Shown here piece by piece: positions 1 through 64,000 of a stretch of DNA of 64,000 nucleotides. The DNA comes from a virus (Duplodnaviria; Caudoviricetes). How positions within the stretch are numbered: position 1 is the stretch's first letter; each line of letters begins with the position of its first letter. The notes beneath the pieces were generated by a model. That model saw nothing but the letters and a program-made list of their open reading frames with translations, was not told the origin of the DNA and searched no databases. The position numbers were made by a program, and so were the translations under genes. The DNA is taken from positions 1 to 64,000 of IMG/VR virus record IMGVR_UViG_3300017565_000002; one strand, written 5' to 3'.

Positions 1-336
1 ATTTTCAATATATTCAATTGCACGCCCATCCTCTTTAACCGCGGCTAACTGTATATCCTTATCAGGGTTCTTGATGTAGCCGATTGCATGTCCAGTCTTC
101 TGAACAGCAGCTAACTGTACATCTTTATCGGGGTTCTTGATGTATTGAATTGCATATCCATTTTGTTTAACAGCGGCTAACTGTATATCCTTATCAGGAC
201 TTTGAATGAATTGGATTGCATCTCCAATCTGCTGAACGGCAGCTAATTGGACCTCTCTATTGGGATTCTTGATATATTGAATTGCATCTCCATCCTTTTC
301 AACAGCGGCTAGTTGCGCATCTTTATTTGTATCCAA
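1..336 (-). CDS. 22-aa tandem-repeat protein (NPDKDVQLAAV repeat, DUF4116-like), 3-prime truncated by window edge
   Basis: Not in ORF track. Manual translation from TTG at 336 (SD AAGGAG upstream): MDTNKDAQLAAVEKDGDAIQYIKNPNREVQLAAVQQIGDAIQFIQSPDKDIQLAAV..., open to position 1. Confidence 0.85.
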   Translation of the reverse strand, partial: MDTNKDAQLAAVEKDGDAIQYIKNPNREVQLAAVQQIGDAIQFIQSPDKDIQLAAVKQNGYAIQYIKNPDKDVQLAAVQKTGHAIGYIKNPDKDIQLAAVKEDGRAIEYIEN

Positions 337-369
337 TCTAAAACACTCCTTTATAGTGGTTTCAATACC

Positions 370-380
370 ATAATATATAC
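370..380 (-). promoter_or_regulatory. Early-type phage promoter motif GTATATATTAT
   Basis: Reverse complement of ataatatatac, ~35 nt upstream of the CDS starting at 336; same motif precedes six other genes. Confidence 0.6.
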
Positions 381-386
381 CTAAAT

Positions 387-413
387 AAAAAAGAAGCCCA
401 TAAAGGGCTTCTT
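387..413 (-). terminator. Intrinsic terminator
   Basis: aagaagccc/gggcttctt stem followed on the minus strand by a T-run, directly after the stop of 413..1219. Confidence 0.75.
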
Positions 414-1219
414 TAAAAGTTATCTTTAATGTATTGAATTACATCTGGATGAATATTTTTGATACATACCAACGACTCTATATCCTGCTGAACGGCGGCT
501 AACTGTACATCCTTATCAGGATTTTCAATGAATTGGATTGTATGCCCACACTGTTTAACGGCGACAAGCTGTGCATCCTTGGTAGGGGTTTTAATAACTA
601 TAATCGCAGTCCCGTCAAGTTTGACAGCTGCTAACTGCACGTCTTCATCCGGATTTTCGATATATTCAATTACAGACCCATGACGACTGACAGCTGCTAA
701 CTGTACATCTTTGTCAGGATTCTTTATACATTCAATTGCACAAGCATCATTCCCAATAGCGGCTAATTGGACCTCTTTATCAGGATTTTCAATGTACTGG
801 ATTAGATATCCGTTTTGTGTAACGGCAGCTAATTGGACCTCTTTATCGGGATTCTTGATATGTTCAATCGCATCCCTACAATTTCGAACAGCTGCCAGCT
901 GAACGTCTTTATCAGGATTCTGAATGTGTTCGATTGCATATGCGTCTTCCATAACGGCGGCTAACTGTACATCCTTATCGGGATTTTCAATGTGTCGGAT
1001 TACATATCCACTATTCCGAACGGCGGCTAACTGTACATCTTTACTGGGATTTTTGATGTACAGGATTACGGATGGGCGTTTTTGTACAGCGATAATCGAT
1101 ACAGTCTCTTGGTCAGGATCTTGGATAAACTTAATCCAATGTGGGTTGGTTTTAACTGCAATAAGTTGCTCCTGCTTGGTTAGAATCCCGTCTCTCTTAA
1201 TGATTTCAGCTATATCCAT
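413..1219 (-). CDS. 22-aa tandem-repeat protein (~11 repeats, DUF4116-like)
   Basis: Repeating NPDKDVQLAAVxxxGxAIxxIx unit, 66-nt periodicity in the DNA, SD upstream. Confidence 0.85.
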   Translation of the reverse strand: MDIAEIIKRDGILTKQEQLIAVKTNPHWIKFIQDPDQETVSIIAVQKRPSVILYIKNPSKDVQLAAVRNSGYVIRHIENPDKDVQLAAVMEDAYAIEHIQNPDKDVQLAAVRNCRDAIEHIKNPDKEVQLAAVTQNGYLIQYIENPDKEVQLAAIGNDACAIECIKNPDKDVQLAAVSRHGSVIEYIENPDEDVQLAAVKLDGTAIIVIKTPTKDAQLVAVKQCGHTIQFIENPDKDVQLAAVQQDIESLVCIKNIHPDVIQYIKDNF

Positions 1220-1300
1220 CTCAAATATCCCCTCTTATTTATAATGTACACCCAGATGTAAAGAAGCCCTTGGGAAAAGGCTTCTTTACACCAAATCAAC

Positions 1301-1561
1301 CTATTCTAAATATACAACTGTATCACCCTCATCATTTCTCTTTATGCGATTCCCAGTGCTATAGTGAATATCGGATGAATCTAATGGTTTATCTTGCCCT
1401 TTTTTACGAACCTTTATACGTGCAGCGCCATCACCGTCGACGTGTATTGTAACCGCCCGTGATGCACCAATAACACCCAAAGTTTCAATTTCAGCTAGTG
1501 CTCTTTCCAACACATCTAACTGATCTGGATTCCCAGTGATTTCATACGTTCTTGTTTCCAT
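1301..1561 (-). CDS. Small hypothetical phage protein (VDGDG motif)
   Basis: 86-aa ORF with SD GGAGG, followed by the aagaagccc...ggcttctt terminator at ~1261-1287. Confidence 0.7.
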   Translation of the reverse strand: METRTYEITGNPDQLDVLERALAEIETLGVIGASRAVTIHVDGDGAARIKVRKKGQDKPLDSSDIHYSTGNRIKRNDEGDTVVYLE

Positions 1562-1629
1562 GCGGAAACCTCCTAATTGAAAAATTTAAGACGTACAGGT
1601 TTCCCTGTACGTCTCATGTATGAAGCGAA

Positions 1630-2193
1630 TTATTTCAGAAGCGTTTTCAAATCCGGATTGACTCTCGACTTCCACGACATCCGACTGTGTTCTGCCACAC
1701 CAACTTTGGTGTGTGTAAGCGGTTTGCCGTCTTTGCGCTGTGGAATACGATGCGATTTCTGTCCGGTCGGGCGGAAGAAAGCCGTTTGGATAACATCGGA
1801 CTCGCCGATGAAGGAAACACCTTTTCCGATTTCCTTCATATAAAGGAAGGAGCCGTGATTGACAGCGTCGATAACGGCAGACGCCATCGATTTCGGAACC
1901 TTGTAGTTCGCGATTGCAGCTTCCGCTTCTTTCGCGTTCAGCCCCAGCTGTTTGACGAGGTCAATCAGCGATTTGCGGAACTCACCGATGATATGACGGT
2001 CTTCGGTGATGAATTTGCCGCCTTTGATTTTGGTATTCTTGGCCACATAGTCCGGGTCGCTCAGCAGCGCTTGAACCAGCAGCGTTAGCTCGGATTTGTT
2101 GTAAATCCGACGCGGGGACGGATTCTTTTCTTTCAGTTTGGCCAAGGTCTCTTGGACCGTCAATTTTGTGGATACCTTTTTAACTTCACTCAT
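1630..2193 (-). CDS. Basic protein, possible HU/IHF-like DNA-binding fold in the C-terminal half
   Basis: SD AAGGAGG; helical N-half, then GKGVSF...F...R..RIP....basic beta-arm-like pattern; strong C-ending codon bias. Confidence 0.45.
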   Translation of the reverse strand: MSEVKKVSTKLTVQETLAKLKEKNPSPRRIYNKSELTLLVQALLSDPDYVAKNTKIKGGKFITEDRHIIGEFRKSLIDLVKQLGLNAKEAEAAIANYKVPKSMASAVIDAVNHGSFLYMKEIGKGVSFIGESDVIQTAFFRPTGQKSHRIPQRKDGKPLTHTKVGVAEHSRMSWKSRVNPDLKTLLK

Positions 2194-2252
2194 TGTAAAT
2201 CCTCCTTAGAATAGTTAAAGTATTAATTATTAGTCGTTTCGATACTTTTCTA

Positions 2253-2498
2253 CTACTTTGTTTTCTTTTTCTTACCTTTAGTAGCGTTATCCGCTACCCG
2301 TGTAAGGCGAATAAACCCATTTTCGTTTCGCACATACATATCAACCTGTTTAGCACCTCTTTGGGGTGCTCCATCGCTAACGAGGTTAAACACCTCTTTT
2401 GCCTGTTCCTCGATGTCAACAGGTTTAAATCCGAAGACATCTGTCCTCAGCATTTTCATGATTGCACCCTTTGTGACATCGATCGTTTTTACAGCCAT
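2253..2498 (-). CDS. Small basic hypothetical protein
   Basis: 81-aa ORF, SD AAGGAGGT, Lys-rich C-terminus. Confidence 0.7.
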   Translation of the reverse strand: MAVKTIDVTKGAIMKMLRTDVFGFKPVDIEEQAKEVFNLVSDGAPQRGAKQVDMYVRNENGFIRLTRVADNATKGKKKKTK

Positions 2499-2605
2499 TC
2501 AATCTACCTCCTTATCTAGCTCACTATTGTAGCGTTATCTACATCATTAAAAACTACCATAGTTCCATCGTCCAAGTTATCATTCCTCTATTTCTTACCA
2601 CCCGA

Positions 2606-2617
2606 AACAGTCTATTA
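2606..2617 (+). promoter_or_regulatory. Late-type promoter AACA-N6-TA
   Basis: AACAgtctatTA, 32 nt upstream of the RNAP beta ATG; an identical 12-mer lies at 56455-56466 on the minus strand. Confidence 0.7.
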
Positions 2618-2649
2618 ATCAGGGAATCAAATAGAGAGGAGATTCAAGA

Positions 2650-5600
2650 ATGATAGATCTAAAGGTTCTTAAACCTAATGTGGTATATCGGATGCAGACG
2701 ACCTTTCGATTACCGACTGAAATGAAAGATCCTTCACATGGTTCTGTTTACATGGCCGTTACAAAAACTCCAGATGGTACCGCCTCCTTTTTTAGTCATC
2801 CAAGATTGGCCGGTCGGTTTCTGTCTAAGTATCTAACCAACCGCATATACAATTATAGGATATATAATCTACTAATTAAGTACAGAGTTAAGGATGGCGA
2901 ATTAAAGCAAGAATTTAATACGAAGATAAAACCAAAGCTTCCGGCTTTGGATCTAGCAATGACGCCGGTTGTACTTGCTAGGCGAAACTACATCTACGAC
3001 TTTTCCCAGTTCAATGAACGATTTTTCGCCACGAATGATACTCGGATTGGCCTACGGCGAGTTAACGAGTATTTTCGATTATTCAAGCTATTTACCGTTG
3101 ATAAGGTAAACCAAACGCAATACACAAACCGGGTGCTATTTATTCCAATCTATGACTGGGTTAAAACAACCCGTGATACCAAACTATTCCGTATCCAAAA
3201 TACGGATAACTTTATTTCGCTATTCTATCTCAAATTGGTCAATGATCCTGATTATTTTAAAACGAATTTTGCCGGATGGAAGTTCTATTTCACAACGGAT
3301 ACGCAATGTCTCTACTGGAGACCAGATGATATTCATGCCAAATCCGCAGAGGAATTAGTTGCTCTGCTCAAGCGGTTCAGACCGGATGGTAAACAAGATA
3401 CGACGGTAACCGACGAAGCTGGGCAAGAAGATATCGAGACAAATGCTGCTACAAACCGAACGTTAATTGCAGATCAAGTATCACAAAACTTAGTTGCGTC
3501 CAATATTGAACCAACGGATCAACTGGTAGGTGCGTTAACCGATAAGGTAATTGAAAAGACGGGAATTAATCTATATTTACCTAATCCGCCATCGATCGAT
3601 GTATCCAAAGTCATCTCACCAAAGGAAATCGAGCTTGAGCAGGTTCAAGAAACGATGGAGCAAATCGTCCCTAAGTCTAGAGCACGCCTAGCGAGAGAAA
3701 CAAAACTGATTGAGGATATGAAGAATATTTCATTTGACGGTATGACGTTAGATGAGATTACAGCTAGGGCTAAAGCAAATACAATTGAAACTACCAAGTT
3801 TCCTGTAGATGTGATTAACCCAAGTTTGGCAGAGATGAAGTTTCCTAATTTTGACGAAGCCTATCTGAAAAATCTATATAAAGCAGATATCGTTAAGATT
3901 GTAACATCCTTTCAGTATAAAGACAAGCCACTGTATTTATTCGAAACCGAGGTTAAAGACGCAAGCGATGCTTTAAATGATCTGGAGGAATATGTCTTCA
4001 GGTTTGAAGATGAAGAAGGTCGTCGTCATACGTTCAGCATCCTCATGCCGAAGTTTACGGATAATCGTACGATGAAAATCGGTGGGAATACAAAGATCAT
4101 GTCCAATCAGATCATTCCTCTACCGATTATTAAAACTAGACCGGATACTGTACAGATATCGACCAATTACCAAAAGGTATTTATCCATCGATTTGGTCAG
4201 CAAATTTCTCCGAAGATTTCCATGCTGTTCAAATCACTAGGCGAACTGATGAATAAAGAAATTAAGATTGAGATCGGTGAAGCGTCGTCTTCCAATCGTC
4301 AATACATTCGGACCATCGAATATGATGAACTTGCATCTCGTTATAGGAGAATTATTCTCCCCCATACCGAGATCCATTTCAACCAGAATGTCATCCGTGA
4401 TGAAATTAAGAAGCTTGGCATTACGGGTACAATTCCGGATAATGCAATCCCTGTAGCGATAAAGAATAAGAGACCTATCTTTTTAAATACCGAAACGAAT
4501 TTGATTTCAGCGGCAGATTCTTCTGCGGTCGAGATGGATCTTGTTGATTTTATCGTCAATGAGATTTCATCCGCAGATCAGTCGTTTAAGTCTGCATTTT
4601 CATCCATGAAACCTGCGAAGAAATTCATGTATTCTCGGGCAGATATCATGGCTAAGAAAGTTCCGATTGTCATCCTCCTCGGGTATCTGGATGGGTTAAT
4701 CGGTTTAATGAAGAGAGCAAAGATTGATTATCGAATCATCACCAAGGATGTAACCCGTCGCAATCTCGACGTAAATACAAAGCGGGAAGCTGTTATTGAA
4801 TTTGAAGATGCATGGTTAGTATATCCAATATACCCGTTGAGAAATTCGCTTCTCTTGAATGGGTTTATGGAGATTCCAACGAAGATTTATCGGATCGAGC
4901 AATTCCTGAGCAAAGATGTTTATCATGAGCTATTCGAGACATTATTCGGAAGAAAAAACATCGGGTATGCATTCGAAAACTTCCAACAGTTGTTAATCGA
5001 CCCGATAACGGAAGATGTACTCCGCGATTATGGTCTTCCGACAGATTTTATCGATGTATTCCTGTATGCCAATACACTATTGGAGGATAACGCATTTAAC
5101 GAAGATAGTGATTTGGATGTACATCGAGTGAGATCAAACGAAATGGTTGCTGCTTTTATGTATAAATCGTTGGCAGAAGCCTACGAACAATACCGATTCA
5201 CGGCAAACAATCCGAATCCAACCCGTGTTTCTACGAGGAAGGATTCTGCAATCGTAAATATGCTGACATCACAGGTCACGAAGGATTTCTCTCGACTGAA
5301 CCCGATTTATACGCTCGAATTAAAGAGTTCCAGCACATGGAAAGGACCGGGTGGTATGAACGTAGATAGAGCCTTTAATCTGTCGAAACGTGCATATCAT
5401 CCATCCATGATCGGTGTACTGAGTCAAGCATCTCCGATTTCTTCTGCTATTGGTATTGCTAGAACATTGACGTTGGACGCAAACGTCATCTCGGCAAGAG
5501 GATATATCCAAACCTCTAAAACCAAAGAAGACATCAATAAGCTACCGACAACCAAACTGATCAGTGCGGCGGAAGCTCTGGTTCCATTTGGTGTGACATC

Positions 5601-6822
5601 TGATGATCCAGAGCGTACCGCAATGACATCTGCACAGAGCCGCCATACCATTGCTTGTATCGGAAGTCAACGCGCTCCGTTGGAAACTGGATTTGAGAAA
5701 ATACTTCCCCATCTCATTGGCGACACCTTTGTATATAAAGCCAAAGATGATGGTAAGATCATTAAAATTGATGAATCAACCAATCTTATGGTCATCAGAT
5801 ATCGTGATGGGAAAATAGAAACCGTCAATCTTAACCCCGAAATGGGTAAGAACTCAGGAAGTGGTTTCTATATTTCCAATAAATTATCACCCCTGTTTAA
5901 AACTGGCGATACGTTTAAGAAAGATACAATTCTCGCCCACAATAAAGACTTCTTTACCATTGATAAACGTTCAGGTAACCCGGTATTTATGACTGGCCCT
6001 TTGGCTCGTATTGCATTCCGCTATTCACCGAAGGTAATCGAGGACTCCACGGTATTATCGACTAGGTTAGCGGAAAAAATGAGTAGCTATATCGTAATAG
6101 AGAAGGAAGTTACACTGGGGCGAAACTCCAATGTAAGCTTTATGATTAAAAAGGGTCAGAATATTGACGTCAATGAACCGCTCATTATCTTCGATACTTC
6201 TCACACAGATGAGTTGACCAATAAAGTGCTTGCGAAGATTGGGGAGGATTCCACCAAGGATCTTCTCGAAGCTTCTAAGACCCCGATAACCTCGAAACAC
6301 AAGGGCGTGATTGAGGACATCAAGATTTATTACACCGTACCCAAAGATGAGTTATCTGACTCCATGCGGAAAATCATCGAAGGATACGAAACCGAGAATG
6401 AAAACCTCATCAAGGCTACTGTGAAAGATACGGGACTTAAGCATGAAGAGGTCAAGATATCCTTGACGCAAGTTGAACAGATCACACCTGACTTGTCCGG
6501 AAAGGTAAAGGGTGTGAAAGTCGGGGAAGGTGTACTGATTCAGTTCTATATTAAGTATAAGGACATATTCGGCGTCGGTGATAAGCTCACTTCTTTCGTA
6601 GCAACTAAAGCCATAGCTTGTGATGTATTTAAGGACGGAGAGGAACCTTATCTATTGAGTGACCCTACAGATAAAATTGATCTATACAGTGGTGTCATAT
6701 CTGTAGGGGCTCGGATGGTCATGAGCCTCCTGAAATCCGCACAAGTTAATGGTGTACTCATCGGTGCAAAAAAAAATGTAGCGAAGATGTATGAAGAAAT
6801 ATATGGCGAAAAGTTGAAATAA
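2650..6822 (+). CDS. rpoB: Phage multisubunit RNA polymerase beta-like subunit (large piece, probably virion RNAP)
   Basis: DDPERTAMTSAQSRHTI (cf. DDANRALMGANMQRQAV), PLETGFE, VGDKLTSFVATK (both catalytic Lys), GARM. Ends before the GEME C-terminus, as in split jumbo-phage beta; long non-RNAP N-terminal extension. Confidence 0.9.
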   Translation: MIDLKVLKPNVVYRMQTTFRLPTEMKDPSHGSVYMAVTKTPDGTASFFSHPRLAGRFLSKYLTNRIYNYRIYNLLIKYRVKDGELKQEFNTKIKPKLPALDLAMTPVVLARRNYIYDFSQFNERFFATNDTRIGLRRVNEYFRLFKLFTVDKVNQTQYTNRVLFIPIYDWVKTTRDTKLFRIQNTDNFISLFYLKLVNDPDYFKTNFAGWKFYFTTDTQCLYWRPDDIHAKSAEELVALLKRFRPDGKQDTTVTDEAGQEDIETNAATNRTLIADQVSQNLVASNIEPTDQLVGALTDKVIEKTGINLYLPNPPSIDVSKVISPKEIELEQVQETMEQIVPKSRARLARETKLIEDMKNISFDGMTLDEITARAKANTIETTKFPVDVINPSLAEMKFPNFDEAYLKNLYKADIVKIVTSFQYKDKPLYLFETEVKDASDALNDLEEYVFRFEDEEGRRHTFSILMPKFTDNRTMKIGGNTKIMSNQIIPLPIIKTRPDTVQISTNYQKVFIHRFGQQISPKISMLFKSLGELMNKEIKIEIGEASSSNRQYIRTIEYDELASRYRRIILPHTEIHFNQNVIRDEIKKLGITGTIPDNAIPVAIKNKRPIFLNTETNLISAADSSAVEMDLVDFIVNEISSADQSFKSAFSSMKPAKKFMYSRADIMAKKVPIVILLGYLDGLIGLMKRAKIDYRIITKDVTRRNLDVNTKREAVIEFEDAWLVYPIYPLRNSLLLNGFMEIPTKIYRIEQFLSKDVYHELFETLFGRKNIGYAFENFQQLLIDPITEDVLRDYGLPTDFIDVFLYANTLLEDNAFNEDSDLDVHRVRSNEMVAAFMYKSLAEAYEQYRFTANNPNPTRVSTRKDSAIVNMLTSQVTKDFSRLNPIYTLELKSSSTWKGPGGMNVDRAFNLSKRAYHPSMIGVLSQASPISSAIGIARTLTLDANVISARGYIQTSKTKEDINKLPTTKLISAAEALVPFGVTSDDPERTAMTSAQSRHTIACIGSQRAPLETGFEKILPHLIGDTFVYKAKDDGKIIKIDESTNLMVIRYRDGKIETVNLNPEMGKNSGSGFYISNKLSPLFKTGDTFKKDTILAHNKDFFTIDKRSGNPVFMTGPLARIAFRYSPKVIEDSTVLSTRLAEKMSSYIVIEKEVTLGRNSNVSFMIKKGQNIDVNEPLIIFDTSHTDELTNKVLAKIGEDSTKDLLEASKTPITSKHKGVIEDIKIYYTVPKDELSDSMRKIIEGYETENENLIKATVKDTGLKHEEVKISLTQVEQITPDLSGKVKGVKVGEGVLIQFYIKYKDIFGVGDKLTSFVATKAIACDVFKDGEEPYLLSDPTDKIDLYSGVISVGARMVMSLLKSAQVNGVLIGAKKNVAKMYEEIYGEKLK

Positions 6823-6826
6823 AGAG

Positions 6827-6854
6827 AAGGTAGAGGCTTAGATGCCTCTACCTT
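6827..6854. terminator. Bidirectional intrinsic terminator
   Basis: aaggtagaggc/gcctctacctt inverted repeat between convergent genes. Confidence 0.8.
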
Positions 6855-6859
6855 TATTT

Positions 6860-7291
6860 TTAATATAACCTAATACGTTCATTGGAAGAGATATAAATTT
6901 CATCTGCCACCATAGTCGGAACGCTTGTCCCTAATGCATAAACGCAGGATACACGCTCAGCTATGTATTCACGAATCCAGCCAAGATTATCGTTGTATTC
7001 CTTGACTGAATTAAATCTGGTGGATGGTAAGACCAATCGGTCACCCAATACCTCTTCCAGCATATCAAGGATCACAGGCGGCTTATTGGCTTCTTCGTGA
7101 AGTTCTCTGTGCATCCCACTATAATATACCAATAGACGAGTGCCATCACTCTCCACTCCTCGAAGCATACGTTTCAGCCGCAGACGTACTGTGTCCAAAT
7201 CATCAATAAGCGAAAATGAGATCTGAACACACAACTGTTTAATCGGAGTACCCGATTTTTCTGGAGTAACTAATTCAAGAGCATCTCTCAT
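6860..7291 (-). CDS. Hypothetical alpha/beta protein, paralog of 8070..8498
   Basis: Collinear similarity to 8070..8498 (QxxFS..D...VR..L; Y.G..R; D.L.E..G.R.V; V(A)(D/E)E). Confidence 0.65.
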   Translation of the reverse strand: MRDALELVTPEKSGTPIKQLCVQISFSLIDDLDTVRLRLKRMLRGVESDGTRLLVYYSGMHRELHEEANKPPVILDMLEEVLGDRLVLPSTRFNSVKEYNDNLGWIREYIAERVSCVYALGTSVPTMVADEIYISSNERIRLY

Positions 7292-7366
7292 TCATTAACA
7301 CCTGTCCTTTATCCAAATTTATACAATAGTTGGCCCATTGGTAATAAAAAAAGAAGGGCTGTATTT

Positions 7367-7954
7367 CTACAGCCCAAACATATGACGCAACCGGAATTTC
7401 ATCATCGTTGCACTGGTTTTCATCCTTGCTGCGATCAGCGCGGGACGATGTTCCAGTTCATCTTTGAAGATTTCTGTTGGTGTGCGGTCTTCGAGGTCCT
7501 TCGGCAGCTTCTTCAGTAACATCACCTTGGTCTCGCTGACCTTGACGTTTGTGTCTTTGTTTTTGCCCTTCTTTGGTTTACCTGCAAACTTCTCTCCGTT
7601 ACCATATCGAATCGTGGCCGACGACAATGCCGCCTTTACGTTCTCATTGGTGAACAGTGGGATGATCTTGCTGAACAAATCCCCAAGATCCGATTCCAAT
7701 TCCACGATTTGATACAAGCGAAGAATTGAATCGCTCATATCTTTCTTCCGTCCGTCGGTCAAGATTCCTTCCACCCGGCGAGCAACCTTTTTCAGTTTGA
7801 CATCAGCCGCCAAGCTCTCCCTCAGGAAATCTTTGATGCGAGCGGATGTACCGATAGGACCGCGGCGATTGTGGATGGTGATAGACACCGGAGACGAACC
7901 CTCGTGGTTTGGAATCAAACGGATTTTGTTTTCTTTTTCTTTCATTTTAATCAA
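7367..7954 (-). CDS. Basic hypothetical protein (early)
   Basis: 195-aa ORF, SD GGAG, early motif upstream, C-ending codon bias. Confidence 0.75.
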   Translation of the reverse strand: MIKMKEKENKIRLIPNHEGSSPVSITIHNRRGPIGTSARIKDFLRESLAADVKLKKVARRVEGILTDGRKKDMSDSILRLYQIVELESDLGDLFSKIIPLFTNENVKAALSSATIRYGNGEKFAGKPKKGKNKDTNVKVSETKVMLLKKLPKDLEDRTPTEIFKDELEHRPALIAARMKTSATMMKFRLRHMFGL

Positions 7955-7984
7955 TCTCCTTTAATTTATAGTCTCATTCCTGTA

Positions 7985-7996
7985 TATGATATATAA
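7985..7996 (-). promoter_or_regulatory. Early-type promoter TTATATATCATA
   Basis: Reverse complement of tatgatatataa, upstream of 7954. Confidence 0.6.
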
Positions 7997-8026
7997 CCGA
8001 ATATATGTATTTTTACGAAAAAAAGG

Positions 8027-8048
8027 CATAGGGGAAATCTCCCCTATG
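8027..8048 (-). terminator. Intrinsic terminator
   Basis: catagggg/cccctatg stem, T-run on the minus strand. Confidence 0.7.
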
Positions 8049-8069
8049 GCTGCGTTTTTATAATTTTGG

Positions 8070-8498
8070 TCAAACCCGGCGAATGAGTATATTGTTACCT
8101 ACACTTCCGGAGAGAAGTGATACCTCTTCTGCAACACCCTTCGGCAATTTCAATCCAAGCAGGACTCCACCGTATAACTTACTAACCATATTAGCTCGGA
8201 TTTGTGACAAACCCTTCAGGTATGCCGTGGCAGATTCATAATCATCTGCGACATAGACCACACGTGATCCACCAAGCTCGTCCAGTATATCAACGGCTTC
8301 AGTTGACCATCCCTTTTCTTGAACCATTGCACGATTCAGGCCAAACCAATAGAAATGATAATCAACACCCGTCTTTATCAAATCGTTGACCAATATTGCA
8401 AGGTTCTCTCTGACGAGCCGCATGTCATCATGTTCGACAGAAAACATCAATTGAAGATTTATACGCTTCGGTTTTATCTCATGCATCGACACTGTCAT
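8070..8498 (-). CDS. Hypothetical alpha/beta protein, paralog of 6860..7291
   Basis: See 6860..7291; SD AGGAGGAGG. Confidence 0.65.
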   Translation of the reverse strand: MTVSMHEIKPKRINLQLMFSVEHDDMRLVRENLAILVNDLIKTGVDYHFYWFGLNRAMVQEKGWSTEAVDILDELGGSRVVYVADDYESATAYLKGLSQIRANMVSKLYGGVLLGLKLPKGVAEEVSLLSGSVGNNILIRRV

Positions 8499-8626
8499 AT
8501 TGCAATTCCTCCTCCTCTTCTACTATTATTAATGTAAAGTCTATCCAATATATTTTTAGTATATTAATAAATCGCGTGCTGGACACACTATTAATATATT
8601 TAACCGAAAGTCGAGGAGGAACATAG

Positions 8627-9583
8627 ATGAAATTGGTCTATTGTACACCGGGTATCGGTGTTATCACAAACCATATCTCTCATATTCTACGCAATGACTA
8701 TAAAATTCCTAAACAGTTTGACCATACGAATGATGGTCTTGCACACGGCACCTTCATTATCCACATAACACATGAAGAGAGCCTGGATCTATTCAAAGAA
8801 CTATTGATGCGATCTCCGGGTCTCCATACATCACCATATTCGCTTAACCGAATACTTGAAACCAGAGATGGATACTATGTAACATTAAGTCCATTGTGTA
8901 TAGAGTCGTTACCAGTAGTCACGGAGATTGGTCAGACCGTTGTGGAATCCCTATCACCATATATTTATCAAACGTCATACCGAGAAGAAGATAACCATTA
9001 CGACATTTCATATCACGGAAAATGGGCATTTCACATATTGGATGATATGCGTCATTTCGGCCATCGGTATCTAAACGTACTAAACCAAACACAAATGTCC
9101 CGTGAAGAACTCAATAGGTTGATTACCCTTACAATCCGCCTTCGGTGTCCTAGGTATATCGCGGATGAAGTACAGCGATATATTCTATCCACACGAAATA
9201 AATATGCATCACCGGGTAAGAAGGTTTCCTTTTCGGAATTGCCTCCTGGGAGAAAGATGCATATGAAACTATCCAGTTTGACCAATGATGCAAATATAAC
9301 CACTGATAAAGTATTGATCGATGTGGATCGCATGGATGTATCAAAGTTCATCGATCAATTCATCAAGAATGACGTGGAGCATAAATTTGGAGAACGTCTA
9401 TATCCTGATACCATTCTTCAGGATGTATTCTGCACAATAACGATAGAGCACCTCATTGAATTCTTGGATGATAGACATCAAGCTCAACCACATTGGGTTT
9501 ACTTCAATTCCATTTGTAAAACGCTCATGGAAAATAACAATCTTATGGGCTTTATTTTAACAGGAAGGAAGTTGTCTATATGA
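8627..9583 (+). CDS. Degenerate ThyX (flavin-dependent thymidylate synthase)-like protein lacking the RHR catalytic motif
   Basis: GLAHGTFII (cf. AMLEHGTVYL), SPYS...YYVT, LTIRLRCPRYIADEVQRYILSTR (cf. TVRFICDRGVSHEFVRHRxxxxxxxSTR), LYPDTILQDVFCT...FLDDR (cf. VLPNSLKTExxxT...FFxLR). Confidence 0.6.
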   Translation: MKLVYCTPGIGVITNHISHILRNDYKIPKQFDHTNDGLAHGTFIIHITHEESLDLFKELLMRSPGLHTSPYSLNRILETRDGYYVTLSPLCIESLPVVTEIGQTVVESLSPYIYQTSYREEDNHYDISYHGKWAFHILDDMRHFGHRYLNVLNQTQMSREELNRLITLTIRLRCPRYIADEVQRYILSTRNKYASPGKKVSFSELPPGRKMHMKLSSLTNDANITTDKVLIDVDRMDVSKFIDQFIKNDVEHKFGERLYPDTILQDVFCTITIEHLIEFLDDRHQAQPHWVYFNSICKTLMENNNLMGFILTGRKLSI

Positions 9584-10137
9584 ATGAGAAAGTGGAGAAG
9601 ATTGTAATCTACGTCGCCTTTGATCCATCTGGCGGCGAAACGATCCACGAAGCATTTGTCATGTACATGATAGGCGATCAAGTTTCCGAGATTTACAACA
9701 TGAGCATGTTTTTTGATGAGACTTCTGAGGAGTCCATCAGAGATGGCATCTTTGACGAAGAAACTGATTCCCGTTTTATAGACAAAGAAAAGACCAAACT
9801 CCATCTCATGACGCTTGAGGGTACTGAGAATTACATGGAGCAGATTTTCGAAATGATAAATGTGCTAGATGCCAAGGGAGATATTGAATACGTCATCTAC
9901 AATGAATCCGTCTCTCATTCAGATTTCTTCTACGATCTTGAGGAATATATTCAGAATAAAGATGACTACTTCTTACCTGTGAAGTTCTGTGATGTGTTTG
10001 TAGTTGATTCCGACATCGGAAGCTTACTTACAAAATACGGCCTCACAAATCATAGCTACTCCAAAGATTCTCCAATCTCCTGTGCTGTTTATACCGGTAT
10101 CCTATTCGATATTGGAATAGGTAGATATCATCAGTAG
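9580..10137 (+). CDS. Acidic hypothetical protein, translationally coupled to the ThyX-like gene
   Basis: ATGA overlap at 9580-9583; terminator at 10143-10174. Confidence 0.75.
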   Translation: MNEKVEKIVIYVAFDPSGGETIHEAFVMYMIGDQVSEIYNMSMFFDETSEESIRDGIFDEETDSRFIDKEKTKLHLMTLEGTENYMEQIFEMINVLDAKGDIEYVIYNESVSHSDFFYDLEEYIQNKDDYFLPVKFCDVFVVDSDIGSLLTKYGLTNHSYSKDSPISCAVYTGILFDIGIGRYHQ

Positions 10138-10142
10138 ACAAA

Positions 10143-10174
10143 AAACCCACAAGGGCAAAGGCTCTTGTGGGTTT
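10143..10174 (+). terminator. Intrinsic terminator
   Basis: aaacccacaag/cttgtgggttt stem. Confidence 0.7.
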
Positions 10175-10218
10175 ACATTATTGAATTGCCGTCTTAAGTT
10201 TTGGCCATAACTCATTTT

Positions 10219-10230
10219 AACATCCAATTA
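10219..10230 (+). promoter_or_regulatory. Late-type promoter AACA-N6-TA
   Basis: AACAtccaatTA upstream of 10263. Confidence 0.65.
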
Positions 10231-10262
10231 ACCAAGAAACTCGTCATTTTGGAGGTGTTAAA

Positions 10263-10997
10263 ATGCGGATACCTAAGATCAATGCATATCGGGATACATC
10301 TGGCTACGATTCAGTCGTAGAGAATATTGATATTGATCTGCTTGAAGACGTTGAGTATTATCAAAATATCGACCCTGAAAATACCAAAGAGTTCCCTAAG
10401 GTTATCAGGACCTACAAGATGTTGACGCGAGCCAGTTTTGAATATAAAGAAATGGCAAAATTCTTAAAGGCCCATCATGATATGAATCAATCCTTCTTTT
10501 TCAAGGGTATCAAACACACAGAGGATAAGAAATTCTCATTGGAGATTCACCATGCGCCATTTACACTCGAAGATATTGTCGCTACCGTCATTTTAAAACG
10601 TCTATCTAACGGAGAATCGACAAATCATATGGATGTCTGTAGAGAGATTATGCATCTCCACTACGCTGGAGCAGTGGGTCTTATCCCATTGGATAGAACC
10701 TCGCATGCGTTGATCCATAGTCCTGATGCACCAGAACTATTTGCACCGATTCAACACATTCCATTTGGGGAATGTCATCGGTTCTATAAGGAATATAAGA
10801 AATATATTCCGGATAACGTCAAAGCGACGTATGCTTATATTCAGGATTTATCCATGAAGTATGAGCGGATTTCTGATATTATCCCTAGTTATATGAAACC
10901 TAAGGCGTTGTATTACGAGGGATTTATCAAAATCGAGAAATTTGAAGAATTGCTGGACGAGATCGAACGATCGAACTCCGCTCTCGTTAATGTCTAA
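10263..10997 (+). CDS. His-rich, HNH-like conserved phage protein (paralog of 19107..19733)
   Basis: LEIHHAPFTLEDI ... GLIPLDRTSHALIH, a pattern resembling ββα-metal HH...LxxxxH. Confidence 0.5.
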   Translation: MRIPKINAYRDTSGYDSVVENIDIDLLEDVEYYQNIDPENTKEFPKVIRTYKMLTRASFEYKEMAKFLKAHHDMNQSFFFKGIKHTEDKKFSLEIHHAPFTLEDIVATVILKRLSNGESTNHMDVCREIMHLHYAGAVGLIPLDRTSHALIHSPDAPELFAPIQHIPFGECHRFYKEYKKYIPDNVKATYAYIQDLSMKYERISDIIPSYMKPKALYYEGFIKIEKFEELLDEIERSNSALVNV

Positions 10998-10998
10998 C

Positions 10999-11025
10999 TC
11001 AGGAAGAGATTATTTCTCTTCCTGA
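10999..11025 (+). terminator. Intrinsic terminator
   Basis: tcaggaagag/ctcttcctga stem plus T-run. Confidence 0.8.
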
Positions 11026-11039
11026 CTCTTTTTTTAGTC

Positions 11040-11048
11040 ATATATTAT
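11040..11048 (+). promoter_or_regulatory. Early-type promoter ATATATTAT
   Basis: Immediately upstream of the RNase H gene. Confidence 0.5.
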
Positions 11049-11066
11049 ATATGCGCTATCATAATA

Positions 11067-11828
11067 ATGAAGGAGATGATAAAGATGCGATTTGAGATAT
11101 TCACAGACGGCTCATCCTATATTGGATCTACCGACAAAACCCAACGAGCCAGTTCGTGTGCCTATAAGATTCTCATATATGGGCGACAGTTATTTATGAA
11201 TGGTCGGTTTCTACCCGGTGGTACGAATAACTCTGGCGAAGTAAGTGCGGTCTTAGATGGACTCCGTGCATTAGACGAATCCATTAAGAGAGTCCGATCC
11301 GGAAAGATAAAACCGCCGTATGATGTGTGGTTGTATACTGATAGTTTAATCACGAGAGATTCATGTAAGACGGATATCTACAAATGGATCAAGAGAGGGA
11401 GCCATACCCATTATATCAATTCTGCTGGAGATGCAGTTGCAAATCAGACCATCTATCGAAGTATTTATAGGGAGTTTCTTACCAACCCTATGTATGACAT
11501 TACGTTTATCCATATCAATAGCCACTGTATTGAAACTGCTATCTACAGAAGCAATATGGATAAAATCATTGCTTACGTAGATAACCCTGTACCTAGGCTA
11601 AGGAAACAAATTCCCGAAGAAGTATTCACACATCCCAAGCTTATTCATGCGATGAAAACGTTCTATGATACAAATGGTATGGAGATATCAGAGACGGACT
11701 TGCTACGGCTTCTGATACATAATAAGGACGTAGATGAATTAGCAGCCGGAATATTGAATGAGGGGCTTGAAGAAAGTGGTATACGCCCTGCGGAGGTGAA
11801 AAAATGGCCAAAGAGAGCAAGAAGTTAA
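11067..11828 (+). CDS. rnhA: Ribonuclease HI
   Basis: IFTDGSS, TNNSGEVSAV, YTDS, HINSH, NKDVDELA: all four acidic catalytic residues in RNase HI context. Confidence 0.9.
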   Translation: MKEMIKMRFEIFTDGSSYIGSTDKTQRASSCAYKILIYGRQLFMNGRFLPGGTNNSGEVSAVLDGLRALDESIKRVRSGKIKPPYDVWLYTDSLITRDSCKTDIYKWIKRGSHTHYINSAGDAVANQTIYRSIYREFLTNPMYDITFIHINSHCIETAIYRSNMDKIIAYVDNPVPRLRKQIPEEVFTHPKLIHAMKTFYDTNGMEISETDLLRLLIHNKDVDELAAGILNEGLEESGIRPAEVKKWPKRARS

Positions 11829-12388
11829 GAAAGCTAAATCGCAAGCTCAAGAAACTCGATGAAGAGTTGTACAATAATAAGTACGTCTCTAGAGAAGAGT
11901 TTCTCAAATCTAAACTATCAAAGTCGCTGAAAGCCTACTACAAGAAACTCTCAGACGAGCGAAAGGCACATTTTCTCAGATATATCATCAGAGATGAAGA
12001 CTGGGAAACTATGCAGTCATTGATTCAAAGCCGTCGGGTGGAAGACGATGATGAAGAGGGAGTAGATAACGTTCCTCGGTCATTAAAAGAACTTAACCGA
12101 CTTGCCGCTACGCCAAAGAAGACAAAAAAGAAGAAGAAAGATAAACGTAACGTCTTGAGGATGAAAAGGGGTCTGTTGAAAGTTTTAAACCCGGAATCCC
12201 ATGATCGAGCGCTTCTAAGCAATAAGGATTACCGGAAGTACCTGAAGAAACTGGCAGATAAGGAAATGAAGAAAGATGCAAATGTCCAACTTGACTGCAC
12301 AATCAAGAACTTCAGAGAAGTTCTGATGGATAATGATACAGTGAATACGGCAGTCATGGATAGCTTCTGGAATAAACACGGTTATTGA
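11804..12388 (+). CDS. Highly charged hypothetical protein
   Basis: Overlaps the RNase H 3-prime end; SD GGAGGTG; Lys-rich and acidic tracts. Confidence 0.7.
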   Translation: MAKESKKLRKLNRKLKKLDEELYNNKYVSREEFLKSKLSKSLKAYYKKLSDERKAHFLRYIIRDEDWETMQSLIQSRRVEDDDEEGVDNVPRSLKELNRLAATPKKTKKKKKDKRNVLRMKRGLLKVLNPESHDRALLSNKDYRKYLKKLADKEMKKDANVQLDCTIKNFREVLMDNDTVNTAVMDSFWNKHGY

Positions 12389-12407
12389 TACTCACTTCTT
12401 AGAATGA

Positions 12408-12418
12408 GTATATATTAT
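12408..12418 (+). promoter_or_regulatory. Early-type promoter GTATATATTAT
   Basis: Upstream of the kinase gene. Confidence 0.6.
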
Positions 12419-12466
12419 AGGAGTGTAGTATTATAATGAAACTAAATAGAGGGAGTGTTTTAAGGT

Positions 12467-14149
12467 ATGAGAATTAATCAACTCATCCCACGTGAGGCGA
12501 TGGACAAAATCGCCAAATGGGTCGATCGGCCTATCAACCAGATAGAAAAGACCGAAAAGTATGAAAAGCTCCTCAAGCGGTATGGATTCAATCAACTTGA
12601 CCTTGGAACCAACCGCGAGATCTATACGCATGAAAAATACCCGAAGGTCGTATTCAAAATCGCCTTGGATGAACAGGGCGTATTGGACAATTTGAATGAA
12701 TACGAGAAATCTGATAAATCCAAGTATTTCCCGATGAGCTATGACATCGATACCGACGGCTATGTGCTTATTCAGCAGCGGACGCCGGTGATGCAACTCT
12801 CGACGTTCCGGGAAAAGGAAGTACAGAAACGGGTTCGGAAGATCTTGAGGCAGCTCGACAGCGAAGGATTCTATCTGTTGGATCTGGGGGCTGATAAGCA
12901 TAAGAACTTCGGTATGGATAAGAAGGGTGAAATTTATATCCTCGATTTTGGTTATGTCGGGTATAAATCCTTGTGCAATTTCAATTGCCCACACACTCGG
13001 GTTATCAAACCGGGCAAACAGGAGTTTTGCAAAGGTAAGTTGGATTACAACAAAAGCTTTACAATGCTCGTCTGCGATGAATGTGAGAATGCATTCAAAG
13101 TGGATGTTGCAATGGAAGGGTATACACAAACCATGTATGCCAAACCACCGGAGAAGGAGGAATTCCGCCCATCGAAGGATTTGGAGGATTTCTACAAAAG
13201 CTTCAATAAACACCGGGATCGTGGCACATTAAAACGGTATGTTTCACTGACAAAGAGCGAAGAGAATCGGGTGATGACCCCGGTTGTATCAACGAAACCG
13301 ATAACAGAACCACCATCGGCAAAGGATCGTTTCCTTGCATTGGCAGGTAAGGTGGCAGCGGCAGAAGACAGTGATAAAGTTCAACTACCTGCACTTGACG
13401 ACCCAATGGATGACGACGACGAAGATGACGATGATGAAGAATTCGATGCACCTCGCACGTTAAGGTCACAGATTGATGATGACGACGATGATGAGGACGA
13501 GGATGAAGAGGAAGATGAACCATATGTGGATGCTGAGGGTGATGTATATGAAACAGCTCCACGGCCAATTCTGCATCATGATGAAGACCGTGATGTGGTG
13601 CAAGATAATATCGAAGATGGTCAATATCAAAAAGCCATGGAATACCTCATGGCAACCGGAGTCTCGGAGAAGAATTCTGGAGAAATTGTAACTGCATTAT
13701 TCTATGAGAGATTCCCGGAAATGAAAAGGATAATCACAGACTTTGATAAAGAAGTCGAACGCAGGGTAGCTGAACGGGAAGCTATATTCCGCCTTGAGCA
13801 TGCCAATGCAAATATAACTGAAAAAGAACCTGAGCCGGTACTGATGGAAACTATTGATGATATTTCAGTATTGGAAGACTTGGGTATTGTGGTCAGCAAG
13901 CCAAGCGATGGTGAACTCCAAAATGAGATTCACATCGGGATGTCCGCAGAAAATCTGAAGAAGCGGCCGATTATCGTTATATCCAAAAACGATGTCGTCT
14001 ACTATATAGACCTTCTCGCACACGTTGACCGGTTGATTGAGTTCAAATCTCCACTCTTTGATGGGGATATGATCGTCACGTCAATGGTTGCAGAGCCGGT
14101 CGATGAATTCAATCGGGATTATGATGATCGATATTTCGAAAACGACTGA
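12467..14149 (+). CDS. Protein kinase-like fold protein with Cys4 zinc ribbon and acidic low-complexity linker
   Basis: LDLGTNR (Gly loop), VVFKI, NLNEY, DLGADKHKNFG (catalytic D...N), ILDFGY; then CxxxC/C...CxxC; poly-D/E tract. Confidence 0.75.
   Translation: MRINQLIPREAMDKIAKWVDRPINQIEKTEKYEKLLKRYGFNQLDLGTNREIYTHEKYPKVVFKIALDEQGVLDNLNEYEKSDKSKYFPMSYDIDTDGYVLIQQRTPVMQLSTFREKEVQKRVRKILRQLDSEGFYLLDLGADKHKNFGMDKKGEIYILDFGYVGYKSLCNFNCPHTRVIKPGKQEFCKGKLDYNKSFTMLVCDECENAFKVDVAMEGYTQTMYAKPPEKEEFRPSKDLEDFYKSFNKHRDRGTLKRYVSLTKSEENRVMTPVVSTKPITEPPSAKDRFLALAGKVAAAEDSDKVQLPALDDPMDDDDEDDDDEEFDAPRTLRSQIDDDDDDEDEDEEEDEPYVDAEGDVYETAPRPILHHDEDRDVVQDNIEDGQYQKAMEYLMATGVSEKNSGEIVTALFYERFPEMKRIITDFDKEVERRVAEREAIFRLEHANANITEKEPEPVLMETIDDISVLEDLGIVVSKPSDGELQNEIHIGMSAENLKKRPIIVISKNDVVYYIDLLAHVDRLIEFKSPLFDGDMIVTSMVAEPVDEFNRDYDDRYFEND
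13408..13515 (+). repeat. (GAY/GAR)n coding low-complexity tract (poly-Asp/Glu)
   Basis: gatgacgacgacgaagatgacgatgatgaagaa... encoding DDDDEDDDDEE and DDDDDDEDEDEEEDE. Confidence 0.8.
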
Positions 14150-14245
14150 TTATCTCGAATGGGTTCGTACTAATACGGGTATAATCCGGCATAGTTAAAT
14201 ACTATGCCGGAAACACCAGATAAATTTCATTAGGAGGCTACACAA

Positions 14246-15058
14246 ATGATTATTGTAAACGAATCTAGCTTCACAAAGCTGTCGGATGACAGCAAATCTT
14301 TGCGGAACTCTTTCATCTATATCCTTTCCCCGCAACTGACGTTGCAGAAGGATGGCGATGATGAAGAAGAGATCCGCAGCAACGACAAATTGTCGTATCT
14401 TCGCCCGTCACAGGAGCTGCTCGACAAGCTGGCTTCCGGCGAAATCAACAAGAAGAAATTCAAGAAAGCATACATCAAGCAGTTGAAAGAACCCGAAAAT
14501 GAGTTTTACATCTACACCATCATCCGCAGCCTGAATGAAGATCGGTATATGCCGATATTCGTGGTAAACGATGAAGATTGGGATATCGGCTTCGTCAAGG
14601 TGCTGGCAAACTACCTTGAAGAAAGATTCGGTATCAAGCAACTGAAAGTCAAGGGCTACCTGTCGGAAGTGAAGCAGGCTTGGAAGACGGCAAAGAAAAC
14701 GTCGTCGAAAGGCAAAAAGCGCGAAAAAGAGTTCAATGCTCAAATCAAGGGCTACTTGCGCGACAATGTTAACCTCTCCTTCGAGGGTATCAAAGCGCTC
14801 GAAGAATTGGACAAGAAATATGCGATCCATCGGATGGCTGTGAAAATAAACAATAGCAAGCCGGGCGATATTAAACGGAAAGATATCGCCAAAGGCATCA
14901 AGCTGTACCAAGAGTACAGCAAGAAATCCGCCAAGCGGGTTAAGCGGGCAATCGATGCACTCGGCATTTCGAAGAAGCCGGATCGTTGGTCCAAGGATGA
15001 CGGAGTCGGCCTTGTGGCATATCTGTATGAGGATATCCACAAAGGTAGCGACGAGTAA
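14246..15058 (+). CDS. Lys-rich hypothetical protein, likely abundant
   Basis: SD GGAGG, strong C-ending codon bias, perfect inverted repeat (ccggcatagt/actatgccgg) and a near-late promoter upstream, terminator at 15069-15091. Confidence 0.75.
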   Translation: MIIVNESSFTKLSDDSKSLRNSFIYILSPQLTLQKDGDDEEEIRSNDKLSYLRPSQELLDKLASGEINKKKFKKAYIKQLKEPENEFYIYTIIRSLNEDRYMPIFVVNDEDWDIGFVKVLANYLEERFGIKQLKVKGYLSEVKQAWKTAKKTSSKGKKREKEFNAQIKGYLRDNVNLSFEGIKALEELDKKYAIHRMAVKINNSKPGDIKRKDIAKGIKLYQEYSKKSAKRVKRAIDALGISKKPDRWSKDDGVGLVAYLYEDIHKGSDE

Positions 15059-15068
15059 TAGGAAGACG

Positions 15069-15091
15069 GGAAGTGTCATAATGACACTTCC
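15069..15091 (+). terminator. Intrinsic terminator
   Basis: ggaagtgtca/tgacacttcc stem plus T-run. Confidence 0.8.
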
Positions 15092-15126
15092 TTTCTTTTT
15101 TACTTGATTTCAAGGGATGATCTACA

Positions 15127-15927
15127 ATGAAGCTGCGGCTAAAGGAACTTCTAGACCATGACCTATGGAAAAGAGACCTCTACTTACAAGATATTGACTA
15201 TATCATAGGTGCTAACATCTTCGAGTATGACATGAAAGACGCCGGTTATCATCTGAGTATGGAATACCAACTCTTGGATGAAGCTACATTGGAATACTTA
15301 GGAACACTAGTCAAAAAGGAACGAACGATACGTATTGGACTCCTCATGAGGGATAATCCCGACTTTAGCAAGAAACTTACAAAAGCCTTCGGACAGATGA
15401 GACGACGATTCTTTATTGCCAATGACATTCAACACCGTCAGATCTTATCGATTAAAAAGGACGCAATATTTTTGATCAATAAGGGTTGTGACAAAGTTAA
15501 ATTTGGTGATGTGGAGTTCGTATTGAAAAATAGATATACCTCGTTCCATCGGTTTAGATCTTCCGAGTTCTATTATCGAAACCGAGGGAAGGTATTAGAT
15601 GTAAAGGGTATCTCTAATGATAAACTCATACCCCATGAGGAATATATGATATCTTTCTTAAAGGAAACGTTCCTTGCATTGGAGACAACTGACAATCGGA
15701 GGATCGTTTCAAAGGTCAAAAAATTTGCTTCGGATTACAAGAACGGTAGATTACCCGTCGAGTATTATCGGGAGTTAAATAGCGGGTCAATGTACACGTT
15801 CAAGTCTCAGGGAGATAATATTGTACAATCTCAATATCAACTTCCGGGCTTTGAGATTGAACGATCGTATAACTACATGGTTTATATTTTGCCACTGATC
15901 CAACGGTTCTTCTTTATCACCAACTAA
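15127..15927 (+). CDS. Minimal DNA polymerase palm-like protein (no exonuclease domain)
   Basis: FEYDMKDAG (motif A-like Asp), K.ER...IG (fingers-like), LSIKKDAIF (motif C-like Asp in a hairpin). Confidence 0.5.
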   Translation: MKLRLKELLDHDLWKRDLYLQDIDYIIGANIFEYDMKDAGYHLSMEYQLLDEATLEYLGTLVKKERTIRIGLLMRDNPDFSKKLTKAFGQMRRRFFIANDIQHRQILSIKKDAIFLINKGCDKVKFGDVEFVLKNRYTSFHRFRSSEFYYRNRGKVLDVKGISNDKLIPHEEYMISFLKETFLALETTDNRRIVSKVKKFASDYKNGRLPVEYYRELNSGSMYTFKSQGDNIVQSQYQLPGFEIERSYNYMVYILPLIQRFFFITN

Positions 15928-15940
15928 AAGGAGCCTAGAT

Positions 15941-16297
15941 ATGTACATTATAATCGACGAGCAAGATCGCATTGGTGCAATTATTCAGGAAGCTAGGAAG
16001 CTCTCCAATAAATGCATGACTTATCGGATGGGTCTGGCAAACGCAATCTTCTTCAAATTGTCCTCTCCCGATGGTGCCTATCTGATTATCACACATACTG
16101 CTTCGCGTGTGGCAGGCACTCCGACCGAATTTGCCACTGTATACAGGGCAGAGATTACGTCCAGTCGGTCAGTTATGAAGATTGTCACCAAACGAGAGAG
16201 TATGGGAGAGCGAGAAATATCAGATGAGGATTTGGACAAACTTCTGGGTCAGCTATCTCCCGTGGAACTCAAATGTCTCGCCGATATAAGGGCGTAA
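15941..16297 (+). CDS. Hypothetical protein
   Basis: 118-aa ORF with SD AGGAG. Confidence 0.7.
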   Translation: MYIIIDEQDRIGAIIQEARKLSNKCMTYRMGLANAIFFKLSSPDGAYLIITHTASRVAGTPTEFATVYRAEITSSRSVMKIVTKRESMGEREISDEDLDKLLGQLSPVELKCLADIRA

Positions 16298-16332
16298 CAA
16301 TCAACAGATCCAATTAAATATTATAGCTATGT

Positions 16333-16344
16333 AACAAATGAATA
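16333..16344 (+). promoter_or_regulatory. Late-type promoter AACA-N6-TA
   Basis: AACAaatgaaTA upstream of 16393. Confidence 0.55.
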
Positions 16345-16392
16345 GAGCTGGAATTATATTCCAGACTCACTTTAAAAGGGAGAGATAGAAGA

Positions 16393-17097
16393 ATGACGAC
16401 GATGAAGAATGCATTTAACAAGGCACAGAAAAACCTGAAAGACACTGAGGAACGAATTGAAATCCCGGTTGATCCGGCAACTTTCAAAGCAACGAAGAAG
16501 TCTCCAATCAAAGAATCGGTGTTCCTTATTTACGCTGACGCCGAGCACATCTTCGTGGAAAACAGCGAACGTGCAGGCCGGGCATCCAGGTATCCACTGG
16601 ACAAAGGAACCTTGTATCTGGTTGTACAACCCAACCGGATCTTCTCATATTTCCGCAGCGAGCGGTTTGCAAAATTTCTCAAGGACTACGGGATCAACCG
16701 GGTTCGCAATATAGACCCGAACGGCGAATATCATTTCCGCCACGGGAAGCACCGGGACAACGAAGATTGCTGGCTGCTTCATACCGACGGCGTTATCATC
16801 TCGGTGAATCAACCCAGATCACCTGATGCACTTCCGGTGTTCAGCGTTCGATACCCGAAACGGTTCATGGTCGTCGAGAACGCCTCCTTTGCAATCGCGC
16901 AGCAAATTACGTTACGGGATAGAGGAGAAGATGGAAAAGAATGCACGTTCCTTTCCCGCGAACTCATCACCCGTACTGACGTATTTACGTTTGAAGCAAG
17001 CGATGAATTCCGGGATGCGATAGCCAAAATGGACCGCATGTATTCCGACATGTTTTTAACGGCAGACGCCGACGCAAGCGACACATCCAAGGACTAA
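16393..17097 (+). CDS. Hypothetical protein
   Basis: 234-aa ORF, SD GGGAG, GC-richer codon usage, terminator at 17111-17136. Confidence 0.75.
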   Translation: MTTMKNAFNKAQKNLKDTEERIEIPVDPATFKATKKSPIKESVFLIYADAEHIFVENSERAGRASRYPLDKGTLYLVVQPNRIFSYFRSERFAKFLKDYGINRVRNIDPNGEYHFRHGKHRDNEDCWLLHTDGVIISVNQPRSPDALPVFSVRYPKRFMVVENASFAIAQQITLRDRGEDGKECTFLSRELITRTDVFTFEASDEFRDAIAKMDRMYSDMFLTADADASDTSKD

Positions 17098-17110
17098 TTT
17101 TATCATACAG

Positions 17111-17136
17111 GGACAGACTGGGCTTCCAGTCTGTCC
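17111..17136 (+). terminator. Intrinsic terminator
   Basis: ggacagactgg/ccagtctgtcc stem plus T-rich tail. Confidence 0.8.
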
Positions 17137-17173
17137 TATCTTTTTTACATAATCAATAAGGAGGATAATAATT

Positions 17174-17584
17174 ATGGTAACACTTTTGGACGGGGTTAAA
17201 CTGTATACATTCATGTGGTCGGTGACTGAGATCGTTGCGGTGATTAGAGAAAATCCAATCATTGAGCCTTGGTCGGATTTATACGCCACTCAAACTAAAA
17301 TCTTGGCATTAGATGCGGCCGGTGCTACCGAAGCCATATTAAATTTCCACCCCGGATTATTGAAATCCAACAGAATCAGTACGATAAGCAATCTGGTGGT
17401 AGTCAAGAAGTTGATTTACCATATTTCGCATTATGCATCTGAATTGATCAATCTCGTTCATAGTGGCCAAATCAGTCGAGATGTAGTAGATAATATATGG
17501 GCCAACGTAATAATAATCCACAGAGAAAGACTTGCTGTGGCGGAGATAATGACGAAAACAACTAGAGAAAGTGTGGTATGTTAA
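17174..17584 (+). CDS. Hypothetical helical protein
   Basis: 136-aa ORF, SD AAGGAGG. Confidence 0.7.
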   Translation: MVTLLDGVKLYTFMWSVTEIVAVIRENPIIEPWSDLYATQTKILALDAAGATEAILNFHPGLLKSNRISTISNLVVVKKLIYHISHYASELINLVHSGQISRDVVDNIWANVIIIHRERLAVAEIMTKTTRESVVC

Positions 17585-17585
17585 G

Positions 17586-18119
17586 ATGCCTAATGACCTG
17601 AAGAAGAAACTTGTACTCTGTGTGGCTACGAAAGCGGATGGACCCCATGGACAACCGTTTGCGATTGGTGCTGTGGTGTGTAATATAACAACGGGGCAGG
17701 CGATTGATACGTTCTCTGCCAAGGCAGAACTTCAATCGATATCAGATACATTTACCATCAACGAAGTATTACCGGTGGTTAAAAGATCTACCGGTAAAAT
17801 ATATGAATCCCGCCGTGAGATGCGTAATGCATTTTGGGAGTTTTACATGTGGTATAGAGAGATGGCAATCGTATTAGGAGATTTTAATGTGCCGTACATA
17901 TCTAACCTATTCAGAGATTGTATATTTGACGAGTTTCGATCGAGAGAACATCTGGCTCCGCAGCCGTTACATGAACTTAGCACCTTCCTATATGCGAAAC
18001 ATATCGATCCGAATAAGGATAGGAAGGAACTGATAGGCTCGCTCGCTGATGCATGGAGAAGACATGACCCGTTACAGGATGCGATGATTTCAGCCTATAT
18101 CTTCTGTGCTTACCGATAA
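17586..18119 (+). CDS. DEDDh (Rv2179c-like) 3-prime-5-prime exonuclease homolog with degenerate ExoI motif
   Basis: CVATKADGPHGQPFAIGAVV (DxE replaced by A-T-K), F..FY, HDPLQDA (ExoIII intact). Start reassigned to the ATG right after the upstream stop. Confidence 0.55.
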   Translation: MPNDLKKKLVLCVATKADGPHGQPFAIGAVVCNITTGQAIDTFSAKAELQSISDTFTINEVLPVVKRSTGKIYESRREMRNAFWEFYMWYREMAIVLGDFNVPYISNLFRDCIFDEFRSREHLAPQPLHELSTFLYAKHIDPNKDRKELIGSLADAWRRHDPLQDAMISAYIFCAYR

Positions 18120-18182
18120 TTTATAATATTAAATGGGGTGAATAATCCCTTATTAAATATGGTAAACAAAAGGAGAATATCG

Positions 18183-18428
18183 ATGGATAAAGAGAAAGAC
18201 TACGTAGAAATTGATTTTATACCCGGAGATACAATCGAGGAAGCGGTTGACAAATTATTGGCATATAGACAACGTGGTCAGTTAGTCTATGGAAAATTTA
18301 ATGGTATTACCTTGTATTCGGATACAGTGACGGTAGATTATGCATATAGGGCGATGTTTGATATGAGTAAAGAAGAGTTTGACAGGCAATATAGACAGAT
18401 GGATGACTGTGACGATTACGATGATTGA
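18183..18428 (+). CDS. Small acidic phage protein
   Basis: Start reassigned to the ATG after SD AGGAG: MDKEKDYVEIDFIPGDTIEEAV...GKFNG..LYSD. Confidence 0.7.
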   Translation: MDKEKDYVEIDFIPGDTIEEAVDKLLAYRQRGQLVYGKFNGITLYSDTVTVDYAYRAMFDMSKEEFDRQYRQMDDCDDYDD

Positions 18429-18465
18429 TATTTGATGATAGAAGGTGGCCGAGGAGGAATTATGT

Positions 18466-18582
18466 ATGGTGAAACTTATTCTACGCTACTTATGGCATAT
18501 GGCCGCGGTGTTGATGATAATCATGCTACTGCATGATAAGGGTATGAGCGCTTTTGCACATAATTATGCAAATACGAAGTGA
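18466..18582 (+). CDS. 38-aa membrane micropeptide
   Basis: Not in ORF track. SD GGAGGA 8 nt upstream; MVKLILRYLWHMAAVLMIIMLLHDKGMSAFAHNYANTK; followed by a terminator. Confidence 0.5.
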   Translation: MVKLILRYLWHMAAVLMIIMLLHDKGMSAFAHNYANTK

Positions 18583-18604
18583 TTTCGTAGTACAATAAAA
18601 AGAC

Positions 18605-18629
18605 GACGCTGAGGGAATCCCTCAGCGTC
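18605..18629. terminator. Bidirectional terminator
   Basis: gacgctgaggg/ccctcagcgtc stem between convergent genes. Confidence 0.75.
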
Positions 18630-19089
18630 CTTCTCCGTCCAATCTTTTTTTTAGTTCTTGAGCTGTGTACATCACGAAAATTGATCTTACCCGCTCATAA
18701 ATAGAAGACAGGTGCTTATCTTCCCCTTGGAAATTACTCATATAGGCGTGGTAAAAATCTGGGATTGTACTTGAAATTCCTTCGCATACATAGTCGATAC
18801 CTGTTAAAGCAAACTCCGAATCCATTCTTAGATCTCTCTCGACGAGGAGTTCTTTCCCCATCTTTTCTTCGATATATCGTGTCATATAAATCTGAATCGT
18901 TCGGTCCAACCATTTCTCAAAACCAGCTAGTATATCTTGGTTGTAGGTAAACTGGCGAGTGGTTGGTGTTTCTTTGGATGGTTTCATACGTTGAACCACT
19001 AGCATGAGAAGCAGAATGATAAGTATCAACTGATTGACCATTAAGAAAATAGCCACAGATGGATGCTCACCCATAATATAATCCCTCAC
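18622..19089 (-). CDS. Membrane-anchored hypothetical protein
   Basis: N-terminal hydrophobic helix LILIILLLMLVV. Confidence 0.7.
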   Translation of the reverse strand: MRDYIMGEHPSVAIFLMVNQLILIILLLMLVVQRMKPSKETPTTRQFTYNQDILAGFEKWLDRTIQIYMTRYIEEKMGKELLVERDLRMDSEFALTGIDYVCEGISSTIPDFYHAYMSNFQGEDKHLSSIYERVRSIFVMYTAQELKKRLDGEGR

Positions 19090-19106
19090 ATTCGTTACGG
19101 TATATA

Positions 19107-19733
19107 TTAAGGTTTAACATATTTTTTTATACGTTCGATGATTTCAAATACACCATTATCGGTTGCCTTGTGTTCTTTGGATAGTCGGAGGTAATCCCTC
19201 ACCAATTCATAATGCTCTATGCGAAGACCCTTTCTAAATTTCTTAAGGAATTTATCCAGCTTCCCCCAACCTTGCTTATAAGAAAGGAAGATAGATTGGT
19301 TCTCTGCTGCTTCGTGTGCTGTCTCACACAGCATAACGACTTGGATGTGATGTTTCTCGTGCTCTCTGAGTACAATATCTGCTACGGTAAAGGTATCCAA
19401 CTTTTGATCTTCCGCCAAGAGATGGTCGGCCGCAATAGCACATACTTCAAACAGATTAAAGATTGGCCCATGATGCATCTCCAGCGGAGCCATATCCACC
19501 GTGATATTGGAGAACACTTGGCAACGAGTAAGTCCTAACTCGTATAGTTTACCCTTATAATTGGTATAGCGGGGGTCTTTATGTACCATTGCCATAACCC
19601 CGTGTATAAATTTTGTAAATACCTCGTAGTCCGCCAAGTCCTTTTTTGACAGATATAGTTTAAGTACATGGTCAGGGTCAGACATCGAGTATATCTTCGG
19701 GTTCTTATCCCCTGCAAATTCAAATTGTTCCAT
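19107..19733 (-). CDS. His-rich, HNH-like protein (paralog of 10263..10997)
   Basis: C...LEMHHGPIFNLFEV...EH...VMLCETAH. Confidence 0.55.
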   Translation of the reverse strand: MEQFEFAGDKNPKIYSMSDPDHVLKLYLSKKDLADYEVFTKFIHGVMAMVHKDPRYTNYKGKLYELGLTRCQVFSNITVDMAPLEMHHGPIFNLFEVCAIAADHLLAEDQKLDTFTVADIVLREHEKHHIQVVMLCETAHEAAENQSIFLSYKQGWGKLDKFLKKFRKGLRIEHYELVRDYLRLSKEHKATDNGVFEIIERIKKYVKP

Positions 19734-19780
19734 TGTATATTCTCCTTTCTTTGGTTACCGGCTTATAAAAGTAGAAGGGA

Positions 19781-19792
19781 AACAGAAAATTA
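19781..19792 (+). promoter_or_regulatory. Late-type promoter AACA-N6-TA
   Basis: AACAgaaaatTA upstream of the baseplate/beta-prime operon. Confidence 0.65.
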
Positions 19793-19829
19793 TAGGTTTA
19801 TCGATTGTTTTAGAGAGGAAGTGAGTAAA

Positions 19830-22058
19830 TTGTCCGATATCAATATTGAAACGTCATATGTCATGGATCTTTCAAAGGAAATTCTCGTATTAGCTGGGAC
19901 GGTAGTTGTTAAACGGGAAGACATTGCGCGATCTTATGAGACATTAGAAACCATTAGGACGTTCGATGAGTATTCTAGCGCCTTGATGGGGACTGATACG
20001 TTTGACACGTATGAGTCATTCGAAGTCGAAATACTTGAAGCTGCTGGACTGACAGAGTTGGAAATTGCCACAGCACTTTTGTCGAAGAAGAATATACCGG
20101 AGGCAAAACGAGATGCTGTAGTTGGATTGAAGCGTCAAAAGGTGTTAGCCGAATATGTGGAGACTAATAACTATTACCGAACACTCAGTGGTCTCCCACT
20201 CATGGAAGACAGTCTTGAAATTTTCATCACGGAACCTGTGGCTGGTGTGGACATAAACAAACCAATCCATGAGATGACGAATGATGAAATCTTTATATTG
20301 AACAACCTTGGATTTATTGATCAGCTTATTGATAAGTATCCCGAACGTAACTATCTTAAATATTTGGGTGCTAATAAGGTCAATAATATAACCGCACGTC
20401 ATGCAAGAAGGTTTGACATCATCCGTATTGGAGAGATTGCAAATCGGGATCTAAAAGAACGCTTCAATATCTCCTATGAACGGTCAAAGACGTATATCCT
20501 TAATAATTACTATAAACGTCGACTGTCCTTGGATCAAACATATTTCGACGCCTACATCGGATTCCTAATCATGATGAATGCCCTGATCATGGTCGTCAAT
20601 GATTCGATCAATATCTTCAATAGTAAAGAATTCACCAATGAGTTGACGATCAAGGCATTGTTACAATCTCATGACTTAGATATCTTTGACGATATTCCTA
20701 TTGTATATCGAAAGAAGATTGCAGATAATATCAAATCCCTCATTGTATCCAAAGGAACCGATGAAGTTATCGGTAAGATCTTTAAGATATTTGGGTTTGA
20801 TAATATCACCATCCGAAAGTTTATACTGGTAAAAGAACACCTGAAAGACTCCGAGGATAAGTATATTTTCGAGTATGAGAGCGATGGTGTGACACCTAAG
20901 TATGACGAAATGTTTAACATCCATTTCGCACAGGTAGATATCAATAGTCCAAACATCGACAATGAGATTCGACGACCTGAGAATCGAATTGCTTACACGG
21001 ATGTAACGGCTAACGATATCTACTGGGGTGGATATGAGTCAGATGAAGCGATTCGACAGAAGTTATTGAAAGAACCCTTTAACTACATTGACACAGATTA
21101 TATCAATATCAATACCGCTTACGAAATGTCTAAACTCTCATTCGAGGTTAGCTATTTCTTCGGTATGATATTGGATTTGAAACTGTCCACCGAAAGGTTA
21201 ATCTTTACAGAGCCTTTCCAAGGGCAGTCCATCACTTTATTCTATGCAATTACGATGATCTCTGCACTATTGAGTAAGAAGATTGGGTGGGCAGGTGACA
21301 TCATCACTGACCCAGCTGATATTGCGTATGTCAACAAGTTTAACTTTGAGCGAAGTATTCCGGCAATAAATGCAATCATGGCAAAGTATAATTACACTTC
21401 TCCGATTAACTTTGCTACTGTTCTTCCCAGTGGGCAGATGAATCAACCTGCCGAATTGGTGGAACTCTTCTTTAAAAATAAGGAAATATACGATTCCATC
21501 ATGGCGATTAAGACTTCAACGCGAAACCTGAATGAATACCTGGCATGTAAGGAAATTTTGGAGTATGTGGCACAATCCAAATTATCTGCGAGTGTCTATA
21601 CGAAACCGAATAACACCATTGCAGATACCTACTTGGATTATCTGCAAAGTCACAACATGGTGTTAGCTAACTTTATCGATACGCTGCATGACTCGGAGAT
21701 CGATACAGCATTATTCAAGCTTCTCACCTCATTGGAGGAATATGTTCAGTCTGATAGATTCTCTTATGTATTCTTGAAGATACCTGCGGTATCCAGCGAG
21801 AATGTACTGAAGACTTACATGCTTAAACTAATCAATACATTTAAAGCCTTCACCATCAATATCTTCTCCATGTCTATAACCTACAATATAGACGACATGA
21901 CCAACAACGTTAAGCTTATTGATAGCACGACGTTTGAAGGAGAGATATATGCGCATACCAATGTAACTCTAACTGACGACATGGGTGTTCGCGGTACAGG
22001 TACACTGAAGTCTACAGTTGCTTTTAGAGACGAGCTTACACTTATTTCACAAACATAA
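19830..22058 (+). CDS. Putative baseplate wedge subunit (T4 gp7/P2 gpI-like KGT motif)
   Basis: SKGTDEVIGKIFKIFG motif. Start reassigned to TTG 19830 after the promoter and SD GAGGAA. Confidence 0.55.
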   Translation: MSDINIETSYVMDLSKEILVLAGTVVVKREDIARSYETLETIRTFDEYSSALMGTDTFDTYESFEVEILEAAGLTELEIATALLSKKNIPEAKRDAVVGLKRQKVLAEYVETNNYYRTLSGLPLMEDSLEIFITEPVAGVDINKPIHEMTNDEIFILNNLGFIDQLIDKYPERNYLKYLGANKVNNITARHARRFDIIRIGEIANRDLKERFNISYERSKTYILNNYYKRRLSLDQTYFDAYIGFLIMMNALIMVVNDSINIFNSKEFTNELTIKALLQSHDLDIFDDIPIVYRKKIADNIKSLIVSKGTDEVIGKIFKIFGFDNITIRKFILVKEHLKDSEDKYIFEYESDGVTPKYDEMFNIHFAQVDINSPNIDNEIRRPENRIAYTDVTANDIYWGGYESDEAIRQKLLKEPFNYIDTDYININTAYEMSKLSFEVSYFFGMILDLKLSTERLIFTEPFQGQSITLFYAITMISALLSKKIGWAGDIITDPADIAYVNKFNFERSIPAINAIMAKYNYTSPINFATVLPSGQMNQPAELVELFFKNKEIYDSIMAIKTSTRNLNEYLACKEILEYVAQSKLSASVYTKPNNTIADTYLDYLQSHNMVLANFIDTLHDSEIDTALFKLLTSLEEYVQSDRFSYVFLKIPAVSSENVLKTYMLKLINTFKAFTINIFSMSITYNIDDMTNNVKLIDSTTFEGEIYAHTNVTLTDDMGVRGTGTLKSTVAFRDELTLISQT

Positions 22059-22072
22059 GGAGGAATTTTAAA

Positions 22073-22894
22073 ATGTCCGAATTGAAAGATAAGTTATTTT
22101 TGACAGATGAGCTTATTGATAGCCAAGGAAGACTCATCCTGACTGGTCAGAAGAAGCCTACAAAGCTCATTGGAAGACTCTCATTAATTAACCCGGTAAC
22201 CGGAAAGCCAATGATGCATTTTGATAATGATATTATTATTCCGGGTGCAACCTATGTACTGGAAAAGATGTTCGGCGTTCGGTCAACCTTCGGAATGCCA
22301 ACACTCTCTCAGGATCTAAACGTAAAAGCTAGTGTTGCACCAACTCAAGATAACCTAAAGAACGAATTGATCTTCGGGTTTACACTTGGAAATGGTGGAG
22401 TTGAAACACCTGATCTGATTAAGGCAGTGAAATTTAAAGATAAGACAGTTTCATCCATTGTACCGGTTCGGGTTGTGAGTACATCAGCGGATCTCTCTCC
22501 CACCGATCAGGCCAAATATGCAATTAAGAAACAAGTTGGAAGCAATTATTACTATTATGCCAAGAAATTTGATTCGACTGCAATTATCCGGCACTTATTT
22601 ACAGATGGTACTGAGATTCCTCCAAATATTGACCAAACCGATACAACGCTTGGTCTATTGGTATTCGGCGAGGTTGTACTAACGGTTTCTCCGGCGGATC
22701 TCCGCGAATGGTACATGCTCACATACGGGGACATCAGTAGTTGCCGGTTTAACAGTATTGCATTGGTTGCCGGATTTTTGGATGGTACAGATTACGCGGG
22801 TGTTAGAGCGATATCCAAGTTGAATATACCTAATATGTATCTGCGCGACTCGGAAGCGTCCTATACTTTCACTTATAAAGTTTATGCAATATAA
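22073..22894 (+). CDS. Putative virion/baseplate structural protein
   Basis: NDIII.G..YVLEKMF and FTLGNGG patterns; co-transcribed with the wedge gene; SD AAGGAGG. Confidence 0.55.
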   Translation: MSELKDKLFLTDELIDSQGRLILTGQKKPTKLIGRLSLINPVTGKPMMHFDNDIIIPGATYVLEKMFGVRSTFGMPTLSQDLNVKASVAPTQDNLKNELIFGFTLGNGGVETPDLIKAVKFKDKTVSSIVPVRVVSTSADLSPTDQAKYAIKKQVGSNYYYYAKKFDSTAIIRHLFTDGTEIPPNIDQTDTTLGLLVFGEVVLTVSPADLREWYMLTYGDISSCRFNSIALVAGFLDGTDYAGVRAISKLNIPNMYLRDSEASYTFTYKVYAI

Positions 22895-22896
22895 GG

Positions 22897-24108
22897 GTGA
22901 TGACTATGAGACTCCTTACAGAGGTCGAAGTTGAAGAGATTCTGAAACTTAAGCAGGATGATATCACCAATACCTTGCTGAAGTCTTACTTTGGGCGGAC
23001 AGTCAAGAGACCAACAGCTCGATTCTCAACGACGGATTACTTTATGCTACCGGAAAATGCATGTGCAAAAAATCTTCCCGGTTATACGACACTTGGAGCC
23101 TACATCTTTAATCGGCTGATTATCGATGTACACTTCTCCGATGTGACCGGATATGTCAACGCTCCTATAACGGGAAAGAACTTAAATGCTGTATACAACC
23201 TTATTTCCGAGGCATATGCGAATGACCGTGTCAACTGGGAGCAGTTCTTTGAATTGATTGATTCATTGGATTGGCTTGGCGGTGGAGATATAGCAGAGTT
23301 GATCAACGTGTCGTTGTCAAATAATCTTTTTATCCTCCCACCACACATTAAGCAAAGACGCGAAGAATTATTCAAAGAATATGAGAAAGAAATCCAAGCC
23401 GGGGATGTAATTGCAGGTGCGAAAATTGAGCAAGAGCTGGTAAAAATGGCCCAAGCCCATCTTCAAACACTCCCGGAGTGGGATAACTTCGCATCAGATG
23501 CCAAACTTAATTTCGATAATAACTACAAGACAATGATGCTAATGAAAGGTCCGATACTTAACACAAGTACAGGTGACTGGGAGATTGCAACCTCCAACTA
23601 TGATGATGGCATCCGTAAGGAAGAGTATCCGCTCTTTGCCGACTCCGCTGTCTATGGTACATTCCAACGGGCAAAAGGGGTTGCAATGGGTGGATATGCG
23701 ATCAAGAAAATCATTGCGACATTACAAGATGTAGAAACCGCGGATAAGGATAGTGACTGTGGCACCAAAGACTACCTAACAACCTTCATCGATCCGTATT
23801 TCAAAAGCGAACTCATGTATATGTATATCGTCGAGGGATCAAAACTCGTCTTACTGACACCCAAGAATTTTGATCAGTATAAGGGGAAAACAGTACAGAT
23901 GAGAAGTCCGATGTATTGCAAACATGCAGTTCCATTAGTATGTAATAAATGTATGGGTGAACAGCCTTATCAGAAGGATCTGAAGATGGTTGGGTTGGCT
24001 GCTGGTAAGATCGGTTCGACACTGCGGGTTAAGAAGCTGAAGGCTTTCCACAATAAGAAGGTTTACATCTATCGAGCAACGATAGCTGATTTGGTCGGCG
24101 ATGATTAA
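22897..24108 (+). CDS. rpoC: Phage RNAP beta-prime C-terminal piece (probably virion RNAP)
   Basis: Bridge-helix-like GGYAIKKIIATLQDV, zinc site DCGT...RSPMYC...CNKCMG, trigger-loop-like VGLAAGKIG...KAFH. Confidence 0.85.
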   Translation: MMTMRLLTEVEVEEILKLKQDDITNTLLKSYFGRTVKRPTARFSTTDYFMLPENACAKNLPGYTTLGAYIFNRLIIDVHFSDVTGYVNAPITGKNLNAVYNLISEAYANDRVNWEQFFELIDSLDWLGGGDIAELINVSLSNNLFILPPHIKQRREELFKEYEKEIQAGDVIAGAKIEQELVKMAQAHLQTLPEWDNFASDAKLNFDNNYKTMMLMKGPILNTSTGDWEIATSNYDDGIRKEEYPLFADSAVYGTFQRAKGVAMGGYAIKKIIATLQDVETADKDSDCGTKDYLTTFIDPYFKSELMYMYIVEGSKLVLLTPKNFDQYKGKTVQMRSPMYCKHAVPLVCNKCMGEQPYQKDLKMVGLAAGKIGSTLRVKKLKAFHNKKVYIYRATIADLVGDD

Positions 24109-24112
24109 AAAG

Positions 24113-24140
24113 AAGGAAGCACACTCAGCTGTGCTTCCTT
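24113..24140 (+). terminator. Intrinsic terminator
   Basis: aaggaagcaca/tgtgcttcctt stem plus T-run. Confidence 0.8.
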
Positions 24141-24194
24141 TTTTATTTATCATGTAACACATGTATAGCACTGGCCCTTTGCTCTCATTTCAGG

Positions 24195-24205
24195 TTATAT
24201 ATTAT
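24195..24205 (+). promoter_or_regulatory. Early-type promoter TTATATATTAT
   Basis: Upstream of the 24243-26347 operon. Confidence 0.65.
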
Positions 24206-24242
24206 CGATCTGAAAGGAAAAAGTTATTCGGGAGGGACTAGA

Positions 24243-24809
24243 ATGAGTGATTCGAATTTAAAACTGTATCAGGCGTTGAACTTCCTTGAGAAAACAGGGC
24301 TGTTCAACGTAGACTTCAACAGAATTGTAGTCGGAGATATAACAGGAAGGTGGTTGGTTACAACCACAATAAAAACAGTGGGGTTGTTTGCCCCGTCAGA
24401 TGTAGGTGACGTACGTATTTCGTCGACCAAATTCGATAATGTAATTCTGAGCAATTTTACTTACATTGAACGTCTGTTTTACCGTAAGGCTTTTCATAAA
24501 GTGGGAATGGAAGTTATCCTTCGTTACATCGAGGGGTTGCAAAAGGCTTACAAGCAATCAGGAGAGATGATGAGTGAGTGGGGAGCATTAACTGCTCGTC
24601 CACCTACACAAGAGGGAAGCGATACCATAGCAAGGGAAAAGTTTATTGAATTTATCAGCTCCTTTGTAGTTCCAAATAGTCGTTCTATGCCTAAACTCCC
24701 CTATTCGGAGTTTGGGGTTAAATTGTCAGATTCAACGAGGGAATCTATCATCAATGTGTTTTCGGCGTTTATACTCAAAGAGTATAAACGAAGTATATAT
24801 CATCAATAA
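24243..24809 (+). CDS. Hypothetical protein (early, upstream of beta-prime N piece)
   Basis: 188-aa ORF, SD GGAGGG. Confidence 0.75.
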   Translation: MSDSNLKLYQALNFLEKTGLFNVDFNRIVVGDITGRWLVTTTIKTVGLFAPSDVGDVRISSTKFDNVILSNFTYIERLFYRKAFHKVGMEVILRYIEGLQKAYKQSGEMMSEWGALTARPPTQEGSDTIAREKFIEFISSFVVPNSRSMPKLPYSEFGVKLSDSTRESIINVFSAFILKEYKRSIYHQ

Positions 24810-24829
24810 AAGCATGGAGGGTAATAGAC

Positions 24830-26347
24830 ATGCAAGAGACGATGAGTAATGGAGATGTACTAGACTACCGCGACGTAAAGCAGTTCAAGATTCCTAAGAT
24901 TACTCGCTATTTTGAAGACTATGATCGACCCATCAAGAAAGAAAAGCTTGAAAAGGCCGGTCTGGATGAACACGCAGAAGCTCAGATCAAATCAGGTAAA
25001 GGATTCCTAATCACAAACCCGGAATCGGTTGACAGCGACGGAAAGAAAACGATCGACGGTATATTCTCTCCCAAGTTTGGCTACACGCAGTTCGATGATC
25101 AACTAGGGACGAAGGATGCTTATCGTTGTCAATGTGGTGAGACCACAGGTGCAATAAATCTTGATGAAATCTGTGAAGTATGTGATACACCCGTCCAATT
25201 CATGGATGCAGACCTCACGATCATGGGTTGGATACCACTAACTCAATATGTCGTTATTAATCCATCTATGTACATCCACTTGGATGCATTATTCGGAAAG
25301 GGTGAACTAGAGGAGATCCTCAAGGTCAATACTTCCAGAATCACAGTGGATGGTATATTGAAAACGGAAACTGATCCAAAGAAACCTTATCATGGTGTAG
25401 GGATGATTTATCTCCATACACACATCGATGAGGTGATGGAGTATTATCTCAAGCAAAATCCAGCAAAGAAAGAGCATTACGATTTACTCCTCGAATACAA
25501 GATGGCGATCTTTACTCACTATGTCCCGGTATATAGTGCGATCATTCGCCCCCATATCGAGAGTAACGAAAAGGTCAGAATATTCCCGGTCAATACAATC
25601 TATGAGACAATCATGAATCACTACCAGCAAATCATGAGTGAACCCGGAAATATGCTGGCGATTCTTCCGGCTCTACATGAAATCCAGCAGGAATTCAATG
25701 AGCTACACGAATTGATTATCAAGACATATATCGGCAAGGAAGGCATGTTCAGGGGTAACTTCGGTGGTGTCCGGATTGACTATGCAGGACGAAGCGTAAT
25801 CATTCCGGGCGTAGATCTGAAGCCTGATGAGATTAAGATTCCTTATATCAGCGCTGTGGTATTCTTGGAATTGGAATTGATTTACCTGCTATGCATTCTC
25901 GATGATATTACCGAAAATGAAGCGTATCAGGTAATCAATGAAAGCCTCAAAGTTTTCAACCCAAGAATCTATGCGTTGATTCAAACCATTCTACAGAAAA
26001 GTAAGACGCCCATCTCCGCATTGGTGGGTAGACCTCCATCACTATCTGACCGATCGGTTCGATTGCTTCGAATCGTTGGCGTGGAAGATAGTGTGGACAA
26101 ATTGTGTATGCGTTTAAGTCCGAGTCTTTTGGATGGATATAAAGGTGACCACGATGGTGACAGTCTATATTATATTCCATTGAAAGATCATCGCCTGATC
26201 AAGACGTTTGAGCAAACCTTGAGTCCGAGGTATAACTATATCTCTAGGACGAATGGTTTATATTCCAACCGAATGGAGTATATCAAAGATTATATCATCA
26301 TTCTCTCTGAGCTGTATTCATTGGCAAAGGATAATGATGACGATTAG
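24830..26347 (+). CDS. rpoC: Phage RNAP beta-prime N-terminal catalytic piece (probably non-virion RNAP)
   Basis: GIFSPKFG, zinc finger CQCG...CEVC, FRGNFGGVRIDYAGRSVI, GRPPSL, GDHDGD Asp triad. Confidence 0.9.
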   Translation: MQETMSNGDVLDYRDVKQFKIPKITRYFEDYDRPIKKEKLEKAGLDEHAEAQIKSGKGFLITNPESVDSDGKKTIDGIFSPKFGYTQFDDQLGTKDAYRCQCGETTGAINLDEICEVCDTPVQFMDADLTIMGWIPLTQYVVINPSMYIHLDALFGKGELEEILKVNTSRITVDGILKTETDPKKPYHGVGMIYLHTHIDEVMEYYLKQNPAKKEHYDLLLEYKMAIFTHYVPVYSAIIRPHIESNEKVRIFPVNTIYETIMNHYQQIMSEPGNMLAILPALHEIQQEFNELHELIIKTYIGKEGMFRGNFGGVRIDYAGRSVIIPGVDLKPDEIKIPYISAVVFLELELIYLLCILDDITENEAYQVINESLKVFNPRIYALIQTILQKSKTPISALVGRPPSLSDRSVRLLRIVGVEDSVDKLCMRLSPSLLDGYKGDHDGDSLYYIPLKDHRLIKTFEQTLSPRYNYISRTNGLYSNRMEYIKDYIIILSELYSLAKDNDDD

Positions 26348-26356
26348 TTTACCATG

Positions 26357-26380
26357 GGAGATCAGATTCGTCTGATCTCC
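26357..26380 (+). terminator. Intrinsic terminator with UUCG loop
   Basis: ggagatcaga-TTCG-tctgatctcc plus T-run. Confidence 0.85.
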
Positions 26381-26392
26381 TTTTTATTATAA

Positions 26393-26404
26393 AACAATCC
26401 ATTA
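26393..26404 (+). promoter_or_regulatory. Late-type promoter AACA-N6-TA
   Basis: AACAatccatTA directly before SD GGAGG of 26417. Confidence 0.65.
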
Positions 26405-26416
26405 GGAGGCTTTAAC

Positions 26417-26788
26417 ATGGAAAAAGAAGATGAGCAAGACCCAATTAAAGGAAAAATAGTAATGAGTAAGTTTGCAGTGGCTATGCTTGTCATCATCACA
26501 GCATGTGCGCTGGTCAATGCCGTTTTCGTGAATATTATAGTGACGGGATCTGACAAACAGATTTCTACACTGAGTACATCAAACTCGAAGATTCAAGCAC
26601 CACCTACAGATCAATTCTCGTATGTCAACACAACGACTCTAAAACAGATAAAATTTATTACCATTAAGCATATATCAACTGGGTGTTACTATGTGACACG
26701 TGACTACTCCACTTCAGTTGAGCCACTGTTTAGACCTAATGGTAAACCATACTGTGACAAGCAGGAGGATTCCTCCGATGAAGAATAA
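26417..26788 (+). CDS. Single-pass membrane protein
   Basis: Hydrophobic helix FAVAMLVIITACALVNAVFVNIIV; C-terminal Cys pair. Confidence 0.7.
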   Translation: MEKEDEQDPIKGKIVMSKFAVAMLVIITACALVNAVFVNIIVTGSDKQISTLSTSNSKIQAPPTDQFSYVNTTTLKQIKFITIKHISTGCYYVTRDYSTSVEPLFRPNGKPYCDKQEDSSDEE

Positions 26789-27164
26789 ACCGGATGGATA
26801 TTTCTATGCATCTAGACGGTCGTATGGTGTAAGTGGGATGGAACTACGTGGTCTTATGTCCATGATTCCATCCGGGTGTAGCTGTTTTCCGATATCGGTA
26901 ATCAGCGATGATGAAAGATCTTTTAATGTGTATGGGTTTATCGTATCCGAGGAAGGCGTATTTTTAGAAGAGGGTGATATAGAGAGTATTTCAGCCCAGC
27001 TTCTCAGAATAGCCAACGGGAAAGAGAGACATCCCGGACACATATACAAGATAACAGATAAGTTTAAGATATATATGAAACATCAGAAATTAACGGTTGC
27101 ACAATCTAGAAAAATGAGAAGAGAAGACGAAGCGAGGAAGGCTATGTTAGACCTTCCCCTCTGA
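26778..27164 (+). CDS. Hypothetical protein
   Basis: Start reassigned to ATG 26778 after SD AGGAGG. Confidence 0.65.
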   Translation: MKNKPDGYFYASRRSYGVSGMELRGLMSMIPSGCSCFPISVISDDERSFNVYGFIVSEEGVFLEEGDIESISAQLLRIANGKERHPGHIYKITDKFKIYMKHQKLTVAQSRKMRREDEARKAMLDLPL

Positions 27165-27197
27165 GTCCCTCTTCTTTTTTTATTAAAGGAGGAATTA

Positions 27198-28463
27198 GTG
27201 ATGAGCGACGTTCAACGAACTGCAAATATTTATAAATCTACAACATCGTTTAGCCACGTACTTGGCAACCTGACTGTCATTGTAGAGGATTATATCAAAG
27301 ACAATATGCCTGCCAACTTCTTTAAACAATCTCGGGCAACAACTGAAGTTGCATTCAAAGATATGGGCCGTCAGGGTTGGCGAAAGAATCTTATTGCCTT
27401 CGAACGTCCCTTTTTAATTATTGATCCAAAGTTTCTACCCAACGAAGAGTCCGAGGCGCTACCGCAACTCGCATGGGATCGCTTCTTACCTATTGACCAT
27501 AAAAACACACCAGAGTTCTATGCGATGAACTCTGAATTCTTCTTAAAGAATGAAGACCCGTTATTTTCACTTGGATATACATTCAATCGATATAAAATCG
27601 CATTTCGGATGGTTATGGTTGTCGATACCCAGATGATGAGATTATCTCTCGTCAACTATCTTCGGTCCAACTTCAGGTTTAGACACATGTTTCCCATCAC
27701 AAGGTATACCGAGACGCTTATACCATACGCTTATATTTCACATATTGCTAAGCAATTGAATATGGACATCAATTCGAATGATTTCATTAAGAAACTTAAC
27801 GAAATGTCTGTATTGCCAATCGTACGTTTATATCGTCCTGCTACTGGATATAGTGAATTTTTTGTATTAACCACATCGGTGATTCAGCTAAAGATTCCTG
27901 ACTATCCAACGGAAGATAAGACCATGAATGCGAGGGTAGAGGACTTTTCATCCGTAGAATTCACCATGGAAGCTGAAGTGAACGTGATGAATAACTTCCT
28001 GCTGATGACTACCGAGGATGTACCATCTAATCCTAATGACATGATCAACGAATACCTGATTCGGATATGTATTGAGTCTAGAACACCAGCGGTTGATCGT
28101 ATACGGAATGGTATGACACTATATACAAAGGTTGCCGTAGAGTTTGATAAAATACAAGAGGTAGTCGATATAAGACCGTTCTTAGGAAAGGATATCAACG
28201 AGGAAATTGACTATATTCAAGTCAATAATCTAACAGAACCCTACTATGAAATCGTGGTATATGAGTGGAGAAATCTATTGGATATGAGTGATCCGGATAT
28301 CATTGAACTTGATCCGGATACATTCGAACTCAAATTCAAGCAAGCCAAGATCGAAACGGTCTATACAATATTCATTTACTTTGACATGTCCTATATGGCA
28401 ATGATAGCGAAGTATATCAACGCCGATACAATACCTTGGACTGCCCCTCAACCCAAATTATAA
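27198..28463 (+). CDS. Putative virion structural protein
   Basis: 421-aa ORF, GTG start, SD AAGGAGG; composition and context typical of jumbo-phage structural genes; no catalytic motif seen. Confidence 0.5.
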   Translation: MMSDVQRTANIYKSTTSFSHVLGNLTVIVEDYIKDNMPANFFKQSRATTEVAFKDMGRQGWRKNLIAFERPFLIIDPKFLPNEESEALPQLAWDRFLPIDHKNTPEFYAMNSEFFLKNEDPLFSLGYTFNRYKIAFRMVMVVDTQMMRLSLVNYLRSNFRFRHMFPITRYTETLIPYAYISHIAKQLNMDINSNDFIKKLNEMSVLPIVRLYRPATGYSEFFVLTTSVIQLKIPDYPTEDKTMNARVEDFSSVEFTMEAEVNVMNNFLLMTTEDVPSNPNDMINEYLIRICIESRTPAVDRIRNGMTLYTKVAVEFDKIQEVVDIRPFLGKDINEEIDYIQVNNLTEPYYEIVVYEWRNLLDMSDPDIIELDPDTFELKFKQAKIETVYTIFIYFDMSYMAMIAKYINADTIPWTAPQPKL

Positions 28464-28469
28464 AAAAAA

Positions 28470-28494
28470 GCATAGGAGAGAATCTCTCCTATGC
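28470..28494. terminator. Bidirectional terminator
   Basis: gcataggagag/ctctcctatgc stem with A-run and T-rich flanks between convergent genes. Confidence 0.8.
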
Positions 28495-28869
28495 CTCTTC
28501 TTTCTCTTCAGGTTTAAGAATACCCAGATCGATAAGTTTATTTTCAATAAACTGTACAACCTTTTCAATCGGAATAGTCCCAATAAGCTGCTTCTCGGAA
28601 TCGGTGAATATTTCCGTATCATTGATATAACCGATTACGATTCGGGCAATTTCTGCTCTGACACCCTGCCGCCCCTCTTTCTTTTCTATCTCAGAAAGAT
28701 TACTGGCGTTTAGCAACACTTCGACAAGTCTATCACGAACCTGACTGAGAAGATCATGTTCATTGATATCTTCCCCTCTTGCCTTAGCCATGAACCAACG
28801 AACAGTTGCACCAGCGACTGCCAGAACGGCAAGTACAATTAGCCAAAATTCATATTGCTGAAGCATCAA
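28489..28869 (-). CDS. Membrane-anchored small protein (possible holin-like)
   Basis: N-terminal TM helix, own late promoter. Confidence 0.5.
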   Translation of the reverse strand: MMLQQYEFWLIVLAVLAVAGATVRWFMAKARGEDINEHDLLSQVRDRLVEVLLNASNLSEIEKKEGRQGVRAEIARIVIGYINDTEIFTDSEKQLIGTIPIEKVVQFIENKLIDLGILKPEEKEEA

Positions 28870-28886
28870 ATCACCTCCAGATAATT

Positions 28887-28898
28887 TAATTGATTGTT
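28887..28898 (-). promoter_or_regulatory. Late-type promoter AACA-N6-TA
   Basis: AACAatcaatTA. Confidence 0.65.
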
Positions 28899-28918
28899 TT
28901 CTATACTTCCTCTAATAG

Positions 28919-28929
28919 TTATATATTAT
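28919..28929 (+). promoter_or_regulatory. Early-type promoter TTATATATTAT
   Basis: Upstream of ppk1. Confidence 0.65.
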
Positions 28930-28970
28930 GGAACTGAATATGGGGTTCTACTTAATAGGAGGTATGTAAA

Positions 28971-31367
28971 TTGATGAATGAAAATCCACAAGAACTGAAC
29001 ACCACTGATACCACTCTGGAATTGGAAACGAAGAAAATTGATCTATCTGCCGTTGATGAGGTTGTGCATCTGGCATCATTAACCTTGCCCAACGGAGACA
29101 TTGTAGTTGGAGAATTCGGCGTAACCACCAACGCCGGTAATAATATACCGTTAATGGCGTATACGGAAGAAATGGCCAAGAAGGTCACGGAAAAGTCGAG
29201 AGAAATTATAGAGAATACTCGCAGCATTCTGAAAAATCGAGAGTTTGAAGATTTCGACGATATGGATGAAGATGATGACCGGATGTACCATGCAGAAGAC
29301 GATATGGTACAAGAGGAAGATGTGGTACAAACGATAAACTTCCCATACGTTGATCGAGAGATCTCTTGGTTGAAATTTAATCGCCGGGTGTTAGATCTCG
29401 CAGCGACGGAGAATAATCCGCTGCTGGAACGAGTCAAATTCCTTTCGATTACAAGCTCCAATCTCGATGAATTCTTCGCGATTCGAGTAGCGTCGCGTAT
29501 CAAAGAGGATGAGAATACTGAATTCAACTTGGTAGGAACCAATAAGTCGATTGTAAATCGCATCGTAAGAGACTGTGCTGAAATGCATAAAGATATGGAT
29601 GATGTATATTTCACACTGATAGATAAGCTAAAAGAAAAGGATATCGCTATACTGGATAACTTCGATAAAAACAAGGTCAAGAAGTATTTCCGGTATGACG
29701 TCAAACCTTCATTAGCTCCTCTTGCATTGGATGCGACTCGACCACTACCGCAGCTTAAACCATTTTCAATCTACATCGCGCTGTTTGTACAAGCACCGGA
29801 TGGCAATGAACGGTTTGGGTTGATTGAGGTTCCTGCTCATTTAGATCGTGTGGTCAACGTCGGTAAACGCCCATCGAAATCAAAAAAGTCTCAATGGCTA
29901 TTCATTGAGGATATTATCATTGCGAATATTCATGATCTCTATCCCGGTGCTAAATGTGAGAATGTTACGGCATTTCGGGTTATTCGTGATGGTGATACAG
30001 TCATTGCACAGGATGAGAAAAGCTATGTAAAATCAATGGCACTCCATGCAAGGAATCGGTTGTTGCACAATACACCGGTTCGATTGGATGTATGGGAAAA
30101 CGCTGACGATCGAATCATTGAGAAGATTCAGTCTGAACTCGATATCAAAGGTAAATCTATCTTCCGTATCCGTTCCAGGTTGAAACTCTCTGATATCATC
30201 CAGTTGTATAAAGCCAGTGATGATCCAGAAATGAAATATCCGCCATTCAAACCGGCCGATCCTATCCTGTCTGATCGTCCGATTATGAAGGAGTTGAACC
30301 ATAGAGATATTATGGTTCATCATCCGTATGAAAGTTTCTCGGATTCGGTTCTCCGATTCATCAGGGAAGCTTGTGAAGATCCTCATGTCATTTCGATCAA
30401 ACAAACACTCTACCGATCCGGTGAGGATTCCAAAATCGCTCGGTATCTTATTCGTGCCGCACAGTCGGGTAAGAATGTCACAGTGGTTATGGAGTTGAAA
30501 GCCAGATTCGACGAAGAGACAAATATCGAATGGGCTGAGAAGCTGAAGCAAGCTGGTGCGGTGGTTGTATATGGTTATGAGCATCTGAAGACGCATGCGA
30601 AAATGGTGCATGTATTCCGTAAAGATGCAAAGGGTGCGGCCCAGTATTGCCATATCGGCACTGGAAACTACAGTGAGAAAAATTCCAAGATCTATACCGA
30701 TTTCAGCTACTTCACGTCGAACAAGAAAACCTGTTCGGACATCAATAACGTATTCAATATGCTTACAGGTGGGATGATTTCTGATCAAATCAAATTCCAC
30801 AGTCTGTATATTGCACCGTTAGAGATTCGTCCGATGCTGAATAGTCTTATCGACGAGGAAATGACCAAAGGTAGTGATGGATATATTTCCATGAAGGTGA
30901 ATAATCTCTCTGATGTGGATTTTGTCAAGAGATTATACGATGCTTCTCAAGCCGGGGTTAAAATCGACATCATATGCCGTGGGTCTTGTTCGCTGATTCC
31001 CGGAATTCCGGGAATTAGTGATACGATCACAGTCAACTCGATCGTAGGTAGATTCCTTGAGCATAGCCGCGTGTTTGTATTTGGCAAACAAGGATCAAAC
31101 GGAATACCACCTCGGGTGTTTATCACATCGGCAGATATGATGACTCGAAATTTGGATAGACGCATTGAACTATTACTGGAGATTGAGAATCCGTCTATCC
31201 GGAAAATGCTGATTAACTACATGGATATGATGCATCAGGATAAAGTAAACTCGTACTCGATGATGCCAGACTTTAACCACGAGACTTCGATATTTGATGA
31301 TGCATACTATATCAAAAACAGTGGTGAATTCGATGCACAAGATGCATTGATCTCCGCCTATCGGTAA
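28971..31367 (+). CDS. ppk1: Polyphosphate kinase 1 with acidic N-terminal extension
   Basis: REISWLKFNRRVL, ERVKFLSITSSNLDEFF, HHPYESF, IKQTLYR, ELKARFDEE, KTHAKM, HIGTGNY, GRFLEHSR, SADMMTRNLDRRIE. Confidence 0.95.
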   Translation: MMNENPQELNTTDTTLELETKKIDLSAVDEVVHLASLTLPNGDIVVGEFGVTTNAGNNIPLMAYTEEMAKKVTEKSREIIENTRSILKNREFEDFDDMDEDDDRMYHAEDDMVQEEDVVQTINFPYVDREISWLKFNRRVLDLAATENNPLLERVKFLSITSSNLDEFFAIRVASRIKEDENTEFNLVGTNKSIVNRIVRDCAEMHKDMDDVYFTLIDKLKEKDIAILDNFDKNKVKKYFRYDVKPSLAPLALDATRPLPQLKPFSIYIALFVQAPDGNERFGLIEVPAHLDRVVNVGKRPSKSKKSQWLFIEDIIIANIHDLYPGAKCENVTAFRVIRDGDTVIAQDEKSYVKSMALHARNRLLHNTPVRLDVWENADDRIIEKIQSELDIKGKSIFRIRSRLKLSDIIQLYKASDDPEMKYPPFKPADPILSDRPIMKELNHRDIMVHHPYESFSDSVLRFIREACEDPHVISIKQTLYRSGEDSKIARYLIRAAQSGKNVTVVMELKARFDEETNIEWAEKLKQAGAVVVYGYEHLKTHAKMVHVFRKDAKGAAQYCHIGTGNYSEKNSKIYTDFSYFTSNKKTCSDINNVFNMLTGGMISDQIKFHSLYIAPLEIRPMLNSLIDEEMTKGSDGYISMKVNNLSDVDFVKRLYDASQAGVKIDIICRGSCSLIPGIPGISDTITVNSIVGRFLEHSRVFVFGKQGSNGIPPRVFITSADMMTRNLDRRIELLLEIENPSIRKMLINYMDMMHQDKVNSYSMMPDFNHETSIFDDAYYIKNSGEFDAQDALISAYR

Positions 31368-31405
31368 AGACGATTTCTCCAAGCCGTCAATTTAACACAT
31401 TCGGG

Positions 31406-31416
31406 TTATATATCAT
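31406..31416 (+). promoter_or_regulatory. Early-type promoter TTATATATCAT
   Basis: Between ppk1 and the 37-aa ORF. Confidence 0.6.
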
Positions 31417-31451
31417 ATAAGTGTAATGACACAAATTTAAAGGATGTGTTA

Positions 31452-31565
31452 ATGATGACGAGAGTTAAATCGCGTTTTGGAGATTTTGATCATATTACCC
31501 ATGGTGGACGTTCTTCATCGGATGTAGATACTGACGACGATGACGACGACACAGAAGAAGAATAG
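31452..31565 (+). CDS. 37-aa acidic-tailed micropeptide
   Basis: Not in ORF track. MMTRVKSRFGDFDHITHGGRSSSDVDTDDDDDDTEEE; SD AAGGA, own promoter and terminator. Confidence 0.6.
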   Translation: MMTRVKSRFGDFDHITHGGRSSSDVDTDDDDDDTEEE

Positions 31566-31580
31566 GGAGATTTCTCCCTA
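31563..31580. terminator. Bidirectional terminator
   Basis: tagggag/ctcccta stem followed by T10. Confidence 0.75.
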
Positions 31581-31591
31581 TTCTTTTTTTT

Positions 31592-32533
31592 TTATGAATA
31601 ATTTGCCTTATACATATATGAATCACCGATGGTTGTAGTCAGTGTGAAGTCTGAAATCTTCAATACCGCAGTATTGGTTACCGGGTTCCATGAATCAATC
31701 ACCCCACCAAAGAATCCAATCATACTTAGCGGGATGTAAAAATCGCCAGTTTCATTGATTTGTATTGGGGCTGTATCCATGAATTTAATTTGCCTATTGT
31801 AATCAATATACTGCGTGGTACCATGGAAGAACGACCATTTCTTCCTGTTGAACTCGATGGAAAATGATTTCTCTTCAATGCTATACTGAGAGATCGTTCC
31901 GCCAATGGTGTCCAACAAAGGACGTGCACTGATATAGAATGTAGATGAAACGAAAATCGGCACATGATCCATCTCAATGGTTTCATATGGCTTACCATTG
32001 ATTAACTGATCTAACCGATACTCGATCTTCGATATCAATAGATTCCAAGAGGCATTATCATGCTCACGCAGCACCCGTGGACAATTCTTACCTGTCCAGT
32101 GGAAATGCTGCTTAACTCTGGAGATATCATAGTCTTTGAAATATAGGAGATGTGCAATAAGTTCAGCTGTGTTATGAATGATGTATTGGGGATTCAGTTG
32201 TGTACATAGTTCAATCTGAATACTCTTTTGATCTCCATCGCCAGTTTCACCATCACCACAAGCTCGAACAGTTTCGTTCAATGGAACTGCCTCTATTGCA
32301 CAATCTCTATCCACCACAATATGAAATCCATTCACCGAGGTATTCAACGGATCATTGAGAGAATCGATCTCTTCTTGACCCGTTGAATTATACCGAAGTG
32401 TATTATGCACTGTAATATATTCCCAATCCATAGAAGAATTAGAAGACCGCTTCGGTGATGAAGTAGGGAGGTGGATAATCTTATAGTCGAACGGTAAAAG
32501 CACTTGCAGATCAGGATAAAGAATTGTGCTCAT
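31592..32533 (-). CDS. N-acetylmuramoyl-L-alanine amidase (Amidase_2) with C-terminal copper-amine-oxidase-like stalk domain
   Basis: ITVHNT, FHIVVD, SIQIELC, VKQHFHWTGKNCP (Zn ligands H, H, C and catalytic E present); FYISARPLLDTIGG. Confidence 0.8.
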   Translation of the reverse strand: MSTILYPDLQVLLPFDYKIIHLPTSSPKRSSNSSMDWEYITVHNTLRYNSTGQEEIDSLNDPLNTSVNGFHIVVDRDCAIEAVPLNETVRACGDGETGDGDQKSIQIELCTQLNPQYIIHNTAELIAHLLYFKDYDISRVKQHFHWTGKNCPRVLREHDNASWNLLISKIEYRLDQLINGKPYETIEMDHVPIFVSSTFYISARPLLDTIGGTISQYSIEEKSFSIEFNRKKWSFFHGTTQYIDYNRQIKFMDTAPIQINETGDFYIPLSMIGFFGGVIDSWNPVTNTAVLKISDFTLTTTIGDSYMYKANYS

Positions 32534-32545
32534 TATTCTCAGCTC

Positions 32546-32893
32546 CTATTTCTTGCTACGTATAAATTCCAAAAAATCTGTTATGAATCTTTTAATTCCT
32601 CCAATCGTTATCAGCTTCTGGGTCAGCTCAACTGACACCAACCCAGAAACCAGACATACACCGAGAAATGATTTTCCCGGAAAGTAACGGAAGATATATT
32701 CTGAAGCCGCGAATAGTAAGATAGCTACAACCAAAGCTGATGAGTATACCATTCGGAGGCTGATTTTCTTTCGTGATGATCTTCCGCTGAAAATATCCTT
32801 GGAGAACGCTCCAAGTAGAGTGATGGATAAGATTACGAAAAATAGAGAGATATCATTCGTTAGGAATGACTCTATTTGGAAATTCTCCTTCAT
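32546..32893 (-). CDS. Small three-TM membrane protein (holin-like candidate)
   Basis: Three hydrophobic segments and a basic C-terminus, within the cell-wall-hydrolase block. Confidence 0.5.
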   Translation of the reverse strand: MKENFQIESFLTNDISLFFVILSITLLGAFSKDIFSGRSSRKKISLRMVYSSALVVAILLFAASEYIFRYFPGKSFLGVCLVSGLVSVELTQKLITIGGIKRFITDFLEFIRSKK

Positions 32894-33007
32894 TTGGTTT
32901 ATGCCTCCTCCGCACCTCCACGGTTCGAGTTATTTCTCTCTACCCAATACAAGTATGATAACAGGGTCTCGATCACGGGATACCGGAAAGGAGTTCGTTG
33001 ATGAGGG

Positions 33008-34039
33008 TTAGTTCATAGGTGTCGAGTTGTCATCCACGTACTTCCTTCTCGCTCTTGTGGCAAATTGGACTAGTAGAATAATAGAGAAGAACCCTATGAA
33101 TAGTAGAATCTGCTGCATACGTGAGACGCTTACAAACTCCGTTATGCTTAGTTTTCTATTTTCATTTATGCCACTGTAGATCGATTCCAATAGACCGGAT
33201 TTTTGTATGATTTCATATACATTAAAGCCTTGTACTAAAATTAATTGATGGATATCCTGTCTTCTCCCCCGGTCGTCTACCAGTTGATTACCCAACAAGT
33301 CACGATCAAAGAAAATGTAACGAGGAACGAGGAATTCATAGCTTTCTAATGATGCCAGATTTCCGTTATTCTTTTCAAACACCGTCTTTAAATTTGATAA
33401 GCTCATAATCTCAATCTGTTCTTGCGTCGTCAACGTCGGGTTAAAAAACTGCCAAAAGATAATGGGATCTACAGCTTTCCGACTTTGATTAATGATGGCG
33501 TAGAATGCTTGTCTTGCTAGATTTGCATTATAGTGTGATTGTGCTTCCATTTCTAGTGATCTTGGACGGTCGGGAGAACTGGAAGCTAATGATGGATCAG
33601 TTATGACACCATCTTTTTTTGTCATAACAAAAATATCATTGCTGTCAGATTTAATGTCGTACATATACTTGCCCTGAATTTGTCCTGCTAAAATGTGGAT
33701 AAGCGGATTGTCATACTCTACGTTAGAGAAGTTCTGTAGATCGTAAGTCAGACGATCAATATTCTCACCATATGATTTATCAATAGCAGATACAACGGAT
33801 GGGATAACTTCCTCGTCTAACTTCACACCGGCTTTGTAGATCGTGTCTTTAATGATCACTTCAATTGTGTTCCACTCTGCGGTTTGTATTGCAGTTATCC
33901 GATCAATCTGTCTACTTTCTGCATCTAATCTGGCTACATATATGACAGATTGACAGATGGCTAGTAAGAAAGCCGCTACTAACACGGAAATACCAAACAT
34001 CCATAGTCTGTCTTTTATATGCCTCCTAATGAAGAACAT
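33008..34039 (-). CDS. Two-TM membrane protein with a large extracytoplasmic domain
   Basis: TMs at both ends. Start reassigned to MFFIRRH (34039) after SD GGAGGAA and the late promoter at 34072-34083. Confidence 0.7.
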   Translation of the reverse strand: MFFIRRHIKDRLWMFGISVLVAAFLLAICQSVIYVARLDAESRQIDRITAIQTAEWNTIEVIIKDTIYKAGVKLDEEVIPSVVSAIDKSYGENIDRLTYDLQNFSNVEYDNPLIHILAGQIQGKYMYDIKSDSNDIFVMTKKDGVITDPSLASSSPDRPRSLEMEAQSHYNANLARQAFYAIINQSRKAVDPIIFWQFFNPTLTTQEQIEIMSLSNLKTVFEKNNGNLASLESYEFLVPRYIFFDRDLLGNQLVDDRGRRQDIHQLILVQGFNVYEIIQKSGLLESIYSGINENRKLSITEFVSVSRMQQILLFIGFFSIILLVQFATRARRKYVDDNSTPMN

Positions 34040-34071
34040 TTTTAATTTTCCTCCTTCGTCCCATCGCTTAT

Positions 34072-34083
34072 TAATGAGATGTT
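34072..34083 (-). promoter_or_regulatory. Late-type promoter AACA-N6-TA
   Basis: AACAtctcatTA. Confidence 0.65.
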
Positions 34084-34116
34084 TCAATCTGTCGCAACGA
34101 AGGAAAAGACACCTCG

Positions 34117-35088
34117 TTATTTCGAGGTGTCTGTATCCAGATAAGCAATCTTATTTTCCCAACGAATCTTGCCCTTTAGTGCGTTACCCGCGGAACGAAG
34201 CCCGATGTAGACGTGTCCGTTAATGACAACGGCTTCATCTATCTCAATTCCATTTACAATTGCTCGACCTGTACCCTGAATTTTCAATGTGCTTGGAAGA
34301 GAGTCTTGGGTAAGTTTATCCGTATTAAGTTGTAGACCAATTGCGTGGGATACCGCTCGTTCTGCAATGCCTGATCGCGTATCACAGATGTGTGGATTAG
34401 CATTCATACCTAGCAACGTTCTTACATTCGGCTCAGTTGCATATATGGTTGAACTCCCACCGCCATCTAAATTAATCCCTTTTTGGCAACCAAGCGCTTG
34501 CAATACTCGTGCACAATCATCTGCCGTTAATCCATAGTCATTACTACCCCGTCCATCGACAAAGGCAACCGTTACTAGTTGGGTATCCTTGTTAATCCCT
34601 ACAAGCGTTCGGGGTTGGAGGTATAATGCGATATCATCCGGGATCTTACCTTTAGAAATGGATTCCATCGTAACGTTTTTCCCGTTATCCAATAATAATG
34701 GACCTACACAAATAGAAAATCCAACACCATCAAGGGAATCGACATGACCAATATCAAATCTCCCATCTTTATAGAAGAGATGTGGTCGGTCTTTTGTCTT
34801 GTCACTGTCGCCGAAAAGGATTTGTCCATTTTTAATCGTTTTACCAAGGATCGTTGCATCGCTTACATACGACCCATTAAACCAAAAGTTGTACGTTGGA
34901 AATTTCTTTGCGATAGATGATACGGTACCATTTTTACTGTACTCATAGGTAGCAGATTGGATTGCAATAAAGGGAATTTGCAAATAATGAATCGTCGACC
35001 AACGGTTAGCCTTACTGTAGCTGGAGACATTGGTAGCACCAAATTCGGCGACACCATTATTAATTCTCACACGACGGGTGGTTATCAT
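34117..35088 (-). CDS. Phosphodiester glycosidase (NAGPA/DUF2233) family protein
   Basis: GPLLL, PRTLVGI, VDGRG, GINLDGGGSST, RAVSHAI; short stalk-like C-terminus. Confidence 0.85.
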   Translation of the reverse strand: MITTRRVRINNGVAEFGATNVSSYSKANRWSTIHYLQIPFIAIQSATYEYSKNGTVSSIAKKFPTYNFWFNGSYVSDATILGKTIKNGQILFGDSDKTKDRPHLFYKDGRFDIGHVDSLDGVGFSICVGPLLLDNGKNVTMESISKGKIPDDIALYLQPRTLVGINKDTQLVTVAFVDGRGSNDYGLTADDCARVLQALGCQKGINLDGGGSSTIYATEPNVRTLLGMNANPHICDTRSGIAERAVSHAIGLQLNTDKLTQDSLPSTLKIQGTGRAIVNGIEIDEAVVINGHVYIGLRSAGNALKGKIRWENKIAYLDTDTSK

Positions 35089-35145
35089 TGTTTATCCCTC
35101 CTAAGATATAAAAAGGAGTGAGAGAAACCTCCCACTCCTTTTGAC

Positions 35146-35970
35146 TTACTTCATTTTCTTCAGAATAGAGGCCGTTATTACAGCCATCTCAGCACGGGTG
35201 ACAGTTCCAGTAGGATTGAACGTGCCATCGGGCAATCCATTCATGATACCGGCGTCATTTACCGTTTTAATTGCGGATTCAGCCCAATGACCAGCCTTTA
35301 CATCCGGGAATTTAGTCAATGGTTGTTTTGTAGGTTCACTCACGACGATCTCCTCCTTAATATAAGGTTTATTGAATGATATACAAATACCTTTTGCAAT
35401 AGCCGAAGCACAGAGTCTACGATAATTATCGGAAAGAAGAAGTCTTGCCTCCTTGTCATTATCCATGAATCCGCACTCGACCAATACAACCGGAATATTC
35501 TTGGTATAGGTACTTTTAACAAGACCCAACCAAGATCCATCTTTCATACCCCGATCCCTCAAACCAGTTGCTTTGACCAGCTCAGCCTGAACGATCTTTC
35601 CGATTCTCAGACTTTCTCCGACACCGGAAGTTAATGTTTCAATCCCATTCGCACTGTTCCAAGTCCCAGTCAAGGCGTTTGCATGTACTGATAGAAGCAA
35701 ATCGACCTTTGCGTTATACGCGTTGAGACAACGGGAATTGATACTGGTGTCTTCTTCAGTTGGGGATAATTCAACTGGTGTTATCCCGCAGCGACTCAAT
35801 TCCTTGACAAGATACATGACTACAGCTCGGTTAAATTCCCATTCATGCATGAATGGTTCGCCCGTATATGAGGATACTGTTCCATCCTTGAATTCAGGCG
35901 TTCGTTTTCCGGCAGTCCATAGACCATGTCCGTTGTCTGTACCAACTTTATACTCAGTTTTAACTACCAT
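35146..35970 (-). CDS. N-acetylmuramoyl-L-alanine amidase (Amidase_3) with C-terminal SLH domain (endolysin candidate)
   Basis: DNGHG, HEWEFN, LSVHANA, LVECGFMDN; FPDVKAGHWA...IMNGLPDGTFNPTGTVTRAEMA. Confidence 0.9.
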   Translation of the reverse strand: MVVKTEYKVGTDNGHGLWTAGKRTPEFKDGTVSSYTGEPFMHEWEFNRAVVMYLVKELSRCGITPVELSPTEEDTSINSRCLNAYNAKVDLLLSVHANALTGTWNSANGIETLTSGVGESLRIGKIVQAELVKATGLRDRGMKDGSWLGLVKSTYTKNIPVVLVECGFMDNDKEARLLLSDNYRRLCASAIAKGICISFNKPYIKEEIVVSEPTKQPLTKFPDVKAGHWAESAIKTVNDAGIMNGLPDGTFNPTGTVTRAEMAVITASILKKMK

Positions 35971-35984
35971 TGTATCTCCTCCTT

Positions 35985-35996
35985 CAACAAGTTGTT
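35985..35996 (-). promoter_or_regulatory. Late-type promoter variant AACA-N6-TG
   Basis: AACAacttgtTG directly above the SD of the amidase gene. Confidence 0.5.
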
Positions 35997-36026
35997 ATGA
36001 CTTCTTACTCTTGTATAGTTAGTGAA

Positions 36027-39000
36027 TTATATGACCCGTTCGGATATCATAACGTTACCCGTTGGTGCATCAATACCTACAGCTACAAACTTATTACCAC
36101 CATAGCACACCGATCTCCATTTGGTATCTACCGGAGTTGTTCTTAGTGTCCAGTTTAATCCATCAGGTGATGTCATTGCACGATTTCCTGTACCCGTATC
36201 GGAAACCGCTACAAATATCCCATTTCCAAATGCTACAGAGGTCCAACCATTATCGACTGGGTATGATACAGAGAACCACGTTATACCATCATATGAGGCC
36301 ATAACACGGTTGCCGGTTCCATTCCACGCCACCGACACAAATATTCCATTTCCATATGCTATTGAAGACCAGTAGTTATCGGCTGGGGTCGTTCCACTCA
36401 TCCAGGTTATACCATCCGCAGACACCATGACGCGATTTCCGCTTCCCGTTGTTGACACTGCCACAAACTTACCCGCTGCATGTGTCACATATGACCAAGC
36501 ATTACTCGATGCAGGCGTTCGAACAGTCCAATCTATACCGTCACTTGATGTCATAACCATATTTCCGGTTGTCGAAACGGATACCGCTACAAATAATCCT
36601 TCTCCGTAGGTTACACTATTCCAACTGCTAGATGGTGTTGAGCGTGGTATCCAAGTCTTACCATCCGTTGATGTCAAGACGTTGGCACCTGAGGTTTGAC
36701 CAACCGCTACGAATAAGCCATTACCAAAGCAGACAGATGTCCAATAAGAATTTGGGGTTGCCCTAGATGTCCAAGCAGATCCATCCGTAGAAGTCATAAT
36801 ATGCGTGGTCCCACCATCAGGTGATATTGCCACAAATAACCCAAGCCCATAGCATATAGCCGCCCAGCTGTTATTTGCCGATCCTGTCTTGGATAGCCAC
36901 ACAGCACCTGCCTGAACCATGGGCATTGCACGAACATATTCCGCGATTTTAAGTATTGAGTCTTTTTCCGATGCCTTCGTCGTACCTCGTTCTGCCAGTG
37001 TGTCAACTATCATTTTTCGAGCACCATCGACAGAGCTGAAATAATAGGATAAATTAGCTCCAGCATCAGATACCATGGCACAATATCCATTACCCGGAAC
37101 TCCAACTACTACAAATCTCCCAATAGCATAGCAGATACCCGTCCAACCCGGATTGAATGTATATTCAACAGGACCGGGTCTGACTGACCAGTTAATACCA
37201 TCAGGAGATACTAAAAGTTTATTCTCGTTTCCAATAGCTACAAACATCCCGTCACCATATGCAATATTAAGCCAAGTGTATGAGTTAGCCGATGAACGGT
37301 ATGTCCAACTAACACCATCCGATGACGTTATTATGTGGTTCCCCGTACCTGTACCAATTAGAGCTACGAACATTCCATTTCCATAGCACACAGCTCTAAG
37401 ATCAAGAGTATCCGGTGCAGTTTGTAATGTCCACGTCGTTCCGTCAGTTGATGTCCCAATTCGTTGGGTTGTCCCAGAGTTGTGGACCGCTACAAATATC
37501 CCATCACCAAAACAGATGGAATTCCAACCATATAAACTACCAGACGTTGTATTCGTCCAGTTCATGCCATCGGTAGATATTGACACGTCAGGACTTGAAC
37601 CATCCCGTGTCCCCACCGCTACAAACCTTCCATTCCCATAAGTCACGGATTGCCAATTTGTACTACTATCAATCGATGAGCTTAGGAACCAACCGGTGCC
37701 GGTATTCGACCACATGGCTCGACTGGAACCTGCTTGTCCGACTACAACAAATTTTCCTTTTGCATAGCAGATTGATTGCCATCCACTCGAAGAAGGTGTG
37801 GGTGTTGTTGACCAAGAATCGCCAGTGACTGACACCATCACAACGTTATTAGAACCCGATTGGATCGCAACGAATCTATTTTCTCCGTAAGTTATTGATT
37901 TCCAAGAGTGGTTGGCAGCCGTGGCACGCCTATCCCAACGTAAACCGGGTACTGATCCAAGTTTAAGAATGTCTTTAGCGTTTAGTGCAAGACCATCAGT
38001 TGGCGAGGCATTTGCACCTTTGCTGGTAAGGGCATCCCCTATACTAGTTTTACCTGCGTTGTCTCTAGTTAAAAACGATCCAAAGTCTGTTGAAGGTATA
38101 CTGGTCATAACTGAGTTTGCGGAACTCGGGCTATTTGCAACCGCCACAAATCTTCCGTTACCATAAACAATACCTTTCCAATTCAATGCGGTTGTACCGT
38201 CTCTTGGTGCAGGGAAAAGATACCACTCACCCGCAACCATAAGTGTAGTTGAATACATAACTTGATTGGCTGTATCATCACTTGATAAAGCAACCCATGA
38301 GTCACCACCAAAGGCAACCATATGCCATCTAACGTTTTCTGAACTTGCGACCATCCCGTTAGATGGCATATAGCTAGGTTCACTCAATATTAATACTTGA
38401 CTACCCAATCCCCCCGTTGAGGTTTCTACCGCTACAAACGATCCATTGCCAAAGGATATTGATGACCATGCTACTATGTTTGTACCAGTGAGTGTGGTGA
38501 TCTCCCAGTTTATACCGTCAGTTGACGACATAAGTCTCTTACCAGTGGCTTCCGTATACGTACCACTTGCAACTGCCACAAACCTTCCGTTTCCATATGC
38601 TACAGATTCCCATTGCCCGATAAAGGCGTCGCGTAATGTCCAATTGATACCGTCATATGACGTCATTACGGACTGTATATTGCTACTATAGCCTACTGCT
38701 ACATACATACCATTTCCATATACCACAGATGTCCACTGTTTAACATGTGTTAATGCCCCCGTCCAAGTAAATCCACTTGTAGAGGTCATGACATTGGCCA
38801 CGACGTTCGTGGGGTTAGATTCAGTTGCTAAAGCAACAAACTTCCCATCACCGAAACATATTGCTTTCCAATATCCCGTTGTCGTAGCATTTTGGTAAAT
38901 TTGTGGTGTTGTTCGTGCCGTCCAACTTTTACCGGTTGAAGACGTCATTACACCTGAGGTTGTCGTGGAACGTATGGCTACGAATGTATTCGCACCGAAT

Positions 39001-39449
39001 GCAATACCAGCCCATGCGCCAGCTATTGCAGTTTCTAAAGACCATATTTTTCCGGGGTGAAGGCCGCCATCATCACCCCCCTCACCCTGTAAGATAAAAG
39101 CCGAGCCGTTATAGCGCAATGTGCAGATTGCGGATGCGACAAGACGGTTATTTGAAACAAAAAGTCCCTTAGAATCATAAATCGGTTTTGCACCTAATCC
39201 ATTTACGTTAATTGTAGACGAATTGGTGTTTGTTATATGAAACTTGACGGATATACACATACCCTCAACATATGCTGTCGGTGCCGGGGATAGTGTGAGT
39301 GTGTATGCATTGACCGAACCAGCAGTTACCCCATAACCCGGCTGACGGACATAGTCAGCCTCGGACAATACACGAGGTGTTGCAGTACCATCCACATAAG
39401 CGAGCTTCTTACCACCTATTGTACTTCCAGCACTCAAATTACTTGGCAT
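36027..39449 (-). CDS. Tail-fibre/receptor-binding protein with three beta-propeller modules (WxxVxYGNGxFVAV repeats)
   Basis: N-terminal AYTLTLSPAP...TINVNGLGAKPI; many ~40-aa blades; two helical spacers. Confidence 0.75.
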   Translation of the reverse strand: MPSNLSAGSTIGGKKLAYVDGTATPRVLSEADYVRQPGYGVTAGSVNAYTLTLSPAPTAYVEGMCISVKFHITNTNSSTINVNGLGAKPIYDSKGLFVSNNRLVASAICTLRYNGSAFILQGEGGDDGGLHPGKIWSLETAIAGAWAGIAFGANTFVAIRSTTTSGVMTSSTGKSWTARTTPQIYQNATTTGYWKAICFGDGKFVALATESNPTNVVANVMTSTSGFTWTGALTHVKQWTSVVYGNGMYVAVGYSSNIQSVMTSYDGINWTLRDAFIGQWESVAYGNGRFVAVASGTYTEATGKRLMSSTDGINWEITTLTGTNIVAWSSISFGNGSFVAVETSTGGLGSQVLILSEPSYMPSNGMVASSENVRWHMVAFGGDSWVALSSDDTANQVMYSTTLMVAGEWYLFPAPRDGTTALNWKGIVYGNGRFVAVANSPSSANSVMTSIPSTDFGSFLTRDNAGKTSIGDALTSKGANASPTDGLALNAKDILKLGSVPGLRWDRRATAANHSWKSITYGENRFVAIQSGSNNVVMVSVTGDSWSTTPTPSSSGWQSICYAKGKFVVVGQAGSSRAMWSNTGTGWFLSSSIDSSTNWQSVTYGNGRFVAVGTRDGSSPDVSISTDGMNWTNTTSGSLYGWNSICFGDGIFVAVHNSGTTQRIGTSTDGTTWTLQTAPDTLDLRAVCYGNGMFVALIGTGTGNHIITSSDGVSWTYRSSANSYTWLNIAYGDGMFVAIGNENKLLVSPDGINWSVRPGPVEYTFNPGWTGICYAIGRFVVVGVPGNGYCAMVSDAGANLSYYFSSVDGARKMIVDTLAERGTTKASEKDSILKIAEYVRAMPMVQAGAVWLSKTGSANNSWAAICYGLGLFVAISPDGGTTHIMTSTDGSAWTSRATPNSYWTSVCFGNGLFVAVGQTSGANVLTSTDGKTWIPRSTPSSSWNSVTYGEGLFVAVSVSTTGNMVMTSSDGIDWTVRTPASSNAWSYVTHAAGKFVAVSTTGSGNRVMVSADGITWMSGTTPADNYWSSIAYGNGIFVSVAWNGTGNRVMASYDGITWFSVSYPVDNGWTSVAFGNGIFVAVSDTGTGNRAMTSPDGLNWTLRTTPVDTKWRSVCYGGNKFVAVGIDAPTGNVMISERVI

Positions 39450-39463
39450 GAATAATTCACTCC

Positions 39464-42262
39464 TTAACGTATTTTCAATATGCCGTCAGATGTTAAATGA
39501 AATGGGCTATCATATGAATAAGCCCAAGCTGCACCATTATTTATGGTTCCATGACTGGCGTTGGAGGTTGAATCTTGAGCAACCGTTCCATCACCCTCGG
39601 CCAGTTTCCAATAACCCACCAAACCACTTTCATTACCTTGTAGGGTTTTATACATATTGGCTTGAATGTCAGCAGTATTTCTAGCTACATTCCAAACTCG
39701 AATATCACGTAAAGAACCTTTGTGATATCGTAATGCGCCTCCATCTCCGCCTCTTCCGATTTCAAACGGAGATGATGTATTCCCCATAGACTCCACTGTT
39801 TTTCCAGAAGTACCTATGGATATTCCATTGCAATATACGTTAGATGAGGTTCCATTTGCAACCCATGCAAAATGTATCCACTCATTTACGTTGATCGTAG
39901 TGAGTGCTATAGTTGTCGCATAAACATTACTACCACCCGATGCCATCCATGAACGGAAATATAAATCAGTCGCTGAACTAAATACTGAATATTCCCATGG
40001 GCCGCCGCGTTTCCCTAAGACACCACAGTTTGTTTTATCCGTAAACTTAACCCAGAATTCAATTGTAAATATATTATTTGTGAATGATAAATGATCGTAA
40101 TCTCCCACGTATATATAGTCGTCTACACCATCAAAGGAGATGCAATCCGGGCCATCTATCAATCCCCTAGTTTTTAATACACCGTCACTACTAAGACGGA
40201 ATGCATTATAAGCATATGCCCACGACGCTCCGCCATTTATAGTGCCATGATTCCCATTAGACGTCGAATCCGCCACTGTTGTACCCATACCCTCATCTAT
40301 CTTCCAATAACCAACCAGACCACTTTCATTACCTTTCAAGTTTTTCCCAATGTTTGCTTTAATCTGAGTTTGATCACGAACGACACTCCACATGCGTACA
40401 TCCCAGACTCTACCTGTAAACTGACGATCACCTAAAACGCTATTTCCAAAATATAATGGAGCCGTTGACGAGCCTGGTAACGCTAATGTTGCTGTTGCAT
40501 CAAGCATACCATTCAGATATAAATTTGTAACCCCAGAAGAGTTTATAGTAACTGCTACATGATAATCTACATTTGGCTGTAGAACTGTGCTTCCCCTAAT
40601 AACTAGGGAACTATTGTTAGTAATAAAAGTAGCCCTCGGCAACCCCTCTGGTGTTGAAATATATATCCCAAAACCACCAGCGCCGTCGTTATCAGCTGCC
40701 TTGTTCACGATACGAATGGCAGTGAGTAGAACTGAATATTTGAAATTAGCCTCAACGGTGAAGGCTGTAAATCCTTTTAAAACTGAACTATCTGGGATAC
40801 TTACATATTGTGACGTGCCACCAAATAAAAGGCAATCTGGTGTATCCGAATATCCTCGCAGTTTCAGGATACCAGACTTATTCTGTTCGTATTTCCGCCC
40901 TGAACGTCCCCAGCCCCCACCGTAGTTGGTTGCATGGATAGCATTTGACGTATAATCCTTTATTGTATTCCCAGAACCTTCATCCATCCTCCAATAACCG
41001 ATTAAACCAGTTTCATTACCCTTCAATATTACATTTCTATTATCGCGAATTTCCTGCTGAGTTCTTACTGTATTCCAAATGCGTACATCCTGTATATATC
41101 CTTTAAAGAAATACGTTGGAACCCAAGTTGAAGTAAGGAAAGACGGTTCTGCTCCAAACATTAGTGGTGAATTTGCGGAATAGGTGATTGGGTAGGTAGA
41201 ACCGATATCAGTAGTCGCGACAATCACACCATCCACTAACAAAAGTACATATCTGCCATCAAATCTCCCGACTAAATGATGAAATCCGGGCGTGATTGTT
41301 GATGTGGCGACCTGTGCATATCGGTGATTTCCGTTTGCATATACCGAAAATGCTAACACATCCCCAAGGCTGGATAAAGCATATCCGCCATTCTCAGTGC
41401 ACGATACAATAGTCCCACGTAATTCTACTGGTTGTACCCAGTTATCCATACTAACCCATGCCTCTAAAGTCATCTGCGTGGTGAGTTTATGAGTGGCATT
41501 ATAGGGTACTTGGACATAAGCTCCGCTAGTAGGTTGACCGTTAAAATATAAACAGTCAACCTTCGGGCTGTATTGAAGTCTGAATGCGCCGTAGGAATAA
41601 TCCCATTGCGCATTAACCAGAGTACCGTTAATGCCATACGATGAATAATCAATCGCAGTACCATCGTATGCTTGAGTTAAAGGCCAATAACCAACTAACC
41701 CAGTCTCAGACCCGGTAAGCGTTGCAGTCATATTATCCCGAATTTCCTGTGGGGTTCTGACTATATTCCACATACGAACGTCTCGGATTTGGCCATTATG
41801 GTATTTCGTACCGGAGGCATCCCCACCTCTTCCGATTTCAAGCGGGGATGCACCACCGGCGGACATGTTATTAGTCGTTTTATCAGCGGACGCCATGTAA
41901 ACACCGTTACAATAAACACTACTGGAGGTTCCATTAGCCACCCAAGCAAAATGGAGCCAGGTATTCTCTACAATAGGCGGATTCATAGGTACAGACACAA
42001 AATATACAGTAGAACCACCGTGCGTCCATCCATTAAATCTTATTGCATCTCCAGTAGCTGAGGTATATACAGAATATTCCCAATCTACCGTAGTCCCACG
42101 TTTTCCTAATATACCACTTGCGACCTTGGAAGTGAATTTAACCCAGAATTCGATTGTAAATATATTTCCCGGGAATGAGAAATGGTCTTGGTCTGGTATC
42201 GTAATATAGGAACTATTGGCAGGATTAAAACTTACGCAATCATAGCCTTCCATCAAAGGCAT
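39464..42262 (-). CDS. Four-LamG (concanavalin-like) domain tail-associated protein
   Basis: Four copies of TIEFWV...W.H.A...Y.NG...G.I.DVR.WN..R....I......G.E.GLVGYW. Confidence 0.85.
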   Translation of the reverse strand: MPLMEGYDCVSFNPANSSYITIPDQDHFSFPGNIFTIEFWVKFTSKVASGILGKRGTTVDWEYSVYTSATGDAIRFNGWTHGGSTVYFVSVPMNPPIVENTWLHFAWVANGTSSSVYCNGVYMASADKTTNNMSAGGASPLEIGRGGDASGTKYHNGQIRDVRMWNIVRTPQEIRDNMTATLTGSETGLVGYWPLTQAYDGTAIDYSSYGINGTLVNAQWDYSYGAFRLQYSPKVDCLYFNGQPTSGAYVQVPYNATHKLTTQMTLEAWVSMDNWVQPVELRGTIVSCTENGGYALSSLGDVLAFSVYANGNHRYAQVATSTITPGFHHLVGRFDGRYVLLLVDGVIVATTDIGSTYPITYSANSPLMFGAEPSFLTSTWVPTYFFKGYIQDVRIWNTVRTQQEIRDNRNVILKGNETGLIGYWRMDEGSGNTIKDYTSNAIHATNYGGGWGRSGRKYEQNKSGILKLRGYSDTPDCLLFGGTSQYVSIPDSSVLKGFTAFTVEANFKYSVLLTAIRIVNKAADNDGAGGFGIYISTPEGLPRATFITNNSSLVIRGSTVLQPNVDYHVAVTINSSGVTNLYLNGMLDATATLALPGSSTAPLYFGNSVLGDRQFTGRVWDVRMWSVVRDQTQIKANIGKNLKGNESGLVGYWKIDEGMGTTVADSTSNGNHGTINGGASWAYAYNAFRLSSDGVLKTRGLIDGPDCISFDGVDDYIYVGDYDHLSFTNNIFTIEFWVKFTDKTNCGVLGKRGGPWEYSVFSSATDLYFRSWMASGGSNVYATTIALTTINVNEWIHFAWVANGTSSNVYCNGISIGTSGKTVESMGNTSSPFEIGRGGDGGALRYHKGSLRDIRVWNVARNTADIQANMYKTLQGNESGLVGYWKLAEGDGTVAQDSTSNASHGTINNGAAWAYSYDSPFHLTSDGILKIR

Positions 42263-42580
42263 TTAGATCACCTCAATATCTAATGCATTAACCGCCGAAT
42301 TGAATTTAATCTTAAAATTCCCAAAGGTTAAATCATCTGCTGAACTTCCGGTCTTACCAAGTTTACTGACATTTAGAGTGTCAAATACTTCTCTCACAAT
42401 CTTAGGTGTAGCGGCCATGTTTTCGACTGGACTAGCGATAGAAGACGATAACTGAACTAAGCCTTTATTTGCAGTAGTCGCAGTTGCACCTAGTATTTCA
42501 TCGGTTACTTCCAATGATCTAGTTTTTATTTTTCGTGTAACCTGTAAGTCGCCATTAATAATACTGGATTCCATTTCCAT
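42263..42580 (-). CDS. Short tail-fibre-repeat adaptor protein
   Basis: ATTANKGLVQLSSSIASPVENMAATPKIV tail-fibre repeat; C-terminus FKIKFNSAVNALDIEVI. Confidence 0.7.
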   Translation of the reverse strand: MEMESSIINGDLQVTRKIKTRSLEVTDEILGATATTANKGLVQLSSSIASPVENMAATPKIVREVFDTLNVSKLGKTGSSADDLTFGNFKIKFNSAVNALDIEVI

Positions 42581-42581
42581 T

Positions 42582-45500
42582 TTAGTAAACCTCCTTCAGT
42601 CTCCCTTTAATATAAAGTTCCCCGGTATTTAGGTACTTCATCATATTCTTTGACTGTGTGCTCAATTCGTATAGAAGATTGATCTCTATTTCAGACAGAA
42701 ATCTTCCATAGTAACGAAAATCTGTAATCTTTCCTTTTGTAATTGTACCCGTACCTTCCGCTACACCATTACCCAAAAAGTATAATTCCGTAGATTCAAA
42801 TCCGGGCAATTGGGCCACCGTTGGAATATTAGTTGCAACATAGTTTCCATTTAAATAAACATCAATAAACATTCCGTTATTTGAATCAGCATACTGAATC
42901 ACCACATGCGTGTATTTTCGTATAAACCAATCCGTTGCATACTGAATTGTGGTAACACAGGAACCATTTGCAGTCTCGTAAATCAAGCTAAATGAATCCG
43001 ACCCGTCGGTATTATTTCTCAATTTTATCCAAGCAAATACGCCACCACCAACTTTAGGGGTTTCTTTCGAAGATAGAATCGTAAATGGTACTGACATAGA
43101 TTGAGATTCATCGACATATACCCAGAATGAAAAAGCTCCCTTAGCTGGGTTAACAAATCCCCCGGGTGTGGGCGCAATAATATAGGCTGTCCCATCAGAC
43201 TGATGACCACTTCCACGCAAGAAAGATACGACCTTGGTTGTACCGTACGTAGATACTGTAGTCATATTGCTATTAATCAATTCTTTCAATGGTCCATTTA
43301 ACGGCCACCATGAGTTTAAACCATTCAGTGGTCCACGCTCCATAAACCCCCTAGCTTTAACAATACCGTTCTGACCAACACTTACTTGCTTATCACTTGA
43401 TAAGAATCGGAAAAATCTAAAGTCGATTTCAGCACCAGCACTTGTAAAGAGTTCGATGCGGAAACTGGATACAGGAGAGTGCGCCCAATATGGATGTGTA
43501 CTTAAATCAATTATCTTCTCATCCCAGTTTCCGTTTGTATTCAATTGAATATAACTGGTAGTTTGGTTAAATTCTGAATCTCGGGCATTATTGAATGCGA
43601 CTCTGAGCGACGTAGCCCCGCCGGACCTAATCCGGTATTTGACTTCAAATTTGTTAAATCTACTATTGTCCATCATTACCAAATTTCTGTAAAAAATGGA
43701 TGTAAGTGAAGTCGTTAGTGATGGGTATTGAGTAGTGGCGACGATTGACAGATTACCATCAGCCAGACTTCGAGTACAATTAGTCGGTGTAAACGAGTTT
43801 GTGACACCGTAATATTCCAAACCAATTGTCGATTCAAATTGAACAGCAGTCATTGAGCCATATTCGTCCAATGAAGCACGTCTTTGGTATAAATCTTTAA
43901 TATCTGAAACCGATAGTGCAGATCTATAAATTGCAAATTCCGAAATTGTACCCACCCATCGGTATTGGTCGTCTCCATTTGTTCCAATATAAATATTAGA
44001 ACTTAACTGATAGGTTGTATAGCTCACCGTACGCGAAAGAGCAGTATCGACATATAATTTTGCAGTAAGTCCATCTAACACCATGGCTATATGCGTAAGT
44101 TTTCCATCAACCATTGATACCGCAGATGCAGCATTCCATGGTAGGTCTTTAATACCAATAGACCATTTTCCGTCGATTATGCCAACGTAGAATCTTTGAT
44201 TTGTACCATTGGTGCTCCCAAATAAGATTGTGCTTTCACCATAAGTCTTCGGCACAACCCATGCGGTTATTGTAATTGGTTGAACGGCTGGGAAAATGGA
44301 ATTCCCATATGGAACCATCATCTTACCCTTGTTGGTTATAAAATCATAATGACCAACACCCATACCATTCTTATCTGCAACCCACCTCGGGAATCTCCAG
44401 TCTGTATCTATTGGATTCTCTGCGGAGGACGTAATATCGCGTCCATACCCACTAAGATCTGGGATTCTCGCCGGGGTTGATTCATTCGTAAATGGCGTTG
44501 CATATGCAGATCTTTCTGATTGCACTTCATCAATAATAATATAACTTCCTGCTTTCATTAATCCGGTTGGGCTAACCAATGCGAATTTATCCGTATATGT
44601 CGTACCAAGACCACCGCTGGTCACGGAAAGACTTAAGGATTGCCTATTATATCCATTGGCCCCCGATATTAGATCAGCCAATACATACGTATGGTTTGCT
44701 TTGTATCTAGCAATACCAATATTCGTTGCACTACCGACTGCCATTTTGTATTCAACAACTGTTGCACTCAGTGTATGTGTATACGAATATGCCACTTGGC
44801 CAAGTATACCAAGTTCAAGTTCCAATATTCCGGTATAATCAGCAACCACTTCAAACTTAAATCTCGTCTGAGATAATCTGGTTGCTTTGATATTGCCCTG
44901 TGTAACATTGGAACCAATTACAAGGAGATTTAACCAATCATCCCACTTAGCCCTATTATACACGGGCTCTTGAAACGAATTAAATTTATAGTGGACAACC
45001 TTAGCCTTTGCAAGTTCTTTTACCTCCTGTATAGAGAGCGTATGATCATACAATCTTAAATCAGCTACATATCCCCTAAGCTTAGAGTTGGCGGTACTTT
45101 TTATCCTTGGCCCTATAGTTATATCCGCAGTATTTTCAGTTCTCGGGAGTATATGGCTACCTTGAAGCATTGCTGAATTGAACCAGACGCCATTTAGATG
45201 TGCACGCATAGCCGTACCATCGCAAGTCATTACAAAATGGTTCCACGTATTAATGGTTATAGTAGTTGCTACTGTAACTGTACTACCGGGCGGGTTTCCT
45301 GCTTGGTTAGTACCAATTAGATAGTAAACGTTTCCTGTACTATCTATCCATATTGCTGTAGTTGCATTGCTAAAATATGATCCTTCCGCTTTACTGACTA
45401 ACACACCAAAATGGGTTGCCGGTGGAAGCTCCGTTATATATGCCCACACGGATACTGAGAACGTATCATTCGAGCCAAACACCATTTTTGATAATAAATC

Positions 45501-45662
45501 CGAATGCGGGATGACAATCCTATCACTATCTAGTGTGAATTTAGCAGCACTACCAAATTTTTCACTTGATTCAAAATATGCACCCAGCGCTTGCCCGTGA
45601 TTAGCATTCATTGTATAATCTTTAACATCATTTATTAATGGATAATGCCCGATTAAAGCCAT
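42582..45662 (-). CDS. Multi-LamG tail-associated protein
   Basis: LIGHYPL...WNHFV...ADLRLYDHTLS..EVKEL; three LamG-like units plus carbohydrate-binding-like inserts. Confidence 0.8.
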   Translation of the reverse strand: MALIGHYPLINDVKDYTMNANHGQALGAYFESSEKFGSAAKFTLDSDRIVIPHSDLLSKMVFGSNDTFSVSVWAYITELPPATHFGVLVSKAEGSYFSNATTAIWIDSTGNVYYLIGTNQAGNPPGSTVTVATTITINTWNHFVMTCDGTAMRAHLNGVWFNSAMLQGSHILPRTENTADITIGPRIKSTANSKLRGYVADLRLYDHTLSIQEVKELAKAKVVHYKFNSFQEPVYNRAKWDDWLNLLVIGSNVTQGNIKATRLSQTRFKFEVVADYTGILELELGILGQVAYSYTHTLSATVVEYKMAVGSATNIGIARYKANHTYVLADLISGANGYNRQSLSLSVTSGGLGTTYTDKFALVSPTGLMKAGSYIIIDEVQSERSAYATPFTNESTPARIPDLSGYGRDITSSAENPIDTDWRFPRWVADKNGMGVGHYDFITNKGKMMVPYGNSIFPAVQPITITAWVVPKTYGESTILFGSTNGTNQRFYVGIIDGKWSIGIKDLPWNAASAVSMVDGKLTHIAMVLDGLTAKLYVDTALSRTVSYTTYQLSSNIYIGTNGDDQYRWVGTISEFAIYRSALSVSDIKDLYQRRASLDEYGSMTAVQFESTIGLEYYGVTNSFTPTNCTRSLADGNLSIVATTQYPSLTTSLTSIFYRNLVMMDNSRFNKFEVKYRIRSGGATSLRVAFNNARDSEFNQTTSYIQLNTNGNWDEKIIDLSTHPYWAHSPVSSFRIELFTSAGAEIDFRFFRFLSSDKQVSVGQNGIVKARGFMERGPLNGLNSWWPLNGPLKELINSNMTTVSTYGTTKVVSFLRGSGHQSDGTAYIIAPTPGGFVNPAKGAFSFWVYVDESQSMSVPFTILSSKETPKVGGGVFAWIKLRNNTDGSDSFSLIYETANGSCVTTIQYATDWFIRKYTHVVIQYADSNNGMFIDVYLNGNYVATNIPTVAQLPGFESTELYFLGNGVAEGTGTITKGKITDFRYYGRFLSEIEINLLYELSTQSKNMMKYLNTGELYIKGRLKEVY

Positions 45663-45711
45663 TTTCTCTTCCTCCTCTAAAATATCCTTATTTAAAGGTT
45701 GATAAAGATAA

Positions 45712-45740
45712 CTCCCATCTTATTATTTATAAGATGGGAG
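45712..45740 (-). terminator. Intrinsic terminator-like hairpin
   Basis: ctcccatctta/taagatgggag after the stop of the 1532-aa fibre. Confidence 0.65.
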
Positions 45741-45750
45741 GTAAATATTA

Positions 45751-48700
45751 TTAAACGACGTTGAAATCTAAAGATTTGGTGACAGTGTTATATTGCATGG
45801 TCACACTTCCAATTGTCATCTTATTAGTTGCCGTCACTTCTGCAAATGTTGGTGTTGAAGTTGGTCCCAGCCCTACGTCTGTGGCGGTAGGTTTAAATCC
45901 TGTGTGGTACAACTCAACCCAAGGGTACCACATACCCCCACCACCCAATGGATTACCATGGCGCATATAATACTTATTATTACTAAACCCACTCACAAGT
46001 TGTGTTACCGTATCACCAATGTCACCTCTAAGAACTAATAGATTTCCGAATGCTAGGTTGGAACCAACGGGGCCATTCGTTACGACACTTGGTAATCGGT
46101 GGGAACCTGCTTCTGTTACTGTGTCCAAATCTGCTGTGGTTGCAAAATTATATCTACGCATGAATCCACCAGCGCTGACGCCATCCACCATGTCAGCATT
46201 TAAACCACTACCTGTTCCCATATTACCAGCATGCCAAACCTTATATGGTCCAACATATGCAGTCGATGGGGCTTTGTATACCTCAAGCCATTCAACTACA
46301 GTATCACCAGTACCGCCACTGTTGGGCACTATGGCAATATCAAAGTATTTTGCTTCTGGGTCAAATTTGTTATGATCACCCGTTGCCGTGGTGTTATAGC
46401 CAGAGATGACACCCTCGAAATATTGGGAGACACCGGCTGCTATTGTAGCACCTCTAGCAGCGAAATAGTTGTATGCGGATGCCTGATCAGTGTTTATCTC
46501 GGCGTAACTATTGTCAAGCGAAATTGCACCAATATACAGTAAACCAGTGCCGCTCTTTTTCTTTATCTTTGCTCTTAAGAAATAGTTACTTTCTGGATCA
46601 ATTGGAATCCTGGACATTATTTTAATCGTAGTATTGCCGCTTATAACAACACCTCTATCCGATTCACTATAGGATGCAGAACTACCTGACGCGATTGCAG
46701 TCCAATCATTATTACCCAAGACAAATCCGGTTGTTGTATGATAACGCTGTTTCCGTAGGTTAGCATCACCACTATCTACATAACCCTTATTCGCAATATC
46801 TGCATCCACCGCTGGTGATACAATCTGTGAACGCCCATTGCCGTCGCGTGTCATGACAGTATTGATTGTCGCGGTGGTTGAGTTGGCTAACCCACGCACC
46901 AAATCCGCATTTAGGCCACTACCCGTTCCCATATTACCCGCATGCCAGATTTTATTTGTCGGGCTTGCTGCACCCATATATAATTCTCTTGCACTAATCC
47001 ACTTATCCGTGCCGGATGAGAAGGTTGTGATACTATTATTGATTTCAGCATTTAAAACAGCAGACGTGTTTTGGTTAAAATAGCTCACTAATAATAAACT
47101 TTGGCCAGATGTAGCTTTGGAATATCCAGTGAATATGATACCCCTATTAAAGAAACCTGCTGCATAAGGCACTTTTATTCCAAAGTATTTGATACCACCA
47201 TAAGTACATGTCACAAGCGTCCACGCTTCGCCAACACTTTCTATTGTACCTACGTTAGTAGAAGTACCCGCAGCCCTAGTGGTAACAGTAACAGACGCGA
47301 TCCTATTACTAACACCTATCCCACCACGCAAAGCATGGAACGTTCCCATACAATAGTTTTCAGCAATATCGGTACCATCATATATTGGATGTAAAAGTAT
47401 GACAGATTGGAGATAGTCACTTGATTGTACGCCAATGAATTTATTGGTATGGTGATTATGATTCCCGCCACTCGTGGCATCTATGATTTGTAAATCTTTT
47501 GTCATGACTACAGAGCCATCTTTTTTGACAAAATCATTACCATGTAAGCCGTCCAACATATCGGCATTTAATCCACTACCAGCACCTACGTTTCCGTAGT
47601 GCCAGACTTTATCTGTACCTACATACAAATTCTGGTAGTCATACCACTTGGAAGCAGTAGGTGTGAATGTCGCGATACTATCATTAATTTCAGCATTCAG
47701 AACAGTTGATGTCGTCGTTCTGTAGTATGGAATTACTTTTAACGTCTCAGGAGCCGCTGAATAGACGTAACCCGTAAATGAATACCCATGGACAAGCGGA
47801 GATTCAAGATACGGAACCTTTAGTGCCATATAATTGACACCATTGTATACGCATGTAACCAATGTCCACTTTTCACTGACACTCTCAATAGCCGCTATAT
47901 TTAATTTGTATGAAGATCTGGTATTAATATTCACCATAGCAAGTCTATTGGCAGATCCTCCACCACCACGCGAACCGTAGATTGTACCAACACAATAGTT
48001 ATTGGTGGTAAGTTCAGTTAAATGGTAGCGTTGATGTAAAAGAATCACGTACTCCTCTCCCGATGCTAATGCAACAGGATCTAACCGTCTATTGGCATAA
48101 TATGCATATGCATCTAGTGGAATCTGGAGTCCGCCTGTCATTGCTACAGAACCATCTTTTTTGACAAGATCCGTACCATGAATTCCATCTACGAGATCGG
48201 CATTCAATCCACTACCCGGGCCTTGATTTGTTTCATTCCAGATCTTATACCATAATCCCCATGTATTGCTATTTACGGTTCCATTTCTATAGTACAAGGT
48301 TCCTTCATCTGTAAATGCGAGCTGATGGACTCTTGTGGCAGTACCATCACTATATGGTTTAAACGTTATAACCCCCGCATATCCTCCAGTGCCAGCTGGT
48401 AAATCGACAGTTGTTCTAGTTTTAAAATCAACCCTAAATTTCGAGTTTATACTAGTATCAGCAGGCAGCAGGTTAGTAACTCTGGTGTCTGGTACTCCTA
48501 ATGCAGGATTATTGGTTACAGTATCCAACCGTGCAATATCATCAACGGCTGACGGGGCCGAAACTTTGGATCGACCATTCCCATCACGCATCATGATTGT
48601 ATTGCTATTACCTGCCACTGTTGGCCCCATGTTAACTAATGTACCGGCATCTTTTGCATATCTTGATACGGTAGAATTATCTACAAGAGTCCACGTGAAT

Positions 48701-50349
48701 GATCCAATTGTGGGAGAAATAGAAATCCCCCAACCTTGAGACCAAGTGCTATAATTTGTGATCGTAAACCCTACAAATACATCTCTGATGACAACCTGTG
48801 GATATGCCCAAGCAGTGTCGGTTTCCCCGATATATATACAGCAATTAGTACCGTCATGGCCGAATCTAACCTTAAGATCGCCTTGTAAAGTTCGAGTTAT
48901 TGTATGACAGTTACAAGAAAGCCAGGCGGACGACGTACCATAGTTATAGCCAGATATATGAAACGTTGCTGTTTTGGATGGTGTTGAATAATCATATACA
49001 TCAACGGTCATCATTATCATATTGCTAGACCAGCTTACGGGAAGTTTTATCTTGATTACACCAGTTTCAGAAACGAGTACACTCGAATACATTCCTCCGC
49101 TAGGGTACGCTAAAAAGATACCGGGTCCCGGGCTAAGCCTTGAACCTACGGCGGGAGCCTCTAATGCTCCTGTCATCTTATCTCCGTCTAACTTAACTGC
49201 ATTTTCAAGCGTTGTACGAGGATCAGTCTTCCAGTCAGATTTTCCAGTAATGGCTTTGATTCGGTTTGCTAACCAACCCAGAATCGTCGTGAGAGTGCCG
49301 GTGTTAGAGCTTGGTGCTGTGCCATCACCTATTACGCGACTACCGATAACTGTATCAGTTGCGGCATCTGTTGTCTCTGTCAACTCGGAGAAACGTACAT
49401 TACCCCATGCAATACTACCGGCGACAGACCCAGCTTTCAAAAATTTATTATTATTCGTCGCACCTGTAGCAGGGACATGAAGATTTCCGTCTCCGGTTGG
49501 ATGTACATAGTTATTCGCACCAGCTGTAATACCAGCAAGTTTATCAAATTGTGCAGCCGTCATAAACCCTGCGGCAGCGCTACTAGCGGCAGCATGAGCA
49601 GTTCCACCTGCACCAACGTGAGTTATTGGAGCTTGTTGAACGTTATCGACATTTCCTAACCCCACATCTGCTTTACCGGGCTTATTAGCAGATGTATAGA
49701 AATCTGCCCATGCACCCCAGCTATTATCCCCCTGTGTTGCTGCCCTAACTTTCATCAGCGGAATCTTGTTATTGGCATAATCGTACGCAATTTGATATGA
49801 CGAGGTATACGCATTCATATTATAGGTAATAACACCAGAGATGGAGAATGGAAATCCTTTGGTGTTATCACCCAATGTATATGAAATTCCCTCTGGATAA
49901 GTGTTTGGGGCATCTGAAGCTGACTTTGCATTATAGCCAAGATTGCGATAAGGTTCTTGTTTGAGGTTATCAACATTTCCTAGCCCGACCTGTGCCTTCG
50001 TTACTTGGTTAGGGTTGTCTCTTCTAGCTGCATATGCAGAGATAGAAGTATCAACCGCAGTTTGTGTTACATAATTCTCGCTGTGCCAAGTGTTATTATG
50101 CACAACCAGTTGCTGAATCGTAGGAAGGTTTGCCCATGGGACCTTAGAGGTTCCATCCAATGGTGCAATGCCGTTTGCTGCACCAATCTTATTATTTATA
50201 GCAGCAATACTGGCACTTAATTGATTAAGCGTAATGGTTCCATCTCCGAGCTGTACATCAATCTGCTGTACCACGGCAAGGAGTTGGGTTTTTATACTCT
50301 CCAGTTCATGTAGTACGTGTGGTTTTGACACAATATGCACTCCTCTCAT
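45751..50349 (-). CDS. Long tail fibre protein
   Basis: NPxQVTKAQVGLGNVDN repeats, four W..GN.G.GSGLNAD..DG joints, gp53-like C-terminal W.ELYHTG.KP; true start may be GTG 50331. Confidence 0.85.
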   Translation of the reverse strand: MRGVHIVSKPHVLHELESIKTQLLAVVQQIDVQLGDGTITLNQLSASIAAINNKIGAANGIAPLDGTSKVPWANLPTIQQLVVHNNTWHSENYVTQTAVDTSISAYAARRDNPNQVTKAQVGLGNVDNLKQEPYRNLGYNAKSASDAPNTYPEGISYTLGDNTKGFPFSISGVITYNMNAYTSSYQIAYDYANNKIPLMKVRAATQGDNSWGAWADFYTSANKPGKADVGLGNVDNVQQAPITHVGAGGTAHAAASSAAAGFMTAAQFDKLAGITAGANNYVHPTGDGNLHVPATGATNNNKFLKAGSVAGSIAWGNVRFSELTETTDAATDTVIGSRVIGDGTAPSSNTGTLTTILGWLANRIKAITGKSDWKTDPRTTLENAVKLDGDKMTGALEAPAVGSRLSPGPGIFLAYPSGGMYSSVLVSETGVIKIKLPVSWSSNMIMMTVDVYDYSTPSKTATFHISGYNYGTSSAWLSCNCHTITRTLQGDLKVRFGHDGTNCCIYIGETDTAWAYPQVVIRDVFVGFTITNYSTWSQGWGISISPTIGSFTWTLVDNSTVSRYAKDAGTLVNMGPTVAGNSNTIMMRDGNGRSKVSAPSAVDDIARLDTVTNNPALGVPDTRVTNLLPADTSINSKFRVDFKTRTTVDLPAGTGGYAGVITFKPYSDGTATRVHQLAFTDEGTLYYRNGTVNSNTWGLWYKIWNETNQGPGSGLNADLVDGIHGTDLVKKDGSVAMTGGLQIPLDAYAYYANRRLDPVALASGEEYVILLHQRYHLTELTTNNYCVGTIYGSRGGGGSANRLAMVNINTRSSYKLNIAAIESVSEKWTLVTCVYNGVNYMALKVPYLESPLVHGYSFTGYVYSAAPETLKVIPYYRTTTSTVLNAEINDSIATFTPTASKWYDYQNLYVGTDKVWHYGNVGAGSGLNADMLDGLHGNDFVKKDGSVVMTKDLQIIDATSGGNHNHHTNKFIGVQSSDYLQSVILLHPIYDGTDIAENYCMGTFHALRGGIGVSNRIASVTVTTRAAGTSTNVGTIESVGEAWTLVTCTYGGIKYFGIKVPYAAGFFNRGIIFTGYSKATSGQSLLLVSYFNQNTSAVLNAEINNSITTFSSGTDKWISARELYMGAASPTNKIWHAGNMGTGSGLNADLVRGLANSTTATINTVMTRDGNGRSQIVSPAVDADIANKGYVDSGDANLRKQRYHTTTGFVLGNNDWTAIASGSSASYSESDRGVVISGNTTIKIMSRIPIDPESNYFLRAKIKKKSGTGLLYIGAISLDNSYAEINTDQASAYNYFAARGATIAAGVSQYFEGVISGYNTTATGDHNKFDPEAKYFDIAIVPNSGGTGDTVVEWLEVYKAPSTAYVGPYKVWHAGNMGTGSGLNADMVDGVSAGGFMRRYNFATTADLDTVTEAGSHRLPSVVTNGPVGSNLAFGNLLVLRGDIGDTVTQLVSGFSNNKYYMRHGNPLGGGGMWYPWVELYHTGFKPTATDVGLGPTSTPTFAEVTATNKMTIGSVTMQYNTVTKSLDFNVV

Positions 50350-50374
50350 TAAATCGATCGTAAATTAAGGTCGT

Positions 50375-50386
50375 TATAATGATGTT
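50375..50386 (-). promoter_or_regulatory. Late-type promoter AACA-N6-TA
   Basis: AACAtcattaTA. Confidence 0.65.
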
Positions 50387-50406
50387 TCGTTTAAAAAATA
50401 GGTAAA

Positions 50407-50430
50407 GAGTAGGTGATATATCACCTACTC
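50407..50430 (-). terminator. Intrinsic terminator
   Basis: gagtaggtga/tcacctactc stem. Confidence 0.75.
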
Positions 50431-50439
50431 TCCGTTTCA

Positions 50440-52566
50440 TTACGAGGAACTAGCGTTAAATGTCATAATCGGCGTTTCGTGGATTCCCACACCATATTTG
50501 CCATTCATTATAACGGGCAATGCAATGTGTAATGTAGTGCCTGATGTGCCATAGATAAAAGGAATAGAAATTTCATAACCCCGTATAATGATTAAGAGCA
50601 TTTCAACATGGACCCAACCTTGTGCTGTCGTAAGTGTTATATCAGTCGACTGCTCTACACCATTAAGACGGAGTTTTTCTCCCGCAAGGCCACCCTTTCG
50701 TATAATGGCAGGACTACCCGACTGGAGCTTTATCCACATTGCAATCGTTGAATATCCTTGGCTACCTGAAATCGATAATGAATTATTGGTAGTCATCATA
50801 TACTTTGAAGAATACGGGGAGTTTGTACCTGCCCCAGCCACGATCTGTAACACCCTAAAGTGAGCACCATATCTCTTATAGCCAGTGGATAATTTACGAT
50901 TTGGCATAGATTCCAACAGATCCGCTACAGTCTGAGGAAGGGCTGCCCCTGCACCCCCATATGTTGAACTGTCATAGGTGAACATACCGCCGTCAGTTAG
51001 GACTGATCCATTATAGCTGGAAAATAACATCCCAGCTGAAAATGCGGTATTGGGAAGTGATGACAATGGGTGGAAACCTGAACCCATGAATCTACCAGAG
51101 TCCGGAAGAAGATTTGTCTTTGGCAATTCGGTTAATGCCACGTTTAAAGCTATTTTCGTATTCTGTAAATCGGTATTTACGGTGTTGATATAGTTTTGTA
51201 AGCTACTAATTAAGCTTGCTTCTCCACCACGATCTGCATATTTAAAGATGAAAGCGTGAACTTCATCTCCTATAGTAAGTGGAAAGTTTAGGGTGACAAC
51301 CCTTGTTCCCGGTGCAATGGAATAGTCGACGTCTTCTAAATTTATACCCTTATAAGATAGCATCTCCTTATCTCCGGTAGCTGGAGAGAAGAATTCTTCA
51401 GGTATGGCAAAACTGGTAATTCCGTTGGCGGTTGCCGAATACGTGTACTCGAAAAGGTATTTCTTACCGCTGGTGCCACCCATCAGTGTACCACCCATAC
51501 CATTCGAGTTATTACTGATATATTTCATAACCCGATAGAGGTAGGCTAGGAACCCATCTGTGATATCCAGCATTTTATACACCAATGTCGGATGAGGTTT
51601 AACCTCATTGGTCGTTACGACGATATCATAGTAAGACTGGGAATCCAATCCCTCAACACTCTTACCATTAGCCGATATTGTAAGATTTTCATTGGAGATA
51701 CGAACTGGTGTAACTTTAGCCGATTTCAAAATTGATGTTATAGCAGCAGTTTCCGATGATGATACAAACTCATGCGTTGATGCAACTGCATTATCGGAAA
51801 AGGAACGATAAGTCTTCATGCTGAATTTATCATTCTTCTCAAATAAGAAATATTGAGTAGGTAGTCTAACCGTAACAGGTGTCGCTCTCTTATTAAAGAT
51901 CCAAAATGGATATGTCAATTCCGTCACTGTCTTATTCTTTATCAGGAATACCTCATTGTTTAAAATACAGAACTTGTCTCGGTTTGCAACAAGATCTCGA
52001 TCTGCATATGGAACGGATGGATATCCCAATGTAGATGCAAATGTGCCGGTCTCTAACTTCATAAGTTTAAACACGGCATTATTAGTTAACACCTCCCGAC
52101 CAAGGTTAGAGAGGATCTTGGTTTTACTGATTGCCTCTATCATAATACCTTGGTTCACATCAAACACATCCGCATCTGTATTTAGCTTACAGAAGAATTC
52201 TGGAAGAACCAGAATATCCTTAATCGCGTTAGATTGATTATATTGAATCAATACCTGCCGCTCATGGATATCCGTTGCCGTAATGACAAAGGAATGAGGG
52301 ATTGCAACTGCCACTTTAGCAGAGAAATTACCTTCTGTGCCCACGCCGATCGTCGCATCTTTCACGGTCTGGGTAACTTGAATCGTTGCTGGGTTGTAGA
52401 TATTCGTATAGTCGTCAATACTCGGTAACAAATGAAGAACGTTGCTCGTATCTTTGTAAACCAATCGCATATTCGCATTAAATGCCATTTCACCCGGAAT
52501 CAGATCAGTTTGTGGGTTTGCAAATACACCAAAAAAGTTAGCAAAGTGTAATTTATCAATTGCCAT
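50440..52566 (-). CDS. Tail-fibre-associated protein with C-terminal receptor-binding-like domain
   Basis: Start reassigned to MAIDKL after SD GGAGGTG; coiled segment, then NLLPDSGRF...YGGAGAAL...KRYG domain. Confidence 0.65.
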   Translation of the reverse strand: MAIDKLHFANFFGVFANPQTDLIPGEMAFNANMRLVYKDTSNVLHLLPSIDDYTNIYNPATIQVTQTVKDATIGVGTEGNFSAKVAVAIPHSFVITATDIHERQVLIQYNQSNAIKDILVLPEFFCKLNTDADVFDVNQGIMIEAISKTKILSNLGREVLTNNAVFKLMKLETGTFASTLGYPSVPYADRDLVANRDKFCILNNEVFLIKNKTVTELTYPFWIFNKRATPVTVRLPTQYFLFEKNDKFSMKTYRSFSDNAVASTHEFVSSSETAAITSILKSAKVTPVRISNENLTISANGKSVEGLDSQSYYDIVVTTNEVKPHPTLVYKMLDITDGFLAYLYRVMKYISNNSNGMGGTLMGGTSGKKYLFEYTYSATANGITSFAIPEEFFSPATGDKEMLSYKGINLEDVDYSIAPGTRVVTLNFPLTIGDEVHAFIFKYADRGGEASLISSLQNYINTVNTDLQNTKIALNVALTELPKTNLLPDSGRFMGSGFHPLSSLPNTAFSAGMLFSSYNGSVLTDGGMFTYDSSTYGGAGAALPQTVADLLESMPNRKLSTGYKRYGAHFRVLQIVAGAGTNSPYSSKYMMTTNNSLSISGSQGYSTIAMWIKLQSGSPAIIRKGGLAGEKLRLNGVEQSTDITLTTAQGWVHVEMLLIIIRGYEISIPFIYGTSGTTLHIALPVIMNGKYGVGIHETPIMTFNASSS

Positions 52567-52592
52567 TAAGTACACCTCCATATGTGTTTACA

Positions 52593-52619
52593 AAGGAGTC
52601 GCCACTTAGACGACTCCTT
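52593..52619 (-). terminator. Intrinsic terminator
   Basis: aaggagtcg/cgactcctt stem. Confidence 0.65.
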
Positions 52620-52625
52620 ATTTCC

Positions 52626-55600
52626 TTACAATTTGTATCGAGGACTTCCAGTCCGATAAGTCGAAATTGGAATCCGACCATCGGATGTCAATACATTTGG
52701 AATTTCCTCAGGTATAGCAATATGGTCTTCTATTGTAAGTTCTTTACGATCTTTTAAGCAATACTCATACAAGATTTCAAACCAATGGCGATCAGCAAAA
52801 TTCACTGTCCGTCTATGGTCTTCTACATTTATTACAGTATTCAATACGCCAAGCAATGATTCAATTTCAGCTACAGACAATGTAGCCAAATATGCTGACC
52901 ACTTATCCACAAGATTATAAAAGCTTGATTCATACGTAAAGTCAACACGTTTTCGTAGAATACACATATTGTGAATCGAATTGACATTAATGGAGAATCG
53001 GTAAGAATCTATAACCTGAATATTGGACGGATGAATAAGTTTCCCGTCTACAAATACCAGATTATATTTTGTACTAAATGGGTAATTCTTATTCGTCAGT
53101 GTAACGATCTTACTCCCAGCGGTTAGGGCTACGTTATACTCAACCATCTCAACTTCACTGGATAGTAAAACACTAATGGTTTCCCCTGTAGTCACATCCG
53201 TATCCAAATCAGTAACCAAAACTGTTTTCCCTTTAAGGATGGTATATTGGAATGGATTCAGTATATAAACCCGTTCTCTTGGTACCAGTCTCCCCCCAAT
53301 AAAGGCAACGATGTTATTTGAACTTATGAACGATGCCCAAGTGGGAAGTTCGGTAAGTCCATTCTTACTATAAGGCTCACAGATAAATTTATTAAATTTT
53401 GTGGTTGTTACATGAATATTCTTTCCGACATCCCCACTGGCTAAAGTAACCTGTTTTATACTTCCCTTATTCTCAACCGTAGTAGGTGTTAACTGTGTAA
53501 ATTTCCTCTTCTTAGCTGGGGTTAACGTCATCGGATGGAATCTTCTAATAACAGCTGTAGAACCTCCGGCGAGATAAATTGTGCCATCCGATCCCCCAAT
53601 TATCCGTTTCGCAGCAAGTGTATAAGGATAGTATCCACTCCAAACTTCCGGTGCAAGTGTCCTTGGGTTATACATTGCAATCCTAGCTGTCGGGAAACCC
53701 CCGCAAACGTAGACATTCCCATCATTTCCAACCATGATATCGGCAATAAGTGTATCGTAAGCAGCACTTATACCTTGTGTAACCATGGTAGATGAATTTA
53801 TTTTGATAAAGGTATCTCTGGTTGTACTACCTATACCATATAGATCACCCATCTGACTCATAACCAACTGCGTGTAAATACCAAAAGTTTCTGTATTCTC
53901 GGCTTCCTTTGCCAGCGTCGTCGGATGTAGACGCCATATTTTATTGGTTCCACCAATAAATATTTTCCCATTTGGTCCTTTCACTGTGGAGAAAATGGTT
54001 GAGCCAAATGTGGTTAAAGAGTTTAGTATTGCAAATGTATTTGCATCTACCCGATGCAAATAAGAATCAGCACCAGTCCAACCTTTTACATAAAAATCCC
54101 CCGCATTACCTGGTATCATAAACTGGGCAATTCTATCACCCTCTGTACTCTCGGACACAAGAGTTAGATTATTGGGTTCATATTTACTTATTTTATAAGG
54201 TGATGCCTTTCCTACTAATAAATTCCCATCTGGAAGTACCATAATAGATGAAGGTGAAGTCGATACTGTAACAGAAACTTCCGTCGCCATCGTATAAGGA
54301 TTTATCTTACGCAAATTATTACTACCGGCTGTACTAACTGCATAGATATACCCATCTAGGCCAACCACGATATCGCGAATCGTACCACTCAATGAACCTG
54401 TCATCAATTCTGTCGAAGTCTCATATACTTTAATGGGAATATTATCGTTAATTTTACCAGATGGTCCAACCACTAAAGTTGTTGTTTCCGGTTTAACTGA
54501 CTCTACATATGGTTCTACGGTAGAACCGAGATCAACCGATACGATACTAGCAGGAATCTTGTATAATGATACCCCACTTGAGATACTTGTCGCACCTGAG
54601 CTTGCAGTACCACTTAATCCACCACTCACAGAGTTTACGATCGTTGACGTCGTGTCGGTTAATTTCCAATATGCACGAAGAGATGTTTCATTTCCCTTAA
54701 GCTCATAGTTCATATGAGCTTTAATTTGATTCTGGCTTCGATCTATATCCCAAAGCCGTATATCCTTCAAATCGGCACGTAGGAATTGACTAGTAGTCAT
54801 ATTACCTATAGTCAATGGAGCCGTGTTTTGCCCTCCTACAGGTACGATAGTTGTACCAACTATTTCACCATTTACATAGAAGGTCGAACCTGAAGAATTC
54901 GTTGCAACTGCGATATGAACAAATACGCCAATCGGTGGTGCATAATTAACCGTCATAATGGAACCACCACTGAAAAACCCTATCCGTTTAGTGCCAGTTT
55001 CCAGGAATACTTCGTAATTACATACACCCCCCGATACCCTTTTGCTAATGATAGTCTCATATCCCGCAACAGTCCCAGTTCGGCGTATCCAAAACTCAAT
55101 CGTCATATTGCCGAGCAAAGATATTGCTGAATAATTGGGGACAGTAATATTACCACTTGTACCATTAAGTGAGTAGCAGTTGGGACTCGTTGGTATGATA
55201 TTATCATTAAAATAAATTTGGTATTGCCCATTGGACAAACGATTCGTCTTAAAGGGTGCTGTATTAATCCCATCATTAAAGAATAGCAATTCCTTTGGAT
55301 CTCGTTTCATATTTGCAATTGTATATTGAAATGAAGAATCCGTAATGGGAATTACGTAGCTTACTGTATGGGTTGTAAACTGAAAAGCAACCTTAGACTC
55401 CAAATACTCCCGATATACATTGTAGAAATCTTTAGACGCCTCTACCATTTCACTATTAAAAGTAGCCAATGGGGTATTCTCATTTATATTTGGCAGATAA
55501 GGCGTATGATTCTTAATCGCCGTCGGAAGTGTATTGGATAGAAACTGACTCATATAATCCCGGTATAAATTATATCGATGCTTCAAATCCTCATACTTGG

Positions 55601-56417
55601 ATACATTCCTTCTATAGATAACCACAATTCGTTCATCCAAATCAGGAACTTTAAACCCATCTGTCAAAGGTGTAAATTCTGTTGGAACTACACCTGTAGT
55701 TGTACCTACTTTATAATGACGGATATTATTCAATGCCACATATCCTAATGGAACTGGCAATTGGATATAGTTAAACTGACTATTCTGCATCGGTGTCCGT
55801 TTGTAAGAACGAATATCCGGACATAGGACAAGTACCCCTGTATTACTACCTGCGCTAATATTCAGTACATATTGACCAGCTTGAATCGTGGGTTCTACAT
55901 AGTGGGGGATACCATTGATCGTCAAGATATAACCATAAGCTAAATCTGGGGAACTTGTAGGTGCAACCGCTACTGTATAATTCCCCGTAAATTGATTTAT
56001 AGATGTAATTTCTTTTAAGACAGTGACGACAACGTTTGTCAAATCCCCATTGACAATCAGAACCATGTGACTATGTCCCGTTACATATACTGAACACTGC
56101 GATGGTGGGATAGCTACACCATTGGAACTGACTTGAATAAATACCTTCGTCAGATTAATAAAGGTAAGTAATGGATAGACTTTCTCATGGATCAATGGAA
56201 ACCTACGATTGATTTGAATATTACGGAAAATTTCATGGTAGACGTATACTGTCGTCCTACCTATCGCAGGTATCTTTAACTCTCTTTCAAAATGAATAAA
56301 GTCTTTCTTATTTAAGGATGTATTATCGATTGTAATACGAATAAGTCCGTTATGCTTATTCAACTCTTCTTTTCGTTTCAGTGTCTTCTCATAGATATAC
56401 TTAAATAGGTTATTCAT
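52626..56417 (-). CDS. Large virion (baseplate/tail) protein with inserted LamG and beta-propeller domains
   Basis: TIEFWI...HIAV...FYVNG...DIRLWD...LRAYWKL (LamG); G.DG.IY repeats (propeller); own late promoter. Confidence 0.7.
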   Translation of the reverse strand: MNNLFKYIYEKTLKRKEELNKHNGLIRITIDNTSLNKKDFIHFERELKIPAIGRTTVYVYHEIFRNIQINRRFPLIHEKVYPLLTFINLTKVFIQVSSNGVAIPPSQCSVYVTGHSHMVLIVNGDLTNVVVTVLKEITSINQFTGNYTVAVAPTSSPDLAYGYILTINGIPHYVEPTIQAGQYVLNISAGSNTGVLVLCPDIRSYKRTPMQNSQFNYIQLPVPLGYVALNNIRHYKVGTTTGVVPTEFTPLTDGFKVPDLDERIVVIYRRNVSKYEDLKHRYNLYRDYMSQFLSNTLPTAIKNHTPYLPNINENTPLATFNSEMVEASKDFYNVYREYLESKVAFQFTTHTVSYVIPITDSSFQYTIANMKRDPKELLFFNDGINTAPFKTNRLSNGQYQIYFNDNIIPTSPNCYSLNGTSGNITVPNYSAISLLGNMTIEFWIRRTGTVAGYETIISKRVSGGVCNYEVFLETGTKRIGFFSGGSIMTVNYAPPIGVFVHIAVATNSSGSTFYVNGEIVGTTIVPVGGQNTAPLTIGNMTTSQFLRADLKDIRLWDIDRSQNQIKAHMNYELKGNETSLRAYWKLTDTTSTIVNSVSGGLSGTASSGATSISSGVSLYKIPASIVSVDLGSTVEPYVESVKPETTTLVVGPSGKINDNIPIKVYETSTELMTGSLSGTIRDIVVGLDGYIYAVSTAGSNNLRKINPYTMATEVSVTVSTSPSSIMVLPDGNLLVGKASPYKISKYEPNNLTLVSESTEGDRIAQFMIPGNAGDFYVKGWTGADSYLHRVDANTFAILNSLTTFGSTIFSTVKGPNGKIFIGGTNKIWRLHPTTLAKEAENTETFGIYTQLVMSQMGDLYGIGSTTRDTFIKINSSTMVTQGISAAYDTLIADIMVGNDGNVYVCGGFPTARIAMYNPRTLAPEVWSGYYPYTLAAKRIIGGSDGTIYLAGGSTAVIRRFHPMTLTPAKKRKFTQLTPTTVENKGSIKQVTLASGDVGKNIHVTTTKFNKFICEPYSKNGLTELPTWASFISSNNIVAFIGGRLVPRERVYILNPFQYTILKGKTVLVTDLDTDVTTGETISVLLSSEVEMVEYNVALTAGSKIVTLTNKNYPFSTKYNLVFVDGKLIHPSNIQVIDSYRFSINVNSIHNMCILRKRVDFTYESSFYNLVDKWSAYLATLSVAEIESLLGVLNTVINVEDHRRTVNFADRHWFEILYEYCLKDRKELTIEDHIAIPEEIPNVLTSDGRIPISTYRTGSPRYKL

Positions 56418-56454
56418 ACTTCTCTCATACCTCCTATGACGTTCATGTCTCCAT

Positions 56455-56466
56455 TAATAGACTGTT
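56455..56466 (-). promoter_or_regulatory. Late-type promoter AACA-N6-TA
   Basis: AACAgtctatTA, identical to 2606-2617. Confidence 0.7.
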
Positions 56467-56540
56467 TTTAACACATTTATCTATACCCAATATTCCCCCT
56501 TAAATAGTATAAAATAATACTACTATAACTTAAATAATAA

Positions 56541-56809
56541 GGGGGCGCTAAGCCCCTTTTACTGGGACATAGAGGGGCGGACGGGCGGGATCTGTGAAGT
56601 GCAAGGAAGAAGAAAACTAGAAATCCCTAGAGATCTCCCCGAGAGGGGAGGAGCCCTTGACCCCCGTAGGGTAAAGAGGAAAAACAGCTCAGTGGTGAAG
56701 AAGGGTCTTGGAAGGGGTAGGACAGAGGACGAGCGAAGGCGAGACCCCCGTGTAGAGGGAGAGTACGTGTTCAAATAAATCTACCAGAAGAATGAGACAA
56801 TTCTTCTGG
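56541..56809. other. GC-rich structured non-coding element (ncRNA or origin/packaging site candidate)
   Basis: 58% GC and 67% purine over 56541-56760 (hand count); several hairpins and a G3 x4 motif; adjacent to a 40-nt 10%-GC tract. Confidence 0.55.
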
Positions 56810-56878
56810 ACTAAACTTTATTCTTTTAACCATTAGATAAGCAGAATGGATAGAACTTATCGAAATGAGGGATGAAAT

Positions 56879-57733
56879 ATGGGTAAGCTATTACAGGATT
56901 ATATAAAGCACAGAGAGATAGAAAGAGAATCTCAAAAGAGAAGAGAGAACTTCTTCTTCTTAGGAGGATTCATAAGTATCTTCTCGATTATTATTATTCT
57001 ATATGTGGCAATCTATTACGTAGAGCAGCATGATCCAACAAAAGATCTATACTTCTATCCATCGACAAAAACAGAAGCAAAGTCAGAAAAGGGAGAAGTC
57101 TATCAGATTGAAAATATATTCCCAGCTTATGATAACTACAACTTCTTCTTAGAGAAAAAAGCTGTGAACTATAAAACCATGTATGGATTAATTGGGAGAA
57201 AGTTTGATATTCATTCTTTCAGGGAATCCTATGAGTTTAGTATTATCAAAAATCCCGATAACGATATTGCAAATGGGTATGGTATTAAGAGATACTACAT
57301 CTACTCATTAATCAACGATAAAGATCCGGTAGCTATCTTATATGTAGAGAAAAGTGAAGGCATGATCATAGGTGTAACAAGTCCTTATTTGATTAATGCA
57401 GAGTTTAAGGATATGACACTCAATGGTTCTAACTTTACAGAGGTAACGAGATTGAATGATTTTATGATAGGAGAAGACAAGAAGCATTATACCTTTACCC
57501 ATTATGGGGGAGACTTATACTTAGCAACGACAGAAGGTAACGAGTATGGATATAAGAGTAATGATCCTTTAATCTATACAGCAACCATCTACAGTAAGAA
57601 GTCGATTAATTCAATCTTACAACTGATTGATTTCTATAAGGATAATGAAAACTACGTCACAGCATACTTTTCAATCTTCTTAAACGATAAGTATCAAGTT
57701 ATCTATCAAACACTCGTCAAAGAGAAAGGGTGA
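56879..57733 (+). CDS. Single-pass membrane protein with extracellular domain
   Basis: TM FFFLGGFISIFSIIIILYVAIYY near the N-terminus. Confidence 0.75.
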   Translation: MGKLLQDYIKHREIERESQKRRENFFFLGGFISIFSIIIILYVAIYYVEQHDPTKDLYFYPSTKTEAKSEKGEVYQIENIFPAYDNYNFFLEKKAVNYKTMYGLIGRKFDIHSFRESYEFSIIKNPDNDIANGYGIKRYYIYSLINDKDPVAILYVEKSEGMIIGVTSPYLINAEFKDMTLNGSNFTEVTRLNDFMIGEDKKHYTFTHYGGDLYLATTEGNEYGYKSNDPLIYTATIYSKKSINSILQLIDFYKDNENYVTAYFSIFLNDKYQVIYQTLVKEKG

Positions 57734-57752
57734 GAGGAGAAATCCTCTCACC
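57729..57752. terminator. Bidirectional terminator with GAAA loop
   Basis: ggtgagagga-GAAA-tcctctcacc between convergent genes. Confidence 0.8.
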
Positions 57753-57761
57753 TTCTTTTAT

Positions 57762-58709
57762 TTAATCTACGATATCCGATACATTCTTCTCAATCTTCTT
57801 ATAGATGGTATTCAGGTTAACCCCAATCTCTGTGGTAATCTTATTGACATTGACTGTACCAGAGAGACAAGCGGTAGATATCAGCATATAGAAGAAGTAG
57901 GGGATATATTCTGGTGCAAACATGGTGGTTGATCCATAGGATAAAGACCAACGATCTACAAAGTTTTGGAAGGTTACTTTCTTCATCTCTGGAAATACAC
58001 GAACCAAGCTTTCGATAAAAGTTTTCAAATCTTCGTAAGAAGAATTCTCTCCATACATTTTAAACTTGGCATCTAACGCTGCAATGTTTTCTTTCGAGTT
58101 ATACTTAAGCAAGTTTCCATAAGGATTCGTGAATACCTTATCTGGACCATAGATATTGTAGAAGTAGAAGTTCGTGGTGAGGTATTGAAGTTTTTCCCTT
58201 TTAAGCTGATCCACATAAGCAAGATTGCTTATAATGTTTGTAAACAATCGTGCATAGATCATATACGTATCTCTTGCATAGGAGAGGATACTATCATCGA
58301 TGATCAAACCAAATGCAGCGGACAATAACATCGCATACAACGTATTCGGTGCAATATTGATCCGACCATCTTTATGCATGGTACAGAAATTTGTGATATT
58401 GACCACAATACATACCCGACCATTCTCTTGCTTACGGAAAAAAGGAATGGCATTTGTCAAACGCATCTGATCATTGTAGACCATTTTAATCTTTCCACTT
58501 TTGACGAGCTTATCAATGGCATACTTAGCAAAGTACGGAGAAGTACGAGAGGTGATATCTGACATTACATCTTCAATCATCTCATACTCAATTTCGATTG
58601 TACCATTCTTCCGTAGACTATAAGCCATAATAGTCTGGGTTAAACTTTGATTCGTAGCTTGTTCAGCAAACGTATAGATTGAAGACGTGATCAGGGACTT
58701 AAGTGCCAT
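57762..58709 (-). CDS. Putative virion structural protein
   Basis: 315-aa ORF, SD GGAGGT, AACA-N6-TG promoter variant at 58762-58773. Confidence 0.55.
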   Translation of the reverse strand: MALKSLITSSIYTFAEQATNQSLTQTIMAYSLRKNGTIEIEYEMIEDVMSDITSRTSPYFAKYAIDKLVKSGKIKMVYNDQMRLTNAIPFFRKQENGRVCIVVNITNFCTMHKDGRINIAPNTLYAMLLSAAFGLIIDDSILSYARDTYMIYARLFTNIISNLAYVDQLKREKLQYLTTNFYFYNIYGPDKVFTNPYGNLLKYNSKENIAALDAKFKMYGENSSYEDLKTFIESLVRVFPEMKKVTFQNFVDRWSLSYGSTTMFAPEYIPYFFYMLISTACLSGTVNVNKITTEIGVNLNTIYKKIEKNVSDIVD

Positions 58710-58817
58710 TAGGAATACCTCCTATATTGTCATGTAATTAGAGAATCTCCGATAAATCTTTCAATTACTTGTTTTATAATAAAAAGAGGGAGAGTCTTGA
58801 TGACTCTCCTTTGATAT

Positions 58818-59816
58818 TTAATCTTTCTTATCATTACTTGCTTTCGGGCTACCACCCTTTTTAGTCAGTTCCTTAATCAATGCTGTGGTATAAGACATTG
58901 CTCGCCAGAAGATATTGATCGCAGTGGTGATAAACTGTAATAATGCATCCATAGTACCAGTCATGATTGCAAGACCACCACGTCGTTTATGCTCATCCAA
59001 GTCTCCCTTTATTCTCGTATTCAGGAAGGCACGTTCAAGTTGTCCAAGCTCGGAGATAATCTTGGTTTTCAACGGATTCAAATTCTTAAACATCTTCGCA
59101 CAGGTATCCAATGCTTTAGCGAGACCTGATAGATTTAGCGAGGATATACTATGACTGGTTTTATTCCCAAAGAATGCAGTGGATGCACCTTGAGGGGTGA
59201 AACCATCTTTAGTTTTTTCCAAGTGGAACAATTCCCCGATCCACTTATTCAATAATTCTTGTTTTGTATCTTCCCGTATACCGTTTATTTTTACACCACG
59301 TCTGGATGCATCAACCATTGCTTTTTCCATCTCTGGTGATGTGCCATTCTTGGCAAATCCTTCGAGTGCACCAAACGATTTAACGGCAATATCCAATACC
59401 TTATTGGGTTCGATATCAGAGATCTTCATTAACCCCTCTGGGTAACTGATGGTTCCAGAGAGATTCTTTATATCGAGATTATCTATCTTCCTTTTTAAAT
59501 CATCTACATGTGCTTCGAAAGAACCCTTAAACTTATCCATCATCCAGTTTAAGAATTTTGCAATCTTCTCTTTGATGTAAGAGATGAAAATCTTGAATCG
59601 GTTTCCAAACTCCTCTTGTGCTTCGACGAATAACTGATCCGAAGATTCAAGTAGTTTATCGAACCCGGAGAGAGATTCAAATAATTCATAGGATTCAATA
59701 ATCCAAGATGAATTACGGAATTCGTTTTCATCAGTGATTGTGAAGTCTAGTGTATCACCAGATGGATCAACGATGTCACCCTCACGAATCATTCTAAGTC
59801 TTTCGTGGATATTCAT
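58818..59816 (-). CDS. Putative inner-head protein, paralog 1
   Basis: MNIHERLRMIREG tag, Glu-rich propeptide-like N-terminus, amphipathic FISYIKEKIAKFLNWM helix. Confidence 0.6.
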   Translation of the reverse strand: MNIHERLRMIREGDIVDPSGDTLDFTITDENEFRNSSWIIESYELFESLSGFDKLLESSDQLFVEAQEEFGNRFKIFISYIKEKIAKFLNWMMDKFKGSFEAHVDDLKRKIDNLDIKNLSGTISYPEGLMKISDIEPNKVLDIAVKSFGALEGFAKNGTSPEMEKAMVDASRRGVKINGIREDTKQELLNKWIGELFHLEKTKDGFTPQGASTAFFGNKTSHSISSLNLSGLAKALDTCAKMFKNLNPLKTKIISELGQLERAFLNTRIKGDLDEHKRRGGLAIMTGTMDALLQFITTAINIFWRAMSYTTALIKELTKKGGSPKASNDKKD

Positions 59817-59844
59817 ATGTGGTTTTCCTCCTTGAAGCTGTAAT

Positions 59845-59856
59845 TAATTAGCTGTT
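59845..59856 (-). promoter_or_regulatory. Late-type promoter AACA-N6-TA
   Basis: AACAgctaatTA. Confidence 0.7.
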
Positions 59857-59867
59857 TAAAAAGGAAA

Positions 59868-59894
59868 GTAGAAGGGAGTCAGTCTCCCTTCTAC
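59868..59894 (-). terminator. Intrinsic terminator
   Basis: gtagaagggag/ctcccttctac stem. Confidence 0.75.
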
Positions 59895-59902
59895 GTCTCA
59901 AG

Positions 59903-60880
59903 CTACTCTTTATTCTTAGAACTCTTCACAAGCGTATTCGCAATACGAGCGAAATGATCCAGTGCCTTCCAGAAGATATTCAGTATGAAGGTGATGCACG
60001 TCAGCATCGCATCCATAGCACCCATGATCGCAGAGAGAATTCTTCTCCTTTCGTTGTCTTTCAATTTAGGACTGAAGGTAGTTCTTTCAAGTTGTCCTAA
60101 TTTAGAGACGAGTGTAGATTTTACGCTTGAGATACCATTGAATACACCAACGGTGGAATCTAGACCTTTTGTGAAGCGAGCCGTGTTTATCTCAGAAAGT
60201 TCTACTTCCTCAGTATCCCCGAAAATTTGTGAATCGATGACACTTTGCGAAATTTCGCCTTTTTCTGTTACGAGTCCTTTCATGTCGAATAACTCACGCA
60301 TGATTTGTTCTATGGTATTGTGTTTAACGGCCTTCCGTATGTCCGAGCTGGACGCGTTTTGGTCATTGGCGATATCCCCTACCAACCCGTCCATTATATC
60401 TTTGGAGTCACCGGTGCTCATATAGCGTTGAATCATTTGATGTAATTCACCAAATGCTCCAGCGATATCCGAAGCCTTGATTTCCTCAATTGCTTCTAAA
60501 TTCTCCGGTACTGCAATTGTTCCCTTTAAGTCACTGGTGTTTATCGACGATAGCTGTTTCTTTATCGCTTGAACCTTGGATTCATAGGTTCCTTTGAATT
60601 TCGCCATCATCCAGTTTAAGAATTTTGCAATCTTCTCTTTGATGTAAGAGATGAAGACTTTGAAGTGACTACCGGATTCTTCTCTCGTTTCTAAGAAGAG
60701 ATCAGACGATTCCAGCAGTGCATCAAACCCGGAGAGAGATTCAAATAGTTCATAGGATTCAACAATCCAAGATGAATTTTGGAACTCATTCTCATCTGTG
60801 ATTGTAAAGTCCAGTGTTTTACCGGAAGGTTCAATGATATCCCCTTCTCGGATTAGTCTAAGTCTTTCATGAATATTCAT
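59903..60880 (-). CDS. Putative inner-head protein, paralog 2
   Basis: First ~95 aa nearly identical to paralog 1, including a shared 48-nt exact DNA block. Confidence 0.6.
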   Translation of the reverse strand: MNIHERLRLIREGDIIEPSGKTLDFTITDENEFQNSSWIVESYELFESLSGFDALLESSDLFLETREESGSHFKVFISYIKEKIAKFLNWMMAKFKGTYESKVQAIKKQLSSINTSDLKGTIAVPENLEAIEEIKASDIAGAFGELHQMIQRYMSTGDSKDIMDGLVGDIANDQNASSSDIRKAVKHNTIEQIMRELFDMKGLVTEKGEISQSVIDSQIFGDTEEVELSEINTARFTKGLDSTVGVFNGISSVKSTLVSKLGQLERTTFSPKLKDNERRRILSAIMGAMDAMLTCITFILNIFWKALDHFARIANTLVKSSKNKE

Positions 60881-60906
60881 GTATATTTCCTCCTTAGTCT
60901 ATCGTT

Positions 60907-60918
60907 TAATTACTTGTT
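60907..60918 (-). promoter_or_regulatory. Late-type promoter AACA-N6-TA
   Basis: AACAagtaatTA. Confidence 0.7.
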
Positions 60919-60957
60919 TAAAAAGTGAAGGAAGGGGAAGAAATCCCCTCTCTTTAG

Positions 60958-61875
60958 TTATTTTGACTTTTCAATCATGATATGCAATAGGTTATACATA
61001 ATGATCGCGGACTTCAGCATAACACGAGCTAGGGTATTGTATACGATAAGAGATGCGTTGTATAGTTTTGGTGCTGCATCCATTGCCAGCTCAATATACA
61101 CAGGGTTCTTACTATTTTTGATGAGTTTATCTAGGTTTGTAATATCTGCTCTGAGTGTATATTGCCACTTGCTACTACTTTGCTCGAACTCTTTTACAAT
61201 TGTTTGGAACTGTCTGATAAGTGTGCGTTTGGAAATATCATTTACCTTAACTGATTCTACTGGTCCAAAGATGAACTTTGACATGGCATCCACATCAGAT
61301 GTATCAATCTTGTATCCCCTGAAGACTACAAACCTAAGGTAGTTTTCAGCGATATGCTCTGCTGATGGTGCGACACCATGATTATTCACATATTCGGTAA
61401 ACGCACCACGAGGGAGTTCATTCGCTACGCCTGTTTCAAGAATACTATTCATTGCATCACGCATGACTTCTTGTAGCATAGGTAAGATAACCGTAATATC
61501 AATCTGTGGTTCAGTTAGGAACTTAGGGATACTCTGGACCATGGCTGGATCGGAGAACTCCCTTATCTTAGATGCATTCCGATTGACGTGATCCAGTCTC
61601 CGTCCGAAGTCAGCCTCTACTTTCTGTGTGAATAAACGGAAGAAGCTGATGATTTTGTCTATGATAAAACGGAGAAGGTCTTTGAATCGTTCATATAGAT
61701 GATAACGATTCTGTTTCATATCTGCATATATTGCACCCAAACTAGATTCTTGCATAAGTGTCTGTGCGTTAGCTATTTGATAGTAGGCTTGCTCGAATGT
61801 GAGTGTCTTGTACGAATCATTGGTTTCTACAAAGACACCCTCTGTGATCATCTTAATGCGCTCTGCAATATTCAT
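60958..61875 (-). CDS. Putative inner-head protein, paralog 3 (divergent)
   Basis: MNIAERIKMITEG tag, FKDLLRFIIDKIISFF helix. Confidence 0.55.
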   Translation of the reverse strand: MNIAERIKMITEGVFVETNDSYKTLTFEQAYYQIANAQTLMQESSLGAIYADMKQNRYHLYERFKDLLRFIIDKIISFFRLFTQKVEADFGRRLDHVNRNASKIREFSDPAMVQSIPKFLTEPQIDITVILPMLQEVMRDAMNSILETGVANELPRGAFTEYVNNHGVAPSAEHIAENYLRFVVFRGYKIDTSDVDAMSKFIFGPVESVKVNDISKRTLIRQFQTIVKEFEQSSSKWQYTLRADITNLDKLIKNSKNPVYIELAMDAAPKLYNASLIVYNTLARVMLKSAIIMYNLLHIMIEKSK

Positions 61876-61946
61876 GATTTACCTCCTGTATCTGGTGTAT
61901 TTTAATTTGAAAGTGAGAATCATGATGATTTCCATATTTTTCATTC

Positions 61947-61972
61947 TATTTAGCTGTTTGAACATAGAGGTA
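61947..61972. promoter_or_regulatory. Back-to-back divergent late promoters
   Basis: TA-tttagc-TGTT-tg-AACA-tagagg-TA serving 61875(-) and 62005(+). Confidence 0.7.
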
Positions 61973-62004
61973 AGCAGTTAACTTAACATCTAGGAGGCAC
62001 AACC

Positions 62005-62778
62005 ATGAGTATTGAAGTAACTGTAAGTGTAACGTTGCCAATAGACGATGCCAAGGCCCTGCTCTCATTTCTGGCAGGTATGAATGCACCTGTGATCATT
62101 GATCCGCCTATACCGGAGGGTGATGATCCGGTGGATGATATCCCAGATGTACCACCACCTCAAATTATGTATGAGACAAAGGTTATCTATGGTGTAAACT
62201 TTAGGAGTATTCCTAATACATCATCGGAAAGCTATGTCTATCGCATGATACCTAAGGGTGAGGATATACATGTCATTGAGCAAATAGACGATGGTTGGCT
62301 TAAGATTATTGTTCAGGATGGTACGGTAGGTTATATTTCCGCCCTTCCCAAATATACAACCTATTCGCAATCCTCCGATCAAGATAAAACAGCGGACAAG
62401 CTTATTAGCTATGGAGAATCTTTCATGGGTGCTCCCTATAAATTTGGTGCAAAGATGGACGAGCTTGTAGATGGTGTTAGGGTATTCGACTGCTCGTCAT
62501 TTGTAAAGACAGTATTCCGGGATGTATTAGGTATATCACTACCTAGAGTATCGAAAGACCAAGCAACGGTTGGTACTGATGTGAATAAAGAAAATCTCCA
62601 AAAAGGAGATCTAGTATTTTTCACAAGTCGGAATCTGCCTGTTGGACATGTTGCAATATACGCCGGGAATGATAGACTTCTCCATACCTATTCGATTGCA
62701 TCCGGTGGTGTCAGATATACCGGATTTAAAGGAACTCAGTGGGAAGATCGGTTTACAAGTGCAAGACGTCATATTTAA
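62005..62778 (+). CDS. SH3b + NlpC/P60 peptidoglycan endopeptidase
   Basis: VNFRSIP...KGE.IHVIEQ.DDGWLKI (SH3); FDCSSFV...GDLVFF...GHVAIY...LLH (C-H-H triad). Confidence 0.9.
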   Translation: MSIEVTVSVTLPIDDAKALLSFLAGMNAPVIIDPPIPEGDDPVDDIPDVPPPQIMYETKVIYGVNFRSIPNTSSESYVYRMIPKGEDIHVIEQIDDGWLKIIVQDGTVGYISALPKYTTYSQSSDQDKTADKLISYGESFMGAPYKFGAKMDELVDGVRVFDCSSFVKTVFRDVLGISLPRVSKDQATVGTDVNKENLQKGDLVFFTSRNLPVGHVAIYAGNDRLLHTYSIASGGVRYTGFKGTQWEDRFTSARRHI

Positions 62779-62788
62779 GAAAAATATA

Positions 62789-62812
62789 ACCCTCTGCAAT
62801 TATGCAGAGGGT
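62789..62812. terminator. Bidirectional terminator
   Basis: accctctgca/tgcagagggt stem between convergent genes. Confidence 0.8.
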
Positions 62813-62817
62813 CTTTT

Positions 62818-63420
62818 TCAATTCGAGTATTTTTCAACAAGTCTGTCGAACTCGCCAATATAGAACTCAAGTTTAGCGATATTCTTTTTCAGTTTAGCTA
62901 CCTTTCTCTTATCGGAAAAATTTGAAGATGCTGAAAGTTCGGATACCCGTTTTTCCAGCTCCTTCTTGAATTTAAGGGCCTCGGATTTATATTCCTTTGC
63001 GGTTTTGGCATCCATACCACCAATAGCACGGGCCCTCGAAAATAATCGTGTGATCATTGCATAATTCCCGAACCACATATAACTACCTCTGGTCGTAGTC
63101 AACTGATTGACCAGTTTGAGGTCCTTCAATATTTTACTAGGAGGCAATGTGCTCATGTATGCTTTATATCCAGTCTTAACTTTTTGCCAAGCTGAGGCGT
63201 CCTTGGACTTTTCGGCTTCCGACGATTGTTTGATCAAATCGACCAAGGAAGCACCGCCAGCCGCCTCAAACATATATCCATCTACATTTTCGGTCTCAGA
63301 TAAAAAGAATTCCAACGCTGTCTCTTTTAGAAATTCTTCTTCATCTTCATCAAACGCCACGTCCAAATCTTCCAAGGCTTCTCCTTCTCGGATTAGTCGT
63401 ATGCGATCTTTAATATCCAT
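62818..63420 (-). CDS. Putative processed head protein carrying the IREG N-terminal tag
   Basis: MDIKDRIRLIREG, acidic propeptide-like first ~55 aa ending MFE-AAGG, basic mature part. Confidence 0.55.
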   Translation of the reverse strand: MDIKDRIRLIREGEALEDLDVAFDEDEEEFLKETALEFFLSETENVDGYMFEAAGGASLVDLIKQSSEAEKSKDASAWQKVKTGYKAYMSTLPPSKILKDLKLVNQLTTTRGSYMWFGNYAMITRLFSRARAIGGMDAKTAKEYKSEALKFKKELEKRVSELSASSNFSDKRKVAKLKKNIAKLEFYIGEFDRLVEKYSN

Positions 63421-63444
63421 GCTCTAACCTCCATTGATTTCGAT

Positions 63445-63456
63445 TATGATAATGTT
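63445..63456 (-). promoter_or_regulatory. Late-type promoter AACA-N6-TA
   Basis: AACAttatcaTA. Confidence 0.65.
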
Positions 63457-63510
63457 ATAAACGACCACTGCTTGGACATATTACCATACTTTGGCTCGGG
63501 AGATGAAGAA

Positions 63511-64000
63511 ATGATACCTATATTTTCAGAACCATCCAATCATACTACGTATCGAAATACATCAGGTGTAGTTGTACCTTCAGTTACAAGCATTATTCAT
63601 ATGATAAATAAACCCGAATTGGTACACTGGGCTAACTCTTTAGGGTTTAAGAGGAAGAGTGTTAGTAAAGAGTTAGACGTATCTGCTTATATTGGTGATA
63701 TTACACACAAGTTGGTGGAAATCTATACTACAACGGGTAAATACTCATATGATATTATAGATCGCAAAGGTCCAGTCGAGAGATTAGGAATTAAAAATGC
63801 ATTCCTATCCTTTCTCCAGATGTATAAGACCGAGCACCCTCATATCGAAATTCATGATACAGAAGTTCAATTGGCCGGAGAGAAATTTGGTGGGACAACT
63901 GACCTTTTGGCTAAATATCATGGTAAGTTTACTATAGGAGATTACAAGACTAGCAAAGGATTCTATCCTACGATGTTTTTACAAATTGCAGGATACGATC
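63511..64000 (+). CDS. PD-(D/E)XK (Cas4/AddB-like) exonuclease, 3-prime truncated by window edge
   Basis: Not in ORF track. MIPIFSEPSNH...VPSVTSII...LVHWAN...GDITHKLVE...FGGTTDLL...IGDYKTSK...LQIAGY. Confidence 0.8.
   Translation, partial: MIPIFSEPSNHTTYRNTSGVVVPSVTSIIHMINKPELVHWANSLGFKRKSVSKELDVSAYIGDITHKLVEIYTTTGKYSYDIIDRKGPVERLGIKNAFLSFLQMYKTEHPHIEIHDTEVQLAGEKFGGTTDLLAKYHGKFTIGDYKTSKGFYPTMFLQIAGYD

Follow-up and report, generated by a model that had tools for sequence, protein, structure and literature searches.

To our knowledge, the non-virion RNA polymerase (nvRNAP) of phage AR9 is the only RNA polymerase that reads a -10-like element in the template strand, and its requirement for uracil has been explained as a way of discriminating phage from host DNA. 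The late promoters of AR9, AACA-N6-T[A/G], are read by the nvRNAP-gp226 holoenzyme (PMC5312081, PMC5449584, PMC9209446; PDB 7S00/7S01/7UM0/7UM1), and its early promoters, AAATATATATTAT-N6-G, are read by the virion RNAP (PMC5312081). In gp226, the V206 side chain clashes with the methyl group of thymine, and a V206G variant accepts -10T and -10U equally, while exclusion of T at -11 results from DNA-backbone packing and not from V206 (PMC9209446).

We analyzed a stretch of 64,000 nucleotides (the window) of the genome of a soil jumbo phage (216 kb, GC 41%) whose sequence comes from soil metagenomes only. A search of sequencing runs listed the sequence in soil-metagenome DNA contigs only and in no RNA run, and when the virion-RNAP gene was compared with GenBank phages by megablast, no near relative appeared. 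Two relatives with 47-49% amino acid identity, G001 and G002 (the two have GC contents of 34% and 44.6%), were used for comparison, together with AR9 (PBS1), phiR1-37, and S6 as uracil-DNA references and LPJP1, for which uracil is indicated. The AR9 consensus and mechanism were taken from PMC5312081 and PMC9209446, and the motif logo was compared with 90 kb of AR9. We also collected 73 gp226-like genes with their ±3-kb loci; as these loci are too short for comparing the motif by group, its occurrence in distant lineages was read from three whole records. Our best explanation, with a probability of roughly 0.72, is that the phage uses AR9-type late and early promoters read by its own RNA polymerases, on DNA which most likely contains thymine.

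All 14 exact AACA-N6-TA copies listed in an earlier note on the window are present on the strands and at the positions given there, each in an intergenic gap and 13-76 nt upstream of a start codon backed by a Shine-Dalgarno sequence; a 15th copy, at 24156 (+), had been overlooked. The description of these copies as a window-wide network holds for the regions upstream of genes, which are enriched, but not for the window overall, where the motif occurs 33 times versus 48.2±6.3 in shuffles. Upstream regions in the window number 44 (3,776 nt in all) and contain 15 sense copies versus 1.67±1.28 in 500 dinucleotide shuffles, with a maximum of 7 copies in any shuffle. Upstream of genes genome-wide, we find 28 sense copies versus 5.9±2.3 in shuffles, and 10 antisense copies, with leaders concentrated 25-40 nt ahead of start codons. 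An unbiased genome-wide enumeration returned AACA-N6-TAA as the top dyad other than Shine-Dalgarno (21 observed versus 1.09 expected). Orthologues in the two relatives retain the motif (odds ratio 9.9, p 8.9e-12), at the same distance from the gene and within diverged flanks. The late-promoter consensus of the clade, A-AACA-N4-A-W-T-A-A, is slightly longer than that of AR9. The predicted late promoters of the window are the following.

2606..2617 (+): predicted late promoter of the virion-RNAP beta gene 2650-6822, sequence AACAGTCTATTA with a predicted +1 at 2617; the G002 orthologue retains AACA-N6-TA
10219..10230 (+): predicted late promoter before 10263-10997 (phrog_12252, function unknown); kept in both orthologues, flanks diverged
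16333..16344 (+): predicted late promoter before 16393-17097; orthologues retain AACA-N6-T[AG]
19781..19792 (+): predicted late promoter before the virion structural gene 19830-22058; the G001 orthologue retains the motif
24156..24167 (+): predicted late promoter adjoining an early motif, before 24243-24809 and then the nvRNAP beta-prime-N gene 24830-26347
26393..26404 (+): predicted late promoter before 26417-26788
28887..28898 (-): predicted late promoter, predicted +1 at 28887, before 28489-28866; kept in both orthologues
34072..34083 (-): predicted late promoter before 33008-34039; the G001 orthologue retains the motif
50375..50386 (-): predicted late promoter before the fibre-like giant gene 45751-50331
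56455..56466 (-): predicted late promoter before 52626-56417 (1,263 aa, Laminin_G_3 domain); kept in both orthologues
59845..59856 (-): predicted late promoter before 58818-59816 (paralogue family)
60907..60918 (-): predicted late promoter before 59903-60880 (paralogue family)
61947..61958 (-): late-promoter candidate 72 nt ahead of 60958-61875, less certain because its leader is the longest of the set
61961..61972 (+): predicted late promoter before 62005-62778 (tail/lysin-like)
63445..63456 (-): predicted late promoter before 62818-63420

The statement that the motifs mostly precede structural or lysis genes is partly borne out: among the downstream genes with a family match are those for the virion RNAP beta subunit, an endolysin, a tail/lysin-like protein, a virion structural protein, and giant proteins of fibre-like type, and several downstream genes have no match. 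The TG and AACC variants which had been described are also present.

35985..35996 (-): AACA-N6-TG variant before the endolysin gene 35146-35970, plausible but weaker; absent before the G001 orthologue
58762..58773 (-): AACA-N6-TG variant before 57762-58709; in G002, the orthologue carries AACAGCTAATTA at the corresponding position
45689..45700 (-): AACC-N6-TA variant, candidate, before 42582-45662, a gene without orthologue
56828..56839 (+): AACC-N6-TA variant, candidate, before 56879-57733; the G002 orthologue is without the motif

The TG variants are only mildly enriched (14/67 intergenic versus ~7 expected). As a promoter class, AACC-N6-TA was rejected, being at chance level in the window (33 versus 35 expected), with 3 of 101 copies genome-wide lying within 80 nt upstream of a same-strand gene; TACA-N6-TA was likewise rejected as a second subclass, as it shows no orientation bias. 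No clear third promoter class was found in the remaining intergenic gaps, many of which hold hairpin-plus-T-run terminators or degenerate TATATA-type motifs.

A second motif, TATATTAT-N6-G, resembles the AR9 early promoter in its core and in the G six bases downstream, but the upstream AAATA is less conserved in this phage, with usually only (T/C)A before the core. It is intergenic in 23 of 27 copies (2.9 expected), with 16 sense copies versus 3 antisense and 0.37 in shuffles, and is kept before orthologues (odds ratio 45.5, p 5e-12). The early-type promoters of the window and the RNA polymerase genes of the phage are given below.

363..377 (-): putative early-type promoter TATATTAT-N6-G, facing a gene that starts at 336 and continues beyond the window
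11041..11055 (+): putative early-type promoter before the RNase H-like gene 11085-11828; kept in both orthologues
12411..12425 (+): putative early-type promoter before 12467-14149; kept in G002
24198..24212 (+): putative early-type promoter before 24243-24809, with the nvRNAP beta-prime-N gene next
28922..28936 (+): putative early-type promoter before the polyphosphate kinase 1 gene 28974-31367; kept in both orthologues
2650..6822 (+): virion-RNAP beta-like subunit, 1,390 aa, of the AR9 g078 / phiR1-37 g099 type
22897..24108 (+): virion-RNAP subunit, homologue of AR9 g264 (E 2e-67)
24830..26347 (+): nvRNAP beta-prime N-terminal subunit, homologue of AR9 gp270 (7s01_d, E 1.3e-36)
genome 94370-96187: nvRNAP betaN
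genome 87860-89956: nvRNAP betaC
genome 140572-142062: gp226-like specificity subunit (E 3.4e-23 to AR9 gp226; PDB 7s01_A, E 6.6e-20)

The split nvRNAP is thus represented by betaN, betaC, and beta-prime-N homologues; for the two virion-RNAP subunits 2650..6822 and 22897..24108, no solved relatives were found. The TATATTAT-N6-G motif stands before the nvRNAP betaC gene, the gp226-like gene, and 24243-24809, directly 5' of beta-prime-N. The AACA motif precedes the virion-RNAP beta gene, a major capsid homologue, and the virion structural gene 19830-22058; the genes after the latter, including the g264-like gene 22897-24108, probably belong to one operon with it, since no further promoter motif occurs before them. 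This arrangement follows the wiring logic of AR9, in which early motifs precede the nvRNAP genes and AACA motifs precede those of the virion RNAP. The suggestion that the phage follows the same late programme as AR9 therefore has strong support from the gp226-like subunit, the nvRNAP homologues, the early-promoter core, and the AR9-like wiring.

A model of the gp226-like protein gave 7s01_A as the best Foldseek match (6e-13), and phiKZ nvRNAP chains as weak fold matches. Only this overall fold match to 7s01_A is used, because pLDDT in the AlphaFold2 model is below 50 across residues 209-238, which precludes a structural statement about G224. By BLASTP, phmmer, MAFFT, and hhalign (99.5% probability in the latter), V206 of AR9 gp226 aligns to G224, and V206, I207, and Y210 correspond to Gly, Met, and Arg in the phage, whose 2.1bis helix reads D-S-G-M-W-T-R versus D-V-V-I-W-T-Y in AR9. 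AR9, S6, phiR1-37, and LPJP1 share the motif D-x-V-I-W, and 10 of the 11 clade members have D-x-G-M-W. With sequence as the only proxy, the features associated with strict deoxyuridine reading of template -11/-10 (the V206 pocket and the conserved 2.1bis helix) appear to be missing. In betaN, the residue aligned with AR9 gp105 R363, which stacks on the -10 base, is Tyr, but conservation in this stretch is poor.

The same Gly substitution as in the engineered V206G variant of AR9 gp226 (PMC9209446) thus occurs naturally in this clade, but the natural protein also alters neighbouring contact residues and would need T tolerance at -11, which V206G has not been reported to fix. Indeed, since exclusion of T at -11 in AR9 is independent of V206, the glycine alone cannot explain full T tolerance. 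That it forms part of an adaptation to thymine, together with I207M and Y210R, is plausible but unproven. The Val/Gly contrast within the D-x-x-x-W group represents a single phylogenetic split. As a predictor of thymidylate-synthase content, the V206 column fails across 25 gp226-encoding records: the metagenomic G013 and G015-G017 keep Val (N-[ST]-V-I-F) and all encode a ThyA-family and a dUTPase-family gene, with AACA-N6-TAA also present in G013, the one checked for it, and G012 has Val together with ThyX. All thymidylate-synthase-encoding records, this phage included, fall outside the clade of the uracil-DNA phages in the gp226 tree.

The phage encodes a ThyA with a full-length PF00303 match (243 bits) that scores above the TIGR03284 cut-off and is 48% identical to the phi3T thymidylate synthase. 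Its translation contains PC, RSxD, PFN, and HxY motifs and a C-terminal VAI, which we take to map to those of the E. coli enzyme, and it retains the folate-site tryptophans typical of true synthases. The dUTPase scores 141 bits as an NF001862 equivalog (cut-off 103), and its translation contains strings that match each of the five dUTPase motifs; a thymidylate-kinase-family gene is also encoded. ThyA, ThyX, and dUTPase-family genes are absent from all four of AR9, phiR1-37, S6, and LPJP1; the phage, encoding both a thymidylate synthase and a dUTPase, departs from this trait of uracil phages. Neither tblastn with AR9 Ugi and gp221 nor PF00383 gave a match, the absence of Ugi being weak evidence because the protein is small and fast-evolving. 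The ThyA gene occupies a syntenic slot which holds a ThyX-family gene in both relatives; the ThyX-family proteins of the latter are atypical in that they measure ~400 aa and have the signature elements RHR and S-x-R-Y split between their two halves. Within the window, 8627-9583 was considered as a dead ThyX and rejected, having no Pfam or PHROGs match at lenient thresholds; PF02511 matched nothing in the genome.

As the phage appears equipped to make dTMP and destroy dUTP, its DNA most likely contains thymine, unlike that of AR9. The proposal of the earlier note that it may be dU-substituted is unsupported in view of these genes, the missing Ugi and dCMP deaminase matches, and the glycine at V206; the evidence favours the fallback reading of that note, a variant tolerant of T. 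A phage dU-substituted like AR9/PBS1, with an nvRNAP that needs template deoxyuridines at -11 and -10, seems unlikely to us. In favour of this reading, the promoter consensus is the same as in AR9, a gp226 homologue and both AR9 promoter classes are present, the virion-RNAP beta has AR9/PBS1, phiR1-37, and S6 as closest characterised relatives, and a chimallin-like shell gene was not detected, as in uracil-DNA phages, which is a weak point. Nevertheless, the reading would require the intact ThyA and the equivalog-level dUTPase to be inactive, in other roles, or acting on host pools only, and the thymidylate-kinase-family gene, the GC content of 41% versus 26-28% for AR9 and LPJP1, and the separate position of the uracil-DNA clade on the gp226 tree also speak against it. 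The shell-gene search was made with a single sequence, phiKZ gp54, and its lack of a match is a weak negative.

ThyA-family and kinase enzymes can also serve modified-base pathways, and DNA chemistry is not readable from sequence. A modified thymine, such as 5-hydroxymethyluracil or the product of post-replicative hypermodification, whose bulkier C5 group would fit a widened glycine pocket, is an improbable reading as well. Glycine removes the steric restriction at C5, and a family match is lacking for several neighbouring genes. ThyA-family enzymes include dUMP hydroxymethylases, and phages with 5-hydroxymethyluracil also encode dUTPase-like enzymes. However, the similarity of this ThyA to the phi3T synthase, its TIGR03284 score, and its retained VAI and folate-site tryptophans indicate a true synthase, and the same slot in the relatives holds a ThyX-family gene, ThyX being a reductive methylase of which we know no hydroxymethylase variant. 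General family annotation recognised no hypermodification gene.

We consider it very unlikely that the conserved motif has a reader other than the nvRNAP-gp226 holoenzyme, for example a separate late activator or host RNAP aided by an unrecognised factor of the phage, or that it acts as a processing or leader element at the RNA level. The A-W-T-A-A part resembles AT-rich -10-like or T4-late-like elements, but no sigma70-family gene was found in the phage genome, and the motif matches the experimentally mapped AR9 nvRNAP consensus, including its spacing and the A/G preference at +1. The motif also accompanies gp226-like genes in distant lineages, where thymidylate-synthase-encoding relatives carry AACA-N6-TAA. 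Moreover, in three genomes the coding DNA contains ~2-fold fewer copies of AACA-N6-TA than synonymous shuffles do (z -3.5 to -6.1), and the permuted controls ACAA and CAAA show no depletion; because this depletion affects both DNA strands, it argues for a DNA-level rather than an RNA-level signal. A chance or composition artefact of a short AT-rich pattern in AT-rich intergenic DNA, which would fit the low window-wide count, the chance-level AACC variants, and the unbiased orientation of TACA-N6-TA, is refuted by the shuffles (1.7 versus 15 observed in the window, 5.9 versus 28 genome-wide), the orientation bias, the fixed distance to start codons, and the conservation before orthologues (p about 1e-11).

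In the favoured reading of AR9-type promoters on thymine DNA, the AACA-N6-TA sites would be late promoters of a phage-encoded AR9-type nvRNAP composed of split beta and beta-prime subunits and the sigma-like, gp226-like specificity subunit. By analogy with AR9, this enzyme would read template 3'-TTGT-5' at -11 to -8 and initiate at the A of TA; if the DNA contains thymine, it must accept T at -11 and -10. The TATATTAT-N6-G sites would be early promoters read by the injected virion RNAP, driving the nvRNAP and gp226-like genes, whose products would turn on the AACA class and with it the virion RNAP, capsid, fibres, and lysis genes.

This scheme shares with AR9/PBS1 the core consensus, the spacing, the preference for A over G at +1, A at -3, and W at -2, the homologous gp226-like and split nvRNAP subunits, and the predicted placement of nvRNAP genes as early and of virion-RNAP and structural genes as late, here for a phage known from sequence alone. 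It differs in that protein identity is only about 25-34%, the GC content is higher (41% versus 28%), A is additionally preferred at -12 and +2, and ThyA, dUTPase, and a thymidylate-kinase-family gene are encoded without a detectable Ugi or dCMP deaminase, which makes uracil dependence unlikely. PhiKZ has a comparable five-subunit phage RNAP with a sigma-like fifth subunit (gp68), and thymine DNA as is probable here, but its late promoters have another consensus, TATG, and it forms a phage nucleus.

The clade combines the AR9 promoter consensus and a homologous specificity subunit with genes for dTMP synthesis and dUTP removal and a glycine at the thymine-excluding residue, and would be a natural counterpart of the engineered V206G enzyme. 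On balance, we lean towards the view that AACA-N6-TA is the common late transcription system among gp226-encoding jumbo phages, a large group that is mostly uncultured and in which most members make thymidylate, and that this clade is a natural thymine-reading version with a -10 pocket bearing the Val-to-Gly change by which the AR9 enzyme is converted in vitro. The promoter system and uracil DNA, coupled in the literature, are separated by the present clade, as genes indicating ordinary thymine DNA suggest that the promoter system is not tied to uracil. Thus, neither AACA-N6-TA nor a gp226 homologue should serve to predict uracil DNA in metagenomic phages. With thymine DNA, no detected nucleus shell, and a promoter of only ~14 bits, such phages would need other means to spare host DNA. 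The analysis also provides a predicted map of early and late genes for a family of uncultured soil phages and, if our reading is true, the uracil dependence of AR9-like phages would be a specialised form, confined to one lineage, of a mechanism that is more general.

The AACA-N6-TA signal is positional. Across the whole window the motif is not enriched (33 matches versus 48.2±6.3 in shuffles), whereas the window's 44 upstream regions contain 15 sense copies versus 1.67±1.28 in dinucleotide shuffles (maximum 7 in 500). The 14 exact copies reported in the earlier note are all where it placed them, intergenic and ahead of start codons with a strong Shine-Dalgarno sequence, and a 15th copy, at 24156(+), had been overlooked. 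The AACC variants occur at chance frequency, and the TG variants are enriched, but mildly. Of the 94 copies in the genome, 35 fall in non-coding DNA, which represents 10.6% of the total, and 28 of these 35 have a same-strand gene starting at most 80 nt downstream (28 sense copies versus 5.9±2.3 in shuffles, and 10 antisense). Predicted leader lengths are concentrated at 25-40 nt, and AACA-N6-TAA is the top gapped dyad after Shine-Dalgarno in an unbiased dyad enumeration (21 observed, 1.09 expected). The A at -11 is specific in the clade of this phage, TACA-N6-TA showing no orientation bias.

In coding sequences, AACA-N6-TA is depleted about 2-fold on both strands compared to synonymous-codon shuffles (z -3.5 to -6.1 in this genome and two relatives, G001 and G002). 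In the same test the permuted controls ACAA-N6-TA and CAAA-N6-TA show no depletion, and AACA at other or neighbouring spacings is partly depleted. This under-representation suggests selection against spurious late promoters. We compared the whole relatives G001 (206,953 bp, 34% GC) and G002 (246,689 bp, 44.6% GC), whose reciprocal-best orthologues share 47-49% protein identity with those of this phage and which show a like enrichment of the late motif and of the early motif described below. Where a gene of this phage has the AACA motif, its orthologues tend to have it too (odds ratio 9.9, p 8.9e-12): 35 of the ortholog comparisons were late/late, 25 were late/not, 22 were not/late and 156 were not/not. 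Upstream of orthologues, the distance from the AACA motif to the ribosome-binding site is unchanged, whereas neither the N6 spacer nor the flanking sequence is recognizably similar any more.

The 64-kb window opens a virus record that consists of a single contig of 215,803 bp and has direct terminal repeats, 41.2% GC and a rating of 100% complete. The sequencing runs containing this phage are exclusively soil metagenomes, and megablast found no near relative among GenBank phages. The search for a gp226-like subunit beyond the window, proposed in the earlier note, returned one homologue of AR9 gp226, the promoter-specificity subunit of the non-virion RNAP (nvRNAP), at genome 140572-142062 (496 aa, E 3.4e-23). 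Its sole solved relative is AR9 gp226 (7s01_A, E 6.6e-20), also the best Foldseek hit of its AlphaFold model. Other subunits of both polymerases are encoded as well, and no sigma70-family gene was found in the genome.

RNAP subunit genes
Genome 94370-96187, nvRNAP betaN homologue (homology search)
Genome 87860-89956, nvRNAP betaC homologue (homology search)
Window 24830-26347, nvRNAP beta-prime-N homologue (7s01_d, E 1.3e-36)
Window 2650-6822, virion-RNAP subunit, beta (homology)
Window 22897-24108, virion-RNAP subunit, g264-like (homology)

The best tblastn matches to the beta-like protein of 2650-6822 (1,390 aa) are about 30% identical and come from AR9/PBS1/Goe21, Listeria phage LPJP1, Yersinia phage phiR1-37 and Staphylococcus phage S6. 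The AACA motif occurs immediately ahead of this gene, a virion structural gene, the fibre-like giants, a tail/lysin-like gene and the major capsid homologue; an endolysin gene has a TG variant only. With no promoter motif of its own, the g264-like subunit gene, downstream of the virion structural gene, probably shares the latter's promoter at 19781. In a tandem gene run at 57762-63420(-), every gene has a late promoter to itself; 58818-59816 is 46% identical to 59903-60880, and an N-terminal motif, M-(N/D)-I-x-(E/D)-R-(L/I)-(R/K)-(M/L)-I-(R/T)-E-G, is common to 60958-61875 and 62818-63420.

Also enriched is a second motif, TATATTAT-N6-G, which corresponds to the core of the AR9 early-promoter consensus, AAATATATATTAT-N6-G (PMC5312081). 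Genome-wide, 23 of its 27 copies are intergenic (2.9 expected), with 16 sense and 3 antisense copies upstream of genes (0.37 in shuffles), and it is kept ahead of orthologues in G001 and G002 with an odds ratio of 45.5. Support for the early class equals that for the late class.

Early-type motifs (TATATTAT-N6-G) in the window
363-377, - strand, early-type motif
11041-11055, + strand, early-type motif
12411-12425, + strand, early-type motif
24198-24212, + strand, early-type motif
28922-28936, + strand, early-type motif

The early motif is present upstream of the betaC gene and of the gp226-like gene, similarly to AR9, where an early promoter is annotated for g226. Further copies precede an RNase H-like gene, a polyphosphate kinase gene and gene 24243-24809, whose immediate downstream neighbour encodes beta-prime-N. 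This arrangement is that of AR9, in which early promoters are read by the virion RNAP injected with the DNA, leading to synthesis of nvRNAP and gp226, and the nvRNAP-gp226 holoenzyme then reads late promoters. The gp226-like and nvRNAP homologues, both promoter classes and this AR9-like wiring support the proposal that the phage uses the same late programme as AR9.

The polyphosphate kinase gene, 28974-31367(+), encodes a full-length polyphosphate kinase 1 with four PPK1 Pfam domains, and the early-type promoter is kept before both orthologues. Several leftward genes in 413-2498(-) and 6860-8498(-) have gaps of 60-150 nt without either promoter motif. Some of these gaps contain degenerate TATATA-type sequences or hairpin-plus-T-run terminators, so the genes may have variant early promoters or belong to operons. 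ORF 8627-9583(+) has no family match in Pfam (E up to 1) or PHROGs (E up to 0.001).

The AR9 enzyme needs U at template positions -11 and -10. Residue V206 of gp226 would clash with the methyl group of a thymine at -10, and an enzyme with glycine in its place (V206G) takes T and U equally; the restriction at -11 is due to packing against the DNA backbone (PMC9209446). Uracil DNA was shown experimentally for AR9, phiR1-37 and S6 (PMC7598289, PMC8460666) and is indicated by polymerase sensitivity for LPJP1 (PMC8460666). None of these four controls has a ThyA, ThyX or dUTPase-family gene. The present genome encodes a full-length ThyA (PF00303 243 bits, TIGR03284 cut-off exceeded, 48% identity to phi3T thymidylate synthase), a dUTPase (NF001862 equivalog cut-off passed, 141 bits versus 103) and a thymidylate-kinase-family gene. 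The ThyA translation displays the catalytic PC, RSxD, PFN and HxY motifs and a C-terminal VAI, which we take to map onto E. coli TS; strings matching all five dUTPase motifs are visible in the dUTPase translation and are presumably those motifs. No match was found in the genome for AR9 Ugi, one of the searches the earlier note had called for, for the AR9 dCMP deaminase or for PF00383. The AR9-like late programme had suggested dU-substituted DNA; this gene content leaves that proposal unsupported, and we consider it improbable.

Orthologues of both genes flanking ThyA (genome 119877-120785) bracket a ThyX-family gene in G001 and G002, so the thymidylate-synthase slot has been filled twice, even if these ThyX-family proteins are atypical (about 400 aa, with the S-x-R-Y and RHR signature elements in different halves). 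PF02511 has zero matches across the whole genome of the present phage.

ThyX-family genes in the slot syntenic with ThyA
G001 94772-95977, ThyX-family gene
G002 41650-42831, ThyX-family gene

AR9 residues D204-V205-V206-I207-W208 correspond without gaps to D222-S223-G224-M225-W226 here (BLASTP, phmmer, MAFFT and hhalign). The four uracil-linked phages show D-x-V-I-W-x-[Y/F], whereas the clade, in an 11-sequence alignment, shows D-x-G-M-W-x-R in ten members and D-G-R-M-W in one. The glycine at G224 is a plausible contributor to thymine acceptance, not proof of it, because the V206 column is variable over 73 gp226-like IMG/VR loci (V, G, T, P, L, K, R, M or S), because Val-type records encode ThyA-family and dUTPase-family genes (G013, G015-G017) or ThyX (G012), because the Val/Gly contrast is a single split, and because residues 209-238 are unreliable in the AlphaFold model. 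In G013, ThyA scores over the equivalog cut-off and the best score of the second gene is dUTPase. The gp226 tree has two clades: one, with 99/95 support and long branches, is made up of the three uracil-DNA phages, and the other comprises all thymidylate-synthase-encoding records, including the clade of this phage; the contrast within the D-x-x-x-W group is therefore not repeated evidence. One IMG/VR contig, 3300025000_000053 (249,853 bp; loci L010 and L018), has two different gp226-like genes, one near each end; its assembly may be over-length or a chimera of two strains.

The best reading of these sequences is an AR9-type two-polymerase, two-promoter programme for thymine DNA, in which the -10 pocket has been remodelled in nature. 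DNA carrying a modified thymine is as unlikely, in our estimate, as dU substitution. In the literature searched, we found no description of a natural V206G-type gp226 or of AACA-type promoters in thymidylate-synthase-encoding phages.

We extended the unbiased dyad enumeration to three further whole records of gp226-encoding phages. (A)ACA-N6-TAA ranked first in G013 (ThyA plus dUTPase-like; AACA-N6-TAA 38 versus 1.8 expected) and G010 (ThyX-family; 40 versus 2.6), and ACA-N6-TAA ranked seventh in G012, after TATA-type dyads (40 versus 2.9). In G012 (loci L129-L141), a distant record with gp226 and ThyX, -11 is mostly G instead of A, giving GACA-N6-TAA in non-ORF DNA; the -11 base of late promoters therefore varies among lineages. 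Compared to the AR9 logo, the clade logo has an extra A at -12 and +2, which adds only about 0.7 bit. The motif thus belongs to gp226-bearing phages as a group and is not a sign of uracil DNA.

Follow-up and report, generated by a model that had tools for sequence, protein, structure and literature searches.

Why should a phage keep a protein that has the layout of the thymidylate synthase ThyX but not the residues by which such an enzyme works? The question is raised by a gene that lies in the first 64,000 nucleotides (hereafter the window) of the virus record IMGVR_UViG_3300017565_000002, a complete record of 215,803 bp with direct terminal repeats. The virus is a jumbo phage that encodes multisubunit RNA polymerase genes. 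ThyX is a homotetramer with active sites shared between subunits and converts dUMP to dTMP in an FAD-dependent reaction. An earlier note on the window had taken the gene for a catalytically dead ThyX in a putative uracil-DNA phage, where it would poison the ThyX tetramers of the host or otherwise lower dTMP. We find that the loss of the ThyX active site extends to a whole family of phage proteins, however, the gene content of the phage speaks against a uracil genome and leaves a different role to be considered.

The open reading frame is intact and preceded by a strong Shine-Dalgarno sequence, both as had been claimed (Table 1). All the peptide strings on which the ThyX reading was based could be located in the translation, namely LAHGTF (residues 38-43), SPYS...YYVT, EELNRLITLTIRLRCPRYIADEV, QRYILSTR (residues 183-190) and LYPDTILQDVFCTITIEHLIEFLDDR. 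The late motif AACA-N6-T[AG] does not occur upstream of the gene. It is preceded instead by GTATATTA, a variant of the motif TATATTAT, which was counted in 17 of the phage's upstream regions against 1.7 expected and is a candidate promoter element. The same motif class is found upstream of the genes for RNase H (11067), a 560-aa protein (12467) and a helicase (120837). Since the late motif is lacking and the TATATTAT variant is common to these three genes, the ThyX-like gene is likely to be expressed with the non-late genes of replication and takeover.

Table 1. Features of the ThyX-like gene, its surroundings and the thymidylate pathway of the phage; positions are those of the virus record, of which the window is the first part.
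Feature	Position	Strand	Basis
Candidate promoter element of non-late type, TTTTAGTATATTAAT (variant of upstream motif TATATTAT)	8554-8568	+	motif enrichment
Shine-Dalgarno sequence GAGGAGG	8613-8619	+	read from the sequence; 7 nt 5' of the ATG
ThyX-fold pseudoenzyme gene (P0001), 318 aa	8627-9583	+	open reading frame, translation, 11 homologues, AF2 model, structure matches, language-model features
N-terminal ThyX segment (aa 1-60), strand MKLVYCTP and His40 strand	8627-8806	+	hhalign
Insertion module (aa ~61-130) that splits the ThyX domain	8807-9016	+	comparison with long phage ThyX
Core ThyX domain (aa ~131-318)	9017-9580	+	VIA-align (model residues 130-316), HMMER
Degenerate stretch EVQRYILSTRNKYASP (aa 181-196) where ThyX has its signature RHR-x7-S-x-R	9167-9214	+	column table, A1 against A3
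LYPD...FLDDR stretch (aa 259-284), the LP...NAR...LR region of ThyX with substrate arginines lost	9401-9478	+	column table
185-aa gene, predicted RNase H-like/DEDD exonuclease fold	9580-10137	+	start overlaps the stop of the ThyX-like gene (ATGA)
Terminator-like hairpin at the end of the unit, past the 244-aa gene	10999-11025	+	11-bp stem followed by a T-run
ThyA	119859-120785		PF00303, 243 bits; over the TIGR03284 cut-off
dUTPase	124176-124694		NF001862 equivalog, 141 bits against a cut-off of 103

The family to which the protein belongs is covered by no Pfam or PHROG model. A Pfam search of P0001 gave no match at E<=10, PF02511 (Thy1; gathering threshold 24.8 bits) had no match in the whole genome, and searches of NCBIfam, PADLOC and PHROGs returned no family, the sole match being phrog_37221 at an E-value of 0.12. 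The family member that comes nearest to PF02511 is P0002, whose residues 225-267 match positions 121-163 of the model with 15 bits and an E-value of 0.022, below the gathering threshold. Searching the PDB with phmmer produced chance matches only, tblastn with four family members against 50,697 phage records produced none, and a word-indexed protein search returned the query alone; homologues were likewise not found in LPJP1, PBS1, phiR1-37, S6, JD-Fnp6 or PhiPA3. When 1.8 billion representatives were searched exhaustively with phmmer, 11 homologues came to light, all metagenomic, at E-values from 6e-26 to 6e-4. Together with P0001 they make up alignment A1 of 12 family members, in which the homologues share 24-33% identity with P0001. 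The A1 profile reaches only four PDB sequences, among them T. maritima ThyX, to which HMMER aligns its positions 176-307.

Structural comparison takes the assignment considerably further. An AF2 model computed without templates from the 12 family members has a pLDDT of 76 and a pTM of 0.72; the one computed from the single sequence, at a pLDDT of 41, was unusable. ThyX is the top match in the PDB, BFVD, the AFDB clusters and the ESM Atlas. With Foldseek against the PDB, the best 50 rows are all ThyX, with E-values of about 7e-3, probabilities of 0.97-0.99 and low TM-scores to the solved structures (0.25-0.38). Using VIA-align against 48,161 chains, four ThyX clusters rank first over model residues of about 130-316 (Z of 6.7 for 4fzb, 6.6 for 5chp, 6.1 for 2af6 and 6.0 for 3ah5), and PolB (4p5a), a UMP/dUMP methylase of the ThyX fold, follows over the same residues at 5.7. 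For residues 1-100 VIA-align also gave a weak likeness to the RNA polymerase subunit L/Rpb11 (Z 4.8-5.9), however, this region is better explained by a full-length match to long ThyX. Such matches to long phage ThyX proteins were obtained from BFVD at E-values of 4.7e-6 to 4e-4, where the ThyX of Brevibacillus phage Jenst (346 aa) gave TM-scores of 0.54/0.50, and from the ESM Atlas, where 278 residues spread over 1-314 align with a 422-aa viral Thy1 cluster (TM-score 0.66, rmsd 4.5). Language-model features, which make no use of the model, place 96 viral PF02511 clusters of 350-380 aa among the 100 nearest in the Atlas, with a score of 0.93 and 175-178 shared features.

The same relationship is detected by comparing profiles. 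When A1 was aligned by hhalign with A3, a 19-sequence profile of genuine long ThyX proteins centred on the Jenst enzyme, the alignment was collinear over 281 columns (E-value 4.7e-4) and scored 36.0, against 14.7 for the reversed profile and a maximum of 31.4 among 30 block shuffles. With the Jenst sequence alone in place of A3, no significant alignment was obtained. The ThyX layout read from the letters is thus borne out at the level of fold by the AF2 model, the structure libraries, the language-model features and hhalign. Where a comparison with PF02511 and AlphaFold had been proposed as a check, the structural match was obtained and the Pfam match was not. The collinear profile alignment and the full-length structural matches point to descent of the protein from the insertion-bearing family of long phage ThyX, N-terminus and insert included.

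The architecture is that of long phage ThyX (Jenst/SecTim467, 346 aa, KT151955; viral PF02511 clusters of 350-420 aa); in both, about 100 inserted residues separate the N-terminal ThyX segment from the core. PF02511 matches the Jenst enzyme in two pieces that flank the insert. In the hhalign alignment, residues 1-60 of P0001 correspond to residues 3-70 of long phage ThyX, and the opening strand is aligned to TLLYSTP, the start kLly-TP being common to Jenst-type ThyX. Full-length structural likeness to long phage ThyX of 330-420 aa (TM-scores of 0.54-0.66) and hydrophobic core columns in common are accompanied by an identity of only about 14% between P0001 and Jenst-type ThyX, and of 10-18% between the family and ThyX in the alignments from the structure searches. 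Canonical ThyX/FDTS (TM0449, 1O26; M. tuberculosis, 2AF6; H. pylori, 3AH5; PBCV-1, 4FZB) is alike in the core fold over residues of about 130-316, however, P0001 has the extra insert and the long-type N-terminal arrangement.

The likeness does not extend to the active site. Canonical ThyX has the motif RHR-x7-S-x-R (S88 and R90 in T. maritima), which binds the FAD phosphate and dUMP, and R147 and R174, the substrate arginines of the second half of the T. maritima enzyme; P0001 is without the motif and without equivalents of the two arginines. In Jenst-type ThyX the stretch RH...S-Q-R-Y and the residues R286, R307, R319, H323 and E327 are invariant, whereas none of them is conserved in the ThyX-like family. 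On detailed examination of the columns transferred from A3 to A1 (residues paired as Jenst-type/T. maritima ThyX), R213/R78 is aligned to R184 in a variable family column (RDTNLKRRRQK), H214/H79 stands opposite a one-residue gap and R80 is aligned to Y185. Further along, S224/S88 is aligned to A194 (family column ACSNCRSSNWC) and R226/R90 to S195 (STARTITSIAL). R307/R147 is aligned to I271, in a column that is hydrophobic in 12 of 12 members, and R319/R174 to R283, where arginine occurs in P0001 only (column RPDSHTTNVKPS). The hydrophobic core columns L74, Y178, L181, L191, L295, P296, I304 and W312 (as L) are kept in A1.

The loss of the signature, claimed for the single protein, is therefore confirmed family-wide by this column transfer, however, the manner of loss is not as described. 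A deletion of five residues, which would bring S188-T-R190 onto S88-x-R90, does not appear in the profile alignments; in them the motif is substituted, with two single-residue gaps, and their register agrees with that of the HMMER alignment to T. maritima ThyX. By sequence comparison, the catalytic and FAD/dUMP-binding columns of ThyX are lost across the family while fold and core are kept. To call the protein non-catalytic is justified for one reaction only, thymidylate synthesis as ThyX performs it. Roughly 15 polar positions show conservation across the family (H40, E78, T79, Y83, Y84, D140, R142, S158, R159, E160, N163, S216, D266 and T270 among them), some with hardly an exception (H40 and E78 in 9/9, D140 in 11/11, S216 and D266 in 11/12), and these could form a new active site.

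The setting of the gene gives information on its retention. Gene context could be retrieved for eight syntenic contigs, and in each of them the reading frame is uninterrupted and of full length; the carriers form a clade of jumbo phages from soil or groundwater. The conserved block consists, in order, of RNA polymerase beta, 1-3 small reverse genes, the ThyX-like gene, a gene of ~240 aa (phrog_12252) and RNase H, followed by genes of about 190, 535-580 and 270 aa; the genes after RNA polymerase beta in LPJP1 and S6 are unrelated to it. Within these contigs the ThyX-like protein shares about 25% identity with the window's copy, against 52-61% for RNA polymerase beta, 52-62% for the 244-aa gene, 34-44% for RNase H and 29-42% for the 185-aa gene; it thus evolves faster than any other gene of the block. 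Such fast divergence could mean weak constraint instead of a role. Nevertheless, with 11 homologues of full or nearly full length on syntenic phage contigs and the core kept, the claim that the gene is not decaying stands, and the protein is a conserved pseudoenzyme or a re-tooled fold.

The gene that overlaps its stop codon is less constant. A gene of 183-193 aa lies directly 3' of the ThyX-like gene in six contexts (L003, L004, L005, L017 and L019/L020) and is absent from the same place in L016 and L018. Its homologues share 37-42% identity in alignment A2, and a related-locus search with A2 returned no viral contig. The Atlas model of the 185-aa protein has TM-scores of 0.62-0.68 to RNase_H_2 and PolB exonuclease clusters, a fold-level lead according to which it may be of the DEDD exonuclease type. 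A complex prediction for this protein with the ThyX-like one gave no answer (score 0.00) and counts neither way on binding. No genes for folate, flavin or modification functions adjoin the ThyX-like gene.

Whether a ThyX derivative could serve a uracil genome depends on what else the phage encodes. Experiments have shown dU-DNA to be made by a dCTP/dCDP deaminase together with either a phosphatase for dTMP (PF06941 or PF12917) or a pyrophosphatase for dTTP (PF01725), and the deaminase Dcd with the hydrolases Dtm/Dtt constitutes the dU-DNA machinery of PBS1, phiR1-37 and DSS3_VP1 (PMC12697855). In the phage genome PF06941, PF12917 and PF01725 have no match at E<=1, and the PF00383 deaminase is missing from the complete 215.8 kb; as a positive control, this deaminase was detected in LPJP1, PBS1, phiR1-37 and S6. 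Conversely, the phage encodes a complete ThyA of the Bacillus type and a dUTPase. The best solved relative of the former is B. subtilis ThyA (E-value 2.7e-89), and it shares 43-50% identity with the ThyA of Brevibacillus, Bacillus and Paenibacillus; by its similarity to Bacillales ThyA (48-50%) it is probably a thymidylate synthase, although a dUMP hydroxymethylase is conceivable. ThyA, dUTPase and ThyX are all absent from LPJP1, PBS1, phiR1-37 and S6, and the first two from all five relatives tested. The dU phages thus have a deaminase and no ThyA or dUTPase, whereas the present phage has ThyA and dUTPase and no dU enzymes, and the dU phages tested carry no homologue of the ThyX-like protein.

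The resemblance that had suggested a uracil genome is real but of another kind. RNA polymerase beta (2650-6822) is closest to that of the PBS1/Goe21, LPJP1, phiR1-37 and Staphylococcus S6 group, at about 31% identity, which makes PBS1, phiR1-37 and S6 a sister group that has the AR9-type late promoter motif in common with the phage. The AR9-type promoters reported earlier are indeed enriched, AACA-N6-T[AG] being found upstream of 30 of 201 genes where about 5 would be expected. This motif reflects kinship of the transcription machinery and not a uracil genome. Judged by its gene content, the phage makes and uses thymidylate, and the designation as a uracil-DNA phage is not supported: it encodes ThyA and dUTPase, lacks Dcd, Dtm and Dtt, and in both respects is the opposite of the known dU phages.

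Taken with the loss of the active site, we favour, with a probability of roughly 0.6, a ThyX-derived pseudoenzyme that has been exapted for a binding or scaffold role and has no part in creating a uracil genome. In such a course of events an ancestral phage ThyX, having become redundant for dTMP synthesis, would have been recruited for binding or scaffolding early in infection or in replication. It would be expressed with the non-late genes of replication and takeover and would act by binding a protein or ligand, not by methyl transfer. A binding or scaffold role fits better than an enzyme because the fold and core are kept while the active site is lost, and because the gene is constantly retained while diverging rapidly. 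A more specific form, in which an early binding protein hits a host factor, sequesters nucleotide, flavin or folate, or is a mimic that blinds a host defence, is doubtful. If this regulatory or counter-defence form were true, the protein would be the first such ThyX-derived pseudoenzyme, and its evolution would be that of an arms race.

Pseudoenzymes commonly act by binding, and a host-directed inhibitor or decoy, a ThyX-fold mimic that blocks a host factor or soaks up a ligand and owes its divergence to an arms race, is an alternative that we consider rather unlikely on the whole. That the fastest-evolving gene of a conserved block is yet always kept, and belongs to a non-late promoter class, is what such a protein would lead one to expect, however, it has no PADLOC match. 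The version in which host ThyX is poisoned, as envisaged in the earlier note, fares worse. It is at odds with the ThyA and dUTPase that the phage itself encodes, and no ThyX is carried by 4 of the 5 Bacillales genomes with the closest ThyA relatives, a likely host lineage chosen by nearest ThyA and possibly not that of the actual host. Moreover, co-assembly with a conserved host ThyX tetramer is disfavoured by the low identity of the family to ThyX (10-18%) and by its fast divergence. The inhibitor reading overlaps with the binding or scaffold role that we prefer.

The conserved polar residues raise the prospect of an enzyme re-tooled with a new active site for another reaction on a nucleotide or on DNA, e.g. 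base modification, in which the adjacent exonuclease-fold protein might join. The ThyX fold supports other C5 chemistry too, and the presence of the UMP/dUMP methylase PolB among the structural matches, along with the conserved set H40, E78, D140, R142, S216 and D266, is in keeping with this. Against it, the arginines that bind FAD and nucleotide phosphate have all been lost and no conserved substitute lies near them in sequence, the protein outpaces every enzyme of the block in divergence, which is unusual for an enzyme, and its immediate neighbours include no folate, flavin or modification genes. We regard such an enzyme as quite unlikely.

That the gene is a functionless relic, decaying slowly and open by chance, is very improbable. 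It has the lowest conservation in the block and its catalytic residues are gone, however, a relic would not be expected to stay open and full-length in 8/8 syntenic contigs at 24-35% identity, to conserve its hydrophobic core and the motifs LxDMRY, LSREELN, LSxLT and LPxST..D.F.T, or to keep a strong Shine-Dalgarno sequence. Hardly credible at all is the decoy that lowers dTMP on the way to a uracil genome, for although the ThyX fold with a dead site, the RNA polymerase kinship with the dU clade and the AR9-type motifs on which it was built are genuine, it fits poorly with a phage that supplies its own dTMP pathway and has none of Dcd, Dtm and Dtt, and with dU phages that show the opposite gene set and no homologue of the protein.

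The exapted pseudoenzyme has no precedent in the literature searched, which makes no mention of a ThyX pseudoenzyme or of catalytically inactive phage homologues of flavin-dependent thymidylate synthase and deals with ThyX in phages in routine genome annotations and a general review only. It would indicate that a phage enzyme of nucleotide metabolism can lose its chemistry and yet be kept for another use, although the practical gain is modest until the function is found. A second point of interest lies in the clade itself, which is sister to the uracil-DNA jumbo phages and has the same type of RNA polymerase and the same late-promoter motif, with thymidylate by gene content. The two groups offer a natural comparison of how AR9-type polymerases read promoters containing T or U. 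As for its occurrence, none of the RNA runs searched contains the stretch, and the phage record was found in the soil metagenomes of two studies only, the sequence of the stretch in the second being identical to that in the first.

The genes carried by this phage, which is related to the dU-DNA phages, point to a thymine (or thymine-derived) genome. The phage encodes its own Bacillus-type ThyA and a dUTPase, both lying beyond the window, and the dCTP/dCDP deaminase Dcd and the dTMP/dTTP hydrolases Dtm/Dtt are absent from the gene content of its genome, a pattern opposite to that of the related phages PBS1, phiR1-37, S6 and LPJP1. Despite this thymine-type gene content, the phage uses the AR9-type late promoter motif AACA-N6-T[AG].

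Features of the window and of the thymidylate genes (G000:C1, whole-genome coordinates; L012, locus spanning the ThyA/dUTPase region)
Feature	Position	Remarks
GC hairpin GCGTGCTGGACACAC	window 8574-8588	short; between divergent genes 8070-8498 (-) and 8627 (+)
Second upstream motif, example sites	window 11030-11066, 12400-12466, 8554-8568	TATATATTAT
185-aa protein gene	window 9580-10137	start overlaps stop codon of ThyX-like gene
270-aa protein gene	window 14246-15058	conserved in related contigs (42-44% identity)
ThyA, Bacillus-type	G000:C1:119859-120785 (L012:4859-5782)	phage-encoded
dUTPase	G000:C1:124176-124694 (L012:9176-9691)	phage-encoded

A second upstream motif, which does not belong to the AACA-N6-T[AG] class, lies before genes of replication type such as those for RNase H and helicase, and across the whole genome TATATTAT is found in 17 upstream regions, where 1.7 would be expected; we regard this motif as a candidate early/middle promoter. 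Inverted TATATTAAT / ATTAATATA elements flank the GC hairpin 5' of the ThyX-like gene (window 8557-8604), and this arrangement between the divergent genes could represent a bidirectional promoter or operator.

The ~13-kb block running from RNAP beta to the 266-270-aa genes (window 2650-15927) keeps its gene order in at least five contigs from soil and groundwater metagenomes (L004, L016, L017, L018 and L019). Megablast and tblastn searches against 50,697 phage records gave no match for these phages, and by comparison with those records the phages carrying the block constitute an undescribed clade, without a cultured or GenBank member. The sequence of window 7000-12000 recurs unchanged in a second study, whose soil metagenome runs contain it at low depth; their contigs show no differences from it.

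Within this block, the Atlas model of the 185-aa protein matches RNase_H_2 and PolB exo clusters at TM 0.62-0.68, a fold of the RNase H-like/DEDD exonuclease type. The F-[DTN]-E-E-T-[DS]-S stretch of this protein is conserved, the first acid not being invariant; one possibility is a proofreading-type exonuclease that is separate or has degenerated. The 270-aa protein gave sub-threshold matches to DUF488-N3 subclades, active and inactive alike (E 0.002-0.004).

Follow-up and report, generated by a model that had tools for sequence, protein, structure and literature searches.

A phage-encoded polyphosphate kinase 1 gene behind an AR9-type early promoter motif in an uncultivated jumbo phage

The ppk1 locus and its transcription unit

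The window analysed in this study, a stretch of 64,000 nucleotides from an uncultivated phage genome, carries on its plus strand the ppk1 coding sequence (28974..31367). It encodes a polyphosphate kinase 1 (PPK1) of 797 amino acids from the ATG at 28974, and the database copy is likewise 797 amino acids long. An alternative TTG start at 28971 on the same strand would give 798 amino acids with the stop at 31367. The Shine-Dalgarno sequence AGGAGG (28957..28962, plus strand) lies 8 nt 5' of the TTG and 11 nt 5' of the ATG. According to the Pfam coordinates, the catalytic body covers 29346..31280 of the plus strand and consists of the N domain (29346-29651), the middle domain (29667-30206) and the two PLD-like halves, C1 (30282-30770) and C2 (30804-31280). 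It is preceded by an N-terminal leader of residues 1-125 (28974..29345, plus strand).

The sequence-only reading of this DNA had placed an early motif 5' of ppk1, and the comparison with the Bacillus phage AR9 bore this out. The plus-strand sequence at 28920..28936 matches the consensus of the AR9 early (virion RNA polymerase) promoter in the form TATATATTAT-N6(GGAACT)-G. Its core at 28920-28929 is identical to that of the experimentally defined promoter, and the G at 28936 is the predicted transcription start, with the first ppk1 start 35-38 nt downstream. The AR9 consensus was determined experimentally as AAATATATATTAT-(6N)-G+1 (PMC5312081). At ppk1, 10 of its 13 bases match, which is the whole core, and the spacing and the G also agree, while the three bases 5' of the core are AGT at ppk1 and AAA in AR9. 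The pattern ATATATTAT-N6-G occurs five times in the window against 0.47 expected. Genome-wide, the motif has 21 matches, of which 19 fall in the 6.2% of non-coding DNA and are directed at gene starts; for 17 of these 19 intergenic copies, the predicted start is situated 1-150 nt before a gene. At most of the related phage loci, the early motif also stands 39-65 nt 5' of ppk1. From these data, we infer that ppk1 is expressed early from its own AR9-type promoter. AR9 is a relative with only ~30% protein identity, and the early class is assigned here by motif identity with AR9. The virion polymerase of AR9 is sensitive to single-base changes outside the promoter core. A late promoter giving continuous expression or a leaderless form was also considered and rejected, as neither the region 5' of ppk1 nor the leader contains an AR9-type late motif (AACA-N6-TA/G).

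Downstream of ppk1, a promoter-like variant motif, TATATATCAT-N6-G (31407..31423, plus strand), precedes a conserved micro-ORF of 37 amino acids (31452..31565, plus strand) with the core FDHxTxGG and an acidic tail. The same TATATATCAT variant also precedes the micro-ORF of the relative L004. A strong hairpin followed by a T-run (31558..31593) is a two-way terminator, closing the ppk1 unit as well as the converging late and lysis genes. No terminator was found between the ppk1 stop and this hairpin, and the micro-ORF is probably on the ppk1 transcript. Compared with the early units of AR9, the unit has an identical 10-nt core, the same spacing and a G at +1. The two phages also share a layout in which the g251 homologue is followed by an early promoter and its early cassette, and these by converging late virion genes. 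In AR9, however, the slot is filled by g253-g258, small genes of unknown function, and there is no ppk1, whereas the present phage has ppk1 there.

Phage origin and distribution of ppk1

The record containing the window is 215,803 bp long, has direct terminal repeats and is 100% complete according to CheckV. The GC content is even across the ppk1 region, and the flanking genes encode parts of a phage RNA polymerase, endolysins and virion proteins. In near and far jumbo-phage relatives, ppk1 follows a 421-aa core gene, the homologue of AR9 g251 (27198..28463, plus strand). A divergent 126-aa gene (28489..28869, minus strand) directly 5' of ppk1 and a 359-aa gene (33008..34087, minus strand) on its 3' side are found at the same places in relatives and serve as synteny markers. 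The 421-aa gene was considered as a PPK1-specific partner and dropped because it is also present in AR9, PBS1 and Staphylococcus jumbo phages, which have no ppk1 match. Over 12 independent phage contigs show conserved synteny around ppk1, and more than 20 related phage copies share one locus. Against 185,579 bacterial species genomes, the identity of the phage PPK1 never exceeds 41%.

Could the gene nevertheless be mis-assembled host DNA or a decaying, inactive relic? PPK1 is typically cellular, and most of the 'phage' PPK1 matches in the public phage collection resemble bacterial contigs. Chimeric or host DNA, the objection foreseen in the sequence-only reading, is ruled out by the even GC, the complete, repeat-ended genome, the phage neighbours with their conserved order and the low bacterial identity. 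With the phage promoter before ppk1, the phage terminator after the micro-ORF, intact catalytic residues and a dN/dS of about 0.14 added to these, contamination or decay is extremely improbable, and ppk1 is a genuine phage gene. The companion polyphosphate (polyP) genes PPK2 and PPX/GppA were not found in the phage genome.

The earlier remark that PPK1 is uncommon in phages applies to cultured phages but fails within the uncultivated lineage to which this phage belongs. In the phage collection, 16 of 50,697 records match PPK1, and just two of these matches come from complete cultured phages (both of them Vibrio phages); in the same cultured collection, AR9, PBS1 and the cultured Bacillus, Staphylococcus and Listeria relatives gave no match. 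On the other hand, among the related jumbo-phage records that were found in IMG/VR by the RNA polymerase piece, 14 of the 32 large uncultivated ones carry ppk1 (~40% of the near-complete genomes sampled). One further match, L169 (G022), is weak (58 bits) and very divergent, and is possibly no genuine PPK1.

In the phylogeny against bacterial copies, the PPK1s of the phage lineage form one clade beside Bacillota PPK1. Clade A has a support of 100 and clades A+B a support of 89, within a group supported at 99 that holds all sampled Bacillota, in trees that are of the quick-search or FastTree type and carry a strong composition bias (low-GC phages and Bacillota). The rows L029, L049 and L065 (bacterial, first tree) and L112 (second tree) were wrong ORFs and were disregarded. 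The phage copies show a dN/dS of 0.13-0.15, which indicates purifying selection. Because ppk1 occupies one locus in a broad set of AR9-like jumbo phages, forms one clade and is under purifying selection, it was not picked up recently.

Within the collection, a full PPK1 is encoded by no complete cultured phage genome other than those of the Vibrio phages vB_VcorM_GR7B and vB_VcorM_GR11A (MT366760, MT366761), which are likewise large myoviruses of ~200 kb. Their PPK1 is 33-34% identical to the present one and branches elsewhere, where it groups with a sequence from Opitutaceae and a viral contig of high GC, and it was therefore acquired independently. Their ppk1 also has a different gene neighbourhood from that of the present phage, and the 120 nt preceding its start gave no TATATTAT motif. 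Viral ppk1 is already known from metagenomes, and the present gene adds to that known set. Li et al. (2025, Water Res, pmid 39476778), as cited in PMC13188868, described virus-encoded ppk1 and ppk2 as auxiliary metabolic genes, and ppk was listed among the viral auxiliary metabolic genes of cold seeps (PMC12106651). As far as they are summarised there, such metagenomic reports concern viral contigs with a PPK gene, which was suggested to boost polyP accumulation in the infected cell. Relative to these survey-level reports in their summarised form, the present case offers a complete jumbo-phage genome, a defined early promoter motif, a conserved locus and a monophyletic phage clade. In the literature searched, no paper paired 'polyphosphate kinase' with 'jumbo phage'.

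The predicted enzyme and its acidic leader

All four PPK1 domains were detected by Pfam in order and at full length: PP_kinase_N at residues 126-227 (profile 1-106 of 107), the PP_kinase middle domain at 233-412 (3-183 of 183), PP_kinase_C_1 at 438-600 (2-163 of 167) and PP_kinase_C (C2) at 612-770 (1-158 of 172). Since both C1 and C2 were found, the two PLD-like halves are both present, as had been stated earlier. The protein scored 699.1 bits against the curated equivalog TIGR03705 'polyphosphate kinase 1', for which the NCBI cut-off is 465.85. The narrower 'RNA degradosome PPK' submodels were mostly under cut-off, and the sole narrow pass was NF003917 (477.8 vs 470). Alignment with solved PPK1 gave E = 2.6e-100. 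In this alignment, H542 in the motif LKTHAK (codon 30594..30596, plus strand) pairs with E. coli H435 (LKIHAK), and H561 in CHIGTGN pairs with E. coli H454. In the E. coli enzyme, H435 is the autophosphorylated histidine and H454 the second essential one. H542 is invariant in all 27 viral PPK1s, and H561 is kept in 25 of them. The motif HHPYESF, previously named as the phospho-His motif, is present at 450-456 but aligns with E. coli YYPYHTF, which rules out that assignment and leaves H542 as the predicted phospho-His.

Residues N164, R482, S487, R512, R670 and H698 align with E. coli N45, R375, S380, R405, R564 and H592, and they are kept in 26-27 of the 27 viral sequences. The E. coli residues are reported as the ATP and phosphate ligands (1XDO). 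The AlphaFold model of the phage PPK1 has a pTM of 0.76, with a pLDDT of mostly 80-97 in the catalytic body, and Foldseek matched it to solved structures with TM scores (by target) of 0.81 for 1XDO, 0.85 for 9UUH, 9URI and 9URJ, and 0.81 for 2O8R. Therefore, the earlier claim of a full PPK1 agreed with the domains, the family score, the checked catalytic residues and the fold, and the gene apparently encodes a full, competent enzyme as judged from sequence and model. It shares with E. coli Ppk (1XDO/1XDP; TIGR03705) the four-domain architecture with two PLD-like C domains and the conserved histidines and ligands. It differs from bacterial PPK1 in being only 30-41% identical, in being phage-encoded under a predicted phage RNA polymerase promoter, and in a 125-aa acidic N-terminal extension that is predicted to be disordered and has no homologues.

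This leader contains 31 acidic and 10 basic residues, and its acidic tract at residues 91-125 (29241-29345, plus strand) has 16 D/E and 1 K/R. It had been described as an acidic leader ending in EDFDDMDEDDD; the run is present (residues ~92-103), but the extension continues for ~20 residues to FPYVDRE. In the AlphaFold model, the leader has a pLDDT of 24-59 except in a single helix at ~66-88, where the pLDDT is 58-74, and residues 1-140 folded alone gave a pLDDT of 41, too low to be informative. The leader had no match in Pfam at E up to 1, as was also the case for four other long leaders, and no homologue in 5.8 billion protein clusters (word-based search, with the leader taken within the full protein and by itself, outside the 'longer' and 'shorter' length classes). 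The ESM Atlas gave no usable match, and no similarity was found to the phage's own proteome, to the leaders of relatives or to their upstream ORFs. These results argue against the extra N-terminal domain proposed earlier, and a known domain was rejected as an explanation. A capsid-loading tag was rejected as well, as the PPK1 N-terminus, MMNENPQELNTTD..., lacks the tag MNIxERIRLIREG carried by ORFs at 58818-63420 and elsewhere.

The leaders of the related phage PPK1s are 20-378 aa long and wholly different in sequence, and every PPK1 of the phage clade has a net acidic N-terminus. Because the leader is mostly disordered by prediction and the leaders of relatives differ completely, the conserved localising role once suggested for it is unlikely. 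It is best described, on the basis of these searches and models, as a lineage-specific, acidic and largely disordered appendage with no conserved targeting domain.

The leaders of the closest relatives are only 20-39 aa long, and this raises the question of whether the long leader is an annotation artefact, with the true start near residue 105-118, the first 310-350 nt untranslated and a short N-terminus as in most relatives. There are in-frame ATG codons at residues 105 and 112, and a GTG at residue 118 follows a GAGGA-like stretch. However, the perfect AGGAGG stands 8-11 nt 5' of the first start, this start follows the predicted transcription start at a distance of 35-38 nt, and 375 nt run without a stop codon. 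The in-frame codon-usage score of the leader (0.28) is as strong as that of the catalytic part (0.23), whereas the other frames score -0.6 or lower. It is thus very unlikely that the leader is an artefact, and the coding signal indicates that all 125 residues are translated. The long-leader and short forms of PPK1 could coexist.

Possible roles of polyphosphate in the infected cell

We lean slightly towards the combined view that a genuine phage PPK1 is expressed early by the virion RNA polymerase and builds a polyP store. The AR9-type promoter would be read by an RNA polymerase injected together with the DNA, so PPK1 would appear within the first minutes of infection, from a unit of this single gene (with the 37-aa micro-ORF) that ends at the strong terminator. 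H542 would be autophosphorylated from ATP and the phosphate passed to the growing polyP chain. In this early phase, when host ATP is plentiful, phosphate and phosphoanhydride energy would be stored as polyP. PPK1 is reversible and has nucleoside-diphosphate-kinase-like activity, so the store could be handed back to ADP or GDP during bulk replication of the 216-kb genome. Among the purposes proposed earlier (a phosphate or energy buffer, the rewiring of stress signalling or a scaffold for a compartment), the buffer appears the most economical, and no finding here favours the scaffold.

The known reversibility could also mean that the enzyme works mainly in reverse, turning host polyP granules into ATP and GTP that would power the phage's transcription and replication from the first minutes. 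The predicted early expression would fit such a priming of NTP pools, the absence of a detected PPX in the phage suggests that polyP would not simply be hydrolysed, and the nearest bacterial PPK1s are those of Bacillota, which makes a polyP-containing host plausible. However, the class biased to polyP-driven NTP synthesis is PPK2, none of which was found in the phage, and a high ATP/ADP ratio in the freshly infected cell would drive PPK1 to synthesis. We regard a mainly reverse role as rather unlikely. PPK1 is the polyP kinase type that favours synthesis, and with this type present in the phage and neither PPK2 nor PPX detected, the net reaction of the storage model would be synthesis.

PolyP may also be an effector instead of a store, acting through Lon-type proteolysis, binding to the nucleoid or RNA chaperones, Mg2+ chelation or the blunting of defence, with the acidic leader tuning its partners. 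The early protein 30.5 of T4 was reported to bind host Ppk (bioRxiv 10.1101/2024.12.17.629029), which indicates that other phages target polyP metabolism early. The net acidic N-termini of the phage clade are consistent with such a role, and the retention of ppk1 in many jumbo phages across different samples fits more than phosphate scarcity. Nevertheless, the present analysis revealed no partner, no target and no link to defence, and leaders without a common sequence imply no conserved interface. Moreover, the regulatory roles of polyP are known mostly from E. coli and not from Bacillota, and an effector role is accordingly judged quite unlikely. We give a similarly small chance to a broader proposal. 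Here, early polyP synthesis would be a lineage-defining strategy of a large branch of uncultivated AR9-like Bacillota jumbo phages, polyP would be a polyanionic effector or condensate reorganising the cell or blunting defence in addition to a phosphate store, and the fast-evolving acidic tails would mimic polyP or nucleic acid and so regulate the enzyme or partners in the host.

Among phage phosphate genes, pstS and phoH count as textbook examples of auxiliary genes, but we know of no laboratory study of a phage that builds polyP itself. With a complete genome, a predicted early start, an intact enzyme and a named catalytic histidine, the annotation has become a testable system, and the related phage PPK1s provide a natural series in which some enzymes have a long acidic leader and others lack it. 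An action of polyP on host proteins would represent a novel kind of host takeover. A rise of polyP early in infection would instead reveal how a phage of 216 kb obtains its phosphate and energy where soil phosphate is scarce, and it would link phages directly to phosphorus cycling based on polyP.

An intact PPK1 on a phage genome

The ppk1 open reading frame runs on the plus strand from 28971 (TTG) or 28974 (ATG) to 31367, giving 798 or 797 aa, behind a perfect AGGAGG Shine-Dalgarno sequence (28957-28962). All four Pfam domains are full length and correctly ordered (N, 126-227; middle, 233-412; C1, 438-600; C2, 612-770). TIGR03705, the NCBI equivalog for PPK1, scored 699 bits, well above its cut-off of 466, and solved PPK1 chains matched at E = 2.6e-100. 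The sequence-only reading had seen a full PPK1 with both PLD-like halves, which agreed with these results. An AlphaFold model built from an 18-sequence alignment reached a pTM of 0.76, with pLDDT mostly 80-97 in the enzyme body. TM scores, normalised to the target, were 0.81-0.85 when it was superimposed on PPK1 structures from E. coli and Porphyromonas and on newer ones.

That reading had also named HHPYESF (450-456) as the phospho-His motif, and this has to be corrected. In a residue-by-residue alignment with solved PPK1 it falls on E. coli-type YYPYHTF, which shows that its histidines are not universal, and the counterpart of E. coli H435 (LKIHAK) is H542 in LKTHAK. E. coli H454 corresponds to H561, and N45, R375, S380, R405, R564 and H592 to N164, R482, S487, R512, R670 and H698. 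Their roles, including autophosphorylation of H435, are taken from the E. coli structural work. The counterparts are invariant or nearly so across 27 viral PPK1 sequences; thus, the enzyme looks catalytically competent from its residues. A very divergent PLD/PPK_C-like protein (731-aa open frame; 27% identity and 58 bits to PP_kinase_C) was observed in some related jumbo phages (minus strand, ~5355-6110, in loci L155-L157; C1:247478-247753 in genome G022), which may not represent a genuine PPK1.

The source record, of which the window is the opening 64 kb, is a 215,803-bp IMG/VR virus with direct terminal repeats (123 bp, exact), rated 100% complete. GC is even throughout the ppk1 region, and the neighbours include pieces of a multisubunit phage RNA polymerase (22897-24108, 24830-26347 and 2650-6822), virion structural proteins and two endolysins. 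These features show that ppk1 is phage-encoded, as had been claimed, and argue against chimeric or host DNA. By RNA polymerase, the closest cultured relatives are PBS1/AR9-like Bacillus phages, Listeria phage LPJP1 and Staphylococcus jumbo phages, at ~30% identity. Cu_amine_oxidN1, presumably a Bacillota-type wall-binding domain typical of Bacillota cell-wall proteins, occurs in an amidase endolysin and a NAGPA-like phosphodiester glycosidase protein (31592-32533 and 34117-35088, both minus strand). From this domain on the endolysin, the strong AGGAGG sites and the hosts of the relatives, we infer a Bacillota host.

Predicted early promoter and transcription unit

Upstream of ppk1 lies TATATATTAT (28920-28929, plus strand), followed by N6 and a G at 28936. 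For the cultured Bacillus jumbo phage AR9, dRNA-seq and primer extension have mapped 41 early promoters with the common consensus AAATATATATTAT-(6N)-G+1; they are active without protein synthesis, which assigns them to the virion RNA polymerase that enters with the DNA (PMC5312081). One annotated AR9 early promoter is AAATATATATTAT-ATTAAT-G. The whole phage genome holds 21 copies of ATATATTAT-N6-G, 19 of them within the 6.2% that is non-coding; all 19 are aimed at a downstream gene, with the predicted start 1-150 nt ahead of it in 17. The window has 5 copies against 0.47 expected by chance. The early motif noted previously corresponds in its core to a proven early promoter of a relative, and an intact, phage-borne PPK1 stands behind it. 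As the AR9-type late motif (AACA-N6-TA/G) was found neither upstream of ppk1 nor within the leader, the gene is predicted, by homology with AR9, to be early-only. An early motif also drives a 560-aa protein (12467-14149, plus strand) with an acidic run of 20 D/E in 30 residues near residue 315 and no PHROG match.

A hairpin (28470-28494) closes the preceding plus-strand genes, and a divergent 126-aa gene (28489-28869) lies upstream of ppk1. There is no terminator directly 3' of the ppk1 stop. A variant early motif with one base changed, TATATATCAT-N6-G (31407-31423), precedes a 37-aa micro-ORF (31452-31565) with the core FDHITHGG and an acidic tail. After the micro-ORF comes a strong hairpin followed by a T-run (31558-31593), towards which the lysis and structural genes run from the opposite side. 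Small ORFs at the same position in three related loci (L002, L003 and L004) carry the core (F/I)DHxTxGG with basic tails (KKK). In AR9, g251, the homologue of the window's 421-aa gene (27198-28463), is likewise followed by an early promoter and then converging virion genes, but the slot holds a cassette of small early genes and no ppk1.

The acidic leader

The ~125-aa acidic leader described earlier was borne out, with 31 acidic and 10 basic residues in 1-125, and 16 acidic and 1 basic in 91-125; of all 30-residue windows in the phage's 203 ORFs, only three are more acidic than this tract. The codon-usage score of the leader is 0.28 in frame, compared with 0.23 in the enzyme body, and the other frames give -0.6 or lower. 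These values and the strong ribosome-binding site speak for translation of the leader; a shorter form, translated from residue 105-118, is possible but improbable. No match to it was found in Pfam, 5.8 billion protein clusters, the ESM Atlas, the phage's own proteins or the leaders of relatives, and it does not carry the N-terminal tag proposed for capsid-loaded proteins of this phage. In the full-length model its sole helix (66-88) has a pLDDT of 58-74, and the acidic tract 24-31. The segment ahead of the conserved DRELSW varies from 20 to 378 aa in relatives, with no common sequence, and is always net acidic. The longest, in protein P0006 of a 247-kb relative (L004:4888-8010), has no Pfam match and does not resemble the leader of the window PPK1. 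Such long leaders, unrelated to one another, have arisen repeatedly on phage PPK1. Given the lack of matches, the low pLDDT and the variable yet acidic sequences of relatives, we regard the leader as a disordered, acidic tail that evolves fast. That it mimics the polyanionic product internally, or acts as a bait for basic proteins, is possible but purely conjectural.

Distribution, ancestry and proposed role

In a database of 5.8 billion protein clusters, 14 proteins show 49-63% identity to the window PPK1, several on 200-260-kb contigs, before a sharp score drop to bacterial PPK1 at ≤43%. A library of 1.84 billion representatives gave only two above this gap (856 and 734 bits; the next, 459). 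Where ppk1 is 52-59% identical, IMG/VR contigs retain the flanking 126-aa gene upstream and 359-aa gene downstream. A distant set (33-37% identity, GC 22-39%) keeps the order of 421-aa gene then ppk1, with an RNA polymerase piece ahead in most contigs. Most related loci have the early motif 39-65 nt upstream of the start codon, as do further ppk1 copies. When IMG/VR was probed with the RNA polymerase piece, ppk1 followed the 421-aa gene in 11 of 63 related jumbo loci. Scanning of whole large records found PPK1 in 14 of 32 (13 of the 26 with a completeness of 90% or more); eight known positives had been included deliberately among the 32, and six of the other 24 carry ppk1 elsewhere in the genome, one as a weak match. 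Of 50,697 phage records, 16 match, and just two of these are complete cultured phages, both of them Vibrio phages in which PPK is annotated. The view that PPK1 is uncommon in phages therefore holds for cultured phages and fails within this uncultivated lineage, where it is common. In the 207-kb phage of locus L002, an extra in-frame fragment (8001-8279; PPK1 residues ~246-337) lies ~900 nt upstream of the full gene; it is ~80% identical to protein P0011, itself 98% identical to the full L002 copy, and looks like a remnant of partial duplication.

A quick IQ-TREE search (LG+C20 by PMSF), to be read with its skewed sequence composition in mind and a few mis-extracted rows disregarded, recovered the near jumbo-phage clade with support of 100, united it with the far jumbo-phage clade at 89, and nested both in a 99-supported group with every sampled Bacillota PPK1. 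FastTree with additional copies, also a quick search and subject to the same reservations, agreed. The Vibrio phage PPK1 branch elsewhere, which indicates independent acquisition. PPK1 of genome G021 falls nearer Bacillota in FastTree, is 47% identical to that of Halobacillus, and is perhaps a separate, later capture. Across the genomes of 185,579 bacterial and archaeal species, the best identity to the window PPK1 is 41%, so there is no recent donor. Unsaturated phage pairs gave dN/dS of 0.13-0.15; the gene is under purifying selection at one locus conserved over the phage lineage.

As to function, the injected virion RNA polymerase would transcribe ppk1 at once, and the enzyme would phosphorylate H542 from ATP and extend polyP. 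PPK1 is reversible but tends towards synthesis, and no PPK2 or PPX was found in the phage; with the high ATP of a fresh infection, net flux would thus run to polyP. The stored phosphate and bond energy could be handed back to ADP or GDP by the same enzyme during repeated copying of the 216-kb genome. This is the most likely reading; its rivals are that PPK1 runs mainly in reverse on host polyP, or that polyP is an effector on host proteins or defences. In line with the effector reading, the T4 early protein 30.5 binds host Ppk (bioRxiv 10.1101/2024.12.17.629029), which shows that phages do act on the polyP node.

Virus-encoded ppk1 and ppk2, classed as auxiliary metabolic genes, have been reported from activated sludge, from reservoir sediments and from cold seeps (PMC13188868, PMC12106651). 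With these reports and the two Vibrio phages, virus-encoded ppk is already known, and the window adds a further case. The literature searched held nothing tying polyphosphate kinase to jumbo phages. What is new here is a lineage-wide, syntenic and early-promoter-driven ppk1 with variable acidic leaders.

Follow-up and report, generated by a model that had tools for sequence, protein, structure and literature searches.

Organization of the locus

The window, i.e., the whole stretch of DNA analyzed (64,000 nt), comprises positions 1-64,000 of G000, the 215.8-kb genome of the giant phage under study, which comes from a soil metagenome. Within it, an intergenic island separates two genes: (i) a 1263-aa gene (52626-56417, minus strand) with a Laminin_G_3 domain (Pfam PF13385, E = 1.1e-18), which has orthologues in the related genomes G001 and G002 and probably encodes a virion or tail protein, and (ii) a 284-aa gene (56879-57733, plus strand), taken from the ORF list and showing no significant family match. 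The island contains a non-coding element of ~207 nt, designated copy A (56565-56771, plus strand; 68% purine, 54% GC), from which the 1263-aa gene diverges and which lies upstream of the 284-aa gene.

Alignment with a second copy of the element (copy B, located outside the window at G000:201727-201927, minus strand) allowed three parts of copy A to be distinguished, all given on the plus strand: (i) a 5' constant block (56565-56631), whose 67 nt are identical in both copies; (ii) a variable middle (56632-56710), in which the copies are strongly diverged; and (iii) a 3' near-constant block (56711-56771), in which the last ~60 nt show a single mismatch. The first of these includes the conserved 5' motif GACATAGAGGGGCGGACGGGCGGGAT (56566-56591, plus strand), a candidate G-quadruplex (G4) composed of four G tracts (of 4, 2, 3, and 3 G). 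The variable middle of copy A carries the hairpins CTCCCC-GAGA-GGGGAG (56635-56650) and ACCC-CCGTA-GGGT (56660-56672), the former with counterparts in copy B (CCCC-GATA-GGGG) and in both copies of G001 (CCCC-GAA-GGGG), while in the 3' block the motif GGACAGAGG recurs (56720-56728), the run of Cs GACCCCCGT follows (56743-56751) and ACGTGTT forms the tail.

Copy A is bracketed by two further structures, neither of which is assigned to a strand. The GC hairpin GGGGC-gctaa-GCCCC (56539-56560, stem 56542-56556), T-rich on both sides, abuts the 5' end of the element and ends only 6 nt before the 5' motif, and a perfect 10-bp inverted repeat with a 6-nt loop (56784-56793 and 56800-56809) lies 13 nt past the element. 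An imperfect 17-nt direct repeat also flanks the copy. The AT-rich tract (56501-56540), placed within an 8-bp inverted repeat CCCCCTTA/TAAGGGGG (56495-56545, strand not applicable), is part of the divergent intergenic region and lies outside the conserved element; no comparable tract adjoins copy B or the copies of the relatives, and the early-promoter core ATATATTAT was not found in it. The hairpins, G runs, pairings and 10-bp inverted repeat listed in a first-pass annotation of the window were all found in place on re-reading.

The exceptional composition of the island, to which the same annotation had drawn attention, was borne out at the genome scale. No other 200-nt segment of the 215.8-kb genome is as rich in GC as the one at copy A (0.575; genome mean 0.41, sd 0.04), and copies A and B are both among its four most purine/pyrimidine-skewed 200-nt segments (0.705 and 0.285, respectively). 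The statement that nothing else resembles the island holds within the 64-kb window and fails genome-wide, where copy B is its counterpart.

Copies of the element in G000 and in related phages

A self-search of G000 revealed exactly two copies of the element, 82-83% identical to each other and recovered by nhmmer with E values of 4e-44 and 1.2e-41; a third copy was not found in the nhmmer profile search of this genome. In metagenome assemblies, a unitig of the 67 nt common to both copies has a depth ~2x that of its flanks in two runs, and the variable middle is spanned by two alternative unitigs of 151 and 145 nt. In an independent sample, one unitig links the left flank of copy A to a copy-B-type middle.

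So far, the family counts six copies, distributed over four uncultured phages from soil and groundwater. The complete relative G001 contains two copies (G001-1 and G001-2), which are 76% identical to each other, while contigs L008 and L009 contain one copy each and end at or soon after it. In these three related metagenomic giant phages the element occupies matching genomic positions, a copy being located downstream of the orthologous 564-aa virion-protein gene. It was not found in the more distant complete relatives G002 and G004. The between-genome identity of the copies (about 50%) is far below the within-genome identity (82 and 76%) despite roughly syntenic loci, which implies gene conversion. 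Purine content is steady at 64-68% across copies, while sequence and length vary; GC content is only 37-42% in the G001 and L008 copies, i.e., G content as such is not conserved. One or two short GC hairpins and a CGTT-AAAT tail recur across the copies. Profiles built from sequence alone, when compared between G000 and G001, ranked the right loci first, with E values of only about 1-3; since these links are not significant, the family is defined by its 23-26-nt motif, synteny and composition.

When the locus was compared by BLAST with 50,697 phage records, no match was obtained. The exact 18-mer of the motif had a single match in viral contigs, inside a baseplate-like gene of a GC-rich phage, which we attribute to chance. 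The motif is rare: a looser form of it retrieved 34 loci in 2.9 million viral contigs, together with 65 metagenome and 43 genome-collection loci; on filtering by downstream purine content, these were interpreted as chance occurrences in GC-rich DNA or as parts of wholly purine-rich contigs (L089, L113, and L114). An exception is L065/L124, which combines the motif with a purine-rich tail and has neither long ORFs nor similarity to the phages described here.

The Rfam scan proposed in the first-pass annotation indicated that the element belongs to no described RNA family: there was no Rfam 15 match at the gathering threshold, either in the 64-kb window or at the loci of the other copies. At E values of up to 10, a 701-nt stretch gave 12 weak matches, of which those overlapping the element scored 10-16 bits. 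ARAGORN predicted no tRNA or tmRNA in the element; the same search placed a tRNA-Leu at 50114, outside it.

Coding potential

Six-frame translation showed no frame open in all copies, and the element has no Pfam or PHROG match. It is very improbable that the composition of the island reflects a small protein gene, i.e., a 71-aa ORF on the minus strand (56559-56774). In copies A and B this frame is uninterrupted through the entire element, the two 3-nt indels notwithstanding, but the ORF lacks an ATG (the version in copy A starts at TTG), its region shows no similarity to Pfam or PHROG families, and copies G001-1, G001-2, and L008 contain stops in all three minus-strand frames. The minus strand is moreover only ~32% purine, and by our estimate from base frequencies a 70-codon frame would be open in it by chance with a probability of ~0.25. 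Judged from these sequence features, the 71-aa ORF is explained by composition.

The conserved G-tract motif

The motif common to the copies can be written as GACA-N1-3-AGGGG-N-GG(G)-N1-3-GG(G)-N1-2-GGGAU. It occurs twice in G000, twice in G001 and not in G002, with variants in L008 and L009, and a reversed control pattern gave zero matches in the same search. All five variants keep the four G tracts unchanged and vary in the sequence and length of the intervening loops, which is the pattern expected for a G4. In each variant, three of the tracts comprise 3 or more G and the remaining one is GG, with loops of 1-3 nt between them; the position of the short GG tract differs between variants. G4Hunter scores of 1.5-1.64 were obtained for all copies, which places them in the top 0.02% of genome windows. 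The strongest other G4Hunter peak of the genome (72582-72606) is unrelated, being located on the template strand of another putative small RNA.

G4-aware folding placed a two-tetrad G4 in the lowest-energy fold of all six 5' ends, and in the energy model the G4 is favored by 1.6-8.5 kcal/mol in the 5' 45 nt. From these models we infer that the 5' G tracts would fold as an RNA G4, with two tetrads or with three tetrads including one short tract; the first G tract could alternatively pair with the 3' C run. The canonical G4 that had been described in copy A (GGG-N7-GGGG-N5-GGG-N-GGG; 56564-56589) is indeed present and is one of only two G3+ motifs on both strands of the whole genome, but it is peculiar to this copy. 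Its extra upstream GGG is not conserved, being replaced by GG in copy B and lacking a corresponding G run in G001, L008, and L009, and none of these copies satisfies the canonical four-GGG rule.

The known classes of G4 include guanine-vacancy and two-tetrad forms. The motif of the element resembles them in combining three longer G tracts (3 or more G) with a single GG, a purely sequence-based resemblance.

Outside the G tracts, little structure was detected. The predicted fold energy is no better than that of shuffled sequences on either strand (z = 0.22 and 0.72), and the covariation analysis with homologous loci, which had been put forward as a check, yielded an RNAalifold consensus of 11 pairs on five copies, with no compensatory change. 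In copy A, the C run GACCCCCGT can pair with GGGTCT (56703-56708), the complementary words GGGTCT and AGACCC being located at 56703-56708 and 56742-56747. A candidate stem composed of GGGTCT/AGACCC (copies A and B) or GGGTT/AACCC (G001) was recognized by eye and rejected, because such a pairing is often expected by chance in an RNA that is rich in G runs but has few runs of C.

Predicted promoters and terminators

The late promoters of phage AR9 have the consensus AACA-(6N)-TA/G, the last base of which is the transcription start (PMC5312081). AACA-N6-TA, which matches this consensus, is a genuine promoter-like motif in G000: 27 of its 94 sites lie 12-80 nt before gene starts (0-3 for control motifs), among them the late-promoter-like AACAGTCTATTA of the 1263-aa gene (56455-56466, minus strand). 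A GACA variant accounts for eight further sites at this distance, and a variant with one mismatch to the consensus, AACC-N6-TA, precedes the 284-aa gene (56828-56839, plus strand). The phage encodes homologues of the RNA polymerase beta and beta' subunits. A late-promoter-like (G/A)ACA-N6-TA motif was found 6-25 nt upstream of the element in five of its six copies (B, G001-1, G001-2, L008, and L009); no recognizable late or early promoter precedes copy A.

Both structures that bracket copy A scored as terminators on the minus strand, the GC hairpin (56542-56556) with the plus-strand tail TTTTACTG and the inverted repeat (56784-56809) with the plus-strand tail ACTAAACTTTATTCTTTT. As they nearly reach this score on the plus strand too, they look bidirectional, and the inverted repeat could possibly provide the 3' end of, or a terminator for, the putative RNA of the element as well as antisense transcripts. 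Terminators follow the element on the G-rich strand in both G001 copies, each of which has both a promoter-like motif and a terminator, the pair that would bracket a stand-alone small-RNA gene of less than 250 nt. Copy B and the L008 copy have a promoter-like motif only, with no terminator before the next early promoter, and copy A has hairpins only.

This arrangement bears on an alternative that we consider unlikely, namely that the element is a cis-acting long 5' leader or attenuator, through which late transcripts pass to express the next gene and in which the G4 and the polypurine tract would stabilize the 5' end or tune read-through. In its favor, no terminator precedes the next gene at copy B and at the L008 copy, and that gene is itself provided with an early-promoter-like site. 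A polypurine 5' stabilizer was reportedly described by Hue, Cohen, and Bechhofer in 1995 in RNA of Bacillus phage SP82. There are also parallels in giant phages: continuously expressed genes of AR9 carry both early and late promoters, and its 5' UTRs reach 491 nt (PMC5312081), while 8 of the 11 small RNAs of 201phi2-1 arise from 5' UTRs by premature termination (PMC11512511). On the other hand, the five downstream genes are mutually unrelated (the 284-aa gene shows no relationship to those following the other four copies), which shows no link of the element to any one gene, and a leader specific to one gene family was rejected. Strong terminators follow the element in both G001 copies, and the genes located after copies A and B have promoter-like sites of their own between the element and the start codon.

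The same features were weighed for a DNA-level repeat devoid of RNA function, i.e., a selfish or recombination-prone intergenic repeat, an insulator separating transcription units or a site bound by a phage DNA-binding protein, whose similarity within a genome is kept by gene conversion. Consistent with it are the excess of within-genome over between-genome identity at roughly syntenic loci, the bracketing of the promoterless copy A by two bidirectional-looking hairpins and by the 17-nt direct repeat, and the unitig joining the left flank of copy A to a copy-B-type middle. However, no transposase or homing endonuclease gene is adjacent to the element, and its positions are stable between G000 and G001 and thus give no sign of mobility. 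The conserved tracts, with a first-to-last spacing of 8-10 nt, are more readily explained by a folded nucleic acid than by a protein-binding site of fixed form, and the promoter-like motif upstream of five of the six copies speaks against a pure DNA repeat, which we regard as rather improbable.

Proposed replication origin and packaging signal

The RNA II of plasmid ColE1 and the oriF and oriG regions of phage T4 are R-loop origins, which follow the same logic as the conserved sequence block CSB II of mitochondria. At CSB II, a hybrid G4 stabilizes an R-loop and yields the replication primer (PMC3488243, PMC4176368). By analogy, the two inverted copies could be transcription-activated R-loop/hybrid-G4 replication origins of an AR9-like giant phage: an RNA:DNA hybrid would persist over the G cluster and the polypurine tract with the help of a DNA:RNA hybrid G4, the 3' end of the hybrid RNA would prime leading-strand synthesis, and the inverted copies would fire toward each other. 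Taken as a whole, this proposal seems doubtful to us.

Its appeal lies in the arrangement of the copies. A conserved G-tract block located 6-25 nt from the predicted start sites, behind which the non-template strand has a purine content of 64-82% over 100-200 nt, resembles CSB II, which shares with the element the G-tract block soon after a promoter, the purine-rich transcript and the non-coding site. There are two copies per genome in G000 and G001, and the RNase H on which the first-pass annotation had based part of its argument is present, its gene being located at 11.1 kb of G000.

Several lines of evidence argue against an origin. The GC-skew analysis called for by the earlier proposal showed no break at either copy: in a model of third-codon-position skew that allows for gene orientation, the best breaks fall near 10 and 180-192 kb, whereas little is gained in fit from breaks at 56.5 and 201.8 kb (residual SS of 3.12 against 3.16), and the minimum of the cumulative GC skew, at ~55-64 kb, tracks the orientation of the genes. 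The 10%-GC AT-rich tract, taken earlier for a DNA-unwinding element, adjoins copy A only and is not conserved. That form of the proposal has no positive support. With a GC content as low as that of the G001 and L008 copies, G content is not maintained either, the promoter-like motifs of the element are of the late class, and the complete relatives G002 and G004 manage without the element. No RNase H (PF00075) was detectable in G001, which has two copies. A link with RNase H was also sought in gene order, since in relatives lacking the element the place next to the virion-protein gene, on its downstream side, is taken by a gene for RNase H. It was rejected: with the gene at another place in G000 and none detectable in G001, there is no consistent association with the element. 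Compared with CSB II, the element thus differs in having no skew break, no conserved unwinding element and no conservation of RNase H among its carriers, and its G tracts are followed by ~100-200 nt of polypurine sequence and hairpins rather than by a defined priming site. The suggestion of a packaging or terminus signal found no support, the copies being two, inverted and internal, with no evidence of a terminus.

A putative late small RNA

We favor, with about even chances of being right, the interpretation that the copies are paralogous genes whose product is a late polypurine RNA, weakly structured apart from a G4-forming 5' end. The earlier idea of an undescribed structured non-coding RNA thereby survives in part: the element is non-coding, absent from Rfam, conserved in position and mostly preceded by a promoter-like motif, but it is not highly structured. 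The predicted RNA, of roughly 140-225 nt and non-coding, would be read from the G-rich strand of each copy, probably by the phage's own non-virion RNA polymerase acting at late (G/A)ACA-N6-TA promoters. Its 5' G4 may be clamped by a 3-6-bp helix in G000, L008, and L009, the remainder forming a weakly structured polypurine body. More speculatively, a stable, exonuclease-resistant late RNA of this kind might serve as a trans-acting decoy or scaffold, recognized by a factor with affinity for G4s or purine-rich RNA; candidates are an RNA-binding protein of the host or the phage, a ribonuclease and the 30S subunit. A Bacillus-like host is a guess based on ribosome-binding sites only. At copy B and in L008, which lack a terminator, the same sequence may instead be the long leader of late transcripts that run into the next gene.

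Two specific forms of the decoy were considered and rejected. A CsrA-type GGA sponge is not indicated by the 10-11 GGA triplets per copy, given that ~10 are expected for copy A from approximate base frequencies, and a ribosome decoy mimicking Shine-Dalgarno (SD) sequences is not indicated by the SD-like sites, which are not enriched relative to dinucleotide shuffles. As both kinds of word occur at the level set by composition, no specific binding word is enriched. CsrB, RsmY, and RsmZ are protein-sponge RNAs with repeated purine words. The element is similar to them in its paralogous copies, variable length, purine-rich body, many GGA and SD-like words and terminators that follow, but unlike theirs its GGA and SD-like counts reflect composition, the words are not placed in repeated hairpin loops, and no Rfam family is matched.

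The closest precedent for a late small RNA is found in giant phages with their own RNA polymerases, which make small RNAs, very few of them defined so far. In 201phi2-1, 11 small RNAs were described, each start site having a terminator close behind (PMC11512511). The element is comparable to small RNAs of phiKZ-like phages, such as sRNA005 of 201phi2-1 and its phiKZ counterpart, which are shorter than 250 nt and non-coding and belong to phages with their own multisubunit RNA polymerases; those RNAs were identified by ONT-cappable-seq from a phage promoter with a nearby terminator, an arrangement predicted here for the two G001 copies, and in both cases the genomic position is kept among relatives (PMC11512511). 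In contrast to them, the element has no Rfam family and no sequence similarity to the phage RNAs, occurs as two copies evolving together and is known here from sequence alone. A conserved secondary structure has been described for the 201phi2-1 and phiKZ RNAs, whereas none was detectable in the element, which has a G-tract motif and a polypurine body instead.

With six copies in four uncultured phages, the element is, at the level of sequence, a well-defined lead rather than a result. Among the small RNAs of such giant phages, we know of none in which strong conservation is confined to a set of G tracts. If the copies were R-loop origins, the replication origins of this phage would be located, the first to be defined for the AR9-like group, and they would represent a phage counterpart of mitochondrial CSB II. 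One may also ask whether each of the paired, co-evolving copies, having a variable middle of its own, differs from the other in specificity. If the G4 reading is true, the element would be a natural case in which genome comparison points to a functional quadruplex, of RNA or of DNA, in a bacterial virus.

Host phage and the copy A locus

The 215,803-bp virus record (G000) originates from a soil metagenome and encodes homologues of the RNA polymerase beta and beta' subunits. Its virion proteins are distant kin of those of Bacillus phage vB_BpuM-BpSp and giant Staphylococcus phages, and are also distantly akin to those of Yersinia phage phiR1-37 and Pseudomonas giant phages. Tandem repeats of 66 nt (22 codons; core CCTTATCAGGATTTTCAAT...GCTAACTGTA) are located at both ends of the record (positions 1-1100 and 214400-215803) and, on the opposite strand, at a second locus (149000-149900). 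This repeat run also contains the record's 123-bp "direct terminal repeat", which may therefore be an assembly effect, not a true genome terminus.

Copy A of the element (56565-56771, plus strand), a purine-rich non-coding stretch of about 207 nt, is flanked by a 1263-aa gene with a Laminin_G_3 domain (52626-56417, minus strand) and a 284-aa gene (56879-57733, plus strand). A phage-encoded tRNA-Leu (anticodon TAG) is located at 50114-50184 (plus strand). Re-reading of the sequence confirmed all features listed in the first-pass annotation: (i) a GC hairpin, GGGGC-gctaa-GCCCC-TTTT (56542-56560); (ii) a G-run block (56564-56589); (iii) a CTCCCC-GAGA-GGGGAG hairpin (56635-56650); (iv) an ACCC/GGGT pair (56660-56672); (v) a GGGTCT/AGACCC pair (56703-56708 and 56742-56747); and (vi) a perfect 10-bp inverted repeat 3' of copy A (56784-56793 and 56800-56809). 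This stretch is the top-GC 200-nt window of the genome (0.575 vs. 0.41 ± 0.04) and one of the four most purine/pyrimidine-skewed, and, counting both strands, it contains one of only two canonical G3+ quadruplex motifs in the 215.8-kb genome. Its composition is not a chance fluctuation. The fold energy is unremarkable on either strand (z = 0.22 and 0.72); the local hairpins are real, but taken together the stretch has no unusual degree of structure.

A second copy and its relation to the first

A self-search of the genome revealed a second copy (copy B; 201727-201927, minus strand), 83% identical to copy A and placed 3' of the terminator of a 564-aa virion-protein gene, and no third copy. In the alignment, the first 67 nt are identical and the final ~60 nt show a single mismatch, while the ~80-nt middle is strongly diverged, with indels. 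Metagenome unitigs show the same arrangement, with common blocks of 67 and 49 nt at about double depth and two alternative middles. In run X3, from an independent soil sample, a 205-nt unitig links the copy A left flank and the shared 5' block (56497-56631) to the copy B middle, representing either a natural A/B recombinant or an effect of very low coverage (~3x).

Distribution among related phages

Related phages were found through homologues of the 564-aa virion protein. In the complete 247-kb genome G001, one element (G001-1) lies 3' of the orthologue of this gene, and another (G001-2) lies on the opposite strand, ~6 kb from where the 1263-aa gene has its orthologue. Two contigs (L008 and L009) also carry the element 3' of the 564-aa gene orthologue, the L009 contig stopping within the element. 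Relatives further removed (≤55% protein identity at the 564-aa gene) have no element at that position, and the 5' motif is absent from the entire complete genomes G002 and G004. Identity is 82% between the copies of G000, 76% between those of G001, and ~50% between genomes; this high within-genome identity, together with the roughly syntenic position of both loci, implies concerted evolution of the paralogues through gene conversion.

Sequence-only profiles link the G000 and G001 copies weakly (E ~1-3, the correct loci ranking first), so family membership rests on motif, position and composition. Among 2.9 million viral contigs the 5' motif has just 34 loci, and a reversed control pattern has zero matches; with a motif this rare, two matches in G001, one of which occupies the corresponding intergenic site, cannot be coincidental. 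Two metagenome contigs (L065:242-600 and L124:1-285, minus strand) contain GACAGAGGGGAGGTGATCGGGAT followed by ~200 nt of 80% purine, with no long ORFs and no similarity to the element-bearing phages. The element is new and narrowly distributed, with six copies in four uncultured phages.

Shared anatomy and the putative G-quadruplex

The 5' motif reads GACA-UAG-AGGGG-C-GG-AC-GGG-C-GGGAU in copies A and B, GACA-G-AGGGG-C-GG-C-GGG-C-GGGAU in G001-1, GACA-G-AGGGG-C-GGG-U-GG-UC-GGGAU in G001-2, GACA-UC-AGGGG-C-GG-AAU-GGG-C-GGGAU in L008 and GACA-GU-AGGGG-A-GGG-U-GG-AC-GGGAU in L009. Across these five variants the G tracts are constant and all loops vary in sequence or length, the short inner tract being the first or the second. 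The elements (137, 193, 207, 212 and 224 nt; 37%-54% GC) have a body of 64-68% purine overall, with up to 82% over the 150 nt 3' of the motif, one or two short GC hairpins (CCCC-loop-GGGG), and a 3' part in which GACAG recurs together with a C run and the tail CGU(G)UU-AAAU.

No reading frame is open throughout all copies, which speaks strongly against a coding gene. The 71-aa minus-strand ORF, which might have explained the composition, has a chance of about 1 in 4 of being open on the pyrimidine-rich strand and is broken in G001 and L008; that the element is coding is highly improbable. Neither an Rfam match nor an enrichment of GGA or Shine-Dalgarno-like words beyond composition was found. 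A conserved secondary structure is likewise unsupported: the consensus fold of five copies has 11 pairs with zero compensatory change.

The canonical quadruplex motif noted earlier is present in copy A, but it requires a GGG (56564-56566) that copy B shortens to GG and the relatives lack. Four G tracts, one always GG, make up the conserved core; they would allow a quadruplex of two tetrads, or of three with a vacancy or bulge. The copies score 1.5-1.64 in G4Hunter, and for each of the six 5' ends the minimum-energy structure of the quadruplex-aware ViennaRNA model includes a quadruplex (gain 1.6-8.5 kcal/mol), flanked in G000, L008 and L009 by a closing helix of 3-6 bp. The strongest argument for a quadruplex is the conservation pattern, with tracts fixed and loops and spacing free, unlike a duplex or a fixed-spacing protein site. 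For the first G tract alone, pairing with the 3' C run is an alternative.

Promoters, terminators and strand

Genome-wide, 27 of 94 AACA-N6-TA sites lie 12-80 nt 5' of a start codon (vs. 0-3 for CACA controls), with the extended consensus aAACA-N4-A-W-TA-A; a GACA variant is modestly enriched (8 such sites). The motif is identical to the late-promoter consensus described for Bacillus phage AR9, AACA-(6N)-TA/G, whose last base is the start site (PMC5312081). It occurs on the G-rich strand 6-25 nt 5' of five of the six copies: GACAtgtccaTA (copy B), GACAaaaaagTA (G001-1 and L009), GACAgttgtaTA (L008) and AACAaatcatTA (G001-2). Copy A has no such motif 5' of it; its GC hairpin ends 6 nt before the 5' motif, and the adjacent AT-rich tract contains neither a late nor an early promoter core. 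Within copy A, AACAGCTCAGTG (56683-56694, plus strand), missing from the other copies, fits AACA-N6-TG and could give a shorter RNA from this otherwise promoter-less copy, or be chance (by our estimate, ~0.16 such matches would be expected per 200 nt).

G001-1 and G001-2 each have a terminator on the G-rich strand after them, and the 10-bp inverted repeat lies 3' of copy A; no terminator was found 3' of copy B or L008. A second core, ATATATTAT-N5-6-G, is similar to the early-promoter consensus of AR9, AAATATATATTAT-(6N)-G, and has 26 sites in the genome (e.g., 11040, 12410, 24197, 28921 and 40069, plus strand; 17498, minus strand), mostly before genes. Such sites precede the next gene directly 3' of copy B (201700-201720, minus strand) and L008, and 3' of the G001-1 terminator. 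Divergent early-promoter-like sites occur at 143289-143317 and downstream. Transcription of the G-rich strand is a well-motivated prediction. A DNA repeat without RNA function is a less favoured account of these loci, which we consider unlikely. A cis-acting leader or attenuator controlling late read-through to the next gene seems equally doubtful, and a leader for one gene family is rejected because the five downstream genes are unrelated.

Possible function

The first-pass annotation also proposed an R-loop- or quadruplex-primed replication origin with an unwinding element, and pointed to the phage's RNase H. The layout does recall mitochondrial CSB II (PMC3488243, PMC4176368). A skew analysis that allows for gene orientation shows no break at copy A or copy B, the AT-rich tract is not conserved, and RNase H has no consistent link with the element: its gene (PF00075) lies directly 3' of the 564-aa gene in element-less relatives (L005:5440-5900, L014:4326-5021, L015:4337-5038 and L017:4264-5037), at 11091-11525 in G000, and is undetectable in G001. 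An R-loop or hybrid-quadruplex element, such as an origin, is in our estimate no likelier than the leader or the DNA repeat.

The best reading, held with about even confidence, is that G000 carries two genes whose product is a polypurine RNA, non-coding and made late, with a conserved 5' end that folds into a G-quadruplex. That the conserved element specifies an RNA we infer from promoters and terminators; the quadruplex is suggested by sequence, conservation pattern and the energy model. The observations of the first-pass annotation are confirmed and its interpretation is partly supported. Speculatively, the RNA might be stable and titrate or scaffold a factor binding quadruplexes or purine-rich RNA, or the action might lie in protection of the 5' end.

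The genome has at least one other such non-coding unit, at a late/early boundary (72470-72645, plus strand; L174:170-345), in which late-promoter-like AACAGATGAATA precedes a hairpin-containing stretch of ~155 nt, a terminator (CCCCATACGC...GCGTATGGGG) and then an early-promoter-like site. No Rfam family matches this unit, and the genome's top G4Hunter peak (72582-72606) is on its template strand.

The 11 small RNAs of giant phage 201phi2-1, each with a start site and a close terminator and of unknown function (PMC11512511), provide a precedent. Comparative depth is small, and the lead is a clean one that oligonucleotides and a single transcriptome could test. In its general kind the element would be a giant-phage small RNA; what sets it apart is that conserved G tracts and purine composition, not helices, define it, and that it occurs as a pair of co-evolving paralogues, each having a middle of its own.
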